From: Bispira polyomma
Lineage: Eukaryota
Length of the DNA: 64,000 nt
Assembly: GCA_965649765.1 (NCBI GenBank)
Contig: OZ287748.1
Location: forward strand, 44,082,001-44,146,000
Direction of reading: 5' to 3'
Shown here: positions 1 to 64,000 of the stretch, in pieces
Layout of the letters: each line of letters starts with the position of its first letter
Numbering within the stretch: the stretch's first letter is position 1
Translations under genes and position numbers: made by a program
Notes under the pieces: model-generated
What the model saw: the letters and a program-made list of their open reading frames with translations, nothing else
The model's database searches: none
What the model was told of the DNA's origin: nothing

Positions 1-709
1 GCTCATGATTTCATAATCAGGACCTCTGCCCGACCGTTCATGATAGTGGAACAGCACCATTAATGTATCATTGTATTCGATTTACTTTATTTTGACCTTC
101 TGTCTATGGTCGTAACACAAGGCCTTTTTTAAACACATAGGAATATCACTATTACCCTAATCAAGGACTTCAATACTACCAAAACCATGACTTGTAGTAC
201 ACGTTCTTTGAACCATTGTTATTACATATACTCACTTGAGTTGTACCGTTATAAACTTTAGGCACACTAAACATAACAGGTTAAACCTGCTGATCCATAT
301 TTTTGTCCTTATTATAACGCACTTGCAGAAAGGGTTCCTTTTCCTAGTTTCCTTGAAACAATAGGTATTGTAATGCTCCAACTTGGTGCCCTTAATAATA
401 TAGTCATTAATTTTTGTTAATTCATTATTGTACATTAAGCAAACTCTGACTTTGGCGTTGGAGCTACTTTTTGGTATACTTAGCACTAACCAATATGTCA
501 TTTCTCCATTTCTTGGAGAACAGCATTAGCTTTCTTGGCTGTATTATAACCAATATCTACTGCATCTTGCATCAAGCTGTCAAAATAATGGAACATGACA
601 TATTTAAGCTCAATGTTAATGCACATCCAATAAGACCTTGTAACCACTGAACAGGTGACATCTCATCACATTGGGCTTTTATTACTATCTGCCACAGTAC
701 AGTTATCAC

Positions 710-1046
710 ATAATAATCATGACAAACCTGTTGTTCCCTCTAAAATGATGAATGTTGAAAGAAATCATAAAATGGAAGACATTGTTGATCCAGAAGTTAC
801 CCATCTTAACTATGTTGAATCATATGCAAAGACAAAAATGGAGATAAATAACAAGGGCAAGCCTTCAGTAAAATTAAACCAGAAAAGCAAAGTGCCAATA
901 TGAGGAAAAATGAAGAAGAATATGATTATGCTGAGATGAGAGTAAGGCAGGACGCAGTAAAGGTGTCTACTGAAGATCAAAAAGACAAAATGGACTCAGA
1001 TATTGACAATGTTGAAAAGATGAAGTCTTAGATTCTGAATATGCTT
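710..1046 (+). pseudogene. Unit 0: decayed fragment of a unit-B-like cytoplasmic-tail exon
   Basis: Encodes DKPVVPSK..HLNYVESYAK..KPSVKLNQ and, after frameshifts, EEYDYAEMRVRQ..STEDQKDK. Colinear with 25207-25555. The 1160-1262 stretch also resembles the B 3' flank at 26690-26805. Confidence 0.9.
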
Positions 1047-1455
1047 TTCAGTTTTCAGTTATTTCAGTATTCTGTAAACATTAAAGCTAATCAATCGTTT
1101 GAATGTGTGAAAAATATTATGTTACATATTTAGCGATGACAAAAATATTACTTATCATTATTAGTACTTTTTCAAGTCAAACTATTTAATGAAACAGCCA
1201 ATACCAATTTTTTAGAAAATTTGAATTAAGGCATATGCTTATCAAATGCATTTCATTTTTTTCTACAGTGACTTCACAGCAATTAATTAAGTTTCAATGG
1301 AAATTGTATGATTTGAGGACTACAATAGTTCAATTGAGAGTAATGTTTTTTGGATTAACCATTTTGAAAAGGCAGTTTTTCAGTTCTGGGGTGGTATTTT
1401 GACACTGAACCCCAATGATTACTTGGCGTGGCCATTTTGACACCAACAAGAATTA

Positions 1456-1740
1456 GCCTATGCTTCCTTTCAGCATATTTTTCTCGACCGACGTCAACAT
1501 ATTTCCCTCAGATCAGATCAGGCATGGGCCGACATCTGTTGCCTTAAAATATTTAATCAGTCAGAGAGCAAAAAAATCGAGAGGTCTGTCTCATTTACGA
1601 ATAAATATTAAGGAAAAAAAATTATTTTATTTTACATAGAAAATATTGGATGAAAGGAAGCACAACATCAGCCCACGTCGGATCGGATCGGACACATACA
1701 AATCGGCCGACATTGGGATGTGCTGAAAGGAAGCCTAAGC
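1456..1740. mobile_element. PIF/Harbinger-type MITE (copy 1)
   Basis: TIR gcct(a)(t/g)gcttcctttcagca...tgctgaaaggaagcctaagc with TTA on both sides (1453-1455, 1741-1743). Second copy at 59364-59714. Confidence 0.85.
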
Positions 1741-2480
1741 TTAATGTTTAAGATTTATTGTTATAAAATCATTATTTTATGCTTGATTTTAAAGTGTATA
1801 CAACACAGGGAATTTAAATGTTGTGTTGCATAATTACAGCTGATTTATCAAACAGATACACAGTAAATTGCTATTAAGATGAATTTAATAAAATTAAAAA
1901 TTTTTAGCTAGTTATTGACAAAAGTTGAACATCGATTTACTTAATAAACCAGCTAAAATTTTTGTTATGTTGAAATCTCTGTGTTGTAAGCTATTAAAAA
2001 TGACACGTTATTTGTTAAAATCAAGCAAGAAAAATGATTTTATTAAATGAATATTAAACTATTATTTTTTTTTGGTGTCAAAATGCCTAAAAAATGTTAA
2101 CTTAACAGTTAACACTAAAAAGGTGCATATATAGATTAATTTATATCAAATTTAAATGCAATGCATTGCTCTACCATGTTGTGAATTATAAGTTTATACA
2201 TGTATAACATTCTTCTCATTATGGCCATCCGAGTTAGAATCACATTTACAAGAAGATTTGTAAAAAACACATTATTTACCAAAGATTACAATAATGAACA
2301 CGTATATGGCCTTTTCTCCCTGTTGTGGTACATGTATAAACACTATAAGCTTTACTCCCTCAAAGAGCTAAATGTCATAATATTGGCGAGGAATGTAGTG
2401 TTGTACCTTGTGATATTTGTGTTTCATATAAACAGTTTCCAATTGAAGAGTAATTAACTCTAACATTTGATGATGATCAC

Positions 2481-2547
2481 ATGAAAAGTATGGATACTGA
2501 TTTATTGACTGCTATTGGTTTATCGGTTTTCTTTCTTCTCTTACCTG
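2481..2547 (+). CDS. Signal-peptide (leader) exon for units A/B: (MKS)MDTDLLTAIGLSVFFLLLP-G, phase-1 donor
   Basis: ATG at 2481 or 2490, hydrophobic run, donor G|gtgagtactttta identical to the unit C leader donor. Phase matches the lectin exons at 8786 and 19448. Confidence 0.8.
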
Positions 2548-4067
2548 GTGAGTACTTTTACTGACATTTATATAACCTTGTAAATAATGTGTAAATACTA
2601 GTACATGTGTCTAGTGGAGTTGCATTAGAACCAAATATACGTACAATGTTTAGAGACTATAACAGGTTTTTCTTCTTTGAAAAGTTTTTAATTTGGCTTT
2701 CATGAAACCCTTAACCCCTTGACAGGCAATTAAAAGTTTCTTAGAGCCTAGATTATCCCATTTCTTTCAACGTTTTTCACCCCTTTTGCCTATAAACATT
2801 TATCAAGTTTTATACAGATAAGTCACTTGCTTAGTTGAGAACAAACATTACACTTAAATTGTTTAAGCTGTTATGAAAAGTACAAATGTTAAATGTACTT
2901 AATAAATTATCAAAAGTTTACCACAAACTATCAAAATCCACATATTAACATGTTCTATGCATATATGTAAAATTGCATGATGTACGATCAGTCAAGTAGT
3001 TGGTTTTCTGGAAAATTGTTCTTGTTTTCCTTCGGTCGGCGCATGTGAAATGGGGTCGGCCATATTATGTGTTATTATAAAAAATATTATGTGCAAGTAT
3101 TAAATTTGTTTTATTCTACTTCATAAAGAGACAAACACTAAAGTTCTTATGCTGACAACCAGTTACTTATCATACATTTCCTATTAGATGTAATTTGTGG
3201 AAGTAAATGTGACCTTGAAACAAATTAAAAGATACGATTTAAAGGTTTATTTTTGTACAAGTTAGTAGATATATACCATGTATACAGTATAAAAAGTAGG
3301 TTAAAACTGTAGAAGTAAAAGTTGATAAATTAAGACACACCAACGTGTATAAAAGTTAACAAGTAATCCCATATAATGCAGACAAATATACACACCGTAT
3401 AAGTACCAGTACAACTAGTATCAATGAGTATCGGGAATAGCCCATATAAATTTAAAATACAGTGTTATTATAGTATTACAAGAGCCATGGTGTTCTGCAT
3501 AATGAACCATGAATTTTTACTTAAAAGGTTCAGTCAGTACAATCACAAATGTTTACATATAAAATATTAAAATGATTAGGGACTTGCTTAAATAAAATAT
3601 ACTTAGGGTTAGGGTCACACCTAGATATGTGTGTAATGCTAGTTATATTTAGTGGTTACATATTTGTTAACCTGTCACCTAAGTGGTATTGAAACACACA
3701 CCACAAGTTAATAGCGTGCCCCATCAAACTGGGTCAGCTCTTTCAATTGAGAACGTCCCCCTAACGCCGACATTGTGATTAACATTCTTCCTAAGTGTGG
3801 ATCCATGAGATGATTTGATCTCTAACCACCTTGTTTGACATTTTAAAGAAAAGAAAAAGAAAGACAACTGGTTACTTATGGTAAACATAACATATGGGGG
3901 TAACAATATAAGAATCTATATGTGTACTGCTAAAATATTTTGCTTTTCAAGATGACGAAATGTCTCCATTTTGGAAAATTACTAAATTTTTACAGCAGTT
4001 TTAAATCAAGGAGTTAACTATCATTGTTTTGAGCAATACTCAAACGTCAAACGTATTCTTAATATAT

Positions 4068-4420
4068 ATGATGCAAGTACAAAACTGGTGATATCCAATA
4101 TAACCACTGAATGTATTTATCAATATGCAAATTGAGCACTAAACTAACTAGCAATAAGACCAACAAGACCACTTAACTAACTAGTGATAAGACCAATATG
4201 AGCACTGAACTAATTATGATGCAAGTTCAAAACTGGTGATATCCAATATAACCACTGAATGTATTTATCCATATGCAATTTGAGCACTAAACTAACTAGC
4301 AATAAGACCAATAAGACCACTAAACTAACTAGTGATAAGACCAATATGAACACTGAACTAATTAGCAATATTTAATATGAACACTGAACTTATTAGCATC
4401 GTCAATATTAACACTGAACT
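4068..4420. repeat. Tandem duplication (~150 bp) with internal ~20-30 bp subrepeats
   Basis: atgatgcaagt..aaaactggtgatatccaatataaccactgaatg occurs at 4068 and 4216; cactaaactaactag(c/t)(a/g)ataagaccaa is repeated. Confidence 0.85.
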
Positions 4421-4859
4421 ACTGTTACTGTTACTGTTGATTATATAATAAGCAGGTCTTTCGGGGGTGCTAAGCCTAGCTTCAACCTGCTTCTGTTCAT
4501 CAATATCCTGGTTATCATACTGTAGGGAACTAAAGTTTTTCATCTGAGATATCTTTCGATATGGTTTATTCTCTTTTTTCCACAAACACTTCAGAGCATT
4601 TCTTTTGTTTCACTGTGACTCTCTACATATGTTATCATTATTGCCTTAAGGGATGTGATTACCGCTCCATTTCTCAGATTGTTTGGTGCTAAAATGTTGC
4701 ACTTGTCCCGTGATCAATACCGTATGACTTTAAAAACACGTCACACCTAGTCAAAGTAAACTAGGGTCCATTGACAGTCTTCTAAAAATGGGTTGCCATA
4801 CCTACTATCTTCATCTTCTACTAATGAATCCGTACTGTTATTCGGATCAGATCTTTAAC

Positions 4860-5830
4860 AACTTCAAAGTCAAAACTCTGTAGCTGCAACACCCATACTT
4901 GCAGTTGGATTTGAGGATTTTCTGAATAGAGTTTCCAGTGGCTGGTGATCAGTTTCCAACTTAAATACTCTCCTATAAAGATTCAGTTTGAATTTTTCAC
5001 AGGCCCAAAGTCAAAAGTCTGTGGCTGCAACACCCATTCTTGCATTTGGATTTGACGATTTCCTGAACAGAGATTCCAGTGGCTGGTGATCAGTTTCCAA
5101 CTCAAATACTCCCCCGTAAAGATACAGTTAGAACTTCTCACAGGCCCACATTAGACCCATTAACGCTGTCTCTCTGTTTGAGAATATTATCTAGCTACTG
5201 TTGTCAGACATCTTTATACAGATGGCACTACTTTCCAACCTCTGCTTCGCTTTTGTATCAATACCACTCCAATTCCAGCTAGTCCTGCATCAGAAACCAC
5301 TCTTGTCAAACAGTCATTTCTAAAATAAGAAAGGGTCTCACTTTGTCTTATTAGCTTTTTTACCTAACTTCTTATTTGTTTGTTGTTGGTGGAATGAAAA
5401 TAAGAAGTTACATTGAATTACTTCACAAACAATTGTATTTTTTTTAAATTTTATATCATTACATATATTTACCTTTATCGGGAAAATGCCAATTAACCTT
5501 CATGAGAGATCAATTACACCTACATTCACTATCCATCATTTCCCTGACTGAAGAGAAAAGCTTGAGGGTGAGTATATGTCATTGGGTTGTTCCAAAGCTC
5601 TTTTGCCTGTCACTGGGGTTATGACCAGTGAACGAGACCTGTGATTTTAAGCAATAATCTGAGCCACTATGTATCTGCCTGCACCACATTGATCCAGACT
5701 GGGATCCAACACAGGTTCTTGCATTCCCAAGCAAGGCCACAATGGTGGATAGATGTGTACATTCTGATAACGCCTCTCTATGCAATTCTATTCAAGACTC
5801 TGCGACACAGGACAAAATCTATTCGTTAAG
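4860..5830 (-). mobile_element. Degenerate Gypsy/Ty3 pol remnant (RNase H plus integrase fragment)
   Basis: Minus-strand pieces resemble YSQTERE, WACEKF and LETDHQPLE (RNase H, locally duplicated ~4870-5130) and an integrase zinc-binding H..GHCG segment (~5700-5790). Many stops. Confidence 0.7.
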
Positions 5831-6689
5831 GTTGAATATTTTGGAATTAATTGATCTATAACTTAATTGATGGGTCTTGAGCTTGAGTGAGTGAGCTTAT
5901 TAGCCTATTTAATTTTTTCCTGCGAACCTGGAAATTATTTTTGGTTTTATGTCAACTTTAACAACTTAGGTTATATCGGAGGAGTTCTAACAACTGCAGC
6001 CCCCCCGGTGGACCTAGAATTTCATTATCTATTGTACTGGTAAAAACCTTAAATAAAAATAAGTTTAAATGGAACAAAGTGAAGAATATAATTCTTAGAA
6101 CTGGATTTCACTTTTATTCTTGTTACCAATATGTAAAAATGTTCAATTTTTAAGCTATTACTTGAGGGGGACAGACAATTATGTGTGTTTGATAGCATCA
6201 TTAAGACGCTGTTAAAACAGTAAACTTAAGAAACCATTCACGCCATTGTCATTTAGTTTTTACAAATGTTTTGTATTGTATACTATTATACTATTATATT
6301 GTTTTTACAGTAAAATCTGTTCAATAAGCTTGATGAAAATAAGGTTGTCATATAAAGAAACTTGGCTGTCTGTGTAATATAAGGCATAGCTTTAAAATAA
6401 ATTCATCTTCATAACTTAGCCTGAGATCATTGCGTGAATCCCAACTAAGACCAAATTAGAGTTAATTTGAATTAAAATCAAAGTTTAAATTTGAAAAATA
6501 AATCTTTAAACTTAAATCCAGATACAAAATTTGATACCTTTAGTGCATCCGGCCTGATATTTGTGTACAAACAAAGATAATAGCCGCTAACCATTTCAAT
6601 GTGTTCAGGGTTAATGCAAAAAGAACATTATAACTCCATTATCAATGATAACTCACACAGTCCTAAAGAGTTGTGGAACTCAATTTAAA

Positions 6690-7060
6690 AATATAGCACC
6701 GTCCATTTGAACAAAATTTGCTTGATAATCCCACTGCCCCACAGTTTAGCAGACAATTTGGAAAATTCTTCATTGATAAAATAAGTAAAATCAAGTAAAT
6801 AATAATACTTTTTAATAATGTGTCAATTTTACCAACCAACCCTGTGTACCACGTCTTTCTAGCCTGTTCCACTTTCCCACAGTTTCTGAAGTGTTTTCTA
6901 ACTATGAGATGTTCTCAAACTCATAAATCTCTTTCATCAAATCCTGAAAACTGGATTCTGTCATTATTTTGACCAAATGCCTGGACATTCTTATCAATCT
7001 TATTACCAGTATTACTTTTTATCACTTTGAAATAGTATATTCCACCCTGTTTTAAATGTT
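6690..7060 (+). mobile_element. CR1/L2 LINE ORF2 remnant
   Basis: Fragments FGKFFIDKISKI, KS*KLD and KCLDILINLITSI match the CR1/L2 linker seen in reverse at 33650-33850. Confidence 0.6.
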
Positions 7061-8019
7061 ACCAACTTATATTTGGTCGTTGTGTGATGACCATATGTAT
7101 TTGTGCAGTTTGGCAGAACCATATATATTAAAACTACTGACTTACAGCAAGTTCATGGTAAACTTTTCCACATGAAGGTAGTGCTCTCATGACTTGGTGT
7201 AACAGAGGCTTTAGTCGGGTCCGATACCATCCAGTCAACTCGACTTGAACTGGAATCATATTTCTAATTAACAAGCTGCATTGGTATCAGAAACGAACAT
7301 TTTGATTGTTGTACACATTAAATTCACATGAAAGTAGCAATAAAGATATATAAACAATATATTACCTTGTCATTATTAACCTTTGTTGTTAAAACAGGCA
7401 GCCATTACACATTTTCTATTGAAGGATCTGATACGGTAAGTATGATGTCATAATTTAAAGGCATAATCTGATTCGCTGACTGTACTAAACATGGAGCATG
7501 AGGTAAATAAAGGTTGATTCCAAGGAAGTTGTTCCTTAATTAAGTAAATATAATGGATTTGGTATTGTGTTTTGGTTTGAAATTGTCAAATTGTTAGTTT
7601 TGAATCGATTGTCAGTAATATTTTGAACTCGAGTTGTAAAATGGTTATGCACCCATAATATTAATATACAGGAAGTTTAAAATAATAATGTGGCACAGAA
7701 AATCAGTGAGGAAGCAAGGGGAATGTTTTGAATTAACCATAGATCTATATTTCTGTGATGGTTTTGGTTTATTATTTTTAACTTTCTAACAGGTAAATTT
7801 TATGAGAAAGAAATTTATTCTATATGAGGTAATGAATTCAATTAGAATGTCATTTACTTCTGAGGGGCTGAAGTTATTAATCACTATTATGATAAAGACA
7901 TAGATAAAAAATTTTGATTTATCAATGATTATGTTACGTATATTAATAGGAGTCTCCAGTCTTGATTGTGTTCTCCAGTAATACATTGATTTATGTAATT
8001 ATTTGAATGACAAATGGGG

Positions 8020-8277
8020 GGGCCGCCGTGGCCTAGTGGTTAGCAAGCATTGAGCTTCACAATCACTGGTCTCTCACTTCTGGGCGGCGTGAGTTCGAAT
8101 CCTGTCGATGCCTATGTGGGAAAGGTGGTAGTTCCTTACTGTGGGCCGCTGGTTTCAGTGCAGAGCCTTGATCAACTGTATGCAGTGTTTCCTCTAGTGT
8201 TTCCAACTACCTGTCCCAATATAACCTAAACAGGTACTAGAGTGGACGTTAAATATCCAAATTAAAAAAAAAATGAA
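8020..8277 (+). mobile_element. tRNA-derived SINE with 15-bp TSD
   Basis: A box TGGCCTAGTGG (8029), B box GTTCGAATCC (8093), A-rich tail. TSD gaatgacaaatgggg at 8005-8019 and 8278-8292. Confidence 0.9.
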
Positions 8278-8785
8278 GAATGACAAATGGGGTTTTTCTT
8301 ATTCTGTATATGTATAATATATGTGTGTTGTATAATAATACTCAAATTTTATTATTGGTAGGTCACATTACATCAGTTGGTGACATGCAAAAGGTTAAAG
8401 CAGAAAACTGATTTACATTTGCTGAAGAAATAATCATGTTTTGTGGAGGGTATTTCGTGTGTAAGTCTATACTTTGTCTGGTGGTTTCATTAGCTAGCCA
8501 TGTTTCTGTAAATTAAGCTATTAAAGTTATGACACTGCTTCAGGTTTTAGGAAAGCCATACTCACATACACACTTGTGATGAGTGCTTTTTACCAAAAAA
8601 CTACAGATCCACCACTGATATCAACATCGTGATCCACATAGATTTAATCATATTTTTATGCTTTTGGTAATGTTAGAACGACACCGACCATTATTTAATA
8701 AACCACAGGGGCAGAGGTGGCGTACAGGTTATAAGTGTTTACTCTTAATTTCTCCTTATTATATGTTATTATGTCTTTGTTTTAG

Positions 8786-9073
8786 GTAACCTAATTAGCA
8801 GTCTTGAGTGGTGTTATCTAGATGATTATGTCAATTTACTTTGTTCTTCTTTATCAATAGAAGTGACATGGGCATTATTTGGCTACACAGACAGTCTTAT
8901 TGAGAGTGAGCTCACTGTGAGGAGTGCACAGAATGTGTTACCTTTGCTACAGACTAAGTGTGATGGGTATTTAGCTTGTAGCATGAAATGGGAGGCTGTA
9001 AACTGTACCATGGTCTCCTGTGATGGTGAGGAATATTCTGTCAACTACATGAACTTTACTTACAAGTGTCGAG
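8786..9073 (+). CDS. Unit A SUEL/Gal_Lectin-like exon (288 nt, phase 1-1)
   Basis: tttag|...CGA G|gtaat. Open frame GNLISSLEWC..IEVTWALFGY..CDGYLAC..NYMNFTYKCR, about 65% aa identical to unit B by hand count. Confidence 0.85.
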
Positions 9074-10415
9074 GTAATATTTTAACATGTGAAATGACAG
9101 AATGTATTTAAAACACAACCTATATGATCTAACCTAAATATAGTGAGTGATAGTGAGGTACTGTTGAAATATTTGTCATATTCAAAATAAGCCCTACTTA
9201 ACCATCTATCATTTTTAAATGATTAATGTACTGCATATAAACAGAGTAACATTTTAATATTTTTTATCATTTAAACACATAAACTTCTGTCAACTATTGC
9301 ATGTTGGTCTTTAAGAGATTTCATGTGTTGTTGTTTTTTCGTTCTACAAATATTCTAAAAGGTTTTTACCAGTTGCATTATATGGAACATGTCGAATTAT
9401 ATTCTATCACCTTATATCATTACCATGAGATGTTACCTACAGTCATTTGTATGCCATTTTGAATAGACACTTGCGACAATATTATAGTCAGCTATTTCAA
9501 TACAAATTACAAATATTATTTCGAATTTATATTTGATTATTTCAGGGACTTCATTATCGACAAGGGGCATTGAAACAAGCGATGGCTGGATTACACCACA
9601 GACAACAGACACCCCTTTAATCACAATCTATGTGATTAAGAATTATTTACATCAAGCAGTGTTTAAACAGTCTTCTACAAAAGCCTTATGTATTACTAAA
9701 TAGCAGCTATGTTTGTATGACTGACTCTCACTAAAGAAAATGTCAAATATTGAAACTCAGTAATACTGCAGCTGTAAGGTATGGATCAGTAATTAATTAT
9801 CTTTAACATTGCATAGCTTCGATTGTTTTGTAATAGAAAAAAACATACATTATACAATAACAACCATGCGATAAAATTGATTAATATTTGAATTATTATT
9901 AAGTATGCCCCTTATACTAATAACCATATGATAAAACTCATCTATACTTGACGTATTATTAATCAACATTTCTGTTTACTTCAGGTCAACAACAGATCCC
10001 AATGACCAGACTGACCTCAGGAACCCCACTAGTACATTGTTATCAACTAGCCTGACAGAGGAGATGGGAAATCTATAACTCCTTCAACATATTCTTCAAA
10101 AACTACTTCCCATGATGTGGTGGAATCGTCATAACAAAACAGCCATGGCTTTAATACAGCTTTAGCTAGTGATGGCTCTCTGTACAGAATGAAATGTCAA
10201 TTTTGTTTTGGTGAAAACGTTGTAAATCATGTTTTAAACTGTCAAAATTACATTGCCAGTACAGCCCATTATTTATATTATTGTACGAGTCAGTATAATT
10301 GCATATGTTGTTACATGACATGGTAACACTGTTCCACTGATCAAATGAAAAACATAAATGAGATTACCTGAATCAGATATTAACTATTAACTTACATATG
10401 GAATATTTATTTCAG

Positions 10416-10503
10416 ATTATACCGCTGTCGCTGGTTTGGGGACTGTGTGTTTTGCTTTGGTTATTACAATAGTTTTGCTATCTGGATTAATCACCTACAA
10501 AAG
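10416..10503 (+). CDS. Unit A transmembrane exon (YTAVAGLGTVCFALVITIVLLSGLITYKR), phase 1-2
   Basis: ttcag| acceptor, hydrophobic run, ends TAC AAA AG|gt as in the unit C TM exon. Confidence 0.8.
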
Positions 10504-10827
10504 GTTTGCATTGTTTAACTTCTTTCACCATTATTTAAAGTATGGTCTGAATTTATCTCTAATACTACATGCTGGTATAGTGTATGCTGTGTCGTAAGCT
10601 TAAAAGTGACAACATTCGAATTTAACTTGACTAATAAGCTAGTCTCTGGCCTCAGATATGTAGTTAATGATTGGAATATATAATACCGTCACAAATTATT
10701 CATTTTAATTTACTATTGGTTTAAAACAATAGAACAGCACATGCAGAAAAATTATCAAAGTCTGAACAACTGAGATATAGAAAGGCAATTGTCACTCTTA
10801 CAATAGGACTACATGTTTCTTGTTATT

Positions 10828-11330
10828 ATGAAAATAATAAGTTGGATTACTTAACACACAATTGTTTTTAAATTTTATATCACCTTTATCTTTATTTACC
10901 TTTATCTGGCAAGTGCTAATTAACATTTATGACTGACCAATTACAGCCAAACACATTCACTAACCATTATTTTCCTAATTGAACAGAAAAGCTTGAGGAT
11001 AAATATGTTTCATTGTCCCATGGCTCTTTAGATTGTCACTTAGGATAAGACCAGTAACAAAGGACAATTGAACAATTTGATTCATAATTGGTCCCAACTA
11101 TGTATCTGCCTGTATATCTGGTCGATTCCACCCATTCTGTGCAATCCTAATACATAATTTGCAATCTGGGTATGAAATTTTGTACAGTCTCTGATGATAT
11201 TACATTTTAAATTCATGTGTGTGGTCTGTCGGATATCGATACCTCTGTCTTAAATACAAGGCCACAATGGCAGGCAGATGTATATTGTCTGATATTGTAT
11301 CTATGTGTAATGCTATTAAAATGTTGTCTT
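10828..11330 (-). mobile_element. Gypsy integrase remnant, paralogous to 5395-5790
   Basis: Shared blocks atgaaaataa, ttaaattttatatca, agaaaagcttgagg, actatgtatctgcctg and caaggccacaatgg in the same order. Confidence 0.7.
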
Positions 11331-13199
11331 TGTGATTGCAGTTACATTTACTGATTCTCATAAAGCTGCAACTTTCTCATTTGATATGTCAGTAATATAT
11401 GTCGCTCCTGCTACTATCACATTCTGCTATTATTATGGGTAATTCCCATGGGAGTAGCTGCCTCGACTACTGCAATTACCCTTTGTTTGGGTAAATCCCT
11501 CATTAAAAGTCGTAGTTCATTCAAAAGTATACATGTAGGGTAATTTTTCGCCTGGCTATTCACACAAATGTTACTCCATACCACAGCAAATTGCATTGGA
11601 CAAACAGAAAATGTATTGATTATTTGTTGGAGTTACACAAGAACTACTTGTGATACTTAAACCTCTCTGACAAATACATAAAGAAAGGTTAATAGAGAAG
11701 TTATATACGAACTACTTGTAAATCAAACATCCAGTCATGCTACCTGGGTGACACTTGAACCTATGTGAGAAATACACAGAGGAAGGTAAATAGTACAGAG
11801 TAAACATATGTAGATCTTTTGACATGCAAGAGTACCACATCTCCATACTCTCATTCGGTGTATGGGAATTTTCATGCAAACATCTTATGTAATAGCGAGG
11901 ATTTAACTTGGTAAAAGAGATATGTGTGGATTCTAATTATGGCAAAATGCCTTTGTTTTATTATTTGTATTTTCTTAATGGGTAAGTATTGAGTAAAAAT
12001 TTGAATACACCACAGATGTAAAATTAGAACTATTAGAAATATTCTTTATCCTTTGTGGATTGTACACAGTTCAATATACATATGTCATGTTGTCCTTCAA
12101 ACTTGTACCTGTAAATTTCCAACAAATTATGACAATTACTTGACACAAAGAAATTTGTACTCTCTGTCAGTATTTAATGTTTAAAAACATTATATTTGGA
12201 CAATATTGTTTGTTCTAGTACTTTATCTAATGAAGCGCCCCAACAGGGTGTCCAGACACTGTCTTTTATCTAGTTCAAAGGTATATTATATCCAAAATGT
12301 AGTCTTAGATAAGCCCTTTTATAATTATGTCCATTGGGCCAAGACTAAAACGAAGGACTTTGTTTTCGCTTAAGATATCATTATAAAAGGCTTGGAGCTT
12401 AAATTAAGTGGCTTTTTAAACATAAAGGTTTATCCAAGTGTTTATAATTGATACTATTTATTTACTTTTTTTAGTGTAACACAATTTAAATTCCAACATG
12501 GGGACATTGCTTTCTACCACGTTTTTTGTAACACTGTAGCATGTAGTGTGCAATGATATTAATACATTTGATAACAAGACACTGAAGCCTCGCATAAGGA
12601 TATTGCTCTGTACCAGGGTTTGGTTTAGTTTCTTAGGAACAATTAGCGCTTGCAAAAAGAGGGGATTCCCCTAGATAAATATATAGTCCCCAAATATTGG
12701 GAAGTAAATTCTAAAGTTTAAAAGGTCATATCTTGGAAAAGTTGATTTTTCCAAATCGTGATGGATTTTATTGTGATGTTGAAGACAACAGTAAAACATT
12801 TCAATTGAGTATTTATTTTTTACATGTTAGCATATGTTTGTTTGACAATTGACATTAACATACTATAAAATTGCTGAAAATTTTTAAGATGAATAAAATT
12901 TGAATGCCCCAAGCCAAACTAAAAATCGGAAGGGATGGCAGAAGCAAAAGTAGGAGACAGCCTGGGAAGTTTTTTGCAGGTAAAACTACACTGCTGATGA
13001 CATCCAAAGGCCATGTGACATAATTTTTTGGATAGATACATTGTTATTGAATGCAAAAGTGGCTTCCGACCTTCTTTGGGAGCTATGTGAACTGTATTGT
13101 CCAATACGTGTAAGAATTTTTTAAAAGGCTGCTCTGACATGAGAGTCCACTATTGTATAATGTGGCTTACTTATAGTTGCAAAAAGAGGGTCCCCACTC

Positions 13200-16100
13200 C
13201 CCAATGGTCTGGATTGTAACAGTGCACTTAAAGCAGTGACTGGGTGTACTATTGTTAGTTCACCATTGAAAATGTCATGGAAAGGGGTAGCATATACTTC
13301 ATTATTCCAAAAGCCCCTACATCCTGTAGGACATGCATCTAGATGCAGCTCGTTCGTGAATGGTATGATGACGTGTTAAATATATGTTATACCATTGAAT
13401 TTTTGGAGAAATTTTTTATACCATTGAAGGTCAGCTTTCATTTCTAGGGTGACCTTAAATCTTTTATTAGCCCCATTTCCTCTGGGAGCTGCTAAAAGTC
13501 TATTAATAAAAATACACTCTAGTGCTACACACTTATGAATATAAAGAAGTTGCCCTAAAAGGTATTGAAATTTTGTTTTAGAAATGTAGGTTTTATCATA
13601 AACCTCAACACATGTATTATATACTTCTGCCAGTTTCTCAGGTTGAATGCTCATATTGTCTTTTATGATATCGAAATCTATCCACAAGCATGTTAGTCGT
13701 GGGTGGGATAAGTTTGTCAGCATTCATCGGTAAACCGAGATTTGTCATTTAATCATGCAGTTTTTCAAAACCTGCCTGGGCGCGTTCGCTTAACGCAACG
13801 CAAACGTAATCGTCAATATATCCGAATACTCTGAAGCCCTGCTTTTCCATGTGTGATGTTATTGTGTCCATGCAACGCTGGAAAGCAGCACTGCCGTGTA
13901 CCCAGCCAAACGCAATTGCTAGATCTAGATAGTATTTATCATTCCAACATATACCTGGCTTTACAGCATTCACTGGATCAACTCTCAAGTTTCTGAATTT
14001 ATTCTTACATTGTCTTTTAGTAACGCCCCATATGGGTGGGACAAGTTCAGTATTACTCGACGCTTCGTGATATTCTTAGGCCTGGTTAATAATGGTGAGC
14101 AATTATACTGTAAATCCTTAACTTCTTCTACTGGCCCTAACATGGCCTCTAGTGATTTTTCTTTTTTCTGAATGACAGGGTGTGGATGTTGAAGTGCTGA
14201 GAAATTATTTTTCATATTGTTATTTCTGATGCCCTCTGGGCTTTCATGCCACAAAGAGAACCCAAATTTGATGTACTGCAAAAGCAGTTGATCTGGATAA
14301 TGTTTAAGTAATTTTTCCTATGCTTCTACGTGCAGGCCAGAACTGATTGGTCTTCTAGCCTGTCTGTAGTTAGCTAGGCCTGATAATGTCAGCTAATCTC
14401 TAAATTTCTCTAATTGACTCAATATGTGTTGCCTGTCTGTCAGGGCTCAGAAAGTAAAGTTTGTGGGTGAAAGTGCTATAAACCATGTGGTTTTATCAGG
14501 ATCATTGCAGTCAGTGACATTCCTGTTTACAGGCTCACTAACAGTGGAATTCATTAATTCCTTAAATTTTTTCTTTAGAGCACGGATTTGTGAATAAATT
14601 ACAAGGCGTATGTTTCCTGGAGTGGTCTCATTAGTCCAGTTTCTAGTTATGAAAAAAATAGCATTACTGGCTTGTAGCTTGTCTTCTACTGATATCAATC
14701 TATTAATACTAATTTGGTCTATATCACATGCAAATGTAACTTCAAGTAAATATATTTTTTGAAGGAATCCGTCAGGAACAAATTCAATAGGCATGTAACA
14801 GTGAAAACCAGCAGTTTCATCCCAGTCTTGGCAGAAGAAGTTTGAAATATGCACTATTGGAAGTGTTTTACCCCCCAATTTTGTACAAAGTTCCAATTTG
14901 TCATTTCAATTTTTACTTTTCAACTTTTACCGCTGTCATTTACACTGTCATTCATACATGTCAGATCATAAGCGCTATCAGATCTGTTATACTGAACCTT
15001 ACCGTCCTTGACTGCACTGAAAGTCCCCTTGTCAGGTGTATTATGCTGTGCATGCATACTCTCGACTGCTGGTCTAAATTTTTTATCTGAAACAGCTTTG
15101 ACATTAATAACATTAGATAACTCTTTATCCACATTGCTTACATTACAATACTTGTTTAAATTCTCCTGAATTACAGGTTTTGTCATCATTTCATCAGTTA
15201 CATTTTCTACATATTCATTTACTTGTGAGTTTTTATACTTATTGTCATATAGTTGATGCTGTTCAGTGCCAGCAGTTATGCTTATAGTTGACATGGTCGG
15301 TCTTATAAGAGCACTTTCCGTTGTTAAATAGTTTACATATTACCTTTGCCTCGTTCGAGCTCGCCCTTTGGCTGGGATTTGAATTTTAACTATGGCTGTT
15401 ATTTGCCAGTGCATGTTCAATCTGTTTAGGGCGCACCAGGTATTTTTCTGCTAAGACAGTGGACCCTCTTGGACCTCTTGCATATTAAGGACCAAGCCTG
15501 TCCTGACGACTGGCCATGGAAGCGAGGCTGCATCCAATAATGCATATACAAGTTGGTGCATCATACTGTGCATGAGAACGTTGTCTTGAACCTGGAGAGT
15601 GTTCGATATCTGTCCAGCAGTCCATTGCGGTAGAGTCAGCTGTCAGGCATTTCCCACAGATCCCCCTATCCATCCCTCATAGGGCCAACGAAACCGAGCA
15701 TCCACAGTTGTGACATCTGTGCTGTTAAAACGGCCCGATTTAGTTCTGGGATTCACCTTACCTTGTAAAAGGTGTCTGTGTGCCAATGTTTCATACTCTG
15801 CTAACTGGCGAGAAATGGCGGACTGGACACTGAGCATCGTCCTTAAGGCATCTAAACTGGGAACAATGCCGTCTCTCTGATATTCAAGTGAGTTCATGCT
15901 CTGTGGCTGGATCGGTGCGGTGAGAGAGGAACCTAACATCAGAACTGGTGTGGGTGGGACGTGAGTTCCCCCAAGTCCAAGCTGGCTTGGTAGCTGCGAG
16001 GTCTGAACCCCATTTAACCTGTGTAGTGAAGAAATTGGAGATTGTGACTGCATCGGTACTGTGTGAGCAATGCCTAAGGCATACTAAGATAGCAGAGAAT

Positions 16101-16930
16101 GTTGTAGTTCCTTAAGTATGGGTATGTGTGAAGACGTCAAAGAGGGCACGTTTGTGGCCGCCTGTGCTTCCACTCTTTTGATCCGTTGTGACAATGAGAT
16201 ATTGGACGATTTCAATCTTCTTAGTATAGATAACATCTTGTCAGAGCCCGAGTGAGAGGTCGTTGGTTGACCGAGTGTAGATGGAAACAGTGTATTGGGC
16301 CTAACCTCCTGTCGGAGAAAGGAGTCGTTTCCAGGAGCCATACTAGCAACCTTACTAAGCAAGGTGTGATCAATAGAATTTGATACCTGTTGAACCATGT
16401 CCTCTGTTAGTGTTAATACCTTGGCTCGTCTTGTCACTGGTTTCTTTGCCTTTGTTATACTGTGAAGTGGTGTTTTCGTTGTTTTCCCCATTTTAATATG
16501 TGTATAGTGTACTACACGTCATATAGCTAAAACCAATGTAAACTTATAAACTAAAATTCAGTATTTAACAATTCACTTCTTCTCATTTTAAATCCCAAAT
16601 TTAATATGGTGTCCCTTGTTCTAGCAGGAAGAAGGGGGCCATTCTAGCAATTCTTTTGGCTCGTCTAGAGATGGACAGAACGTGAGAATAATGTATGTGC
16701 TAACAAAATTTATTGTTAAGGTAGAGAAAACTAATGGGGTTGTGGACTGATATAGCAGGTGTCCTAAAGGTGTCCTGCTTACCAAAGACTTCAGGATGGT
16801 TGTTTGTCTGCAAGGTTTTTTAACCTGCCACTAAGAATCATACACACAGACGCAATACATTCAAGCGAGAACTATGTACATGCCCATATGTATAGAACCC
16901 CAGGATGGCATTGCACCCTGGCCGCCTGCA
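13200..16930 (-). mobile_element. Ngaro/DIRS-type retrotransposon copy 1 (gag, RT, RNase H; recombinase not seen)
   Basis: Gag MGKTTKT (16491) and SGRFNSTD..RWP; RT with SPLLTRPK..RRVILNL, AFGWVHGSAAFQR and GYIDDY; RNase H with ADLQWY..FNG and LHLDAC. Frameshifted. Ends approximate. Confidence 0.88.
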
Positions 16931-16944
16931 TTCCTGAATCTCTG

Positions 16945-18833
16945 ATAAGTACCCATGAGCAAAATTCTCAATCAGGAAATATCTTCATCAGCCTTAAGGT
17001 TTAAACACACACAGCCGCATCCGGATTTTTTGGCAGAATGGGATTTAAATCCCATATGGAATTTATCTTTTTTGTAGCTACACTAAGACGAATGATTCGG
17101 CCGGATCATGCATAATGAAGATGTTTTTCTTGGTCTAAATTTACCGCTAAAATAATGTAAACATACATATCATCGATGATAACACATCAGTTTGCAGCAG
17201 ATTTAACATCTACTCATTTACCTTTTTCAAGGTATGTGCATTTTTTATTTATGTTAAAACATAGAACTGATAAAAAACACTTGAACATGCATACTGTGTG
17301 TAAATAAATACTCTTAAAAAAGTATGTAGTGGTCGTTGTGACAACACGTGTTTCCTAATTTATGGTACATACTAAATGGCATTTTGTGGGTTGTTCCTAA
17401 ATTCAATGTTCAATTATTGTGTTCAAGTACTTAAGATAAATTAGGAATTGTTTGATATTTTTAAAGAGTTTATGGTTTATAGTTATATAATTATTTATTT
17501 CTCAAAGTCAATATGGTATTTACATATAAATAATATTTGATAATAAGGAAAATATAAATTATTAGATTGATGTCTTTTCTAAAAGTAAAACGCCCTAATT
17601 AATATCTCAATAGCTTTATAATAATAAGAATAATGATAATTTATAACCATAATAAAAAAAGGATAGTGAAATGTACAATGTAAAATTTTTGCAAAAAAAA
17701 AAGACTTTAAACATTATTGTCATTTGACCATTAAAACCATTCAAATATTTTATCTTATATACAGTTGTATAACCTGATGCAATGCTATGTTTAATTGTAC
17801 AGATTTATCCTCTCATTATATTAAGACACAAATCATAGACAACATACATGACACTACTACAAAAATATACGTTAAACAACTGTCACTGCTTTTATTTCAC
17901 CGGCTATTTATCAGAGTGGCTGTAAACAGTAAATGTTGTCAGGCACCAACGAGTCCTAAAAATGTAAACAACCTGATATCTCCAATTTGGTGGCAATTTT
18001 ATGCCAGATAACATCATTTATTTTCCTGTCTCTGTATTTCTTACAGGTCTTGTCGTACAGTGATGAACTCCTGACTTCTTGAATTAAAAGTTCTATTTTA
18101 ACATCTGGAAGAGATATCAATCCATATCTTTTAGCCATTTTGCAACTCAAAAAAATACAGGTATTTTTGGAAATCCGCTGAATATATCCATCCGTCTTGG
18201 ATTTAGAAAAAAAATCCATGTAAAAAAAGTCTGGGTGGGATCTATAGATCCACATACGGATTTGGCCCAGTGTGTCCCCCTACAGTATCCATGATGTACA
18301 ACTGGATCAGCGATCCGGATCCGCATCCAGATTTGGCTGTGTGTGTTTAGACCTTTAGTGAGAAGGAAGGAAAATTCCCCAAGTTAGATTTTCAAGGATA
18401 ATTGTTAGCATAGTTTAGTGTGTTTTTTTAATTCACTAATATTTGGATTTAATAGCCATATATCTAAAGCCTATATTTTTAATTTGGGACACAGCTATAT
18501 TATTAATTCTATATTTCGGAAAAAAAATTCTGCAGCTCTGTATTGGATTGAATACCAGAGAAAAATCACTCAGAATTCTTCCAAAGTGTGTGTCAAACCA
18601 TAAGATTTTATTAATGACAACAAGAATAGACTACAATACACAAGGTGAACTATAATTTTGTTCTACGTTTTCATGTTAATACTGAATTTTAATTCTGCTA
18701 ATGTATATTCATTGTCTTCATTCTGTAAAAAACAAAATCAATGGGACTTTTCTTCTCCCCCCCCCCCCTTACTTAGGCTGATGGGGAATTTTCGTGATGG
18801 GAACTTTTCCTGACGGGTACTTCTTCGTATACC
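16945..18833. mobile_element. Non-autonomous TIR element whose left arm is split by the Harbinger insertion
   Basis: 16945-16996 joined to 18358-18380 is an imperfect inverted copy of 18741-18822 (aagtaccc..catcagcct..aaa(a/g)t(t)ccc). Confidence 0.6.
16997..18354 (-). mobile_element. Non-autonomous Harbinger derivative carrying a MADF (Myb/SANT-like) exon
   Basis: 20-bp TIR aggt(t/c)taaacacacacagcc, TTA TSD (16994-16996, 18355-18357). ORF 17956-18255 has LIQEVR..LYDK..YRD..WHKIA..L. Confidence 0.9.
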
Positions 18834-19447
18834 ATAAGCAAATGTGTTACTGATGAGGTCACGCTGCAAGATAAAAGTGTTAGCAGTGGATACAATGGAA
18901 AGTAATGAGAAAAAAAGCTTTTGCTAATCAAAACTTTTTTTTTAATTTTAATGATGCTTTTTGAGCTTATGTAATATGGTTAATTTCAGTAATCATTATG
19001 CTGCCACTACAGATAATCTGTTAATAAACTTTTCAAGTTTTACATGTGAAACACATATTTACCTTGATCGTTTTGTATTGGTAGAATTATTGTTGAAATT
19101 CCTATTAGTATCCTTATTGGTCGCCTTCCCTTTTTACATTTACAAAGTTCATCTGTCTGCATTAATGATGTTTTTACCCTCAATACATAAATATAAACAT
19201 GTAGGAGGACATGAATTATAAAAACAATCTCTGATCTTATGCATTGATTTGCTCAATGATTGCAATGAAAGTACAAAACATAATGATAAATGTTTAATAC
19301 TTAACATTTAAAAAGCATATGAATTAAAAAAAAAACAATCAGACTTGCATGTATTTGACTGTGTGCATTGATTCACTGAATGATTGCAGTGAAAGTACTA
19401 TCACAATGAAAACTATTTTATTTTGAATATTGTTATCTTTGTTTTAG

Positions 19448-19735
19448 GTAACCTAATTGGCAGTCTTGAGTGGTGTGATCCAGATGTTGATATCCATATC
19501 GCATGTACTTCTTCATTAATAGAAGTGACACAGGCATTCTTTGGCTACACAGACAGTTGTGGTGAGAGTGAGTTCACTGTAAGGTGTACACAGAATGTGT
19601 TACCTGTTCTACAGACTAACTGTGATGGGTATTCATCTTGTAAAGTCAAGTGGAAGGCTGTAAGCTGTAACATGGTCACCTGTTATGATGAGGAATATGC
19701 GGTCAACTATATGAACTTCACTTACAGGTGTCAAG
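19448..19735 (+). CDS. Unit B SUEL/Gal_Lectin-like exon
   Basis: C..I.I.C...IEV.QAFFG...C...C.QNV..VL...CDG..SC.V...C...NYM.F.Y.C follows SUEL cysteine spacing; ttttag| and G|gtaac. Confidence 0.88.
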
Positions 19736-22700
19736 GTAACATTTTAACATAACGTGTGAAACTGACTAATGTGTTGTAGTAGACAACGTAATATGACTAA
19801 ATATAGTGAGCGAGAGTGAAATAATTGTGATATACAAGGTCAGAGCTACCTAACCATTTATCTTGGTTTAAGGTAAAATGTACCACAATTTTATGCAGTA
19901 TGTGTAGGGATATTATCACTTTATGCAATGTCAACTGTTTGTATTATATTTGATCAAGTTATACGATTACCAAGCTGTGGTGGCTTGTGGTTTTTTATGT
20001 TTGTGTCACAACCATTAGCCTCCCTTCAGTGTGGACTTGAATCCCATTTGTTTTTTTATGTGGGATAGTTTTTAGGTACTTGCCATTGGCCAGTGGTTTA
20101 GAGTGACTGACAATAGTTTCCCCCACCATTAAAGCTGGCGCCATGATATGACCTAGTATGTTAAAAGTAACACCAGATCCCTGTTCCCTAACTAGTTTGC
20201 TTGAGGAGCAAGCTTGTCATACCTAAGAATAAGGTCTATAGGAGAAGCAATGCTAAGCCAATGGCCAGTTTTGAGTATGGAAATGAAATTTTGACCTCAA
20301 GTTCAAAGGAATTATATTTAGTTAAAAGGATATTTAGAGGTAGTCAACATTTAGCTAGTAAATGTGTAAGCTAATCACGTGAGAGGTGAGGTAAAAAGCT
20401 TTGGTCCATGAATTAAGAGTTATTGTGTTTAACTAAGGAAGCAAACTTGGTAGTAAACTAGTTGGAACTAATATCAGATCAGTAGGCAACGTTTAACCTT
20501 GACATGGTAAAGATAGATTTGGACTTTTATTTTGTATAAATTAGTATAATAGTGTATAAAAGTTAATTGTTTACAATTTTAAAGTGAAACTTACTAAAAT
20601 TGTCCAATGAACCCAAAACCAAGTAAGAGGACGAAGGAATCACAGTAGGGAAAGTGGAGGAAATGCCTATGAAGTTTTCTGAAGATATTACTATCTTGAA
20701 GGACTATGCCATACACCACAGGACATTATGTTATGTAAGGAAACTTCATTATTTGAAGAGAAGGTTCTAATCTAATCTAATCTAGGTTGCCGCCGACCTC
20801 TGAATGTATGGAATTTATGAGTTTTAGGATCAATCTCTATGTATTGAAGGATGGACTTAAGTGAAAATCTAATAAATGGGTCAATGTTGGGATGCTTGGG
20901 GTCCACAGGTTTCCAATAAAGGAGAAGGATATAAGAAGGTCTTGGGAGTAATAGCGCTTTTAATACATAATAGTGTGTCTGAAATCTGAGGGAGCTGTAT
21001 CCCTTGAGAATGTGATCTGTTATTCATTTTCGTGACGTAACTCATTTCAATTAAATGTTAGGTCCAGGAGGCCAAAAAATAAGGTCATTCCTGTGTAAAT
21101 GTTTTGGTTTGATCAAACCGAGCTATGGAGTGTAAGGCCAAAATTAGACATCTTAAAGAAGCCATAAAAAGCAACTAAGGACAGAGCCCTACATAAATTT
21201 GGATCATTGAGAATGGAACAGGCTGCAAAAAAAAATCATGGACTGAAAAATAGTTTTTGTGCGTGGCCTGAAGGAAAAATTTATGGTCAGACCTCTCAGA
21301 TAGAATGATATTGAGTTATGGTTGCAGATTTAGAAAGAAAAAAGAAAAGAAAAAAGAAAAGAAAAAGTTCTTCCAGAAATTCCCAAATTGAGTGTAATGT
21401 ATAATGCTAGCTGAGCTCTGAAATGGGCTGAATATGCTTATGATGTAGATGGTCCGAGTGCTAAGTTGATCTTAAAGGTAACAGCCTGGAGGTTATGCGA
21501 TTAATCCAGGTTGGATGCTGTGATTTGTGAATTTGATACTTAGTTATTCAATGATGAGAGTCCTGGCAGGAGTAAATACGGGACAAGGTGTCTGTATAAA
21601 TATTGTCCTTTCTCTCAATGTGTGTAATCTTAACCAAAATTTCCTTATATATGCAACCAAAACTGTTTGCTCAACTTACCTCTGTTAAAAAGTAATACCA
21701 CAGCCTTGTTGTCACTTTCATGAGCTGATTGATTATCCTGCACTTTTAAAGCTATTAAGATGCTGAGCATCCACAGGTGAGTGGCCCATACCTCTCCTAA
21801 ACCTGTGAGACATGCATCAAGGTGCAGTTCATTAGACTGTGGAATGTTGTGATATGTGATACAGTAAGTGCCATTATAACTTGGAAGACAGTTAAAGAAC
21901 TAATTCAAACCTAACTTTATGTTGGGCGAAATTTTGGAATGTCAATACTGTGGAAAACTCAAACTATTTCTTTAACATTTAATAGTCATTTGTATGCCAC
22001 TCCAAAAGTACACTTGCTTAAATATACAGCTAGTTTGAAAACAAAGTACAAATATTGTATGATGTGTATATTTGATTTTTTTCAGGGATGTCAAAAAAGG
22101 AAAGGGACATAGAAACTTGTGATGACTGGATTACAACACAGACAACAGACAGCCGTTTAGCATCAACATTAACTTACACGTAATGTTGTGTTTGTTTTAT
22201 ATCAACTTTTACCAACTATGTGATTAGGAATGATCTGCTTAAAGCAATGATAAAACAGTCACATATAAAAATAGGAACAGCATTCTTTCATGTATACGTT
22301 TCCCATATAAATCCTATATAATTACTGCTCCTGGGATTTCAGCTTTACATGTAATGGTTATGAAAAACGTTATAATGTACTTATAATTCTAGCAGTCAGG
22401 ATCTATCATCATCAAGTTTAAATACTAAGCCAGAATCTAATACGACACTTGAAGTGAGAGAAACAACAAATACTGTAGCTTCAAATACAATGGATGATCA
22501 GACATCAGATACACCAAATCCTGGATTTTCCAGTAGTGTTGTGCCCGCAAAAAAAACATTCAACAATGATCAAGGTGAGTCAGCTCATGGATATGTGACA
22601 GACCTGTATCAATTATTTTTACAAGAATACAGTATCTAAAGCCCTAGGTTCTATTTCTTTAGTTATGCCCCCGGTCAATTGTGTTTATGGGGCATTCATA

Positions 22701-25700
22701 TGTTGGTCTGTCTGTCCCTCCACCTGTCTAGTCAGAAAACTCATCTATTATTTCCACTTGAGGAATGTGTAGTCCTTCCGTAAACTTCGCTAAGCATCCA
22801 ACCACACAATACATTAAATAATTGTGAATATCATGAACAAAATATATGAAATTGGAACATTTCTTTAACTTTGTATTTAGTCTCTGGATAAACACAGGGT
22901 CGAGCAATGTGGTCCGCAATCACATATTTTCTTAATTCAGGAATGTACTGGGTTTATAAAGCTTCACCAATCAATGAAACAATCCATAATCACATTGTTT
23001 ATGTAAAAACATGTTCATATGCTGACAGGGGCAATTTTTGTTATGACACATATTTTTAGTAAACTGCTGAAAACACAGGATCGCACAATGTGGTCTGTAC
23101 TCACCTATTTTTTCAGTTAAGAAATATACTGGCTTTCTGAAACTTCACCAAGCAATGAAATGCACCATTATCTCATTGTTTATGTAAAAACATGTTCATA
23201 TGCTGACAGGAACAGTTTTGGCTGTGAGACACATTTTTAGTAAACAGCTATAAAATGACTGCACGACACTACATGGGAAGACATGGCACGGTACAACAGT
23301 ACTGGTCATATCAAAACACAACACATTACTACATAATCCATCTAAATATTGGAGGAAGTTCAATATGAGTTTAAATAATCATGCAGTGCACCATAATACA
23401 ATATATGCCAAAACACAATGTTTTCTAAAGATTTATTCAAGTTCAGTTGCCGTGTATATTATCTTATTTCTAATGTTTTGTCGTGTCGTGTAGTCGGTTG
23501 TGCATAAAGACCTTTATACATGTATTAACTTGTACTTGCTCACTAGATAAGTATTTACTGCTATAACTGACAAATATATGATATGTTAATTGGAATAAAT
23601 TAATTTGTGGAGTTTTAAATATGTTAGCTATTAATTCATTACTTCTTTTTCTCATAAATAACTTGATTTTGTGTGTTAATAATTATCATATCTGGATCAG
23701 TAGCTTCCATTAATATATATAATTAAATAACCTGTGTTCAATCTGTGAAACCAGTCATCCACGTAATGGCTTAAACTTTTACGTAATATTGAGGCAATAT
23801 ATGTAAATATCGACCACAAATTCAGGGATTACGCATAATAATTAATGGTCACAGGCACTATGCAAAATAACTAAAAGTTGTAGTTATGACTGATTTTAAA
23901 GATTGACTTAACATATATACAATTTACTAATTTGTAAATACAAGTTATAAACATGTTCTCTTGGTTTAATAGCTGGTAGATACGGCTTAGTAAGTGACCA
24001 TTACCAGTTAGTATAACAAAAAAAAATTTATGCCTGATAGCTTATGTAGTAAATAATAATAATAAATACTTTTACAATTTTCCAAGTTTACTGGATGCTA
24101 GATTACTAAATTTAAATTATGACTAAATTTGACTTTCCTTGCTCCACATGCTTACTGTATTTTTTTATTTTTTCAACATTAAAACCTGCATTTGTAGAAT
24201 GGATCATTTATGCTGCAGCTGGAGGAGGAGGAGCTGTCTTGCTACTTGTTGTAATAGTTAGTGTGGTTTTTTTCTGGTTGCGAAAGAGGCAAGTACAGTG
24301 TCTTTAAAATATGGAGACATCAAGAGTAAATATCCATGTATATCACCTTCACATATTATACTGCAAAGTATTTAAACGAGATTGGGTTGATTTATATCAG
24401 CACTTCAGACATATTACTGAAAAGTATCAGCAATTGCAGAATTATACAACTAATCAATTAATTTCAAAAGACTTTGTTTGTTAATGTTTTACATATATCT
24501 ATATACTATTGTAGTTGCATGAATTCTCAAACAGCAGAAAACTTTTATAATCAATGTCCAGTCAAACTATTTATGTATACACATACATTACCTTTGATTT
24601 CAATATCTGACTCTGTGGTCTTGTGGATGACACACTCGCTCAGAAACGTGGAGAACCAGGGTTCAATCCCAGTCTTAGACAACCAGGTACAAACTGATGC
24701 CACTCTATAAGTTGTAGGTTAACGAACTATGGGGATGCTGATCAAAGGTCATCCTCTGTTTTCAGTCATATTAAACAGTACACTCTATAAATGAATTTTT
24801 TTCAGAAATTCGTCCAAGTCATCCCGTACAAACTCCAGACATGATAATATGGAAAACGGATATCCCATGGTTCAAACAACGATTCAAAATGGAGGCCCTG
24901 ATTTAGACCAAATTCCAGAAACAAATCCCAATAACGCAGACACCATACCTGATGTCTGCACTTCTGATTACAAGACTGCAGCCACCATCGTCATTCAACC
25001 TGAAGGCAATGATAACAAAAATAATGAAACTGCCAAGGACACTAGAAATGAGACGCCTGTTGTGCCTCCTAAAATGGAAGATATTGAGAAGCCAGAAAAT
25101 TGTCATGAGTTGTATGCAGCTGTTTCCAAAGCAGTCTCACAATCACCAAGCACTAAACTGGGTAAATCAGAAGAGACTAGTTATGATGATGAAACTTATA
25201 TCTACAATAATCAAGACAAACCTGTTGTTCCCCCTAAACTGATGAATGTTAAAACAAATCACAAAATGGAAGACATTGCTGAACCTGGAGAAGTTACCCA
25301 TCTTGACTATGTTGAATCATATGCAAAGGCAAATGGAGATGAAATAACAAAGGGCAAGCCTTCAGTAAAATTAAACCAGAGCAGCAATAGTAGTGCCAAA
25401 GTGAGTAGAGATAAAGAAGAGTATGATTATGCTGAGATGAGAGTAAGGCAGGGTACGGTGAAAGTGTCTACAGAAGATCAAAAAGACAAAATGTACTCAG
25501 ATATTGACAATGATGAAAAGAACTATGATGATGTCTCAGATTCTGAATATGCTCTTGAAAAAGCTGTTCCGAATTATAGTGGGGCTGGTGATGAAAATGA
25601 AACTGGTTTATCTCATGCTGAATATGAACAGGAACTACAAATACTGGAAAGTACACCTGTGAATCCTCCTGACCCAGCAAGCACAGTCGACCATGTGCAT

Positions 25701-25829
25701 GTAAATGTTCAGAGCTATAGAGCATCAGATAGCCTGAATGAGAAAGATAATGAACTATCCAAAGAATGCATTTGCTTACCATATTCTGGTACAGATATGG
25801 TAGAAAATGATATCTACGAAACCAATTGA
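19448..25829 (+). CDS. Unit B: SUEL-like lectin / stalk / TM / ~340-aa Tyr-rich tail receptor (578 aa with the 2490 leader)
   Basis: Exons 19448-19735, 22086-22179, 22393-22574, 24198-24288 (GC donor) and 24806-25829 join in one open frame with phases 1,1,2,1,2. Confidence 0.88.
19976..20170 (+). mobile_element. Degenerate tRNA-derived SINE
   Basis: gtggcttgtggtt A-box, cttgaatccc B-box, and a body resembling the 8020 SINE. Confidence 0.6.
21700..21930 (-). mobile_element. Ngaro/DIRS RNase H fragment
   Basis: Reverse strand reads FFNCLPSYNGTY, NELHLDACLTGLGEVW and MLSILIALK, like the RNase H of the larger copies. Confidence 0.7.
22086..22179 (+). CDS. Unit B linker exon (GMSKKERDIETCDDWITTQTTDSRLASTLTYT)
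   Basis: ttcag| and AC|gtaat; C-x-D-W and the AC|gt end are shared with unit C. Confidence 0.85.
22393..22574 (+). CDS. Unit B Ser/Thr-rich stalk exon
   Basis: ttctag| (tandem tagcag acceptor) and CAA G|gtgagt; open frame, phase 2-1. Confidence 0.85.
22662..23244 (+). mobile_element. Helentron-associated (HINE/DINE-like) element with duplicated 3' part
   Basis: 5' ttatgcccccgg..ggggcat stem, tgtc microsatellite, repeat units related to 52559-53530, 3' gacacat(a)tttttagt present twice. Confidence 0.65.
24198..24288 (+). CDS. Unit B transmembrane exon (EWIIYAAAGGGGAVLLLVVIVSVVFFWLRKR) with GC donor
   Basis: tttgtag| acceptor; AAG AG|gcaagt fits the GC-AG donor consensus and gives the phase 2 needed by 24806. 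Confidence 0.88.
24610..24720 (+). mobile_element. tRNA-derived SINE fragment
   Basis: tggtcttgtgg A-box and ggttcaatccc B-box with tRNA-like spacing. Confidence 0.55.
24806..25829 (+). CDS. Unit B cytoplasmic-tail exon (18 Tyr, two PVVPPK)
   Basis: tttttttcag| acceptor in frame with ORF 24849-25829; acidic, low-complexity composition. Confidence 0.92.
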
Positions 25830-28800
25830 AATAAATGGCTTTCAAATTTCAGTGACATCTGATAATCAGCTATCTATGGATATGTGTGTGTAATTTTGAA
25901 TATAAGTTGTAAAATTTTGAGAGCAATGAAATAAAATGAACAACTCAGGACATTAGATAAACACAAGTGATGGTCCTGATTCATATATAAAAACAGCTTT
26001 TGTACGCTATGTAGTAGTGACATATAATTACTAAACCAGTTTAATGTTTGAAAAGAACATGAGGAGTCTAAATGAAAAGTAAGACAACTGATGCACAGAG
26101 GGCCGATAATAATAGTTATATATAATATAAGAACACTCCACAATGCATTAGACGCTATACAAGTTATTTCATTGAACAACAACTTAATGTTATAATTCTT
26201 AATCTGAGGCTGTATAATTCCCAACAACAGGCATGTAATTTAAAACAGATTCATTGACAGAAGGGAAGACATTTTCATCAGTTTACTGTAGTAACAATTG
26301 TGAGGAAAAACATTTTAGTCTGAAAGTCACAGTATGTGTTATTAATACTGACAAGGCGTTATTTATGTATATGTATGTGAATGTATATGCAGGGGGGGAT
26401 AACATATGCAAGTCACGATTGAGGAAGTAATATAATTTATATTCCCCTGTTTTTGGGCTCTCATATTTCAAGTGCTTATTTAGCCTACTATGATCTTGAG
26501 AGTATTTTGGCCAGACCAAATTTTAAGTGACATTAATCCCAATTTCAAGCTTGCATGAACATTGCAAATACAGCCTACCACATAATAATGCCTCTAAAGA
26601 AAGTCAATAAATCTTCTTTTGGATGTATGAATAAGACAGGTTGTAAACTATCCTATAAAGGATTAAGCAAAGACAAAATACACTATTAGTTGTACTTTTC
26701 CAAGTGAAAATACTTGAATGAAACAGCCAATGCCAGTAAATTGAAAAAAAAAACTATTTTGTGAATACATAGTTTTATGCTTATCAAATGCATAGTTTTA
26801 TTTTTCAATGAAACATAAACAATCACACATTATTTGACATATTTATTTTATAACTACAGATGCAATATATTTTTCATGTTATAAAGATTTACTATGCACG
26901 GCCATAATTCTTTATTTAACATACTGATTTATTAGATTGACTATAAGATTGTACTAAGGCTCTTAATGTTGTATATTACCAAGTAAAATGAGATGACACA
27001 AACAACAGCATTAAACTTTTACAAATCCGTCAGGTTACATAGATCACATTTCTCTGGTTGAGCTTTGATTTTAGAATAGGTTTCTTCAGGTTACAATAAC
27101 AGCGAATTTACAGAGAGAGAATTCTAGCTAATGTTGGGGATCACACTGTGACGGTATGGAGAGGTTGTAAGAAAAATTATGAAAATCTAATGTAGTAGGG
27201 AACCCTATCTATAACTTCCCTTAACTTCAGTTTCCTACCAAAACCTTTTACAGTCAGCCATGCAAAGTGGAGGATTTGGGCATGGTTAAAACTTCCGTCT
27301 ATTTTGAGTATTTTTGTGTTATTACTGTAATAGTATGTACACATGTATGCGGCTTCCGATATACAACTCCCGATTTGCAAAGTACGATTATCGCCCCCCC
27401 CCCTACTCCTAGTAATAGTCTGTTTCTGTCTGTAAAACTTATCTGGATACTTTTCACTCCATATGAGGGAGCATATTTGCCCTCAGATGGATCTTCCGGT
27501 AAGACAGTTGAAAAGACAAGTTATAGTACCGTCTGGTAGTACCTACCATACCTCCACATTGTGAACGGGGCATAACACACTCAGGTATTTTTATGTCAAA
27601 CCAATCTTAACATGAAGGAAGTATGGACATCAAAAATATAATCAAGGGAACAAAAATATATCTTAGGAAACAGTGATCAGGGGAAAATTTCCACACGTCA
27701 TATTGTCTGAAAATATATTGTTCTAAAAATAGAAACAAAAATATTCTCCAACTTGAAAATGGGTGCCTGTAGCCTTCTTTTTTCTTTTTTTTTTTAAATT
27801 TATTTTTGCACATTTAGAAAAAATAACAGAAATAATAACAGAAATAATAATTGTTTACTAACAAGGTCACATAAAGATATATCATTAAAAATTGCTGACT
27901 AAGACCTCTTAACAGTATGCATACAAGACTATGTCATTTTTATTTTTATTTTTTTTTTTTTGGGGGGGTTACATTTTTCTGTAGTCTTATTAAAGGCTCA
28001 CGTGTTGTTGTTTGGTTGGCAGAATTGTCAGACTCATTTGAACATATGTCGAGCACGACAACTTTAGGGGTCTGCTAAATCAGTTCACCATCACAATATA
28101 TATAACCTATTTTTAAAAAAACTATTCTTGTTCTTCACATATCCTTCTCACCTTTCCCAATCAACCAATCGCTAATTAGACCACCCTTAATTGGCTTTTA
28201 GGCCCCCACTTTTGGGTATAATATTGGACCAAACATTCAAAAGGTCAACATTGAATTTATATTTTTATTCCCGCCACCAACCCCTAAGTGCCTCCATTAA
28301 TAAGGTAATTTCATATTTTTAATGCATGGTGAGAATTGACCTTGTTACAGAATGTTGCAGACGGGTGGGTTACATCGTGGCTGTGTGGAGTCGGATCCAG
28401 TTCTTGTTCCCTTCACTGAGTCCAACTATAGTGACCAAGGTTAAAGCAGGGGGCAGGGACTGAACCCTACTCTGCTAGGTCATTAGGTACCATAGGCCTC
28501 GGGTTCCACTGCCTGGCTGCGCAATTCGGTAGGATCATGACTCACAAACTCAACGACTGGGTTAATAAGGCATTCATATGGGACCTCAGGGCTGATGATT
28601 ACGGCTAGCAGTGCCAATCATACTATAAAACTTGCATGTGCATTTGTCCGCTGTCATGGGCTTACTACTGTAACACAGTACCAGTGGTGGTTGTAGCTGT
28701 AAAACTGGAATAATGTACCGGGATAGTCCCATAGATGCACTATAGTCCCTAGTGGTGCTTGAGATATTACACTTTATAATTTTAATTGTTTTAATGTAAC

Positions 28801-28961
28801 GGGCTAGTCCCATTAAATCTTAACTGTGTATCTACTTCCATATGGGTTGTTATGCTTGATATACACTAATTACTTAAAGAAGCACGTACTACTGAAGGTT
28901 TGCTTTGTTGTACTATTTATTGCTCTGTTGTGTTTTCTTTACATGTATGGGTTCATTTAAA

Positions 28962-28996
<35 letters not shown>
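28962..28996. repeat. (ATT)n microsatellite
   Basis: About 11 perfect ATT units. Confidence 0.95.
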
Positions 28997-29739
28997 GCAT
29001 TTTTAACACGCTTTATTGATGCCAGGCTTCTTCTAAAGCGCAACAGCAGAATCAGCGATCCAATCGTAAAGTCCATGGGCATAGCAAGGTCGTAAGGGTA
29101 GGGGAGTTAACAGCTGGTTAATCAACAAGCAACCAGACTCGGTATTAAACCACCAAGTAGCATCCGGCGGCAAGGGGCGCAACTCCCTTTCATTCTTCAC
29201 ATGGTGAAGGGTGCCGTAAAATCTTAGATATCTCTTACAATTTTAAATATTATATATCAACTGTAACATTGTATATAGCTATACTAACTTGTACAGTAAA
29301 ATAAACTCTAAAACAGTATCTTATTATTGTCTTCTATCACCAACCTACTGATACTTACACATACTCCTATCACTAATTTACTGATACTCACACATAGGGA
29401 ACTGTAAATTGCCCTAAGTGAATTGTAATAAAAAGATTAAACAAGAGTTGTCTTTTTAAAAAAGACACAGGCGCACAATACACTATTGTCGCTACATACT
29501 CAGGCAAATCTAAACACCCCTCGGCTGCGCCTGATAATAATTATCTGACACCCCTCACGTTTTGACCCGTCAATTGCTTGCAACCAATCCATGAAGGTCT
29601 TACACATATTATTTTGACTATGACTATTTAATTTTTCAGCTAATGTAATTGTTCAGCTGAACTCTTTCTCTAGATTTCAAATAGGTAGAGGTATATGGAA
29701 ATTTAAAATAGTTTAATACATAGTCCCCATATGTAGACT

Positions 29740-31900
29740 AGATTACCTTGAATATATAAATAATAATATTAGTTTGCAATTAGTTATTGACGATGATACT
29801 TTTTTGGAAGTCCTATATTTAAGAATAAGAGGGGAATCATAAAATATTTTCATCTACATAAAGAAGTTACAAGTAAAAGGAAATTCTTTAAAACTAGACA
29901 TAGAATATTCAGAAGCCAGTGAAAGTGCTTCACTATATAACCAACAAATTTTAAATGATAAAAACAAGAACTGGAAAAAATAAGAGAAGAAAAAATTAAA
30001 GGACATATGGTATAGTCTCCTATACGGAAGCCTATAAGGCTCACATGAGTAAAAAAAAAAAAAAATTCAAAAGTCGTAATAACGACTCATGTCGTAAGTA
30101 GTAATTATATATAGTAAGTAGTAATTATATATAGTAAGTTATAATTATATAGTAAGTCGTAATTACCACATAGTGAGTCGTAATTACAACATAGTAAATC
30201 ATAATAACGACATACCATAAGTCATAATTACAACTTATGCAATTTTTTTACTTTACTCGTGTGGCCCTTATAAGCTTTTGTAATCATGTAAAATGGCTGT
30301 TGATCCTAATCAACTTCGAAAAGGCATTCAATTTGCTCTCTAGGCCATTTCTGTATAAAGTGCTCTCTTATTTAGGATGTGACCACACTCTTATAAACTG
30401 GATTCAAAATAAACTTGTTGAGTTTGTAACTGACACCACACTGATACTAGATGGCACTCCTTACATGCAGCATTGAATGCTTGGAAAATTATGGGGCATT
30501 ATCAGATTTAAAAAGAAATATTTATGAGACAAAAGGTATATGGATAGGTTAGAAAAAGCATTTGGAAGATATATTAAAAGTATCAGTTAAACAAAATTTG
30601 GGTGAAGTAGAGGTTAAACTACTAGGGTTATATTTCTCAACTGATCTTAAACACACACCAAATTTAAACCCCTCTGTAGCTTTTTACAAAGTTAATTCAA
30701 TAATTAGATTAGGGAAAACCCAAACACAACTACCCCAGTTTAATCATTTGTTTTCTTCCGTCTTAGCACCTATGAAATCCTTGCCTTAATTAAGAGCATA
30801 TTTTTCTGGTTCATGTGGATGAAAAATCAGTTAAAATCCACTGAGAAACAATTATTTGTGACCTAAAATTGGGCGATTTAAAAATGGTGAGTATCTAACT
30901 TTCAAAATTCTCTAAAATTAGGTTAGGTAAAAAAATAGTTGCCCAGTATGTAGGTACTGCTTCACCATTGTATGAAGTTTTACTATCAACAGTAGGTGTT
31001 CTTTATAAAATGACCAAACATGTGATACAAAAACTAGACAACCCATTTTGGAAGCACGTCTTCACCCAATGAGTAGATTTTTGTTCCAAACAAATTCCAG
31101 AAAATAACATTCTGCAGTCCTCTTTGTGGTGTAATCGTCTGATATCACGTGATACATTGTACTTTCCTAATTGGCAGAAAAAGAAATTCAGATTGTTAGT
31201 GATGTAGTAAATGAATCTGATGTAATGTTAATGCATGAACAATTAAATTAAAAATTGAAAACAATCCATTTAACTACAATAGAATTACAGTATTAGTAAG
31301 AAAATGTATCAGATAATATAAAAAAGTAAATGACTTTACTCTTTAAGCGTCCGTCATATGTTAAAACATATTATATATTCAAAGAAAGTCCAGGCCTGTG
31401 GCAAATAAGTTTAAATACATCAATTAATGACGAACACTGGGTCAATGTATATAAAGCTTGCTTTCAAGCATCATCATCAGATAACCAGGGTAAATGGTTT
31501 AAATATAGAGTGTTGCACCAAATCTTTGTCACGAGAGACTTTTTATATCAAATTAGACAGGCTGAAATAAACGACTGCCACTTGTGTAATGGTTTTCCCG
31601 AAAAAAGTAAAAAATTTACTGTCAGAATCTGTGAAAACCAATGATTTGTTTTCTGTTATTTGTCAATTGTTAAAAAATTAATTAATTTTTATGTACCAGT
31701 TACAAAACAATTATAAATATTAGGCTACAAGATCCAACCAAGATCAAAATTTTGTACCACTGAATTTAATATTATTGTATATATTTTGGTGTGCAAAAAA
31801 TCATGCTTTAAACTTTTATATTCTGCAAAACATGTTAGAAGTAAAATATACAAAAGAGGTAAGCTCAGCAAAGCTTGAAAGTTTAAGTACAAGCTTTAAC
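29740..31900 (+). mobile_element. L1/Tx1-clade LINE ORF2 remnant
   Basis: LLILINFEKAFN (DFEKAFD-like), FVTDTTLILDG (FADD-like), KLLGLYF and a zf-RVT-like KWFKYRVLH..CHLC. Many stops. Confidence 0.8.
30025..30280. mobile_element. TA-flanked MITE with internal ~21-bp tandem repeats, inserted in the L1/Tx1 remnant
   Basis: TA|cggaagcctataaggctcacatgagtaaa ... tttactcgtgtggcccttataagcttttg|TA; repeats of agtaagtcgtaattatatat. Confidence 0.8.
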
Positions 31901-32779
31901 TGTACTTGGAATATTTGGAAGTAAGTAATAATGAACTATTGAGAAATGTTACTCAACATATAATGTTAGCTAACAAACTGATCTTCTTAATCTACTCATG
32001 TGTCAACATAGTTGTATCTATTCTATATAATGTACATGTAGCTAACATAACTGTCAATTATTATTACCAAAAACATCAGTGGGTGCATAAATTTTATACT
32101 TTTATACATTTCAGCTGTTGTTAGAAAAAACAAGTAGTCAGTAATAAGACACCTAAATTCTTTCTTGGAGAGAGTCAATAAATTTTTACATACGTTATCT
32201 GGTATATCTATGTTAGTTTATACACAGGTTTAATAATGTCAGAACTTTGATAAGAAAGTACCTAGCTGCCGGGGCAACTTCCAGCCAAGTATATGTAAAT
32301 TGCAGAGATGTAAAAAAAAGATCAAGATGCATTACCACAGATAAAAATAATATCTTTAATTGTAATCACTACTAAAAAGCACATAAATCACCCCGTATAA
32401 CAAATATAAATCACAAATAAAATGAGTGTAAATATAGACACATATAGGCGAAAAAGTCTCACATAAATAAGTTACATTGTAATCACTACTAAAAAGCATA
32501 TATATCAGTAAGTTTTTATCAATCCCTGATTTTTTTCAGTAGGGGAGAAACATAAGCGGGGTGTTGTAATTATAAAGTCTTTACCACTTGATGAATAAAT
32601 GCTCAAACAATTGTTCTGGGAATAAATAGGTGTTGCTAAAAGGGACCAGTCATCTTCTTCATCGATCATCTATCTTCTTTTTTATAGGCCACAGATGATG
32701 TCATTCTGCCATATAATTGCTTCCAATGGAGAATTATAGTAGTGCTTTAGGTATAATCTCTGCTTCTTGGCCATCTTGG

Positions 32780-33980
32780 TGTATGCGTAGATGGTACTAG
32801 CAGGCACTGGCTATATGACTACTGTATGAGTTGTCTTAGTTGAAGACAACACCAAGGTTCTTTACCTTACTTGATGGTGACATATTACTGTCAAGGAGAT
32901 TGATCGGGAAGAATGGTTTGAAACTGTCTTGAGTAGCATTGCAGACACTTTCCATCCATTTTTGCACAGCCTAAAGGCATTTGCAAACTCTGATATGCTT
33001 GAGTCAAGGTTTGTTGCATCTAGTTCTAAATATGTTTCTCTGTCGTCAGCATACAGGTGATGAGTAAAGTTAAACTGAGAGATTATTTTTCTGAGGGGAG
33101 TGGTGTACACAGTGAAGAGGAGAGGGTCTAATACAAAACCTTGTGGGACACCATGGGGGAGTAAGAAAGCTTCTAAATTTTTCATCAATTATGATTTTGT
33201 TTTTACTTTTTATTATGTAAATAGGACCAGATCCAACTGGACGGTGCCATCAAGGCCAAACCAATCAGTCACACAATTAAAGAAGATAATATGGTCAATA
33301 GTATTAAAGGCAGCAGACAGGTCAAACAGTGTGAGTGCTACTTCTCTGCCATTGTCAACAGAAGCAAAAATATCATTTTGAAAAACTTTCAACAGGGCGA
33401 TTTCAGTTGACTGGTGGCATCTGTATGCTGAATGATGTGTATTTAAGGTCCCTTTATGGGCCATGAGGTCATTTAACTGCTTTGCCACTGTTTCTCAATA
33501 AATTTAGAGACATACCTAAAATTGAACACAAGTCTATAATTGTTCAGGATATTTGTCAAGGCTGGATTTTTTAAGAAGTGGAGAAACATATGCAGTTTTA
33601 AAACAAGATGGAAAAATGCCTTCCAAGAGCAAGAAATTTGCAATACTGCTAATGGGTGTGATAAGGATGTCAGTATATCCCTTTACCAAAGATGTTGGGA
33701 TTGGATCCAGATCGCAGGACTTATTTGGGAGGATCAAATAGTCTTAAGGATTTCTTCTTCGGACATAGTCCGGAAGTAGGTTAAAGTGTAGCATATGGTT
33801 GTTAAAGATTTACTCTAAGAAAAATTTACCAAAACTATTCGCCAAGTCTGCCACTAATTTGCAGTCAGGTAATATAACCATTGAAGCCTTGTGGAGTATT
33901 TTTTATATCTTTGGGTTATCACGGTTTTCACTGACAAGCTTAGTGTAATGGCTATGTTTGCTGAGTTCCATATCAGTTCC
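32780..33980 (-). mobile_element. CR1/L2 LINE, RT half
   Basis: [42 protein letters not shown] and HLYADD. Confidence 0.9.
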
Positions 33981-33989
33981 CTATGTGAA

Positions 33990-36900
33990 GTGGAAGTGAA
34001 AAAGGAAGGAGAAAGAAAAAGCTTCTAATTTGCGTTTCATTTTCTGTACATGTTAGTGGGTATATACAGGTTAAAGTATATTAAAATATTGTAAAATGAT
34101 ATTTTAAAATGAGCCCAAACCCAACCAAAAAGAGGATGGTACTATAGTGGAGAAAGTAGAAGGGACTACAGCACCAGCTTAAGATGTGGATTGCAAATAA
34201 GTCAACACAGCGGAACTAGGCCAAAGGACATGTGACATAATGTTTTAAAGTATTTGAAAGCTGCTGTAGCGCCCGATCTGCAAAAAATATGGAAACCATG
34301 GAATGAGGGATCAATTCCAAGGTGCTGGAGAATTTGTCTAAGTGCAGACCGGACGTGTGAATCCACTATTGGATGGTGTGGTAAAGTGGCACAAGTGAAA
34401 AGTGGGGCAGAAGGTGAAGAGTGTCTAGAAGTAATAAGCGTAGATAGGGCATTCACAGGACACATGTGAGGAACTGTTGGAAGTTGAATAACATGTGATG
34501 TAATTGAGGTCTTGAGGTTTTTGGCCCATTTAGTGATGATGTCAGCACCTGGAGGACCAAAGATTACATCTTGTTATAACAAATGCCTGGTTGGGTCCAA
34601 TCTGGACCTCGAGTGAGGTGCAATGTTGGACATTCTTAGGAAGCCATAGAACGCTAACAAGAAAATGGACCTATATAATATTGGGTCTGGTAAGATTTGA
34701 CATGCTAGTGATATCATAGAAATGTGTTTGATAGTAAAGACCCCTTTTGGTATGGGCCTAAATTCAGAGTTGTGTTTCATACTCCTGATGAAAAATGAGA
34801 TGGCATTGTGATGAAATATATCAGGCAGTATGTTATATTTCTGTGTCATGAACTTTAATGCTGCCAGATACTTCTTTACTACTTTTGGTAACAAATTGCT
34901 CTGTACCAAATATTCCATAAATGCCAAAATGGAATGAACAGATATTTCTTGAATTTTACATAATGATGGAAAGCAAGGAATGTCTTGAACTGTTAAGTAT
35001 AGGCCGAGGTTGTTGAAGGCCTGAGTTCTGACTGTAACCCTTGGATGGCAGCGTTCCCCAGAGAAGAAGATGTCACTGTGGAACCTGCAATTATATATGA
35101 GAATCCAAGTTATGGTACTGAATAGGAACACATCTGCGTATGTATTTGTTAAGAGAACGAAATATGTCCTGGTTGGGCGGATGCTCTGAGTATATGCGTG
35201 ATAACGCGTCAGCCTGTACATTGGCCTCACCCTTAATTTGTTGAATTTTTATAGTTATGTCGTGTGTGGCGCTAATCAGGCAAATATTTTCCGGTCTTGA
35301 TGACCAATACAACTGCCTTATTGTCACAAATAATGGTAACTTGGTGGTGTTCCCAATCCTTACCCCATACCCTTAGTGCAATGACTACATAAAGCATTTC
35401 GAGTAATGGCTAATCTCTGACCATAAATATCCAAAACTGAAGTAAAGTAGACCTCTTGTCCCCGTATGGCACCTATACCTGTGAGTCAAGCATCTAAGTG
35501 AAATTCCTCATTTGCCCTTATATTCTGTGGGTTGTAGTATGTAATGCCGTTATAAGTGGGTAAGAACTGGATGAACCAGTCTAGGTCTTTCTTTTCTATT
35601 GTCTGTAACTGATGAACCAGTCTAGGTCTTTCTTTTCTATTGTCTGTTCTGAATCTGCTTACAATTATCTACTTTCACTGCATGAGAAACGTTGTTATTA
35701 TCTCCATCTGATTTACACAGTTCTATATTTACGTCTATTATGTCTCTACTGCTGCTACATTGACTACTTTTAAATTGTTCACAAATGTCTACTTCAATTA
35801 TATGAGAAATGTTGTTATTATCTCTATTTACATTACATATTTCTATATCTATGTCTCCTATGTCTCTGTTACCATTAAGTTGACTGTCAGTTGCACATGG
35901 TGGACAACCTCCATCCTGGCTGCCAGGTTTGGCGTTGGCACTGTTGGCTTTCAAACATTTAAATTCGGGGTGGTTATTTTCTTTATTCAACACTTTATAA
36001 CAATATGAACAGTGGTGCTTATACTGACTGTGGTCACTCTCGTGACTGCATGAACCATTGTTGAAATACTTGCATATGATCTTGCCTTTGTGTTGGTTTT
36101 GAGGAGTATGTGTGAAGTGGCCATTCACAAGTGCCATCTGCAACATACTTAGGCGATTCAACGCCCATTGCATTTGGTTAGACCAGTCCAGCCTACCTTC
36201 TTCAACCTCTTACATGTTGTGTCCCCATGCTGCGCAGACTGTTGGCCAAGGAAGTACGTGTGAATCTCGCAACGTGTAAATCATCTGGTTCAACATACCT
36301 TTCATCGCAGTGATGTCAGTTGTCTGCACTGCATTGGCAAGCTGGCCGGCAGCCCACTAAGATAACGACAACTCATCAAATTGAGTTTTCTTACGCGCTG
36401 TGCCTCCAATCCAGACTTTGTTGGGCCACCTACATTGGGGTTCTGCCTTGCAAATATCTGTGGTGTTGTATCTACCTGACTTTAGCCTAGAGTGTAGCTT
36501 ACCTTGTGCAAGGTCCTTATGATAACGCGTATCATATGCTGCAAGTTGCAGGTTGGCGGCTGCATTCATGTCTGGCAAGTTTGCAGTACATCCACACGTA
36601 GGACGATTCCAACTCGCTGGTACTCTTGGCCGGCTGCAATTCCCGGACATTGGTGTAAGATTGGCTAAGCCGTCGGGCTGAGCAGTCAGGCTGAGCCGTC
36701 AGGTCGCCCACCTTGGTGTGTATGTTCTGACGATGCAGATCGACAATGGACTTGTTCAGTAGGATACTTGGTGACGCTAGAGGTGTAGAATTGCCTCTGG
36801 CTTCTACCCAGTCAAGCCGTCGGTTCATCTCTAGATTAGCTGTCTCCAAACGCTAGAGAATGGCAAACATGGCACTGTCCAGATTGTTACTGGGATTTGT

Positions 36901-37480
36901 TTTAGATAATGGTACCTATAAGTTCTGAACTACCGAGTCCGGACGAGCTGATACTGCACTTCTCTTTTGACAGAAGCCTGTTCTTTGATGGAACACTAGC
37001 TGGCGTTTTTGTACTCTTAGTACGTCCTATGATGATGACTTATATGAACAAAGCGTGTATATCTTATTAAAAACAAACGAACAACTAAAAACTATGTAAA
37101 AACGCTTAAGCAAAATCATAAAATAGTAAATATATAATACAAATGTTTTACACGTGTTTACTATTGTCTTGCTGGGTTTAAAATGGCAGAACTACAAATG
37201 GGGGGCTACTAAAAAATGGTTTGTCAAGCTCTTATTGGTTGACACTTTAGTGTGGATAGACAGAGTGTAATAACAAGAATAGTTTTATGAAGTGTGTTTT
37301 TGGAACTGACACAGCAGCCCCCTGAAGCGGTCTCGCTAGTAAGATTATAGCGGTTTCCTGCAGCTCCGTACCTGCTCGAGTTTATGCTGGACATATATTG
37401 ACTCCAGGTGCATTCCAGTGCACGCTTGAGGCTTTTATAAGCCAGGATTTCCTTGTTTAGGAAACCAGTATGTGGGTGTT
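33990..37480 (-). mobile_element. Ngaro/DIRS-type retrotransposon copy 2 (gag, RNase H, tyrosine recombinase; RT deleted), nested in the CR1/L2
   Basis: Gag KSGRYNTTD..RWP..FDELSL; CCCH finger CKYFNNGSC..H..HHCSYC..H; RNase H NVQADALSR; recombinase FYGFLRMSN, CPVNAL, FHIFCRSGA. Ends approximate. Confidence 0.9.
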
Positions 37481-37739
37481 GAGGAATTTTTATTTTGTTG
37501 GCTGGTGTGTGCCTATCAGGTAGGTATCTGAGGGTGTTAAAGTACTGATGACTGGCAGTTTTGTGTGGGCACTAAATGAGGTCAGAGTTTATAATGTCAG
37601 CCTTAAAATCCTGAACATATATTTTGTTTGGCTTACATATTTTTATATGTCTTTAGTTACATGCAGCTCTGAAAAATGTGCAGTTGGAACTATTGCAAGG
37701 TTATCTTATAGGCCACTACTGACATTGGGACTAATGGCA

Positions 37740-38500
37740 GAAGAGAAGATTTACTGACACACAGCACATCTAGGGTGTGACCATGTATGTGGGGGGCTTT
37801 TCGATGAGCTGGGTGTAATCAAACTGTGATAAAATATCAGTGAAATTTGTAGACTATCTATCCTATGAATCCATATAAAAATTTAAATCTCCGCAAATGA
37901 CATTTTTATGACCAGATAGGGCAGCAGCCTACATGAAGACAGTGAAATTCTCCATAAACTGGTACTTTAAAGCACCAGAGAGTCTGTAGCAGACGTTGAA
38001 ACTAGATTTTGATAATTTTCAATGGAAATATTTACGGTTGTGTGTTCGTATGAGTTGAATAAGCTGGAGAGGGTTGTTTTGTAGTATAAAAACTCCCCCG
38101 CCCCTCTTTACAGTGCTAGGAAGGTGGGTAAAGTTGAAGCCAGGGGGAGTAATTTCCATTATAAAACTGGCAGTGTCAGATGGTCTAAGCCATGTTTCGG
38201 TGACAGCGACAATGTCAAGCTTAAAATGTTTGTTTGGGCAAAGTCGCAAAAAGCAGCACCCTTATTTCTGATCGATCTAACATTTATGAGACAGTTATTC
38301 AGATTGGATGTATTGGGCCCGTGGTTGACAGAGACATCTCTTGAGAGTATCCGTGGCATGGAGACCCAGGTGTTAACATTCGATAGGTATGGGTTACTCT
38401 GCGGCGGTGGCTTTAAAAAGCAAGGAAGACAGTATTAAGCTTGTTTGCACTGCGGTGGATACTGGAGTCTGTGCTGAAAGTACATTCCAAGAAATCCTGA
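37740..38500 (-). mobile_element. CR1/L2 LINE, AP-endonuclease half
   Basis: LINVRSIRNK, VAVTETWL, RGGGV and ICGDLN motifs; continues the 32780-33980 element across the nested retroelement. Confidence 0.88.
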
Positions 38501-38637
38501 TAGGGTAATGGGTTTTGTTTACCCATGAGGGCCATGAAAAGGCACCGAAAAGTGCATTATCTAATCAGAAACAATGATGCTATAATATGTGTATATAGTA
38601 AATTGATCTTGTGGTTAATTGATTGAGTGTTGGATAC

Positions 38638-38810
38638 CAGGCATGGGGTATTCGTATTCTGCATTCGTATTCAAATGCATTTAAATACATTTTTTGAAGC
38701 ATTCCTATTCGTATTCACATACATTTCTATTTTTGGCAAAGTATTCGCATTCGTATTCGAATACTTTGCTAATGTATTTGTATTTATGAATACTTTCATG
38801 AATACATTTT
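38638..38810. repeat. (GTATTC/GTATTT)-rich end of a hAT-like non-autonomous element
   Basis: caggcatggggtattcgtattc start with repeated gtatt(c/t) and inverted (g/a)aatac units. Matching other end not found. Confidence 0.5.
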
Positions 38811-40502
38811 CACTTGTTTAAAGAAATAAAATAAAATTAAAGTTAAAATTTCATGTTAAAAATATTAAACATCTAACAATTAAAGTGTGTAGACATATAT
38901 AACTGAGAGACTCAATATAATAGAAAAATAAATAATGCTATTTCTTGGTTAAAACCAAATCATCACCATATCATTATCAAACCCAAAGCATTTTAAAATT
39001 TGTCTAGTAAACGTAAGGATTAACCAGTGTGTATAATAAGGAGTATATTTTGTATGGCTAGTGTCACTATTTTCTGTATGTGAGGCCTTAATGTTTATTA
39101 ATGCAGTGAGGAGCAATATTTACCATATTTAGAGAAAAATATTTAATGATAATCCTGTGCTAAAATATAGTTTACTTCACCTTTTCTACAGGAAAGACTT
39201 TGTGTATTAAATAATAAACAACTATTGAATACAAGTTATTATGTTTTATCAGGATTTTGCTACGTGATACTTTTTATTATTATTTTTTCACTTTCCTTTC
39301 TTAATAATTTTTTTAATATCAGACAGGCTAGAACAGCAGTAGATGTATATTAACCGACTATAAACAGACTAGGCCAACAGTAAACAGCAAAATATATATG
39401 TATACCGAAACACCAAATTTATGTGTGAATGTATCATAATTTTCATCTCATTTTAAAATTATTTTATATTGTGGTTGCATTATTTTCAGCACCTGCTTCA
39501 GCATTAGGACTAGAACATACTAAATTCTGAGTACTCCCAATCTGTGGCCTTGACGACCCAAAACACTGGCAAAATGGCTGCCAGTAAAGAGATTTGCTTG
39601 CCGTTTTATTATGACAGAGATTTTTATCAAATAGTGTCAACATAAATCTCCCTAATAATTTAATTAAATACAGCCGGTTGGACTTTTTCTTCATATTTAC
39701 TACATTTATGCATTATAAATACTAACACCATGTGGATATAGAGAAATTCACGCCTCGTGTGTGTACAAACCCTCGAACGCTCACCATTGGTAATCACGAG
39801 CTCACCAGTCGTAATTACCGTATTCATGAGGCTGCTCGAATGTACCATTATTATGAATGTGTCTCAGGTAAGTTTTACTTTAAACACCTTTATTCCAAAA
39901 TAATACCATTAAAACCATGGAATTAAAACACATGAAGGCTTTTTTCAAAATAAATTAAAATTAACTAACCAAATTAATAATCTAAATTAACTAGCAGTTG
40001 CTTTTTCTTGTATTGGGTTTAAGTTCCTTCTAGGATTTAAACAATATTTCAATATTACTAAACATGAATGAAATAGTCAGCTTAGAGAATGTAACTAAAT
40101 TACCTAGCGTTGTTTTGTTTTTACTCTGGGTTCTAGTACATTTTAATTGTTTACAAAGTTTCAGTTTTACAAACTTTTATGAGTAGTAAGAACTGGTATT
40201 AATTTTCAGAACCTCATAAAAAGTATATTTTAGGTACATTTACCTATGTTTAGAATAGTTTGTTTTAAAATCATGTATTATTGCTCAGTATCTCAGATGA
40301 AGGCCATAGAATGTTTAAGCTTTAAGTTTTTATACTTTTTTAATAATGCTAGTGTTTTTTTGTTGTACTGTGTAAGAGGAAAGTTTCATTAGTTATGAAT
40401 TTTAGCTACTGTGTGTAGATAGTGAAACTTAATTCCTAGTGGTTTATTTATTTGTATTTATCTTCTGACTAAATATTGTCCAACAGTAAGAATCAATTCC
40501 AG

Positions 40503-40565
40503 TCAATTTCAATTTCCTCATAAACTTCACATCACCATGGTCTTTGCTTCTGCTTGTTTTAGCTG
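40503..40565 (+). other. Leader-like exon upstream of unit D (..SPWSLLLLVLA-G|gtgagt) with no in-frame ATG
   Basis: Hydrophobic run ending in a phase-1 G|gtgagt like the other leaders; the frame is closed by TAA just upstream. Confidence 0.45.
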
Positions 40566-41686
40566 GTGAGTTTAACACAAATCCAGCCCCTAAAACCTCA
40601 ACAAACAAACTCTGCTGCTTGAATATAGAATCAATTCTCAACAAGCATGTATACACATCTCTAAATTGGTTACAACAAAAATTACATGTAAAATTACATG
40701 TCAGTGGCTAGGTCAGAAGGTATAATATGTCATCTTTTATTAATGAAAAGGAAGGGTAATGTAAGCTTTACCCAAAACTATCGAATGGTCCACCTGATAA
40801 TGCAGATGTTGTTATATCCTTCAGAAACAGACTTTAAAGTAAACCCGTTGATGTGTTTTTTCAGATAGTGGGCATTAGACTTTATTTGTACAAAGGTTAA
40901 TTGTCACAGTGTATTTAAAGTATTAGTTATCACCTTAAGATGTTTTACTCATGTTATATCATAGTTACAAATTTGTAATATCATTTTTGTTAATATATTA
41001 AATAACAATATGCAATGCAAACAAATCATTCACAGAAGTGTTTGTGAGTATTTGTCCAATGTATTGGCTCACTGGTTCTGTTGTTGCGCTTTAGAAGATG
41101 CCTAGTATCAATAAAGTGCGTTAAAATTCATATTAATAAAAAAATAAGTAATAGTACAGTAGTGTACATCAGATGTTAGACATTTTCATTGTTATATTTT
41201 CTTTTATTGGATTAGATGATGTTTTATCAGGTGATAATATTACAATCACTGATTGCACTGACAGGATCTTCCAGGTCACTAACCATTCGTTTACCAGTTC
41301 ACAAACAAAGTTAAGCATGTAAGTTATGAATTTTATTGTTTCAAAAATTGTGCTTATAGTTATGCATGAAAAAAAAATCATTTTAAAAACTACATTGCTA
41401 TGATAAATAACTTTTCTCTTAAATAATAACAATATTAAGTTTATTTACAAGTGAATGTGTGAAATGACCAAAATTACTTTTTATGTATCATACATTCATA
41501 GATATTAATCAACAACTCACACTATTTTGCATGTGTAATCTCTCAAAACTGGAAAAAATGAAGAAAAATTGGACAAAAGTAATTTATCGAACCACTTGTG
41601 TAATTAGTTGTAGACTTTACACAGAAATAAAGTTGAAAAAATATGGCTTTATATAGAAGTTGACACTATTGAATCGGGCAGGCCTT

Positions 41687-41870
41687 TGTAGTGTATTGGT
41701 GGCAATCTTGTCTTCCACCTCTACAATTGTGGGCTTGAATCCCAGCTTCCTGCATCGATGTGGGACTATTTAGCAGTATGACTTGTTGCAGGCAGGTGGT
41801 TAACAATGCAGGCATTTTGACATACTAACATGGTTTCATCCACCAGTAAAACAAATAGAGTGACATAATA
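41687..41870 (+). mobile_element. Degenerate tRNA-derived SINE
   Basis: gtgggcttgaatccc B-box and atgtgggac...gtttcatccacca body like 19976-20170. Confidence 0.55.
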
Positions 41871-41996
41871 TAAAGGTGATGGAAATTATATATATATATA
41901 CATTCTTGTCCTGTGTCATTGCAAACACTTTCATTGTGCAGTTTTAATAAAATATATTATGGTTTCATGGTTCTTTTTAATGGAATGTATCTACAG

Positions 41997-42090
41997 GTTC
42001 AATCATATCCGCAGTAGCTGGTGGAGGAGGCGGTCTCATTATTATTGTTATAATTATTATCACCATATGTTGTTGCATACGATATACCAG
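41997..42090 (+). CDS. Unit D transmembrane exon (GSIISAVAGGGGGLIIIVIIIITICCCIRYT), phase 1-2
   Basis: ctacag| and AG|gtaata; homologous to the unit B TM exon. Confidence 0.88.
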
Positions 42091-42512
42091 GTAATATTCA
42101 TTATTTAATATTGCTAGAGCTAACTAAATGATTAGGTTTCTTATGTACTGCAACAATTTACATAGACCGCAATATTTACATAGTTAAGTTTGATGCACTT
42201 TGAGATATACTTTCTAGATATGGTGAAAGTTTTTTAGTTAGAGATAATATGTGTTAGCACCCGAGAAATTATTCTTCAATAAATTGTCTTATAAAGTTAT
42301 ATAACTGCATATTGTAAACAGATTATATGTCTCAAAAGTTTAAAAGTAATAATAATTAATAGAGAAAACAACGCTGCAGGATAGCTACAGTTTTTGTTTT
42401 TTTTTATTGTTTAAGCTGCTGAAATAAATAGCATTAGATAGACGAATAATTGTTTAATGTGTTCTTGTACATTAAAGAGCTTGTGAAAAATAATATATTA
42501 AAGTGCTTACAG

Positions 42513-43533
42513 ATCAAAAGAGACTACTGTGCCCAACTCATGAAATGACAGTGTACATCTTGAAAATGGAATTTAAATGAACAACATTTCTAATAACAGC
42601 AAGTCTGATACAAATTCTTCCCGTCAAGATGACCCTAACACAGTGAAGACAAACATGTATGCCTCTGTGACTAAAGCTATTAGTCACAAAAAAACAAGTG
42701 TCAAGATTATGCCACCTGAAGACGATGAAGCAAATTATGTTTACAGTGATAAACCAGCAATTCCTAAAAAAATGCCAGACTTAGTGTGTGATACTTCTTG
42801 TGACTCATCAAGAAAAGGAAACATTGACCCCAAAAAGAAAGAAGATCAGAATGCATATGAAGATGTGGTGAAAAATCAGAATGATGATGATGCATTGATG
42901 CCCAGTGTAGCCAACACTCAGAATGATACACCAGTGATGCCAATTGCAAACAACAGTGAGTATGATGCACCTCTAATGCTAGGCTTGACAAATGGTCAGT
43001 ATGATGCACCAATAATGAACAATCAATACGATGCACCACTAGTACCGGATGAAAGTACACCATCAGAAGATTCCTATGTGATCCGTATACAAGCTACAGA
43101 CTATGCAGAATCATATGCAAAAACCAGTGGAGATGACATCACTTCCAAGCCATCGATACATATTAAGCAACATGTTTCCAGTGATGTAGTGCCCAATAGT
43201 TTTGAATATGACTATGCTGACATGATAGACAAAGAGAGGTCAATAATAGATAAAGATTCTGTTGTAACAAAAGAAATTTTATATGAGAAGGATAAGAGTG
43301 CTGGAGCATCAGATGATTATTCTGATGTAGAAATACAGGAAGAAAATCCCAAAGAAGATTCAGCTATGGAAACGAGACTAACAGAGTATGTTCTGGCAGT
43401 AGAAAAGCCTGTACATCTGGACAGAGGAGAAAATGGTGTTGCACAATCATTAGCCAAAGACAAGCAAGAAATAGATACTAAGACACTTCAGGTTTTAACC
43501 ATTATGGTTGAAAATGAAATATACAATACTTAA
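42513..43533 (+). CDS. Unit D cytoplasmic-tail exon (16 Tyr); two stops at its 5' end, possible alternative start at 42600
   Basis: ORF 42577-43533 shares YASV, DKPAIPKK, DYAESYAK, EYDYADM and MVENEIY with B. From the ttacag|42513 acceptor the frame hits TGA 42541 and TAA 42574. Confidence 0.75.
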
Positions 43534-44736
43534 ATTTGATGGACATGCTGACAATTAGTAATGATGTCATTAATAATATGTAACACAAAGTCACAGTATC
43601 CCAGAAATAGTTAAAATTAAAGAGTAACTAATTGGTAACTACACAAGGCCACTGTTATAATTGTATTGAATTCTGTTTATCTTTAAATCATACTCATCAA
43701 ATACCTATGTAAATTGTAGACATATTCCACTACATCTGCACACTCCAATTTTACAAAGCACTATTGCTCAGCATTAAATATTGGATATTTATGTACAGCT
43801 TAACATATATATGTAGATACAGCCACTTTTTCATAACAAATTTCTTTGTGCATTAGTTATCAGTTTAGTTCTATATCATGACTGCTGTAATGACTGGATG
43901 AATTTAAAATGGGTGATTTTGTAAATTGTAACAGATTCCAAACACATGACACTGGTATATTTGTACATACTAATCACATTCAGAATAATAGTTTACCTTG
44001 GATTGAAGTTATTAACCTTTCGTGATTGGAAAAAAATAAAGCCAACCAATGCTTTCAATAGTCATACCGCAAATTACCAAGAGACACAAGGACTCCCTAG
44101 CATCTTTAATCTGCGACAGAGAGGAGTATGGCGCCAGGACAGATGACTGACCACTATTGCAAGTGGTTTGCAAGAGAATCCATCTCTAGATGCGATCAAA
44201 CATAGGCTCTCTTGTGCCAAAGAACCTCTGTTACCCTCAAGGCCCCATTGACAAATAAAGTTGTTTTTGTACAATTAACCGCTTAACCTTACCCTTATTT
44301 CTAATTAATTAAATTCAATTCTTTGTATCAATTTTTTTATAAGTGATGAAATTACTGTACAAAATGTAATGAAAAGCATGATTAAATATCTAATCATAGG
44401 CCTGAAAGTTTTGACACTGCTGTCAATCTTGTATTGTTTTGTTTAAGTGACTCAATTTTAACAGTGTTGTATACAAACCATTGCTATGCATTTGTGTCTG
44501 TGAGATATTTTTCTAAAATACAGAATTGTTTATATTGTGCCCCTTAAAAAGCTGCATTGACACTAAAGTTAGACATGACCTTACCATGTTCACACTAGCC
44601 TCATCACCTAAATATATAAAAAAATATACAGCCCCGATGGGCTAGCAGGGTCAGTGCTAATTAGTGAATGTTAAAACTATCACAATGACCCCTTCAGTGA
44701 TTGGTGGTATATATATTTCCGGATAAATTGTCTTAA

Positions 44737-45617
44737 GGCTTTAGTAACGTAAACACAAAAAGCGATCACCGCTAAACCACGTTATGTGTGCTCGAGCTTC
44801 TCAGAAACTGTACAACGTTTTCTTTGTGACCTTAAACTCGATTTATAGATAACATATTTAAATTTTCATGAGCAGAAATAATGAAAAATGACTTATATTT
44901 TACTTATATACTAATTCATTTATTTTACGTGCCATTTTAATAGGTATTTTCAGACATACAATGCATATAGCAGTGTATAAAATGGTAACTAAAATGTGTA
45001 ATATTTTCAAAGTACATGCTTCACAAACGTGACACAATTCACATACCAAGAAAGAATCAATACTAAAGTATTGGGCATGACAAGAAAAAGCAAAACATCA
45101 GCATTATTTTGAATGAATTCGTTTTTTTTAATAAAAGCACAAAAAACGGGAATAATTTCAGAAAAACAATAAAGTTACACTCTTCAAAAGAGAAAGATGT
45201 TTGTATTCTTCGTTTTTATAAAATAAAGAAACATATTAAAAAATGTAATTCATTAAAAATAATATACATGTTCTCTAAAGTTGTTTAGTGTATATAATGT
45301 CTGCATCTGTGTTGGATCAATACTCAAATTGTGTCACAATAGAAAGGCTTCTCTTCGAGATTTGTTTACAAATATGACGTACCTCCATAGATTTCAAATT
45401 GTGTGACGTCACAATGCAAGAATCGTTATACTGCTTTTTTAATAACTAAGCAATAAAATAATGAAGTTTTAAATGGTATTTGCATATAAAAATATGTAAA
45501 ACGGTCATTAAAGAACCATTTTATGGCTGCTGTAGTAGGTATATGTGCTAAAGTTATAATTCGTAAATGCAGTATGATTTATCGGCAACGTCTTTTTGTG
45601 TTTACGTTACTAAAACC
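44737..45617. mobile_element. Kolobok-like non-autonomous DNA transposon
   Basis: 26-bp TIR gg(c/t)tttagtaacgtaaacacaaaaag, TTAA on both sides, GG...CC termini. Confidence 0.8.
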
Positions 45618-46349
45618 TTAAGGTTTCACTTGTAAGCTGAAAGTCAAACTGGAAAGACAGATACAGTGATGCTTAAACTTCGTGCCCTTGTAATGTCGTC
45701 CTTTTTTAGTTCAAAAGTAGCCTTATTGTTCAATCAGCAAACTCTAACTTTGGCGTAGGAACATTGTATGCTACTTTTTGGTATGCTTAGTCCTAACCAA
45801 TGTGTCGTTTCTCCCTTTCTTGAGCTCACTGTTAATGTATATCAAATAAGACATTGCAACCACTGAACAGGTAACATCTCATCTAATGTGGGCTTTCATT
45901 ACTGTCCGTCACAGTACTGTAATCCTGGGGCCAATTAACTTGTACCCCCGCTCTAAAGTACCCTGGTTTTACTGAGGAGATGTTTTTACCTTTTGTATTT
46001 AAGGCTTGATGTACCCTCATGCTCACGTAACCATCTATGAGCCTCAACCAGCACATGTGAACCAATGTGTAGGAATGACCTCAAAGTATGTCAATATGGG
46101 TACTTTAGTAGCCTCAAATATGTTTCCCTCATGTATATCAGTTTTCTAGATCATAGCCTTGGTCGAACTTTGAGCCTTAGAATCGGATTGGTCAATTGGT
46201 AATTTGGGGAGGGAACAGGAATAAATAAAAGGCAGGCAAGCCAGTATTTTTTATTCATTCAGCCACAGCATCTCGAAAGTACACTTCAACTGACAATCAA
46301 AGATATTTTATTATTACTGAGAAAGGGTATTAGTTTTTTTGCGAGGTAA

Positions 46350-48620
46350 ACTTTTTATAATGGCACCAAAAAGGAGACCCAAAAAGAAGAGGATGGAGAA
46401 AGTATATGAAAAGCAGAGTTGTGAGTTCAACATGGGGGGCATCAGCAGACGTGGCCATTCCAGACACACAGTAGGTGTCACGGGGGACACAGGATCAAGA
46501 GACACAGTGTGAAGGGACCCATGACCTACTTGGGACAGATGATACAACTAAGGACAGCGAAGTGGCTGGCTACAACAGGAGAAATAGAAAAATATGCGAG
46601 CAATGCTACTAAAATATGATCAAGAGGAGGCCGTGGTAGACGTAGAGAAGGAGTGACTCTATAACAAGCATGATCCACTCTACAAGGACACCCAGAAAAA
46701 GGACATTGTGTCGCAAGACTTCTGTATCTCCAAAGGGTTAGATCCCAGCGGGATGAAGAAGTGGTTCCAATCGCAGAGGATGATCTATGGCAAACTCAGA
46801 ATGATCAAGTCTGACCAAGCTCCATCACACCTCACTGCGAGGCAGTGATAGGTGAAGGATAACTTTGGCTTTCTCATGCCGCATATTATCCGCCACGTAT
46901 CCAGGACAGCAGGCATCAAGACAATACTATCATCATTCCTTGGAGTAGCTCTTCATTCACCTACTGCCGTGGGATCACAGTCAGACAGTGAAAGAAGGGA
47001 TTCAGAGATACAGTATTCAATCCTGATAGCTCGCCTGGCAGCCTTTTCAAGCAGTCATCAACCCACTCCGGTTTCCTGAAGGATGTCTCCAGCAAGACCA
47101 AGCCCAAGGGGCCAAGAGGTGCTTTCTTTAACTGATTGTCTTTAAAAGCTGAGAAACTCCCTGATCATTACTTTAACCATTTCAGGAGGGATTCCTTCAA
47201 CCTTGTCAGCAACCTACATGAGCGGGTTTCCAGCTCGCAACCAACAGTGCCACAGTTCCAACCACACCAGTATCAAGCACAACCTCTTCCCATGTACCAG
47301 ATGGGGCCACCTACGTTTATACCACAGCAACACCAACAGGCAGCGCAGTATGTGTGCCAGCAGCCACAGCCAAGATCACAGGAGCCATGCCTCCTCAGCA
47401 GTCACCTGTCAGGTCACAGCAGTCCACCAACGAGCTTGTCCAACAAGCCTCACAAATAATCTCAGAAGGTTCTTCGACAGCAAGCACCAGTGGCATCCAG
47501 TTCTCCAACCCAGGTTCAGTGAAGTCCGATATAATGAAATCAGTGTCCTTTATTAGGGGATTCAACATGGGGGCTGGGGACATTAGCTACCAGAAAATTG
47601 TCACCCCAGGGCTATTCACGCTTATAGACACTCTAATTACAACCTCTAATTAACCAAGATTTCCACTTACGCACATTTAAAATTTAAAAATGTAGTGAGT
47701 CTAAAAATTGTTTTCTACATAAAAAGGGAGTTGACTTAACAGTGTTCTACTTGAGGGGGTTTCCACATACAGGGAGAGGTGAGGTTATCCCAAGAAAGGG
47801 GAATTGATTTGACAATGTATAAGGGAGTTTCACAAGTTTAAAAGTTAAAAATTTATTTAAATTATTCATTTTTGTGTGTGGGGAAAGTATTTTGTTCTTT
47901 TGTGTGTATGTGTGGAAAGTTATTTGTGGGGGCAGTTTGCTTCTTTTTGTGAGGGTTGTTTTCATTTTTTCAACAACTTGATCCTGTAAAGCTGCGAATC
48001 TAAGCTTGACCTGCTTGAACCGAGTTCGAGCCACAGGAAACAGTAACCATGTTTACTAGGGCAAGCATGACGACTGAGTGGAATCCCTTGTAGTTGAAGT
48101 ACTCACTCCCACCCTTCCTTGGACAATATATTAGCAATGTGCTTGCCGTCTATGACCCTCAGGGCATTTGGAAGGTTCCCCTTATTCATTCTTTCAGTCC
48201 TTAGGGCTAATGGGGCATGTAAGGAATTCTTCTGGGTACTCATCTTTGATGGCCTGGCAAACATGTGGCACAAACTTGGTGATGGTTGACTTGCCCCTGA
48301 AAGAGTACTGCAGTGATGTGTATGACTCCCTAGTGGCCAAATGTATAAAAGTGATAGCTATCTTGAGTCCAGGAGACAGTGGCTTCCTGCACAAGGTGGT
48401 CTGTCCCTGTTTCCCACCCTTTTCTTACTCTTCTGGAACACGTCAGGGGGAATCCTGAGGAAGTTGCGGGATGCCTGGACATCTTGCAACTCCATGCGTG
48501 GCAGAAGCGTTGTGTAGTGTCCATGCTCTTCCCTCCCTTTGAGCCTTGGATTGATCCAAAACCTTTGCCTTGCTCTTCCTCTTCTGGCCACCTTTCCATG
48601 AGCCTGAGTCTGTGTCTTGT
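46350..48620. mobile_element. Decayed autonomous Harbinger: MADF-like gene (+) and HARBI1-like DDE nuclease (-), convergent
   Basis: Plus strand LYNK..YKD..KKWFQSQR..YGKL..NFGFL. Minus strand RFWINP..RNFLRI, PGLKIAITFIHLAT, IDGKHI and YFNYKGFHS. TIRs not located. Confidence 0.85.
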
Positions 48621-50893
48621 GTGCCTCCTTAATCTTCTTATTCTTCCTTCAATGTCTTATAATAACCAATAATAACCAATATTAGCCATTACTTGAACGC
48701 GCATGTATTTTTTGGATTGTAACTGGCTGCAACAACTTATATTTTTCAATTGGTGAGGTCAGGGAAAAAAATTAGGTGATCCTGGAGACTAATCGAGCTG
48801 ATCTATCCTACCTCTCGGGGCTTGCCAATGAGTTATCTTGTCGGTCGTTACACAATACAAGTATAAGATGATGAGACATTTTTCCAGTGCTTTTCTAAAC
48901 CAATTAGCACAAAATGCTCACGATTGACCCTGATCATATAATTAGCCCATTGCCCTGACTAGTCTCAATAGTAGAACAGTAGCATTACCAACACTGAGGC
49001 ACTCAGAACTACCTATTTTAATGTGCAGTAAACCCCAGGTGGAAAGAACTAAAGGACACCAGTGAAGCGGGCAACTTTAAAAGGGACGTACGTACATAGT
49101 TTGGTTCAACCAACAAGTGTCTTGGCCACAAAATTATGTCTTAGGAGAACAAATTATGTCAGGTTTAGCATATAATAACCAGTTTTTCTAGTTTTAATGA
49201 AATATGTACATAATGGGTAGAAATTACATAGAATACACTAGCTATTCCCAATCAAATGACTTTAAATCGCAAGGTCCAAATGATGTCAAAGTAGAAGAGG
49301 CATTGAAAATGTTTTTCAGTTTGCAAATTCACTAAGAGAGGGTTCACGTCTGTTATTAGATTTTGCATATTGTATATAAACATACAATTAACCTCACAAT
49401 AATATTAATCTTAAGAAATTTATGTAAGTATTGAAGTATGAGGTAAACACTTGAGACAATCAGGAAAAAATCCACACGTGAAGACTGGGCAAGACCGTCT
49501 CCCCTGTGCATTATTTTTAAAGAAAGAAAGGTTTTATTTTTTCTGTATCATGTTTCATGTGTACGAATGTAACCAATTTTTTTTTTTTCCTATATCATGT
49601 TTCATGTATACGAGAATAAAGATTATTATTATTATATATATATGTATGAATATATTGTGGTGCTGGAAAAGAAATGATGTAGCCTTGTCTAAGGCTTACC
49701 TTTTTCTCCACTTTAGCCTTCAAAATTCTGGACATTTTGGGGCTCAAAGTGAGGATGATGTGTTACAATACAGTAGGTGAGAGCTAAAGTCATATTGTAA
49801 TGGAAATACATAATACAATAGGAATAAATTACAATAGAATTTGGTAGAATAAAAATGACTTTAATTGCCTCTAAAGATAGGACTTAATTCTAAAGGGATT
49901 CTGCTAAGTGGAAAAAAATACTTCGAAAGATATATATGGCTCGAATAGTCATTGTTAATGTAAGCATATGATTGTTTCTGGCAGACATATATAATATCAC
50001 AAAAGTAAGCCGGTTGGCCTAAGTGATGTTTTGCATTTTATGAGATGAAGTTTATATGTTATTCCTTATCAACTTGGAAGCCAATTTTTTTAATTGTGAC
50101 ATTGTTTTAAGACTCCCAATAGTCACTGCAACTGATAACAAGATATAAAACTCACATTGGCCATAAGGTAGAAAAACGCCAAGGCTAATTGTAAGTTGAT
50201 AGAGCTTGTGATGGGCATTATAAGTATTTCCATATATTCAGAAATTAGGAATTTTGGGTATGATCTAGGTCACAGGATTTTCAAAGTGATTCTTAATCAT
50301 TTTCCATTTTTTCTTTTTTACTGCAATGAAACTGAACCACTTTTTTGTTTTTCTATTATAAAACCCAACCCAACTCAAACAAGATTTTTGAATAAAAATT
50401 GAAATTAGATTAAGTATGCATGTTTTAATATTTACTTTCTTAAATGGTAGAAAAATCGCTACCACTACATTATTTTCTGGATTGTAATTGTAAGTGACAA
50501 TTCAATGGCAATGTATACCGCTTGGGTTTTATATTATGAAGGTGTGTTCTCTAAAAGACTCCGTTTGGTTTAAATGTTTTATATATATTTGAAAATCAAG
50601 TGAACATTTTATATCATGCTGACAAATATATACCCTCTACATCAGTTTTTAGGGTGTGTGTTTTTGGTTGTTTTATGTTAAGGGGGTATTTTGTCAAGCA
50701 AGTATTAGAAGTAAAGCTATCTTTAATATAATTTCTAACTCTACTTCCTTAAAGAATTAAATATATGGTTATTCTTATGGAATCAGGTTTTCCAGATATT
50801 TGTTTGGTGATCTTGTTTGTTTCTTATTTTACAAAGCTAGAATAGGAAATACAGATGATTTATTCGTTTATTGAAATACTGACAGTGAGAAAT

Positions 50894-50948
50894 ATGGATA
50901 GACAGTGCCTGTGTCTTATTTGTTGCCTATCATTTGGTATTGTACTTG
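50894..50948 (+). CDS. Unit C leader exon (MDRQCLCLICCLSFGIVL)
   Basis: ATG, hydrophobic run, G|gtgagt. Confidence 0.88.
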
Positions 50949-53900
50949 GTGAGTACTTTTAGAAAATAATATATAAGCTAATTACCAAATTACTAGGATT
51001 AAAGTTTGCAATAGAAAAACTGAAAATGATATTTAAATTAATAAAATGTAACCCATATAAGCACTTGTGTCTGTCAAATATCATATGAATTGGTCGTATA
51101 ACTCCTTAAAAAACTTTTTCACACCACACTATATTTTTATTAATATTTAGCCACAGATTCGAAAGAGGAGGCAAGTTTGAAGTCTTGTAGAAAAGATGAA
51201 ACAATTGATCCAAAGCTACCCTGTGGGGTGTTGTGGGTTGTTCAAGTAACAACTGCAATGCTGGGTTATAATGAAGGTTGTAATAGATCAATGAGAATCT
51301 ACTCATACCAAAAAGATGTCTTATCATTATTCCAAAGAACTTGTGATGGATATTGTATATGTACAATTCCATGGTCTTCGATAGAATGTCTAATTGACTC
51401 TTCCACAGATGATGCAGTGAACAGTCTCCTTATAGTTTTCAACTGTATAAAAAGTAAGTTTTACTTGAGATTACTTGGTTACGAAATAATGAAACTGATT
51501 AGTAATTCTGTAAATTATTAGTGCTAGTCCATGTGGTTTTATGCTGGCAATGTAGAACTTGCTAATTGACATCAGATGTCTTTGATAACAAGTAAATAGG
51601 CTTTGAAAAGTAATTTTATTCACACTACTGTTTACAAACAATGTCTTCTATATAAAAAATTGAACTGTCTGACATTTGACTTTAGATCTTAATTATCAAG
51701 TCAACATGTCATTGAACAAATCAAACCCCTCCATCCTTTACTTGTGTTCAATCCCGTTTCTAATAGCCTCACAAAGCACTTTTAATCTGTAATTCTCCAA
51801 CCTAAGGTTACACATCGAATACTGTTTAGGGATGATGGACAAATGGAACAAATGTTCAGTGCTATGTTGAATTTAGTAATACTAATGACTCGTTTGTTTA
51901 TCATATAATTTTTCCTCCATACAAAATAAAATAGAAAAAATTTCCATGAGGTTTTAGATATATTTGTATTGTTAAATTTTATTTTATTTTGATGTAGCTA
52001 ATCAGAAACGTCATGATATTATAGTAAATAACTGCAGTGACTGGGTCTTCTCAAACACAACACAATCGCCTATCACTTTACCAGCAGCATTAAGCACGTA
52101 AGTTGCGACTTTATTAGTTGATTTTAAAATTCTCTTCATCATATATTAATACGAAAAATTATTATAAAATACTACATTGATATGATAATAATTTTTCGCT
52201 TACATAAAAATTTCATCAATATTTAGTTAAATTAATATGTGAATGTGTGGATTGGCTAAATCTAGTTTTATGTGTTAGTCTCATATAAAACAATGTAAAA
52301 ACTAATTTTGTTTTAACTCTTGAAACTGTGATTCAACAATAATGCACATGTGGTTGTTAAAAATAGTTGTTCATGATATTGTATAGAATTATAATGGATA
52401 ATTTAATCATCCTCAGCTAGCAATGTGGACAAAAGCCTCTAACTTGGTCACTTTGGTATGCTTTCGTTATTATGTCCCCGGCCCGAATTTAGTAATAATA
52501 ATATAATAATGGTTCGAGGGTATCATGCTTTTGCGTTGTCCATCCGGTGGTCTGTATTCACCTATTTTTCTTCAAGTTAGGAATATGCTAGCTTTCCAAA
52601 ACTTCACCAAGCCTTAAATCAAACCATAGACTAGACAAGGTCCGAATATCTAGGAAAAAAATAGGAAATTTCAACCTTTCAAATTTAGCCTTATTCTCCG
52701 GATGGACACTGGTTGAGGAAAAACTTACCTATTTTTTTCAGATTGGGAATGTGCTAGCTTTCCAAAACTTTACAAAGCATTAACCAGACCATAGACTAGA
52801 CGAAGTTCGAATATCTAGACAAAAAAAATGCAATTTCAAAATTTGCTGGGAGTTTGACTTTTTGACTTGGGCTCTGGATTGACACTGGATGGAGGACAAA
52901 CTCACCTTTTTTTTCAGATTGGGAATATGCCAGCTTTCCGAAACTTTACAAAGCATTAACCAGACCATAGACCAGACAAAATTCCAATATCTAGAATAAA
53001 AATATGAAATTTAAAATTTGCTGGGACTTTGAAATTTGGACTGAGTTAGGAATATGCTAGCTTTCTGAAACTTCACCAAGCATTAAACCACACCATAGAC
53101 TAGACGCAGTTCAGATATCCAGAAAAAAATAAAAAATTTCAAAATTTGCTGTGACCTACCTCAGGCTTTGGATATACACATGATACACAAACCCACCTAT
53201 TGTTTTTAGGTTACGATTAGGATAGCTGAAACTTTACCACGCTTTCAACCACATCACAATCTAAACAAAGTATGAATATCAGGGAAAAATAGTTTTAACA
53301 TTTATTGGGATTTCGAACTTAGTCTTGGGATGGACACACCGTGGAGTAGTGTGGCCAAAACTGACCTATATTTTTCACATGTAAGATTATGCTGGCTTGC
53401 TGAACCTTTAAGCATTTAAACCCACGTTACACTCAACAAAGTTCATATATCAGGAAAAAAAGCTCATAATTTGCTGTGACTTTGAACTTGGTCCCTTGAT
53501 GCACAGTATGGCCCATGCTCGCCTATATCTGTTTAACTTAGGAATATTTTTCTTTTATTAAAGCATTCAAATACACCTTACATAAAAAAAATTTAATATC
53601 GGGGGAAAATGTTAACTTTGAATTCCAGATGGACACAGGATCGAGGAATGTGATAACCACTCGTACAAATTTAGTTACAAAGAATATTGTGTTTATTAAT
53701 GGTTCAATAGAATTGATTATTATCAGATCCATACTTATAGTAATAATATATTACAATATACAATATCTTTAAATGTTTGTTTCAACTAATTTTACTGAGG
53801 ATTGTGTCATTAGTATTACCTATCCCTGGGGCCATTATTTGTCGGGAGACATATTTCTAGTTTTATCATACATTTTCTCTCAATTACAGATTCACTTCAA

Positions 53901-55479
53901 GTGTAGTAACTGCAATTGATGTTGATACATCGCCTTTCAGTAAAGATGAGAGTTTAAACCAAACAAATTCTAAACTCTCAACTGCTGAAACATCAACATT
54001 TGTGCATACACTTGATGCCAGCCCGGACCAATCAACATCTAACACTATTTCTCGTGTACAAACTTCAAAAACTGGGATGAATGAAGAAAAAACTGATAAA
54101 GGTATTACTTTTGCAATTAGTTGTAAACTTTTATACAGAAGTAAACTTAATAACTTTGAATAATTTGTACGAAACTATGACATATATATTTTGTTTATCT
54201 AGCCTTATCTATCTGCTTATCTAAACGTTATCCACAAAAAGATTAGCATTCAGCCAAGGGGAAGGGGGATCTGTAACAAAGACTTGATTTTAAAAGATAA
54301 GACTTAAGATGTTTCTAATTGTGTTAATGCTCTTTGTGCAAGTGGAATGTAGATTATTCCAGACAAAAAGAGCCATATATGATGCTAATTTGTCGACATG
54401 GCTACCGTATAAATACTTAAAAATTGACACTATACCGTGGATCAAGTTACAAAGCATTCTTCTTAAACTGTGAATATGACCAAATATATACACTAACACT
54501 TCAGAAGTGCATATCTCAATTTTTTTTTAAATATTTGAATTTTTCAAAATGTTGCAGAAACGGTTCTACATGTTCTTTATATATGAAAATTATAGTACCA
54601 AATATCAATAGGGAAGCATTTAGCATATTTTAAATGATGTGTGCTTCAACCACACTTTGCTTTCTGCATTATCACTAATGTCTTATCATTTGTGACGTTT
54701 ATTATAGTATGTGTGACAGTTTGGTGACATTTTTGTATTTTTCGTAAATTAAATAGCGTAAATGCATTTAATCAGATATAATGACATACAATGTGACAAA
54801 ATACTCAATGACTATGTGTTTTTCTGAAAGAGTTATTACTATGTTGTTGTTTTATGCAATATTGTTTAGGTGTTATAGCTGGTGTTGTATGTTGTGTGAT
54901 ATTGTTGATGATATGTTTTGCAACCGGAGCAGTCTGCTGGTACAAAAGGTATGCTGCTTACAACTCATAAAAAAATATCTGATTCCTTCGATATCTGACT
55001 TTTAAGTTTTTAGAACATTATTTCAGAAAATAATTCATTTAATTTAATAGAAAATTGGGAAATTTTAGATTTTCTTGTATTTTCTTCATAGACAATCAAG
55101 AATATTTTATTCTTTCAGGCGTCACAAAAAGAATAGCTCACAAGAAAATACATATGAAAACCCCTCTGCTCCAGGCATAGAGGTGACTCGTCTTGATACA
55201 GTTAAACATACAAGTGAAATTTCAGATATAACATCAACATACATTGACAGACCAAATGAGACTGCAGAATCTAAGATGGGCAGAGCCTATGAGGATGTTA
55301 TGATACATCATGGCGAGCAAGTAGAAATCAGAACCAGTGTGAATGTTTCAGAATATAATGCTGCAGAATCAGATGTAAAGGACATTGAAGGTCACTATGC
55401 TCCTCTTACAACATATGAAAATATACCTAGAAATACACATCACATCCTGACCAGTGAATATGAGATGTTGAAAAAATAG
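50894..55479 (+). CDS. Unit C: complete 6-exon, 369-aa SUEL-like lectin receptor with ITIM/ITSM-like tail
   Basis: Exons 50894-50948, 51151-51453, 51998-52097, 53890-54101, 54870-54948 and 55119-55479, all GT-AG, total 1110 nt, one open frame. Confidence 0.92.
51151..51453 (+). CDS. Unit C SUEL-like exon
   Basis: VQVTTAMLGY..C..DVL..FQRTCDGY.IC..W..AVNSL..FNC aligns with A and B; A|gtaagt donor. Confidence 0.9.
51998..52097 (+). CDS. Unit C linker exon (..NNCSDW..)
   Basis: gatgtag| and AC|gtaagt, phase 1-2. Confidence 0.85.
52469..53860 (+). mobile_element. HINE/Helentron-like element with a ~170-bp satellite-like array, in unit C intron 3
   Basis: Subterminal inverted repeat tatgtccccg / cgggagacata, 3' ctagtttt; unit starts near 52559, 52726, 52903, 53194, 53364. 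Confidence 0.75.
53890..54101 (+). CDS. Unit C Ser/Thr-rich stalk exon
   Basis: ttacag| and G|gtatt; 70 open codons, phase 2-1. Confidence 0.85.
54870..54948 (+). CDS. Unit C transmembrane exon (GVIAGVVCCVILLMICFATGAVCWYKR)
   Basis: tttag| and AG|gtatg. Confidence 0.9.
55119..55479 (+). CDS. Unit C tail exon (7 Tyr: YENP, YEDV, YAPL, TTYENI, SEYEML)
   Basis: tctttcag| in frame with ORF 55075-55479. Confidence 0.92.
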
Positions 55480-58400
55480 GAACTAAACCAATTGCTGCCA
55501 CTTTTAAAAGAGAAAACATCATGCAATTTAGCAGACTCACAAGCAAAATAGCTTGCTAAGTGCCAGTAACATACCATCCACAATACATGCTTTCCGTGAT
55601 TTTAACAGTTTTAGAGCATTATTGTAGTAAATATTTGCATTAGAGCTTATAGTCAATATTTTAGTGTATGGTTCAAACTAACAGAAGGCTAATATATATT
55701 CTGAATCATGTATATTATTGTTCATAGAAGTTACAAATATGTATATAACTGGAAAAAGGAACATTGAGATCTTAGGAAGTGACAAATAATCTTTTCTGTC
55801 CACCGGACTATGCTCTTGCACACTGACTAGGATATGCACCACAGAGGATGCATGGTCATCGATTGTGGCGCTATAGAAGTAAAAAGATTAACATTAAATA
55901 CCTCACAAGTTAGCTTTTCAGTGAGTAAGTGCAACAACATTTCTGATGAACCATAATCTCAATAACAGTTATTGCAAATTTAAGGTGATTGACCTTATAT
56001 GTTATTGAGATTAACTGTCATGTGTACCATTTGCACCATTACAGCATGTGAAGATTGATGTCACTCTAAAGAGTGTGAACAAATTTTAAAACAAAATACA
56101 CCATTCTGAGGGAGATTCTAGAAGAAACCTGGGCAAACGATTTATGTAGTACAGCTTCAATTAATTGCTAATTTCCCACTGTAAAATAGTGTGTGTTTAC
56201 GTTATCATAGACCGAGTTGTACTGCTTCTAAACACTAATACATATGAATATTTTGTACACACTAAAACACATCTATCTTGGCAGCAGTGTTTACTGACCT
56301 TGACATTATAGAGTACCATAATTTTTGCTCGCAATTTGGATGACTTTAAATACCCGTATTTTAAATCTTACCTTTTATGTGGTTTTGTTTTGATGCAAAG
56401 AAGGTGTAGCTTTCTGACCAAGGCACTGCATGTGTCTGTTCAGTTCCTGCATTCACATATCCTTAACTATAATCATTATATTTATCTGTCATTCTCCTTC
56501 ATATGTCTTGGAATATTTTGAACAGGGAATTTTATTTTTATGTTTCTTCTCTAACAACAATCAGCAAATATGTGGATCCTGAATTTCATCTTGTACTGTG
56601 ATGCCAACCAAATAGGCGTTTCTGTTCAGGAGTGATATTTAAGGCATATTTGTAAAATAAACTGATACACAAATCTTTACTCACTGGACCATCAATTCAA
56701 TTCCTTGCATAAAGAAATAAGTCATGGTTTTAACTCAAATACTTGGAAAAATGCACATATAACTTCATGTATACAGAAATAAGTCATGATATTAACTCAT
56801 TTAATAATGAAATTAAATATTTAGGTTCTTTATTCCCAATGTATATCTAAACATGGTCAACAAATGGTTACCACAATTAACAATAATCTTTCCATCATTG
56901 GTATACAATATAGTACCTAACTCACGTGCTCTATTATGCACGAACATACAGTGAGTCCTTTTGCGTAATGTAGTAGTACATTGAGATTCAAACCCATTTA
57001 GCTGCTACTTAAAAGGTACATATTAGCATTTGGTTGGAAAAAAACATACATTTATAATTGAATTTACATTACAATATACTTTCACATATTTATTTATAGT
57101 TTTTATAACTTATAAATATACAGATTTAGTGCAAGTTTAATATTATCTCTGAAATGAGGCTTTTCAACAGCCCCCTTCCCCCTTGTAAAAGGTATAAACG
57201 TCAAGTAAAAGGTCAAACGAGGTATGTAAGTATATGTAAGTTGAAGTCAGTAAAACTATGGTTTGAGGCAGTTATTACAATACATTGTTAGTGATGTATA
57301 TGTATATACAAATATGGTTAAAATATATACCAATTTTGAAATATGCAAGAATTTTTAAAACATCCAAGTCAAACTAAGAAAAGGAGGAAATAGAGGAGGC
57401 AAAGGTAAGTGGTACAGCAAAGGTTGCTTGTAAATTTTTCTGAAGGTAGGACTACACGGCTTAAGACCAGAGCCTGTGTGCTATAATATTTTGACATTAT
57501 TGTTGAATGCAAATGTTGCACCTGACCTCCTAAATATATGAAACTATGTTTTTGGTGGTATGCTTACATGTGTAAGTACTGACTGCTGCCAGTGTTGAAC
57601 ACACATGTGTGTCTACTATAGGATGGTGTGGGTATTTCGCATCCACAAACAGTGTTGAGTCTAGTTCTGGTGGTCTTGATTGTAATCAATTTTAAATTGC
57701 CTTAACTGAGCAGAGAACAGGATTTAACACTAGGATTTGTATTATATGGAATTGGAATATGATGAAATGAAGAGTTTCATTGCGACCCTCAGGTTATGAA
57801 ACACCGGGGCCACATCCAGTTTGAATATTCTGGGGTTATGGTAGTTAACATTTTTTCCAAAATGTTGTCGATAGTTGGAAATTCAATGCGAATTCAAAGC
57901 CATCAAATTGTAGTCTATTGACACTAGATTTTATCATTAACTGAATAGCATTGAGGATAAGACAAATTTAGGATAACATGACGCTTACAAACATCCTTTG
58001 GAGAACAATGCTATCTATCTCAGTGGCTGGGCCTAACATTGCCCCACACTGTTTTTCTTTCTCAAGGTACTGATTAATGGCAGCCTAATATTGAAGGGAA
58101 GAATGGTGATTGGTGACCTCCTTACCGCTTAAAGTGTGGGTATTTTGAAATGAAAGGGGAAATCCGAATTTGAGGTAACAGCAATTTGTCAGGGTAGTCT
58201 TGTAGAATTTATGCCAAGCTACAATGTTTAAACCGAATGTTAGAGGGAATCTGGCCTCTCTGTATTTAAGACATATCTGACATTTGTTGAATGGTTTTTT
58301 TGATAACGCCAAGAAACCCTTTTTTGTGGTAAATGTATGTCAGTAAGTGCATTGGTAGCGTAGCACCCACAGTGTTTTTAGTGAGAGTATTACGAAAACA

Positions 58401-58710
58401 GAGGCGAGGTCGCACGACGTGACTGTACCTGTGTTGCAGACTTTAATTGCATTGACCTATTGGGTCCTTCATCAGTATCTTTGCTTAGATATATTTGTTT
58501 CGCCTCAGAGTCCAAAAGTTTTACATGACCATCGGCTGTATTTTGCAAAGATCCAGTGTCACAAAAACTCCTAATAGAATAGGCTGTACGCATTTCACCT
58601 GGGGAGGATTGCCGCATCTGTACTATTATGGCCCCACCCCATTGTGTATAGAAACCTGAGAAATTAAAGAAATTTTCCTGTATATATAAGTATGGGTAAC
58701 CTCCCATTAT

Positions 58711-58859
58711 GTCCTCAGTGGCCGAGTGGTTAGCAAGTTTGGCATCTAATTACAGGCTGTCACCTCTGTGTGGGTTCGCCTCCCACAAGTGACAAATGAT
58801 GTGGGTCTGTCCCAATATGACCCTGACTGTAGAACGGGACGTAAAAGCCTAAACTTTGA
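58711..58859 (+). mobile_element. Short tRNA-derived SINE inserted in retroelement copy 3
   Basis: TGGCCGAGTGG A-box, ggttcgcctccc B-box, 3' ctgtcccaatat..ggacgt shared with the 8020 SINE. Confidence 0.8.
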
Positions 58860-59363
58860 ATCTGGGTAGGATTTGAGAGATTGCAAGTTAGTAGTTGAGA
58901 TTCTGATGCTGATCCCATTCAGGTTTAAACTAGTGGACAGATAATTATCGCCTACGCCCCTCTGATAAATATTCAGACAACCCCTCACTGACTGATGATC
59001 AACGTGGGAGTTGGCGATGACTACATGTCCATCATACATATAATTTTCACTACACTAATAAGGTCTGCGTGTATAATTTTTGGTGTTGTTATGATAATTT
59101 AACCAATTGTTAATACATTCTATCCCCTTACAAGTATTTGTAAACTCTTGACAATATTTTACACCGCAACTCTTATTAACATTAGTACTGGCAGTATTCA
59201 TCAGTATATCTTGGTAGATTTTCCCAATACCCTGTACTGGGTTATTGGTAGTTCTATTGGCCCCAAAACCCCCGTTGCGACATTAGTTAGAATACTTTGA
59301 ACACAAGCATTAACATGTAAATTATTTATTTGTTTAATTTCTCCAAGTAAAGGCTGGCCCTAA

Positions 59364-59714
59364 GCCTGGGCTTCCTTTCAGCATGTTTTTTTCAGCCGAC
59401 ATCAATCGACGTCCGCCGACGTTAGCGGATTATATCAGTCACTATTTGATATTAGGAACAGCTTCCTTTCAACATATTTCCCTTAGATCAGATCAGATGT
59501 TGGCTGACGTCTGTTGCCCTAACATATTTTATCAGACAAGGAGCGAAAAAAAATCGGGAGGTCTGTCCGTTTTTTAAATAAATATTAACAAAACAAAAAA
59601 AAATATTTTATTTTACATATCGGATGTAAGAAGGTGCTACATCGGCCGACGTTGGGTCGGAGCAGACACTTACATGTCGGCCGACATCAGAATGTGCTGA
59701 AAAGATCCCCAGGC
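59364..59714. mobile_element. PIF/Harbinger-type MITE (copy 2)
   Basis: TAA|gcctgggcttcctttcagca...tgctgaaaagatccccaggc|TAA; homologous to 1456-1740. Confidence 0.88.
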
Positions 59715-61519
59715 TAAAATTATTTGCCAAATTAATTTACACAATTTTTTTCAGTGAATTTTTTGTCTGTTTTCACACAAATACTATTAGATGTAAATTT
59801 TTGTCTTTCACTTTAAGCTCATTCACACTAATCATAATTCTACTCTTATTATTTTTACACCCTGTCCTTAGAACTGGTTGCTGGTCAATGTCATATTTAC
59901 TTGGGTTAAGCCCTGATTCCAACTGTCTGGAAGAGTTCACCTTGTAACACTTAAATTCAGAGTGTTGGGCGTCCTTGTGAAGTATGGTTGAACAGTGCCA
60001 GCACACATGCTTGTACTGGTTATGATCTGCCTTGTGATTGCATTTACCTGTCTTAAACATTTTACAATTAAATCTGGCCGTTTAGGAATTGTCAGTTGAT
60101 ATTGTTTTGTTTCCTTTTGAGTTAACTATCACTATCTGAGATGCATTAGTCGATTTAGGGCCCACTGGGTAGAATAATTCCAAGAAAGCAGTCCTTACTC
60201 CACCTCTGTCAATCCCGGAGTGACAGAACTACCTGCTGGATCATATCTCGTGATAACATGGGAGTCTGTGATCTGGAGTGCGTTAGTTAACAGACCAAAA
60301 GCCCACTGTAATAAAGACAAGTCATCGAAGATGTAATGCTTGTGAGCTGACCATCCTGTGCATCCCTCATTTGCCCAACTTAATTTTGGGTTACTGGTAG
60401 AAATGTCGGTACAGTTAAAGCGGCCAGATTTCTGTCCAAGAACAGCCTTACCTTGAGTAAAAAGCACCTGTGCCTGTATATTATACATTTGGTTGACCAG
60501 TGCCTTTAGGACCTCTGTTCTGGGAACTATGCTGCTGTGCCCATAATCAGCTCCACTGTGAGAGACATAAGGTTGCTGCAGGACGGGACCCGTCAGAGAG
60601 CTATGCAATAAATCAGTCTGTGTAAGGATCTTCGCCGCATTAAGGTAAGGTGATGTCATCTCTGTACGGTTGTTTTTAGCTTCTACTCAGTCGAGCTATC
60701 AGGCTAACTTGCCATTAGACTGCTCTAAACTCTCAGAATGTTAGGAATTTTGGTATCCTGGTGGTCTGGAAAGGCCAGGTTTATGGGTAGGTGACCTGTT
60801 AACTGTTCGGTAAAGATAAATGCTTGTGGTGCTTGGGAGATATGAATTGCTCTGACCGCTGCCTGTACTTGGCTGTGGGTGTTACACTGAGATGAAAGCT
60901 GGGAAAAATTGGCCCAATCGAATAGGCCCCTCAAATCAGTAGCCATACTGTCATCAATATAAATGTGTGATACCGTTTTCTTTGTAGTATTCTTCTTTGG
61001 TTGTTTTCTAGTTTTAGCGCCATCTGTCCTTTTCGTCTTTCCCATTATGAACACGTTAAATAGTAATAATAAAAACAAACTAAATGTAAAAAACAAAATA
61101 CTCAAAACATAAGGCATCAGCAAAGTCTTCATAAGTTTATTCGCTTTTACAAAATGTCCGTGTTCTCTCTTGCTGATTCCTTTCTTAAATAGAAGTACTA
61201 TTAAATTATAGTATCAAATATGCCACCAGGGATAAAGGTAGGCATAACTTTTGTGTTGGTAGAACTGAAATTTGTTTCTAAATAGATGTGTTTTATATTT
61301 TTTAATTTGTCATGTTTCATCTAATTTTGTAATATACATTACAACAATTAAAAAATAATTACAATATAACTAATGTAATCTGATCTAACTTTTATAGCAC
61401 TTATCTCTATGATAGCAGGTTTTAAGGCGCATGAGATAGAAAATCATTTAACAATTTCATTTAGCCATTGGACATACAGGTATCGTCACCATGGAGACAC
61501 CGGAAAAATGTCAGGAGGC

Positions 61520-62910
61520 TAAGGTGGAAAAGCTTTGCTGAATAGGTAGGTTATGAGCTTTTTCTTAAACAGGCCAGTGGTGAGGAGGCAGTACAAATAT
61601 CATGAGAACATCCTCTAGGGCGCTGATATCCAAAAAGAGAAAGTCCATGGGCAAAGGTTGTTCCAGAAACGCATCCACCAACGGACTTAGGAGGGGGTAG
61701 ACCAGTCTGAAAAGGTAAGTTTTCAGATGGCTTCTGAAACTTGTAATTTTATCCTATGATCACACAGTGTGTGGGAGTTTGTTCCATTCAACATAAGCCA
61801 CAATAGCAAAGCAGTGCCTACTGATTTTTCTGTTTGATCGGGTTGAAGAGACGGAGATGGGGGTTCCCCGAGTAAGGCTACCAGATTGTATAAGTGAGAA
61901 CAAATAAGGCGGTTGTTTCAGTTTGATAGCTTTGAACACAAGAAGGTAACACTTAAAAAGAATGCACTGTTCGTCAGGTAGCCAATGGAGTTTGTTTAGG
62001 TAAGGTGAGACATTGCTGAATTTGTAAAGCTTGTACACAATACAGCAGAGGGCATTTTAGATCGTGTATTTGGTAGTAGCAGGCCCGACAGACACTGGTT
62101 ACATGACAACTGTATGAGTTTCTTGGTTGAAGATAACGCCAAGGTTCTTAACCTTACTTGATGGTGTCATATTGTTGTTTAGGGGACTGATCGGGAAGAA
62201 TGGTTCGAAACTGTCTCGAGTAGCATTGTCACCTATAGTAATAAATTCGGTTTTGTCTGGGTTGAGATTAAGCTTGAAGTTTTCCATCCATGTTTGCACA
62301 GCCTCGATTTTGCCAACTCTGATATGCTTGAATCAAAGTTTCTTGCATCTAGCACTAAGTATATTTGTGTGTTATCAGCATATAGTTGGCGAGTGACGTT
62401 AAACTGAGAGATTATTTTACAGAGGAGAGTGGTGTACATGGTGAAAAGAAGAGTGCCCAATACAGAACCTTGTGGGACACCATGTGGTAGAGAGAAACTT
62501 CTGAGAATTGATCCCAATTTTGATTTTTTTTTTTTTTTTTTTTTGCTTTCTACAAAACTGAGCCCTGAGGTACACCAAACTCTAACTTAAGCAAGTGTGA
62601 CAGAGCAGAACCTATTTTAACTGCTTGGTGTTTGAGAGATATGAAGTAAACCATTTTAACACAGTGTCTTGAAAACCAGCCATGATGACAAACAGTCAAG
62701 AAGTGTTCTGTGATCAATTGTATCAAAGACAACTGACAGATCAAGCAGCACCAAAGATGTGAGTTTACCTTTAGACAAAGAAATGTATATATCTTTCTTT
62801 ATTGGCAATAAAGCGGGTTATGTGGAATGACCACGCTTGTAGGGTGATTGATTTGAATTTCCCGGTCCATTGGCATTTAGGTGCTCCGTTATTTGTTCAG
62901 CGACAGCTTA
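61520..62910 (-). mobile_element. CR1/L2 LINE RT remnants (two joined pieces)
   Basis: GVPQGSVL twice, LYADNTQIY, LNPDKTEF, VKNLGV and LHWLP. 62070-62500 is the same family as 32780-33180. Confidence 0.88.
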
Positions 62911-63183
62911 GAGAGGAAAGTCAATCCAGACAGTGCCCTTTTGTTAACTAACATTAATGTATGTTTTGTTTTACACGGATGTGTGTTATATTTTTTATTT
63001 TGTCAGTTTTATCATATAATTATGTAATATACATTACAATAATTAATAAAATAATTACAATACAACTAAAATTAATGTAATTTTTTTGATTATCCAATAA
63101 TACATTGTGGCCCATATTTCCATAAATACAATGATATTTTTCACTGCAACAGACATATATGTTCAGTAGCCCATTTAGGACAA

Positions 63184-63878
63184 ATCTTGGGCAATTTACA
63201 AATCGGCCAGCCAATTTATACAATGCTAAATCGCCTGGCCAATATATCTAATTCTAAATCGCCTGGGAATTTTTTATAATGCTAAATCACCCGGGAAATT
63301 TATAAAATAGATTTTATAATATTAATCAAAATAAGGTTTAGCAATACATATGTATATGAATTGCCCAGTGCATCGTCATACTTTACATCTGTGTCATATT
63401 TTACACCCCTCTTTTTTCCCACCTATAACAATGGGGAATTAAGGGGTTCAAAATAAGGCTGCTATATTTTACACCCCATCAGAAACTACATCCCTTATTC
63501 AATTATGTTGATAAAATCAGTGATAACAATTATTTCATTACAATTAACTTTCTTGAGTGATTCCAAATAAGCTGAGGGCATTGTTGTTTTTGTTGTTTTT
63601 TTTTTCATTTTACCTAGCTATATGTTACTTAGATCTTATTTACACTCTATTTAAGTAAATGTGTGTCACAAAAAGGCAATGAATAAAATGCTAAAGTGAG
63701 TTATTTGTGTATTTGGCTTTAAAACAAGATATGTACATAATTATTTATTTCAAATCGTATATACTGCTAAATCGCCTCAGCGATTTGTAAATTACCCGGA
63801 TGATTTAGCAGTATAAAAATGGATAAAGTACCCAGGCGATTTGTAAATTGCCTTGGCAGTTTACAAATTGCCCAGATG
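63184..63878. mobile_element. Foldback/MITE-like element with internally repetitive inverted arms
   Basis: Repeated aaatcgcctggg(c)aattt units at 63184-63305 and their reverse complements at 63765-63878. Confidence 0.65.
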
Positions 63879-64000
63879 AAATAACTTTATGTTTAAACAA
63901 AACTTCTTTTTTTCTACCATGCCCTAAATGGGCTTCCGTATATATGTGAGTCTAGTAATGCCAACTATTATTCAGGACATAGTTTTCATTCCTTGTAAAA

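Follow-up and report, generated by a model that had tools for sequence, protein, structure and literature searches.

What kind of protein is encoded by a run of tandem genes that place a single lectin-like SUEL domain in front of a membrane anchor and a tyrosine-rich tail, and how such genes come to stand beside their own broken copies, are the questions raised by this locus of Bispira polyomma. The window, by which we mean the whole stretch of 64,000 nucleotides that was analysed, makes up the 3' end of an array of receptor genes that runs for 717 kb on one strand, and holds five same-strand pieces: a tail fragment at 709-1048 and the units A, B, D and C. Further genes of the SUEL cluster, C' and E, lie just beyond the window edge, and there are seven SUEL-fold heads within 110 kb. 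Four paralogues (B, C, C' and E) are open and have one set of intron phases; five of the nine SUEL-cluster units are broken, and retroelement remains lie between units in a transposon-rich region. The cluster is no artefact of assembly, since DNA contigs from three runs reproduce the exons of B and its separate copy B'. A whole, open gene with matching exon plan and phases is present in a second species, with a head only about 35% identical to those of the cluster. A sequence-only reading had attributed identical phases to all five pieces; the pieces themselves are there, but within the window the phases are demonstrable only for B and C.

All features described here are on the plus strand. 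Gene B begins with a phase-1 signal-peptide exon (11939-11981), preferred because a paralogue stands before its duplicate B', and continues with a SUEL-fold exon (19448-19735) that has nine cysteines and replaced sugar-binding motifs, an extension exon with a conserved Cys-x-x-Trp (22086-22179), a Ser/Thr/Pro-rich stalk exon (22393-22574), a transmembrane exon with 62% identity to that of the second species (24198-24288) and a long cytoplasmic tail exon (24806-25829) with 18 tyrosines, two PVVPPK motifs and a terminal ENDIY. This gives an open model of 573 residues, which replaces the 578 residues proposed earlier; the longer figure comes from a signal exon (2490-2547) that lies upstream of unit A. 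Gene C assembles open at exactly the 369 residues first reported, with phases 1,1,2,1,2 like those of B, from a signal-peptide exon 78% identical to its C' and E paralogues (50894-50948), a SUEL-fold exon (51151-51453), an extension exon again with Cys-x-x-Trp (51998-52097), a stalk exon (53890-54101), a transmembrane exon (54870-54948) common to the array upstream, and a short tail exon (55119-55479) that ends in YENI-x11-YEML and has 15 copies in the array. Splice sites of both genes are canonical except for one GC donor, in the transmembrane exon of B.

The other units are partial or decayed, as had been noted. Unit A has a candidate phase-1 signal-peptide exon (2490-2547; 19 hydrophobic codons and a GTGAGT donor), an open SUEL-fold exon that has lost two cysteines and is 64% identical to that of B (8786-9073; PF02140 E 4.7e-4), an extension exon of uncertain 3' end, 61% identical to that of B and without the conserved cysteine (9546-9631), a stalk exon of approximate 3' end that an insertion of 2 nt, absent from A', has broken (9985-10190), and a transmembrane exon of a third type (10416-10503), no closer to that of C than to the remaining ones; a search for a tail exon behind A or A' found none. 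A 38-nt exon-like piece at 7398-7435 was ruled out as an exon of A, whose frame it breaks. Unit D retains an extension exon of the C/E type (41216-41318; 68% nucleotide match to 51923-52273), a stalk remnant containing a stop (41506-41577), an E-type transmembrane exon with a juxtamembrane CCC (41997-42090) and a long tail exon that runs into two in-frame stops early on (42513-43533); neither protein nor DNA search found a head or signal exon for it, and a candidate exon at 40478-40565 was dropped for want of support. The fragment at 709-1048 is a frameshifted pseudogene remnant of a B-type long tail exon, with 86% nucleotide identity to 25206-25556 in a match that switches frame. The proposal of birth-and-death evolution among transposon remains is supported.

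The identification of the head as a SUEL domain is borne out by structure. AF2 models of the B and C head exons (pLDDT 80) have the alpha/beta fold of rhamnose-binding lectins (RBLs) and match CSL3 and latrophilin at Z 9.1-9.7 (9.0-9.7 over SUEL, CSL3 and SUL-I), the next unrelated fold reaching Z <= 6. Pfam is less sensitive: with PF02140, B reaches an E value of 7e-6 and A one of 5e-4, the best scores (26.7-27 bits) falling below the gathering score of 31.4 bits, and the same profile search has no match for C or L023. Since Pfam under-calls the fold here, similar receptors have probably been missed in annotations. In a tree the heads form a clade separate from RBLs (support 100/99), on a long branch. 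The RBL motifs YGR and DPCxGTxKYL and the sugar-contact residues are defined (PMC3269628), and the role of the domain in lophotrochozoans has been called elusive (PMC8878817). In this cluster FGY, LGY, LKY or LGH stands in the position of YGR, DPC is absent, Lys86 is replaced by Asn or Ser, and equivalents of CSL3 Glu7, Tyr27, Asn74, Asp79, Gly83 and Lys86 are retained in no aligned member. Because YGR, DPC and the rhamnose-binding residues of CSL3 and latrophilin are replaced, the earlier suggestion of Siglec-like glycan recognition is unsupported, and the heads have the RBL fold, whereas the head of Siglecs is a V-set Ig domain that binds sialic acid. The heads most likely bind a protein or some other non-rhamnose surface ligand. 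B-type heads have the eight lectin cysteines plus one, and C-type heads lack the Cys4/Cys7 pair; in four of five genes the SUEL exon by itself has an odd number of cysteines, which becomes even when those of the extension exon are counted too. The short extension exon probably completes the head through an extra disulfide. Head dN/dS exceeds 1 nominally, and only in pairs containing the broken unit A (C-C' gives 0.57), so this weak evidence from pairwise comparison does not establish positive selection.

The architecture first described (a single-pass protein whose one SUEL-fold domain stands on a stalk rich in Ser, Thr and Pro, and whose tail carries tyrosine motifs) stands, but that description missed that the tails fall into two mutually unrelated classes, short in C and long in B and E. 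All intact long tails have a terminal NxxY together with PxVPxK. The short tail of C contains a tyrosine pair that fits the ITAM form YxxI/L-x6-12-YxxI/L with a spacer of 11 (shuffle P 0.04), which lies outside the x6-9 definition used for Hydractinia Alr and whose residues equally fit an ITSM plus an ITIM; C' fits the ITAM loosely, with Val at the first +3 position, and the consensus is absent from the B and L023 tails. Between species 10 of 14 tail tyrosines are conserved as against 41% of other residues (p 0.025, uncorrected), tail motif statistics being modest throughout (p 0.02-0.05, uncorrected) and the tyrosines of the B tail not significantly more conserved than its other residues. Purifying selection is evident in the tail exons (dN/dS 0.45-0.61) and the transmembrane exons (0.12-0.44). 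No transmembrane segment contains a charged residue, and a Pfam search of the tails matched no family, FAM176 (PF14851) included. Word-indexed protein searches with the B tail and with head and tail alignments matched only the L023 tail, although these are length-limited and their blanks carry little weight. The proteins are single-pass, have conserved tyrosine motifs and lack an enzyme domain, as do receptors of the ITAM/ITIM type, and B and C are, judging from sequence, probably type I membrane receptors of the non-catalytic, tyrosine-phosphorylated recognition kind.

A larger array of CUB-headed genes adjoins the cluster upstream, and both tail classes are common to SUEL- and CUB-headed genes. 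The membrane exon of C and its short tail occur 15 times, 12 of these behind CUB-like heads, and a CUB-like exon lies within 10 kb of 11 of the 13 upstream short tails (P 5e-5), CUB heads and tails being mostly paired by coordinates rather than assembled into genes. The long tail is likewise found behind heads of both kinds, such that all four head/tail combinations are present. C and E have heads 62-64% identical, with unrelated transmembrane and tail exons, which is the relation expected of paired receptors; the charged transmembrane residue that marks the activating member of such pairs is absent. Exchange of heads between tails, if this is what the pattern reflects, would be typical of fast-changing recognition receptors.

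The known membrane proteins with SUEL domains, EVA-1 and latrophilin, suggest another reading, in which the cluster takes no part in immunity or self-recognition and encodes adhesion or guidance co-receptors. These would resemble EVA-1, which is a co-receptor for Slit, or the lectin domain of latrophilin, which binds teneurin and the Toll-like TOL-1. The nearest solved structures do include lectin domains of latrophilin in complex with proteins (PDB 6ska, 6vhh, 8suf). Developmental receptors also use NxxY and YxxP motifs, as at RET Y1062. Yet receptors of the EVA-1/latrophilin kind are single-copy and conserved, while here about half of the units are broken, heads diverge strongly across species and a search through 1.8 billion proteins gave no homologue that is annotated; we consider this reading unlikely. 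Siglec-like glycan or pattern receptors using the SUEL domain for sugars would agree with the RBL fold, with a stalk that raises the head and with the inhibitory-type motifs in the C tail, and in some true lectins motifs and disulfides do vary, but with the CSL3 contacts lost a new binding site would be required, which makes the idea distinctly improbable. Least probable of all, and by our estimate very unlikely, is that the region is mostly duplication debris, with open genes that are not expressed or have no specific function in signalling. The broken units, the retroelement remains and a head dN/dS near 1 are in its favour, whereas the four open paralogues and the open second-species gene conserve phases, cysteines and tail motifs, and dN/dS in transmembrane and tail exons is well below 1.

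The best explanation overall, and one we think rather probable, is that these are recognition receptors, putatively immune, which evolve as copies duplicate, decay and exchange heads and tails. The analysis shows directly how the exons are laid out, the fold of the heads, the loss of their motifs, the motifs of the tails, where the copies lie and that some have decayed. If such receptors are expressed, one SUEL-fold head, held on an O-glycosylated stalk, would engage a surface ligand, and ligand-driven clustering would allow a Src-family kinase to phosphorylate the tail. The short tail of C would then dock a tandem-SH2 protein, either a Shark/Syk-type kinase or an SHP-type phosphatase, and the long tail of B and E would be an adaptor, a scaffold to which PTB, SH2 and SH3 proteins bind. 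B, C, C' and E are the SUEL-headed end of an array whose other members are CUB-like-headed. The phase-1 intron that precedes the membrane exon is probably where heads and tails have been swapped, as copies arise and decay. More ambitiously, and only tentatively since we think it unlikely to hold in full, the entire array might be encoded in the germline of an annelid as one complex for recognition, either immune or of self and non-self, whose SUEL-fold and CUB heads are coupled combinatorially to activating-type and adaptor-type tails. The coupling would be by recombination and possibly also by splicing of tail-less head exons to downstream membrane exons. If true, this would be a third form of the paired-receptor design, reached without Ig domains, beside those of Hydractinia and Botryllus. 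Little is known of the recognition receptors that feed into Syk/Shark and SHP signalling in annelids and molluscs, and the locus supplies named, testable candidates as well as a natural case of two unrelated heads sharing two tails in one array.

That the family had not been recognised agrees with our comparisons. There is no orthology to EVA1C or latrophilin, a scan of JGI metagenomes found no relative, and we found no description of such a family in the literature on SUEL domains with ITAM/ITIM motifs, in annelids or bivalves, or in transmembrane proteins. EVA-1/EVA1C (C21orf63) is likewise a single-pass membrane protein with a SUEL-type ectodomain and is a shape neighbour in the atlas (TM 0.69), but it has two SUEL domains and a FAM176 domain, in contrast to the one degenerate SUEL domain, mucin-like stalk and tandem copies seen here. 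RBLs (SUEL, CSL3, SUL-I) share the fold and most cysteines; they are secreted and carry YGR and DPC, whereas the cluster proteins are membrane-bound, with replaced motifs and an extra invariant cysteine. Latrophilin (ADGRL) also attaches an RBL fold, used for protein binding, to the membrane, but as a seven-pass adhesion GPCR with OLF and GAIN domains, whereas each cluster gene has a single transmembrane exon followed by one tail exon. Closer in organisation are Hydractinia Alr and Botryllus FF/FcoR, clustered single-pass invertebrate receptors that also have pseudogenes and tails of the ITAM/ITIM kind, and in which exons have been shuffled and domains have degenerated; their heads are Ig-type and their role in allorecognition is proven, while here the heads are of SUEL or CUB type and the role is putative. 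Drosophila Draper (CED-1/MEGF10) resembles the cluster in having a non-catalytic tail with a PTB motif and a long-spaced ITAM, the C tyrosines being 15 residues apart like Draper Y934/Y949, but it is a single gene with an EGF-repeat ectodomain, and here ITAM-like and NxxY motifs belong to separate tail classes. The top feature match of the B tail (0.78, a lead only, in features rather than in sequence) is to the adaptors PAG/LIME1, which lack a folded ectodomain but have a similar acidic, unstructured, multi-tyrosine tail, and with which D and E share juxtamembrane cysteines.

The window (G000:C1:44082001-44146000 of a 1.035 Gb animal assembly) is gapless with a GC content of 30-44%, and self-comparison with translated searches places in it three lectin-like exons, at 8786, 19448 and 51151, together with membrane exons and tail pieces, four of each; the plus strand carries them all. 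Every search was run exon by exon, and structure models are of single exons. Joined in script, the exons of gene C give an open protein of 369 aa with phases 1,1,2,1,2, the length that the sequence-only reading had assigned to it; gene B is also open, with the same phases 1,1,2,1,2, but measures 573 aa and not the 578 aa claimed. The 578-aa version takes the signal exon at 2490, located ahead of unit A, and we prefer the one at 11939 because its paralogue sits before B', the duplicate of B. B exons show zero differences from genomic contigs of three runs, where B' is present as a separate copy. Unit A has a 2-nt insertion in its stalk exon and no tail exon was found for it; unit D, for which no head exon was found, has two stops that a later in-frame acceptor could bypass, the head being absent even so; and 709-1048 is a B-type tail copy with a frameshift. 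Among the units beyond the window edge, C' at 378 aa and E at 641 aa (with one additional stalk exon) are open, while A' has one stop and B' is a head exon alone, which leaves four intact units out of nine. In E and C' the stalk exons are duplicated locally, splice sites included (L016:4966-5669 and L015:3837-4390); E thereby gains one more in-frame exon, and C' has decoy acceptors.

The SUEL identity first proposed for the head holds for its fold in B and C and not for its Pfam signature: PF02140 matches the B head weakly (26.7 bits against a cut-off of 31.4) and Pfam gives no match for the C head, whereas AlphaFold models of both head exons (pLDDT 80) align with the lectin domains of CSL3, SUL-I and latrophilin at Z 9.0-9.7 for B and 8.4-9.1 for C, far over unrelated folds. 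The head works like a latrophilin-type RBL module with only putative lectin activity. Family-specific additions are an invariant Trp and an invariant Cys; the cysteine count of the head exon is odd, and the exon after it adds another within a conserved Cys-x-x-Trp (B, C', E, L023), suggesting an extra disulfide between head and extension.

Seven related head exons lie within 44.04-44.15 Mb, and a genome-wide search found no further heads of this similarity in the rest of the genome. PF02140 has at least 150 matches genome-wide, in other arrays, many being single exons in tandem rows spaced 4-10 kb apart; rows on C4 (88.22-88.34, 99.26-99.43, 13.89-14.00 and 36.86-36.95 Mb), C2:98.68-98.91 Mb and C8:45.68-45.80 Mb may be additional SUEL receptor arrays. 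Searched by profile, a set of 1.8 billion proteins yielded just three close relatives, each an unnamed call of one exon on an animal contig. L023, one of the three, belongs to another species and carries exons for head, extension, stalk, membrane segment and tail with these same phases (700 aa, open); no signal exon was found for it. L022:861-2268, also from the second species, is the end of another receptor gene, made up of a stalk, a membrane exon of A-like type and a tail of 91 aa that contains YENV and YQSL; a SUEL-fold exon follows 8 kb downstream, and the tandem arrangement is therefore common to both species.

The tails fall into two classes unrelated to each other. The long tail, present in B, D, E and L023, is 340-410 aa, about 20% acidic, and conserves the motifs PxVPxK, DYxxSYAK and YDYA as well as (M)VENxxY at its end. 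In the comparison of E with L023, conservation reaches 10 of 14 for tyrosines and 41% for the remaining residues (p 0.025, modest and uncorrected). We take the terminal NxxY of this tail to resemble in sequence the PTB site of RET Y1062. In RET, Y1062 is such a site (PMC2150770). The short tail (C, C') is 120 aa and ends YENI-x11-YEML, an ITAM by the x6-12 definition that fits ITSM plus ITIM equally, so that an activating or an inhibitory sign may equally be read from it; its paired tyrosines in C are 15 apart, as are Y934/Y949 of Draper (10.1101/198986).

Both classes are shared with some 18 CUB-like genes for single-pass receptors, arrayed on one strand (G000:C1:43436044-44031487, the 3' end of this array being covered by stretches L008-L010). 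The C-type tail exon has 15 copies, 61-70% identical, over 43.44-44.14 Mb, all on the plus strand and with matching membrane exons. Immediately upstream of this SUEL cluster lie two genes whose head is CUB-like (atlas 0.94; 22 of 30 matches CUB) and whose tails show homology to the long class (20.4 and 16.3 bits, with all of 300 shuffles per tail at or below 7.1). The CUB-like exon occurs about 18 times, several copies having stops, and there are five copies of the long CUB-type tail. Read in order along the chromosome and paired by coordinates, the exons over 717 kb give CUB with short tail 12 times, CUB with long tail 5, SUEL with short tail 2 and SUEL with long tail 2, and a CUB exon lies within 10 kb of 11 of the 13 upstream short tails (P 5e-5). 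C and E have heads 62-64% identical and different tails; B and E share a tail class, with heads only about 30% alike. Since the C tail is no nearer to that of C' (68%) than to CUB-linked tails, and in the second species a head related to that of C is joined to a long tail, C would most simply have originated by the capture, at the phase-1 intron, of the short tail of the array by a SUEL head. No published tail sharing with CUB receptors was found in the literature searched, mostly outside subscription journals. The CUB-like exons next to the cluster resemble clusters with Annelida as the commonest phylum, and erythrocruorin linker exons are present over cut-off in the genome, both of which agree with an annelid source and fall short of proof.

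Past gene anatomy all our claims are inferred, and there we favour, as the probable reading, non-catalytic recognition receptors with a protein-type ligand, whose clustering would lead to tail phosphorylation by a Src-family kinase, the short tail then recruiting tandem-SH2 enzymes and the long tail PTB/SH2/SH3 adaptors. Guidance or adhesion co-receptors in the manner of EVA-1 are an unlikely explanation; the membrane proteins known to carry SUEL are EVA1C and latrophilin, and by membership tests this family is neither. Less likely still are glycan receptors, which would need a novel binding site: YGR and DPCxGTxKYL are the defining motifs of RBLs, and CSL3 contacts sugar through Glu7, Tyr27, Asn74, Asp79, Gly83 and Lys86 (PMC3269628), and in alignment with canonical domains no family member keeps these motifs and residues.

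That the units are debris is very improbable. Pairwise NG86 dN/dS is 0.57-1.97 for heads, 0.45-0.61 for tails and 0.12-0.44 for membrane exons, and nominally exceeds 1 only in pairs that include the broken unit A; heads are under weaker constraint than membrane exons, and these values do not establish positive selection on them. The recognition-receptor reading has parallels of design in the Hydractinia Alr and Botryllus FF/FcoR clusters, whose heads, however, are Ig. In the same literature we found no published description of a stalked receptor that combines one degenerate SUEL with tails of these kinds.

Decayed DIRS-like retroelements (reverse transcriptase and tyrosine-recombinase pieces) remain on the minus strand at 12965-16491, 34128-36849 and 57801-61213, one DIRS-like remnant lying inside the first intron of B; comparable elements border the genes of the second species in both L022 and L023. 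LINE-type reverse transcriptase fragments occupy 32801-33731 and 61760-62907 (minus), and the 15-kb intron of C' holds a near-complete LINE. A MADF-domain fragment in the first intron of B (PF10545, E 2e-4; 17956-18255, minus) probably derives from a Harbinger-type transposon. Tandem repeats of about 176-181 bp occur within introns, at 52558-53489 in C and 22890-23249 in B. Some 40 kb past gene E, a cytochrome P450 exon (PF00067, E 2e-53; L020:6504-7064, minus strand) is a possible synteny marker.
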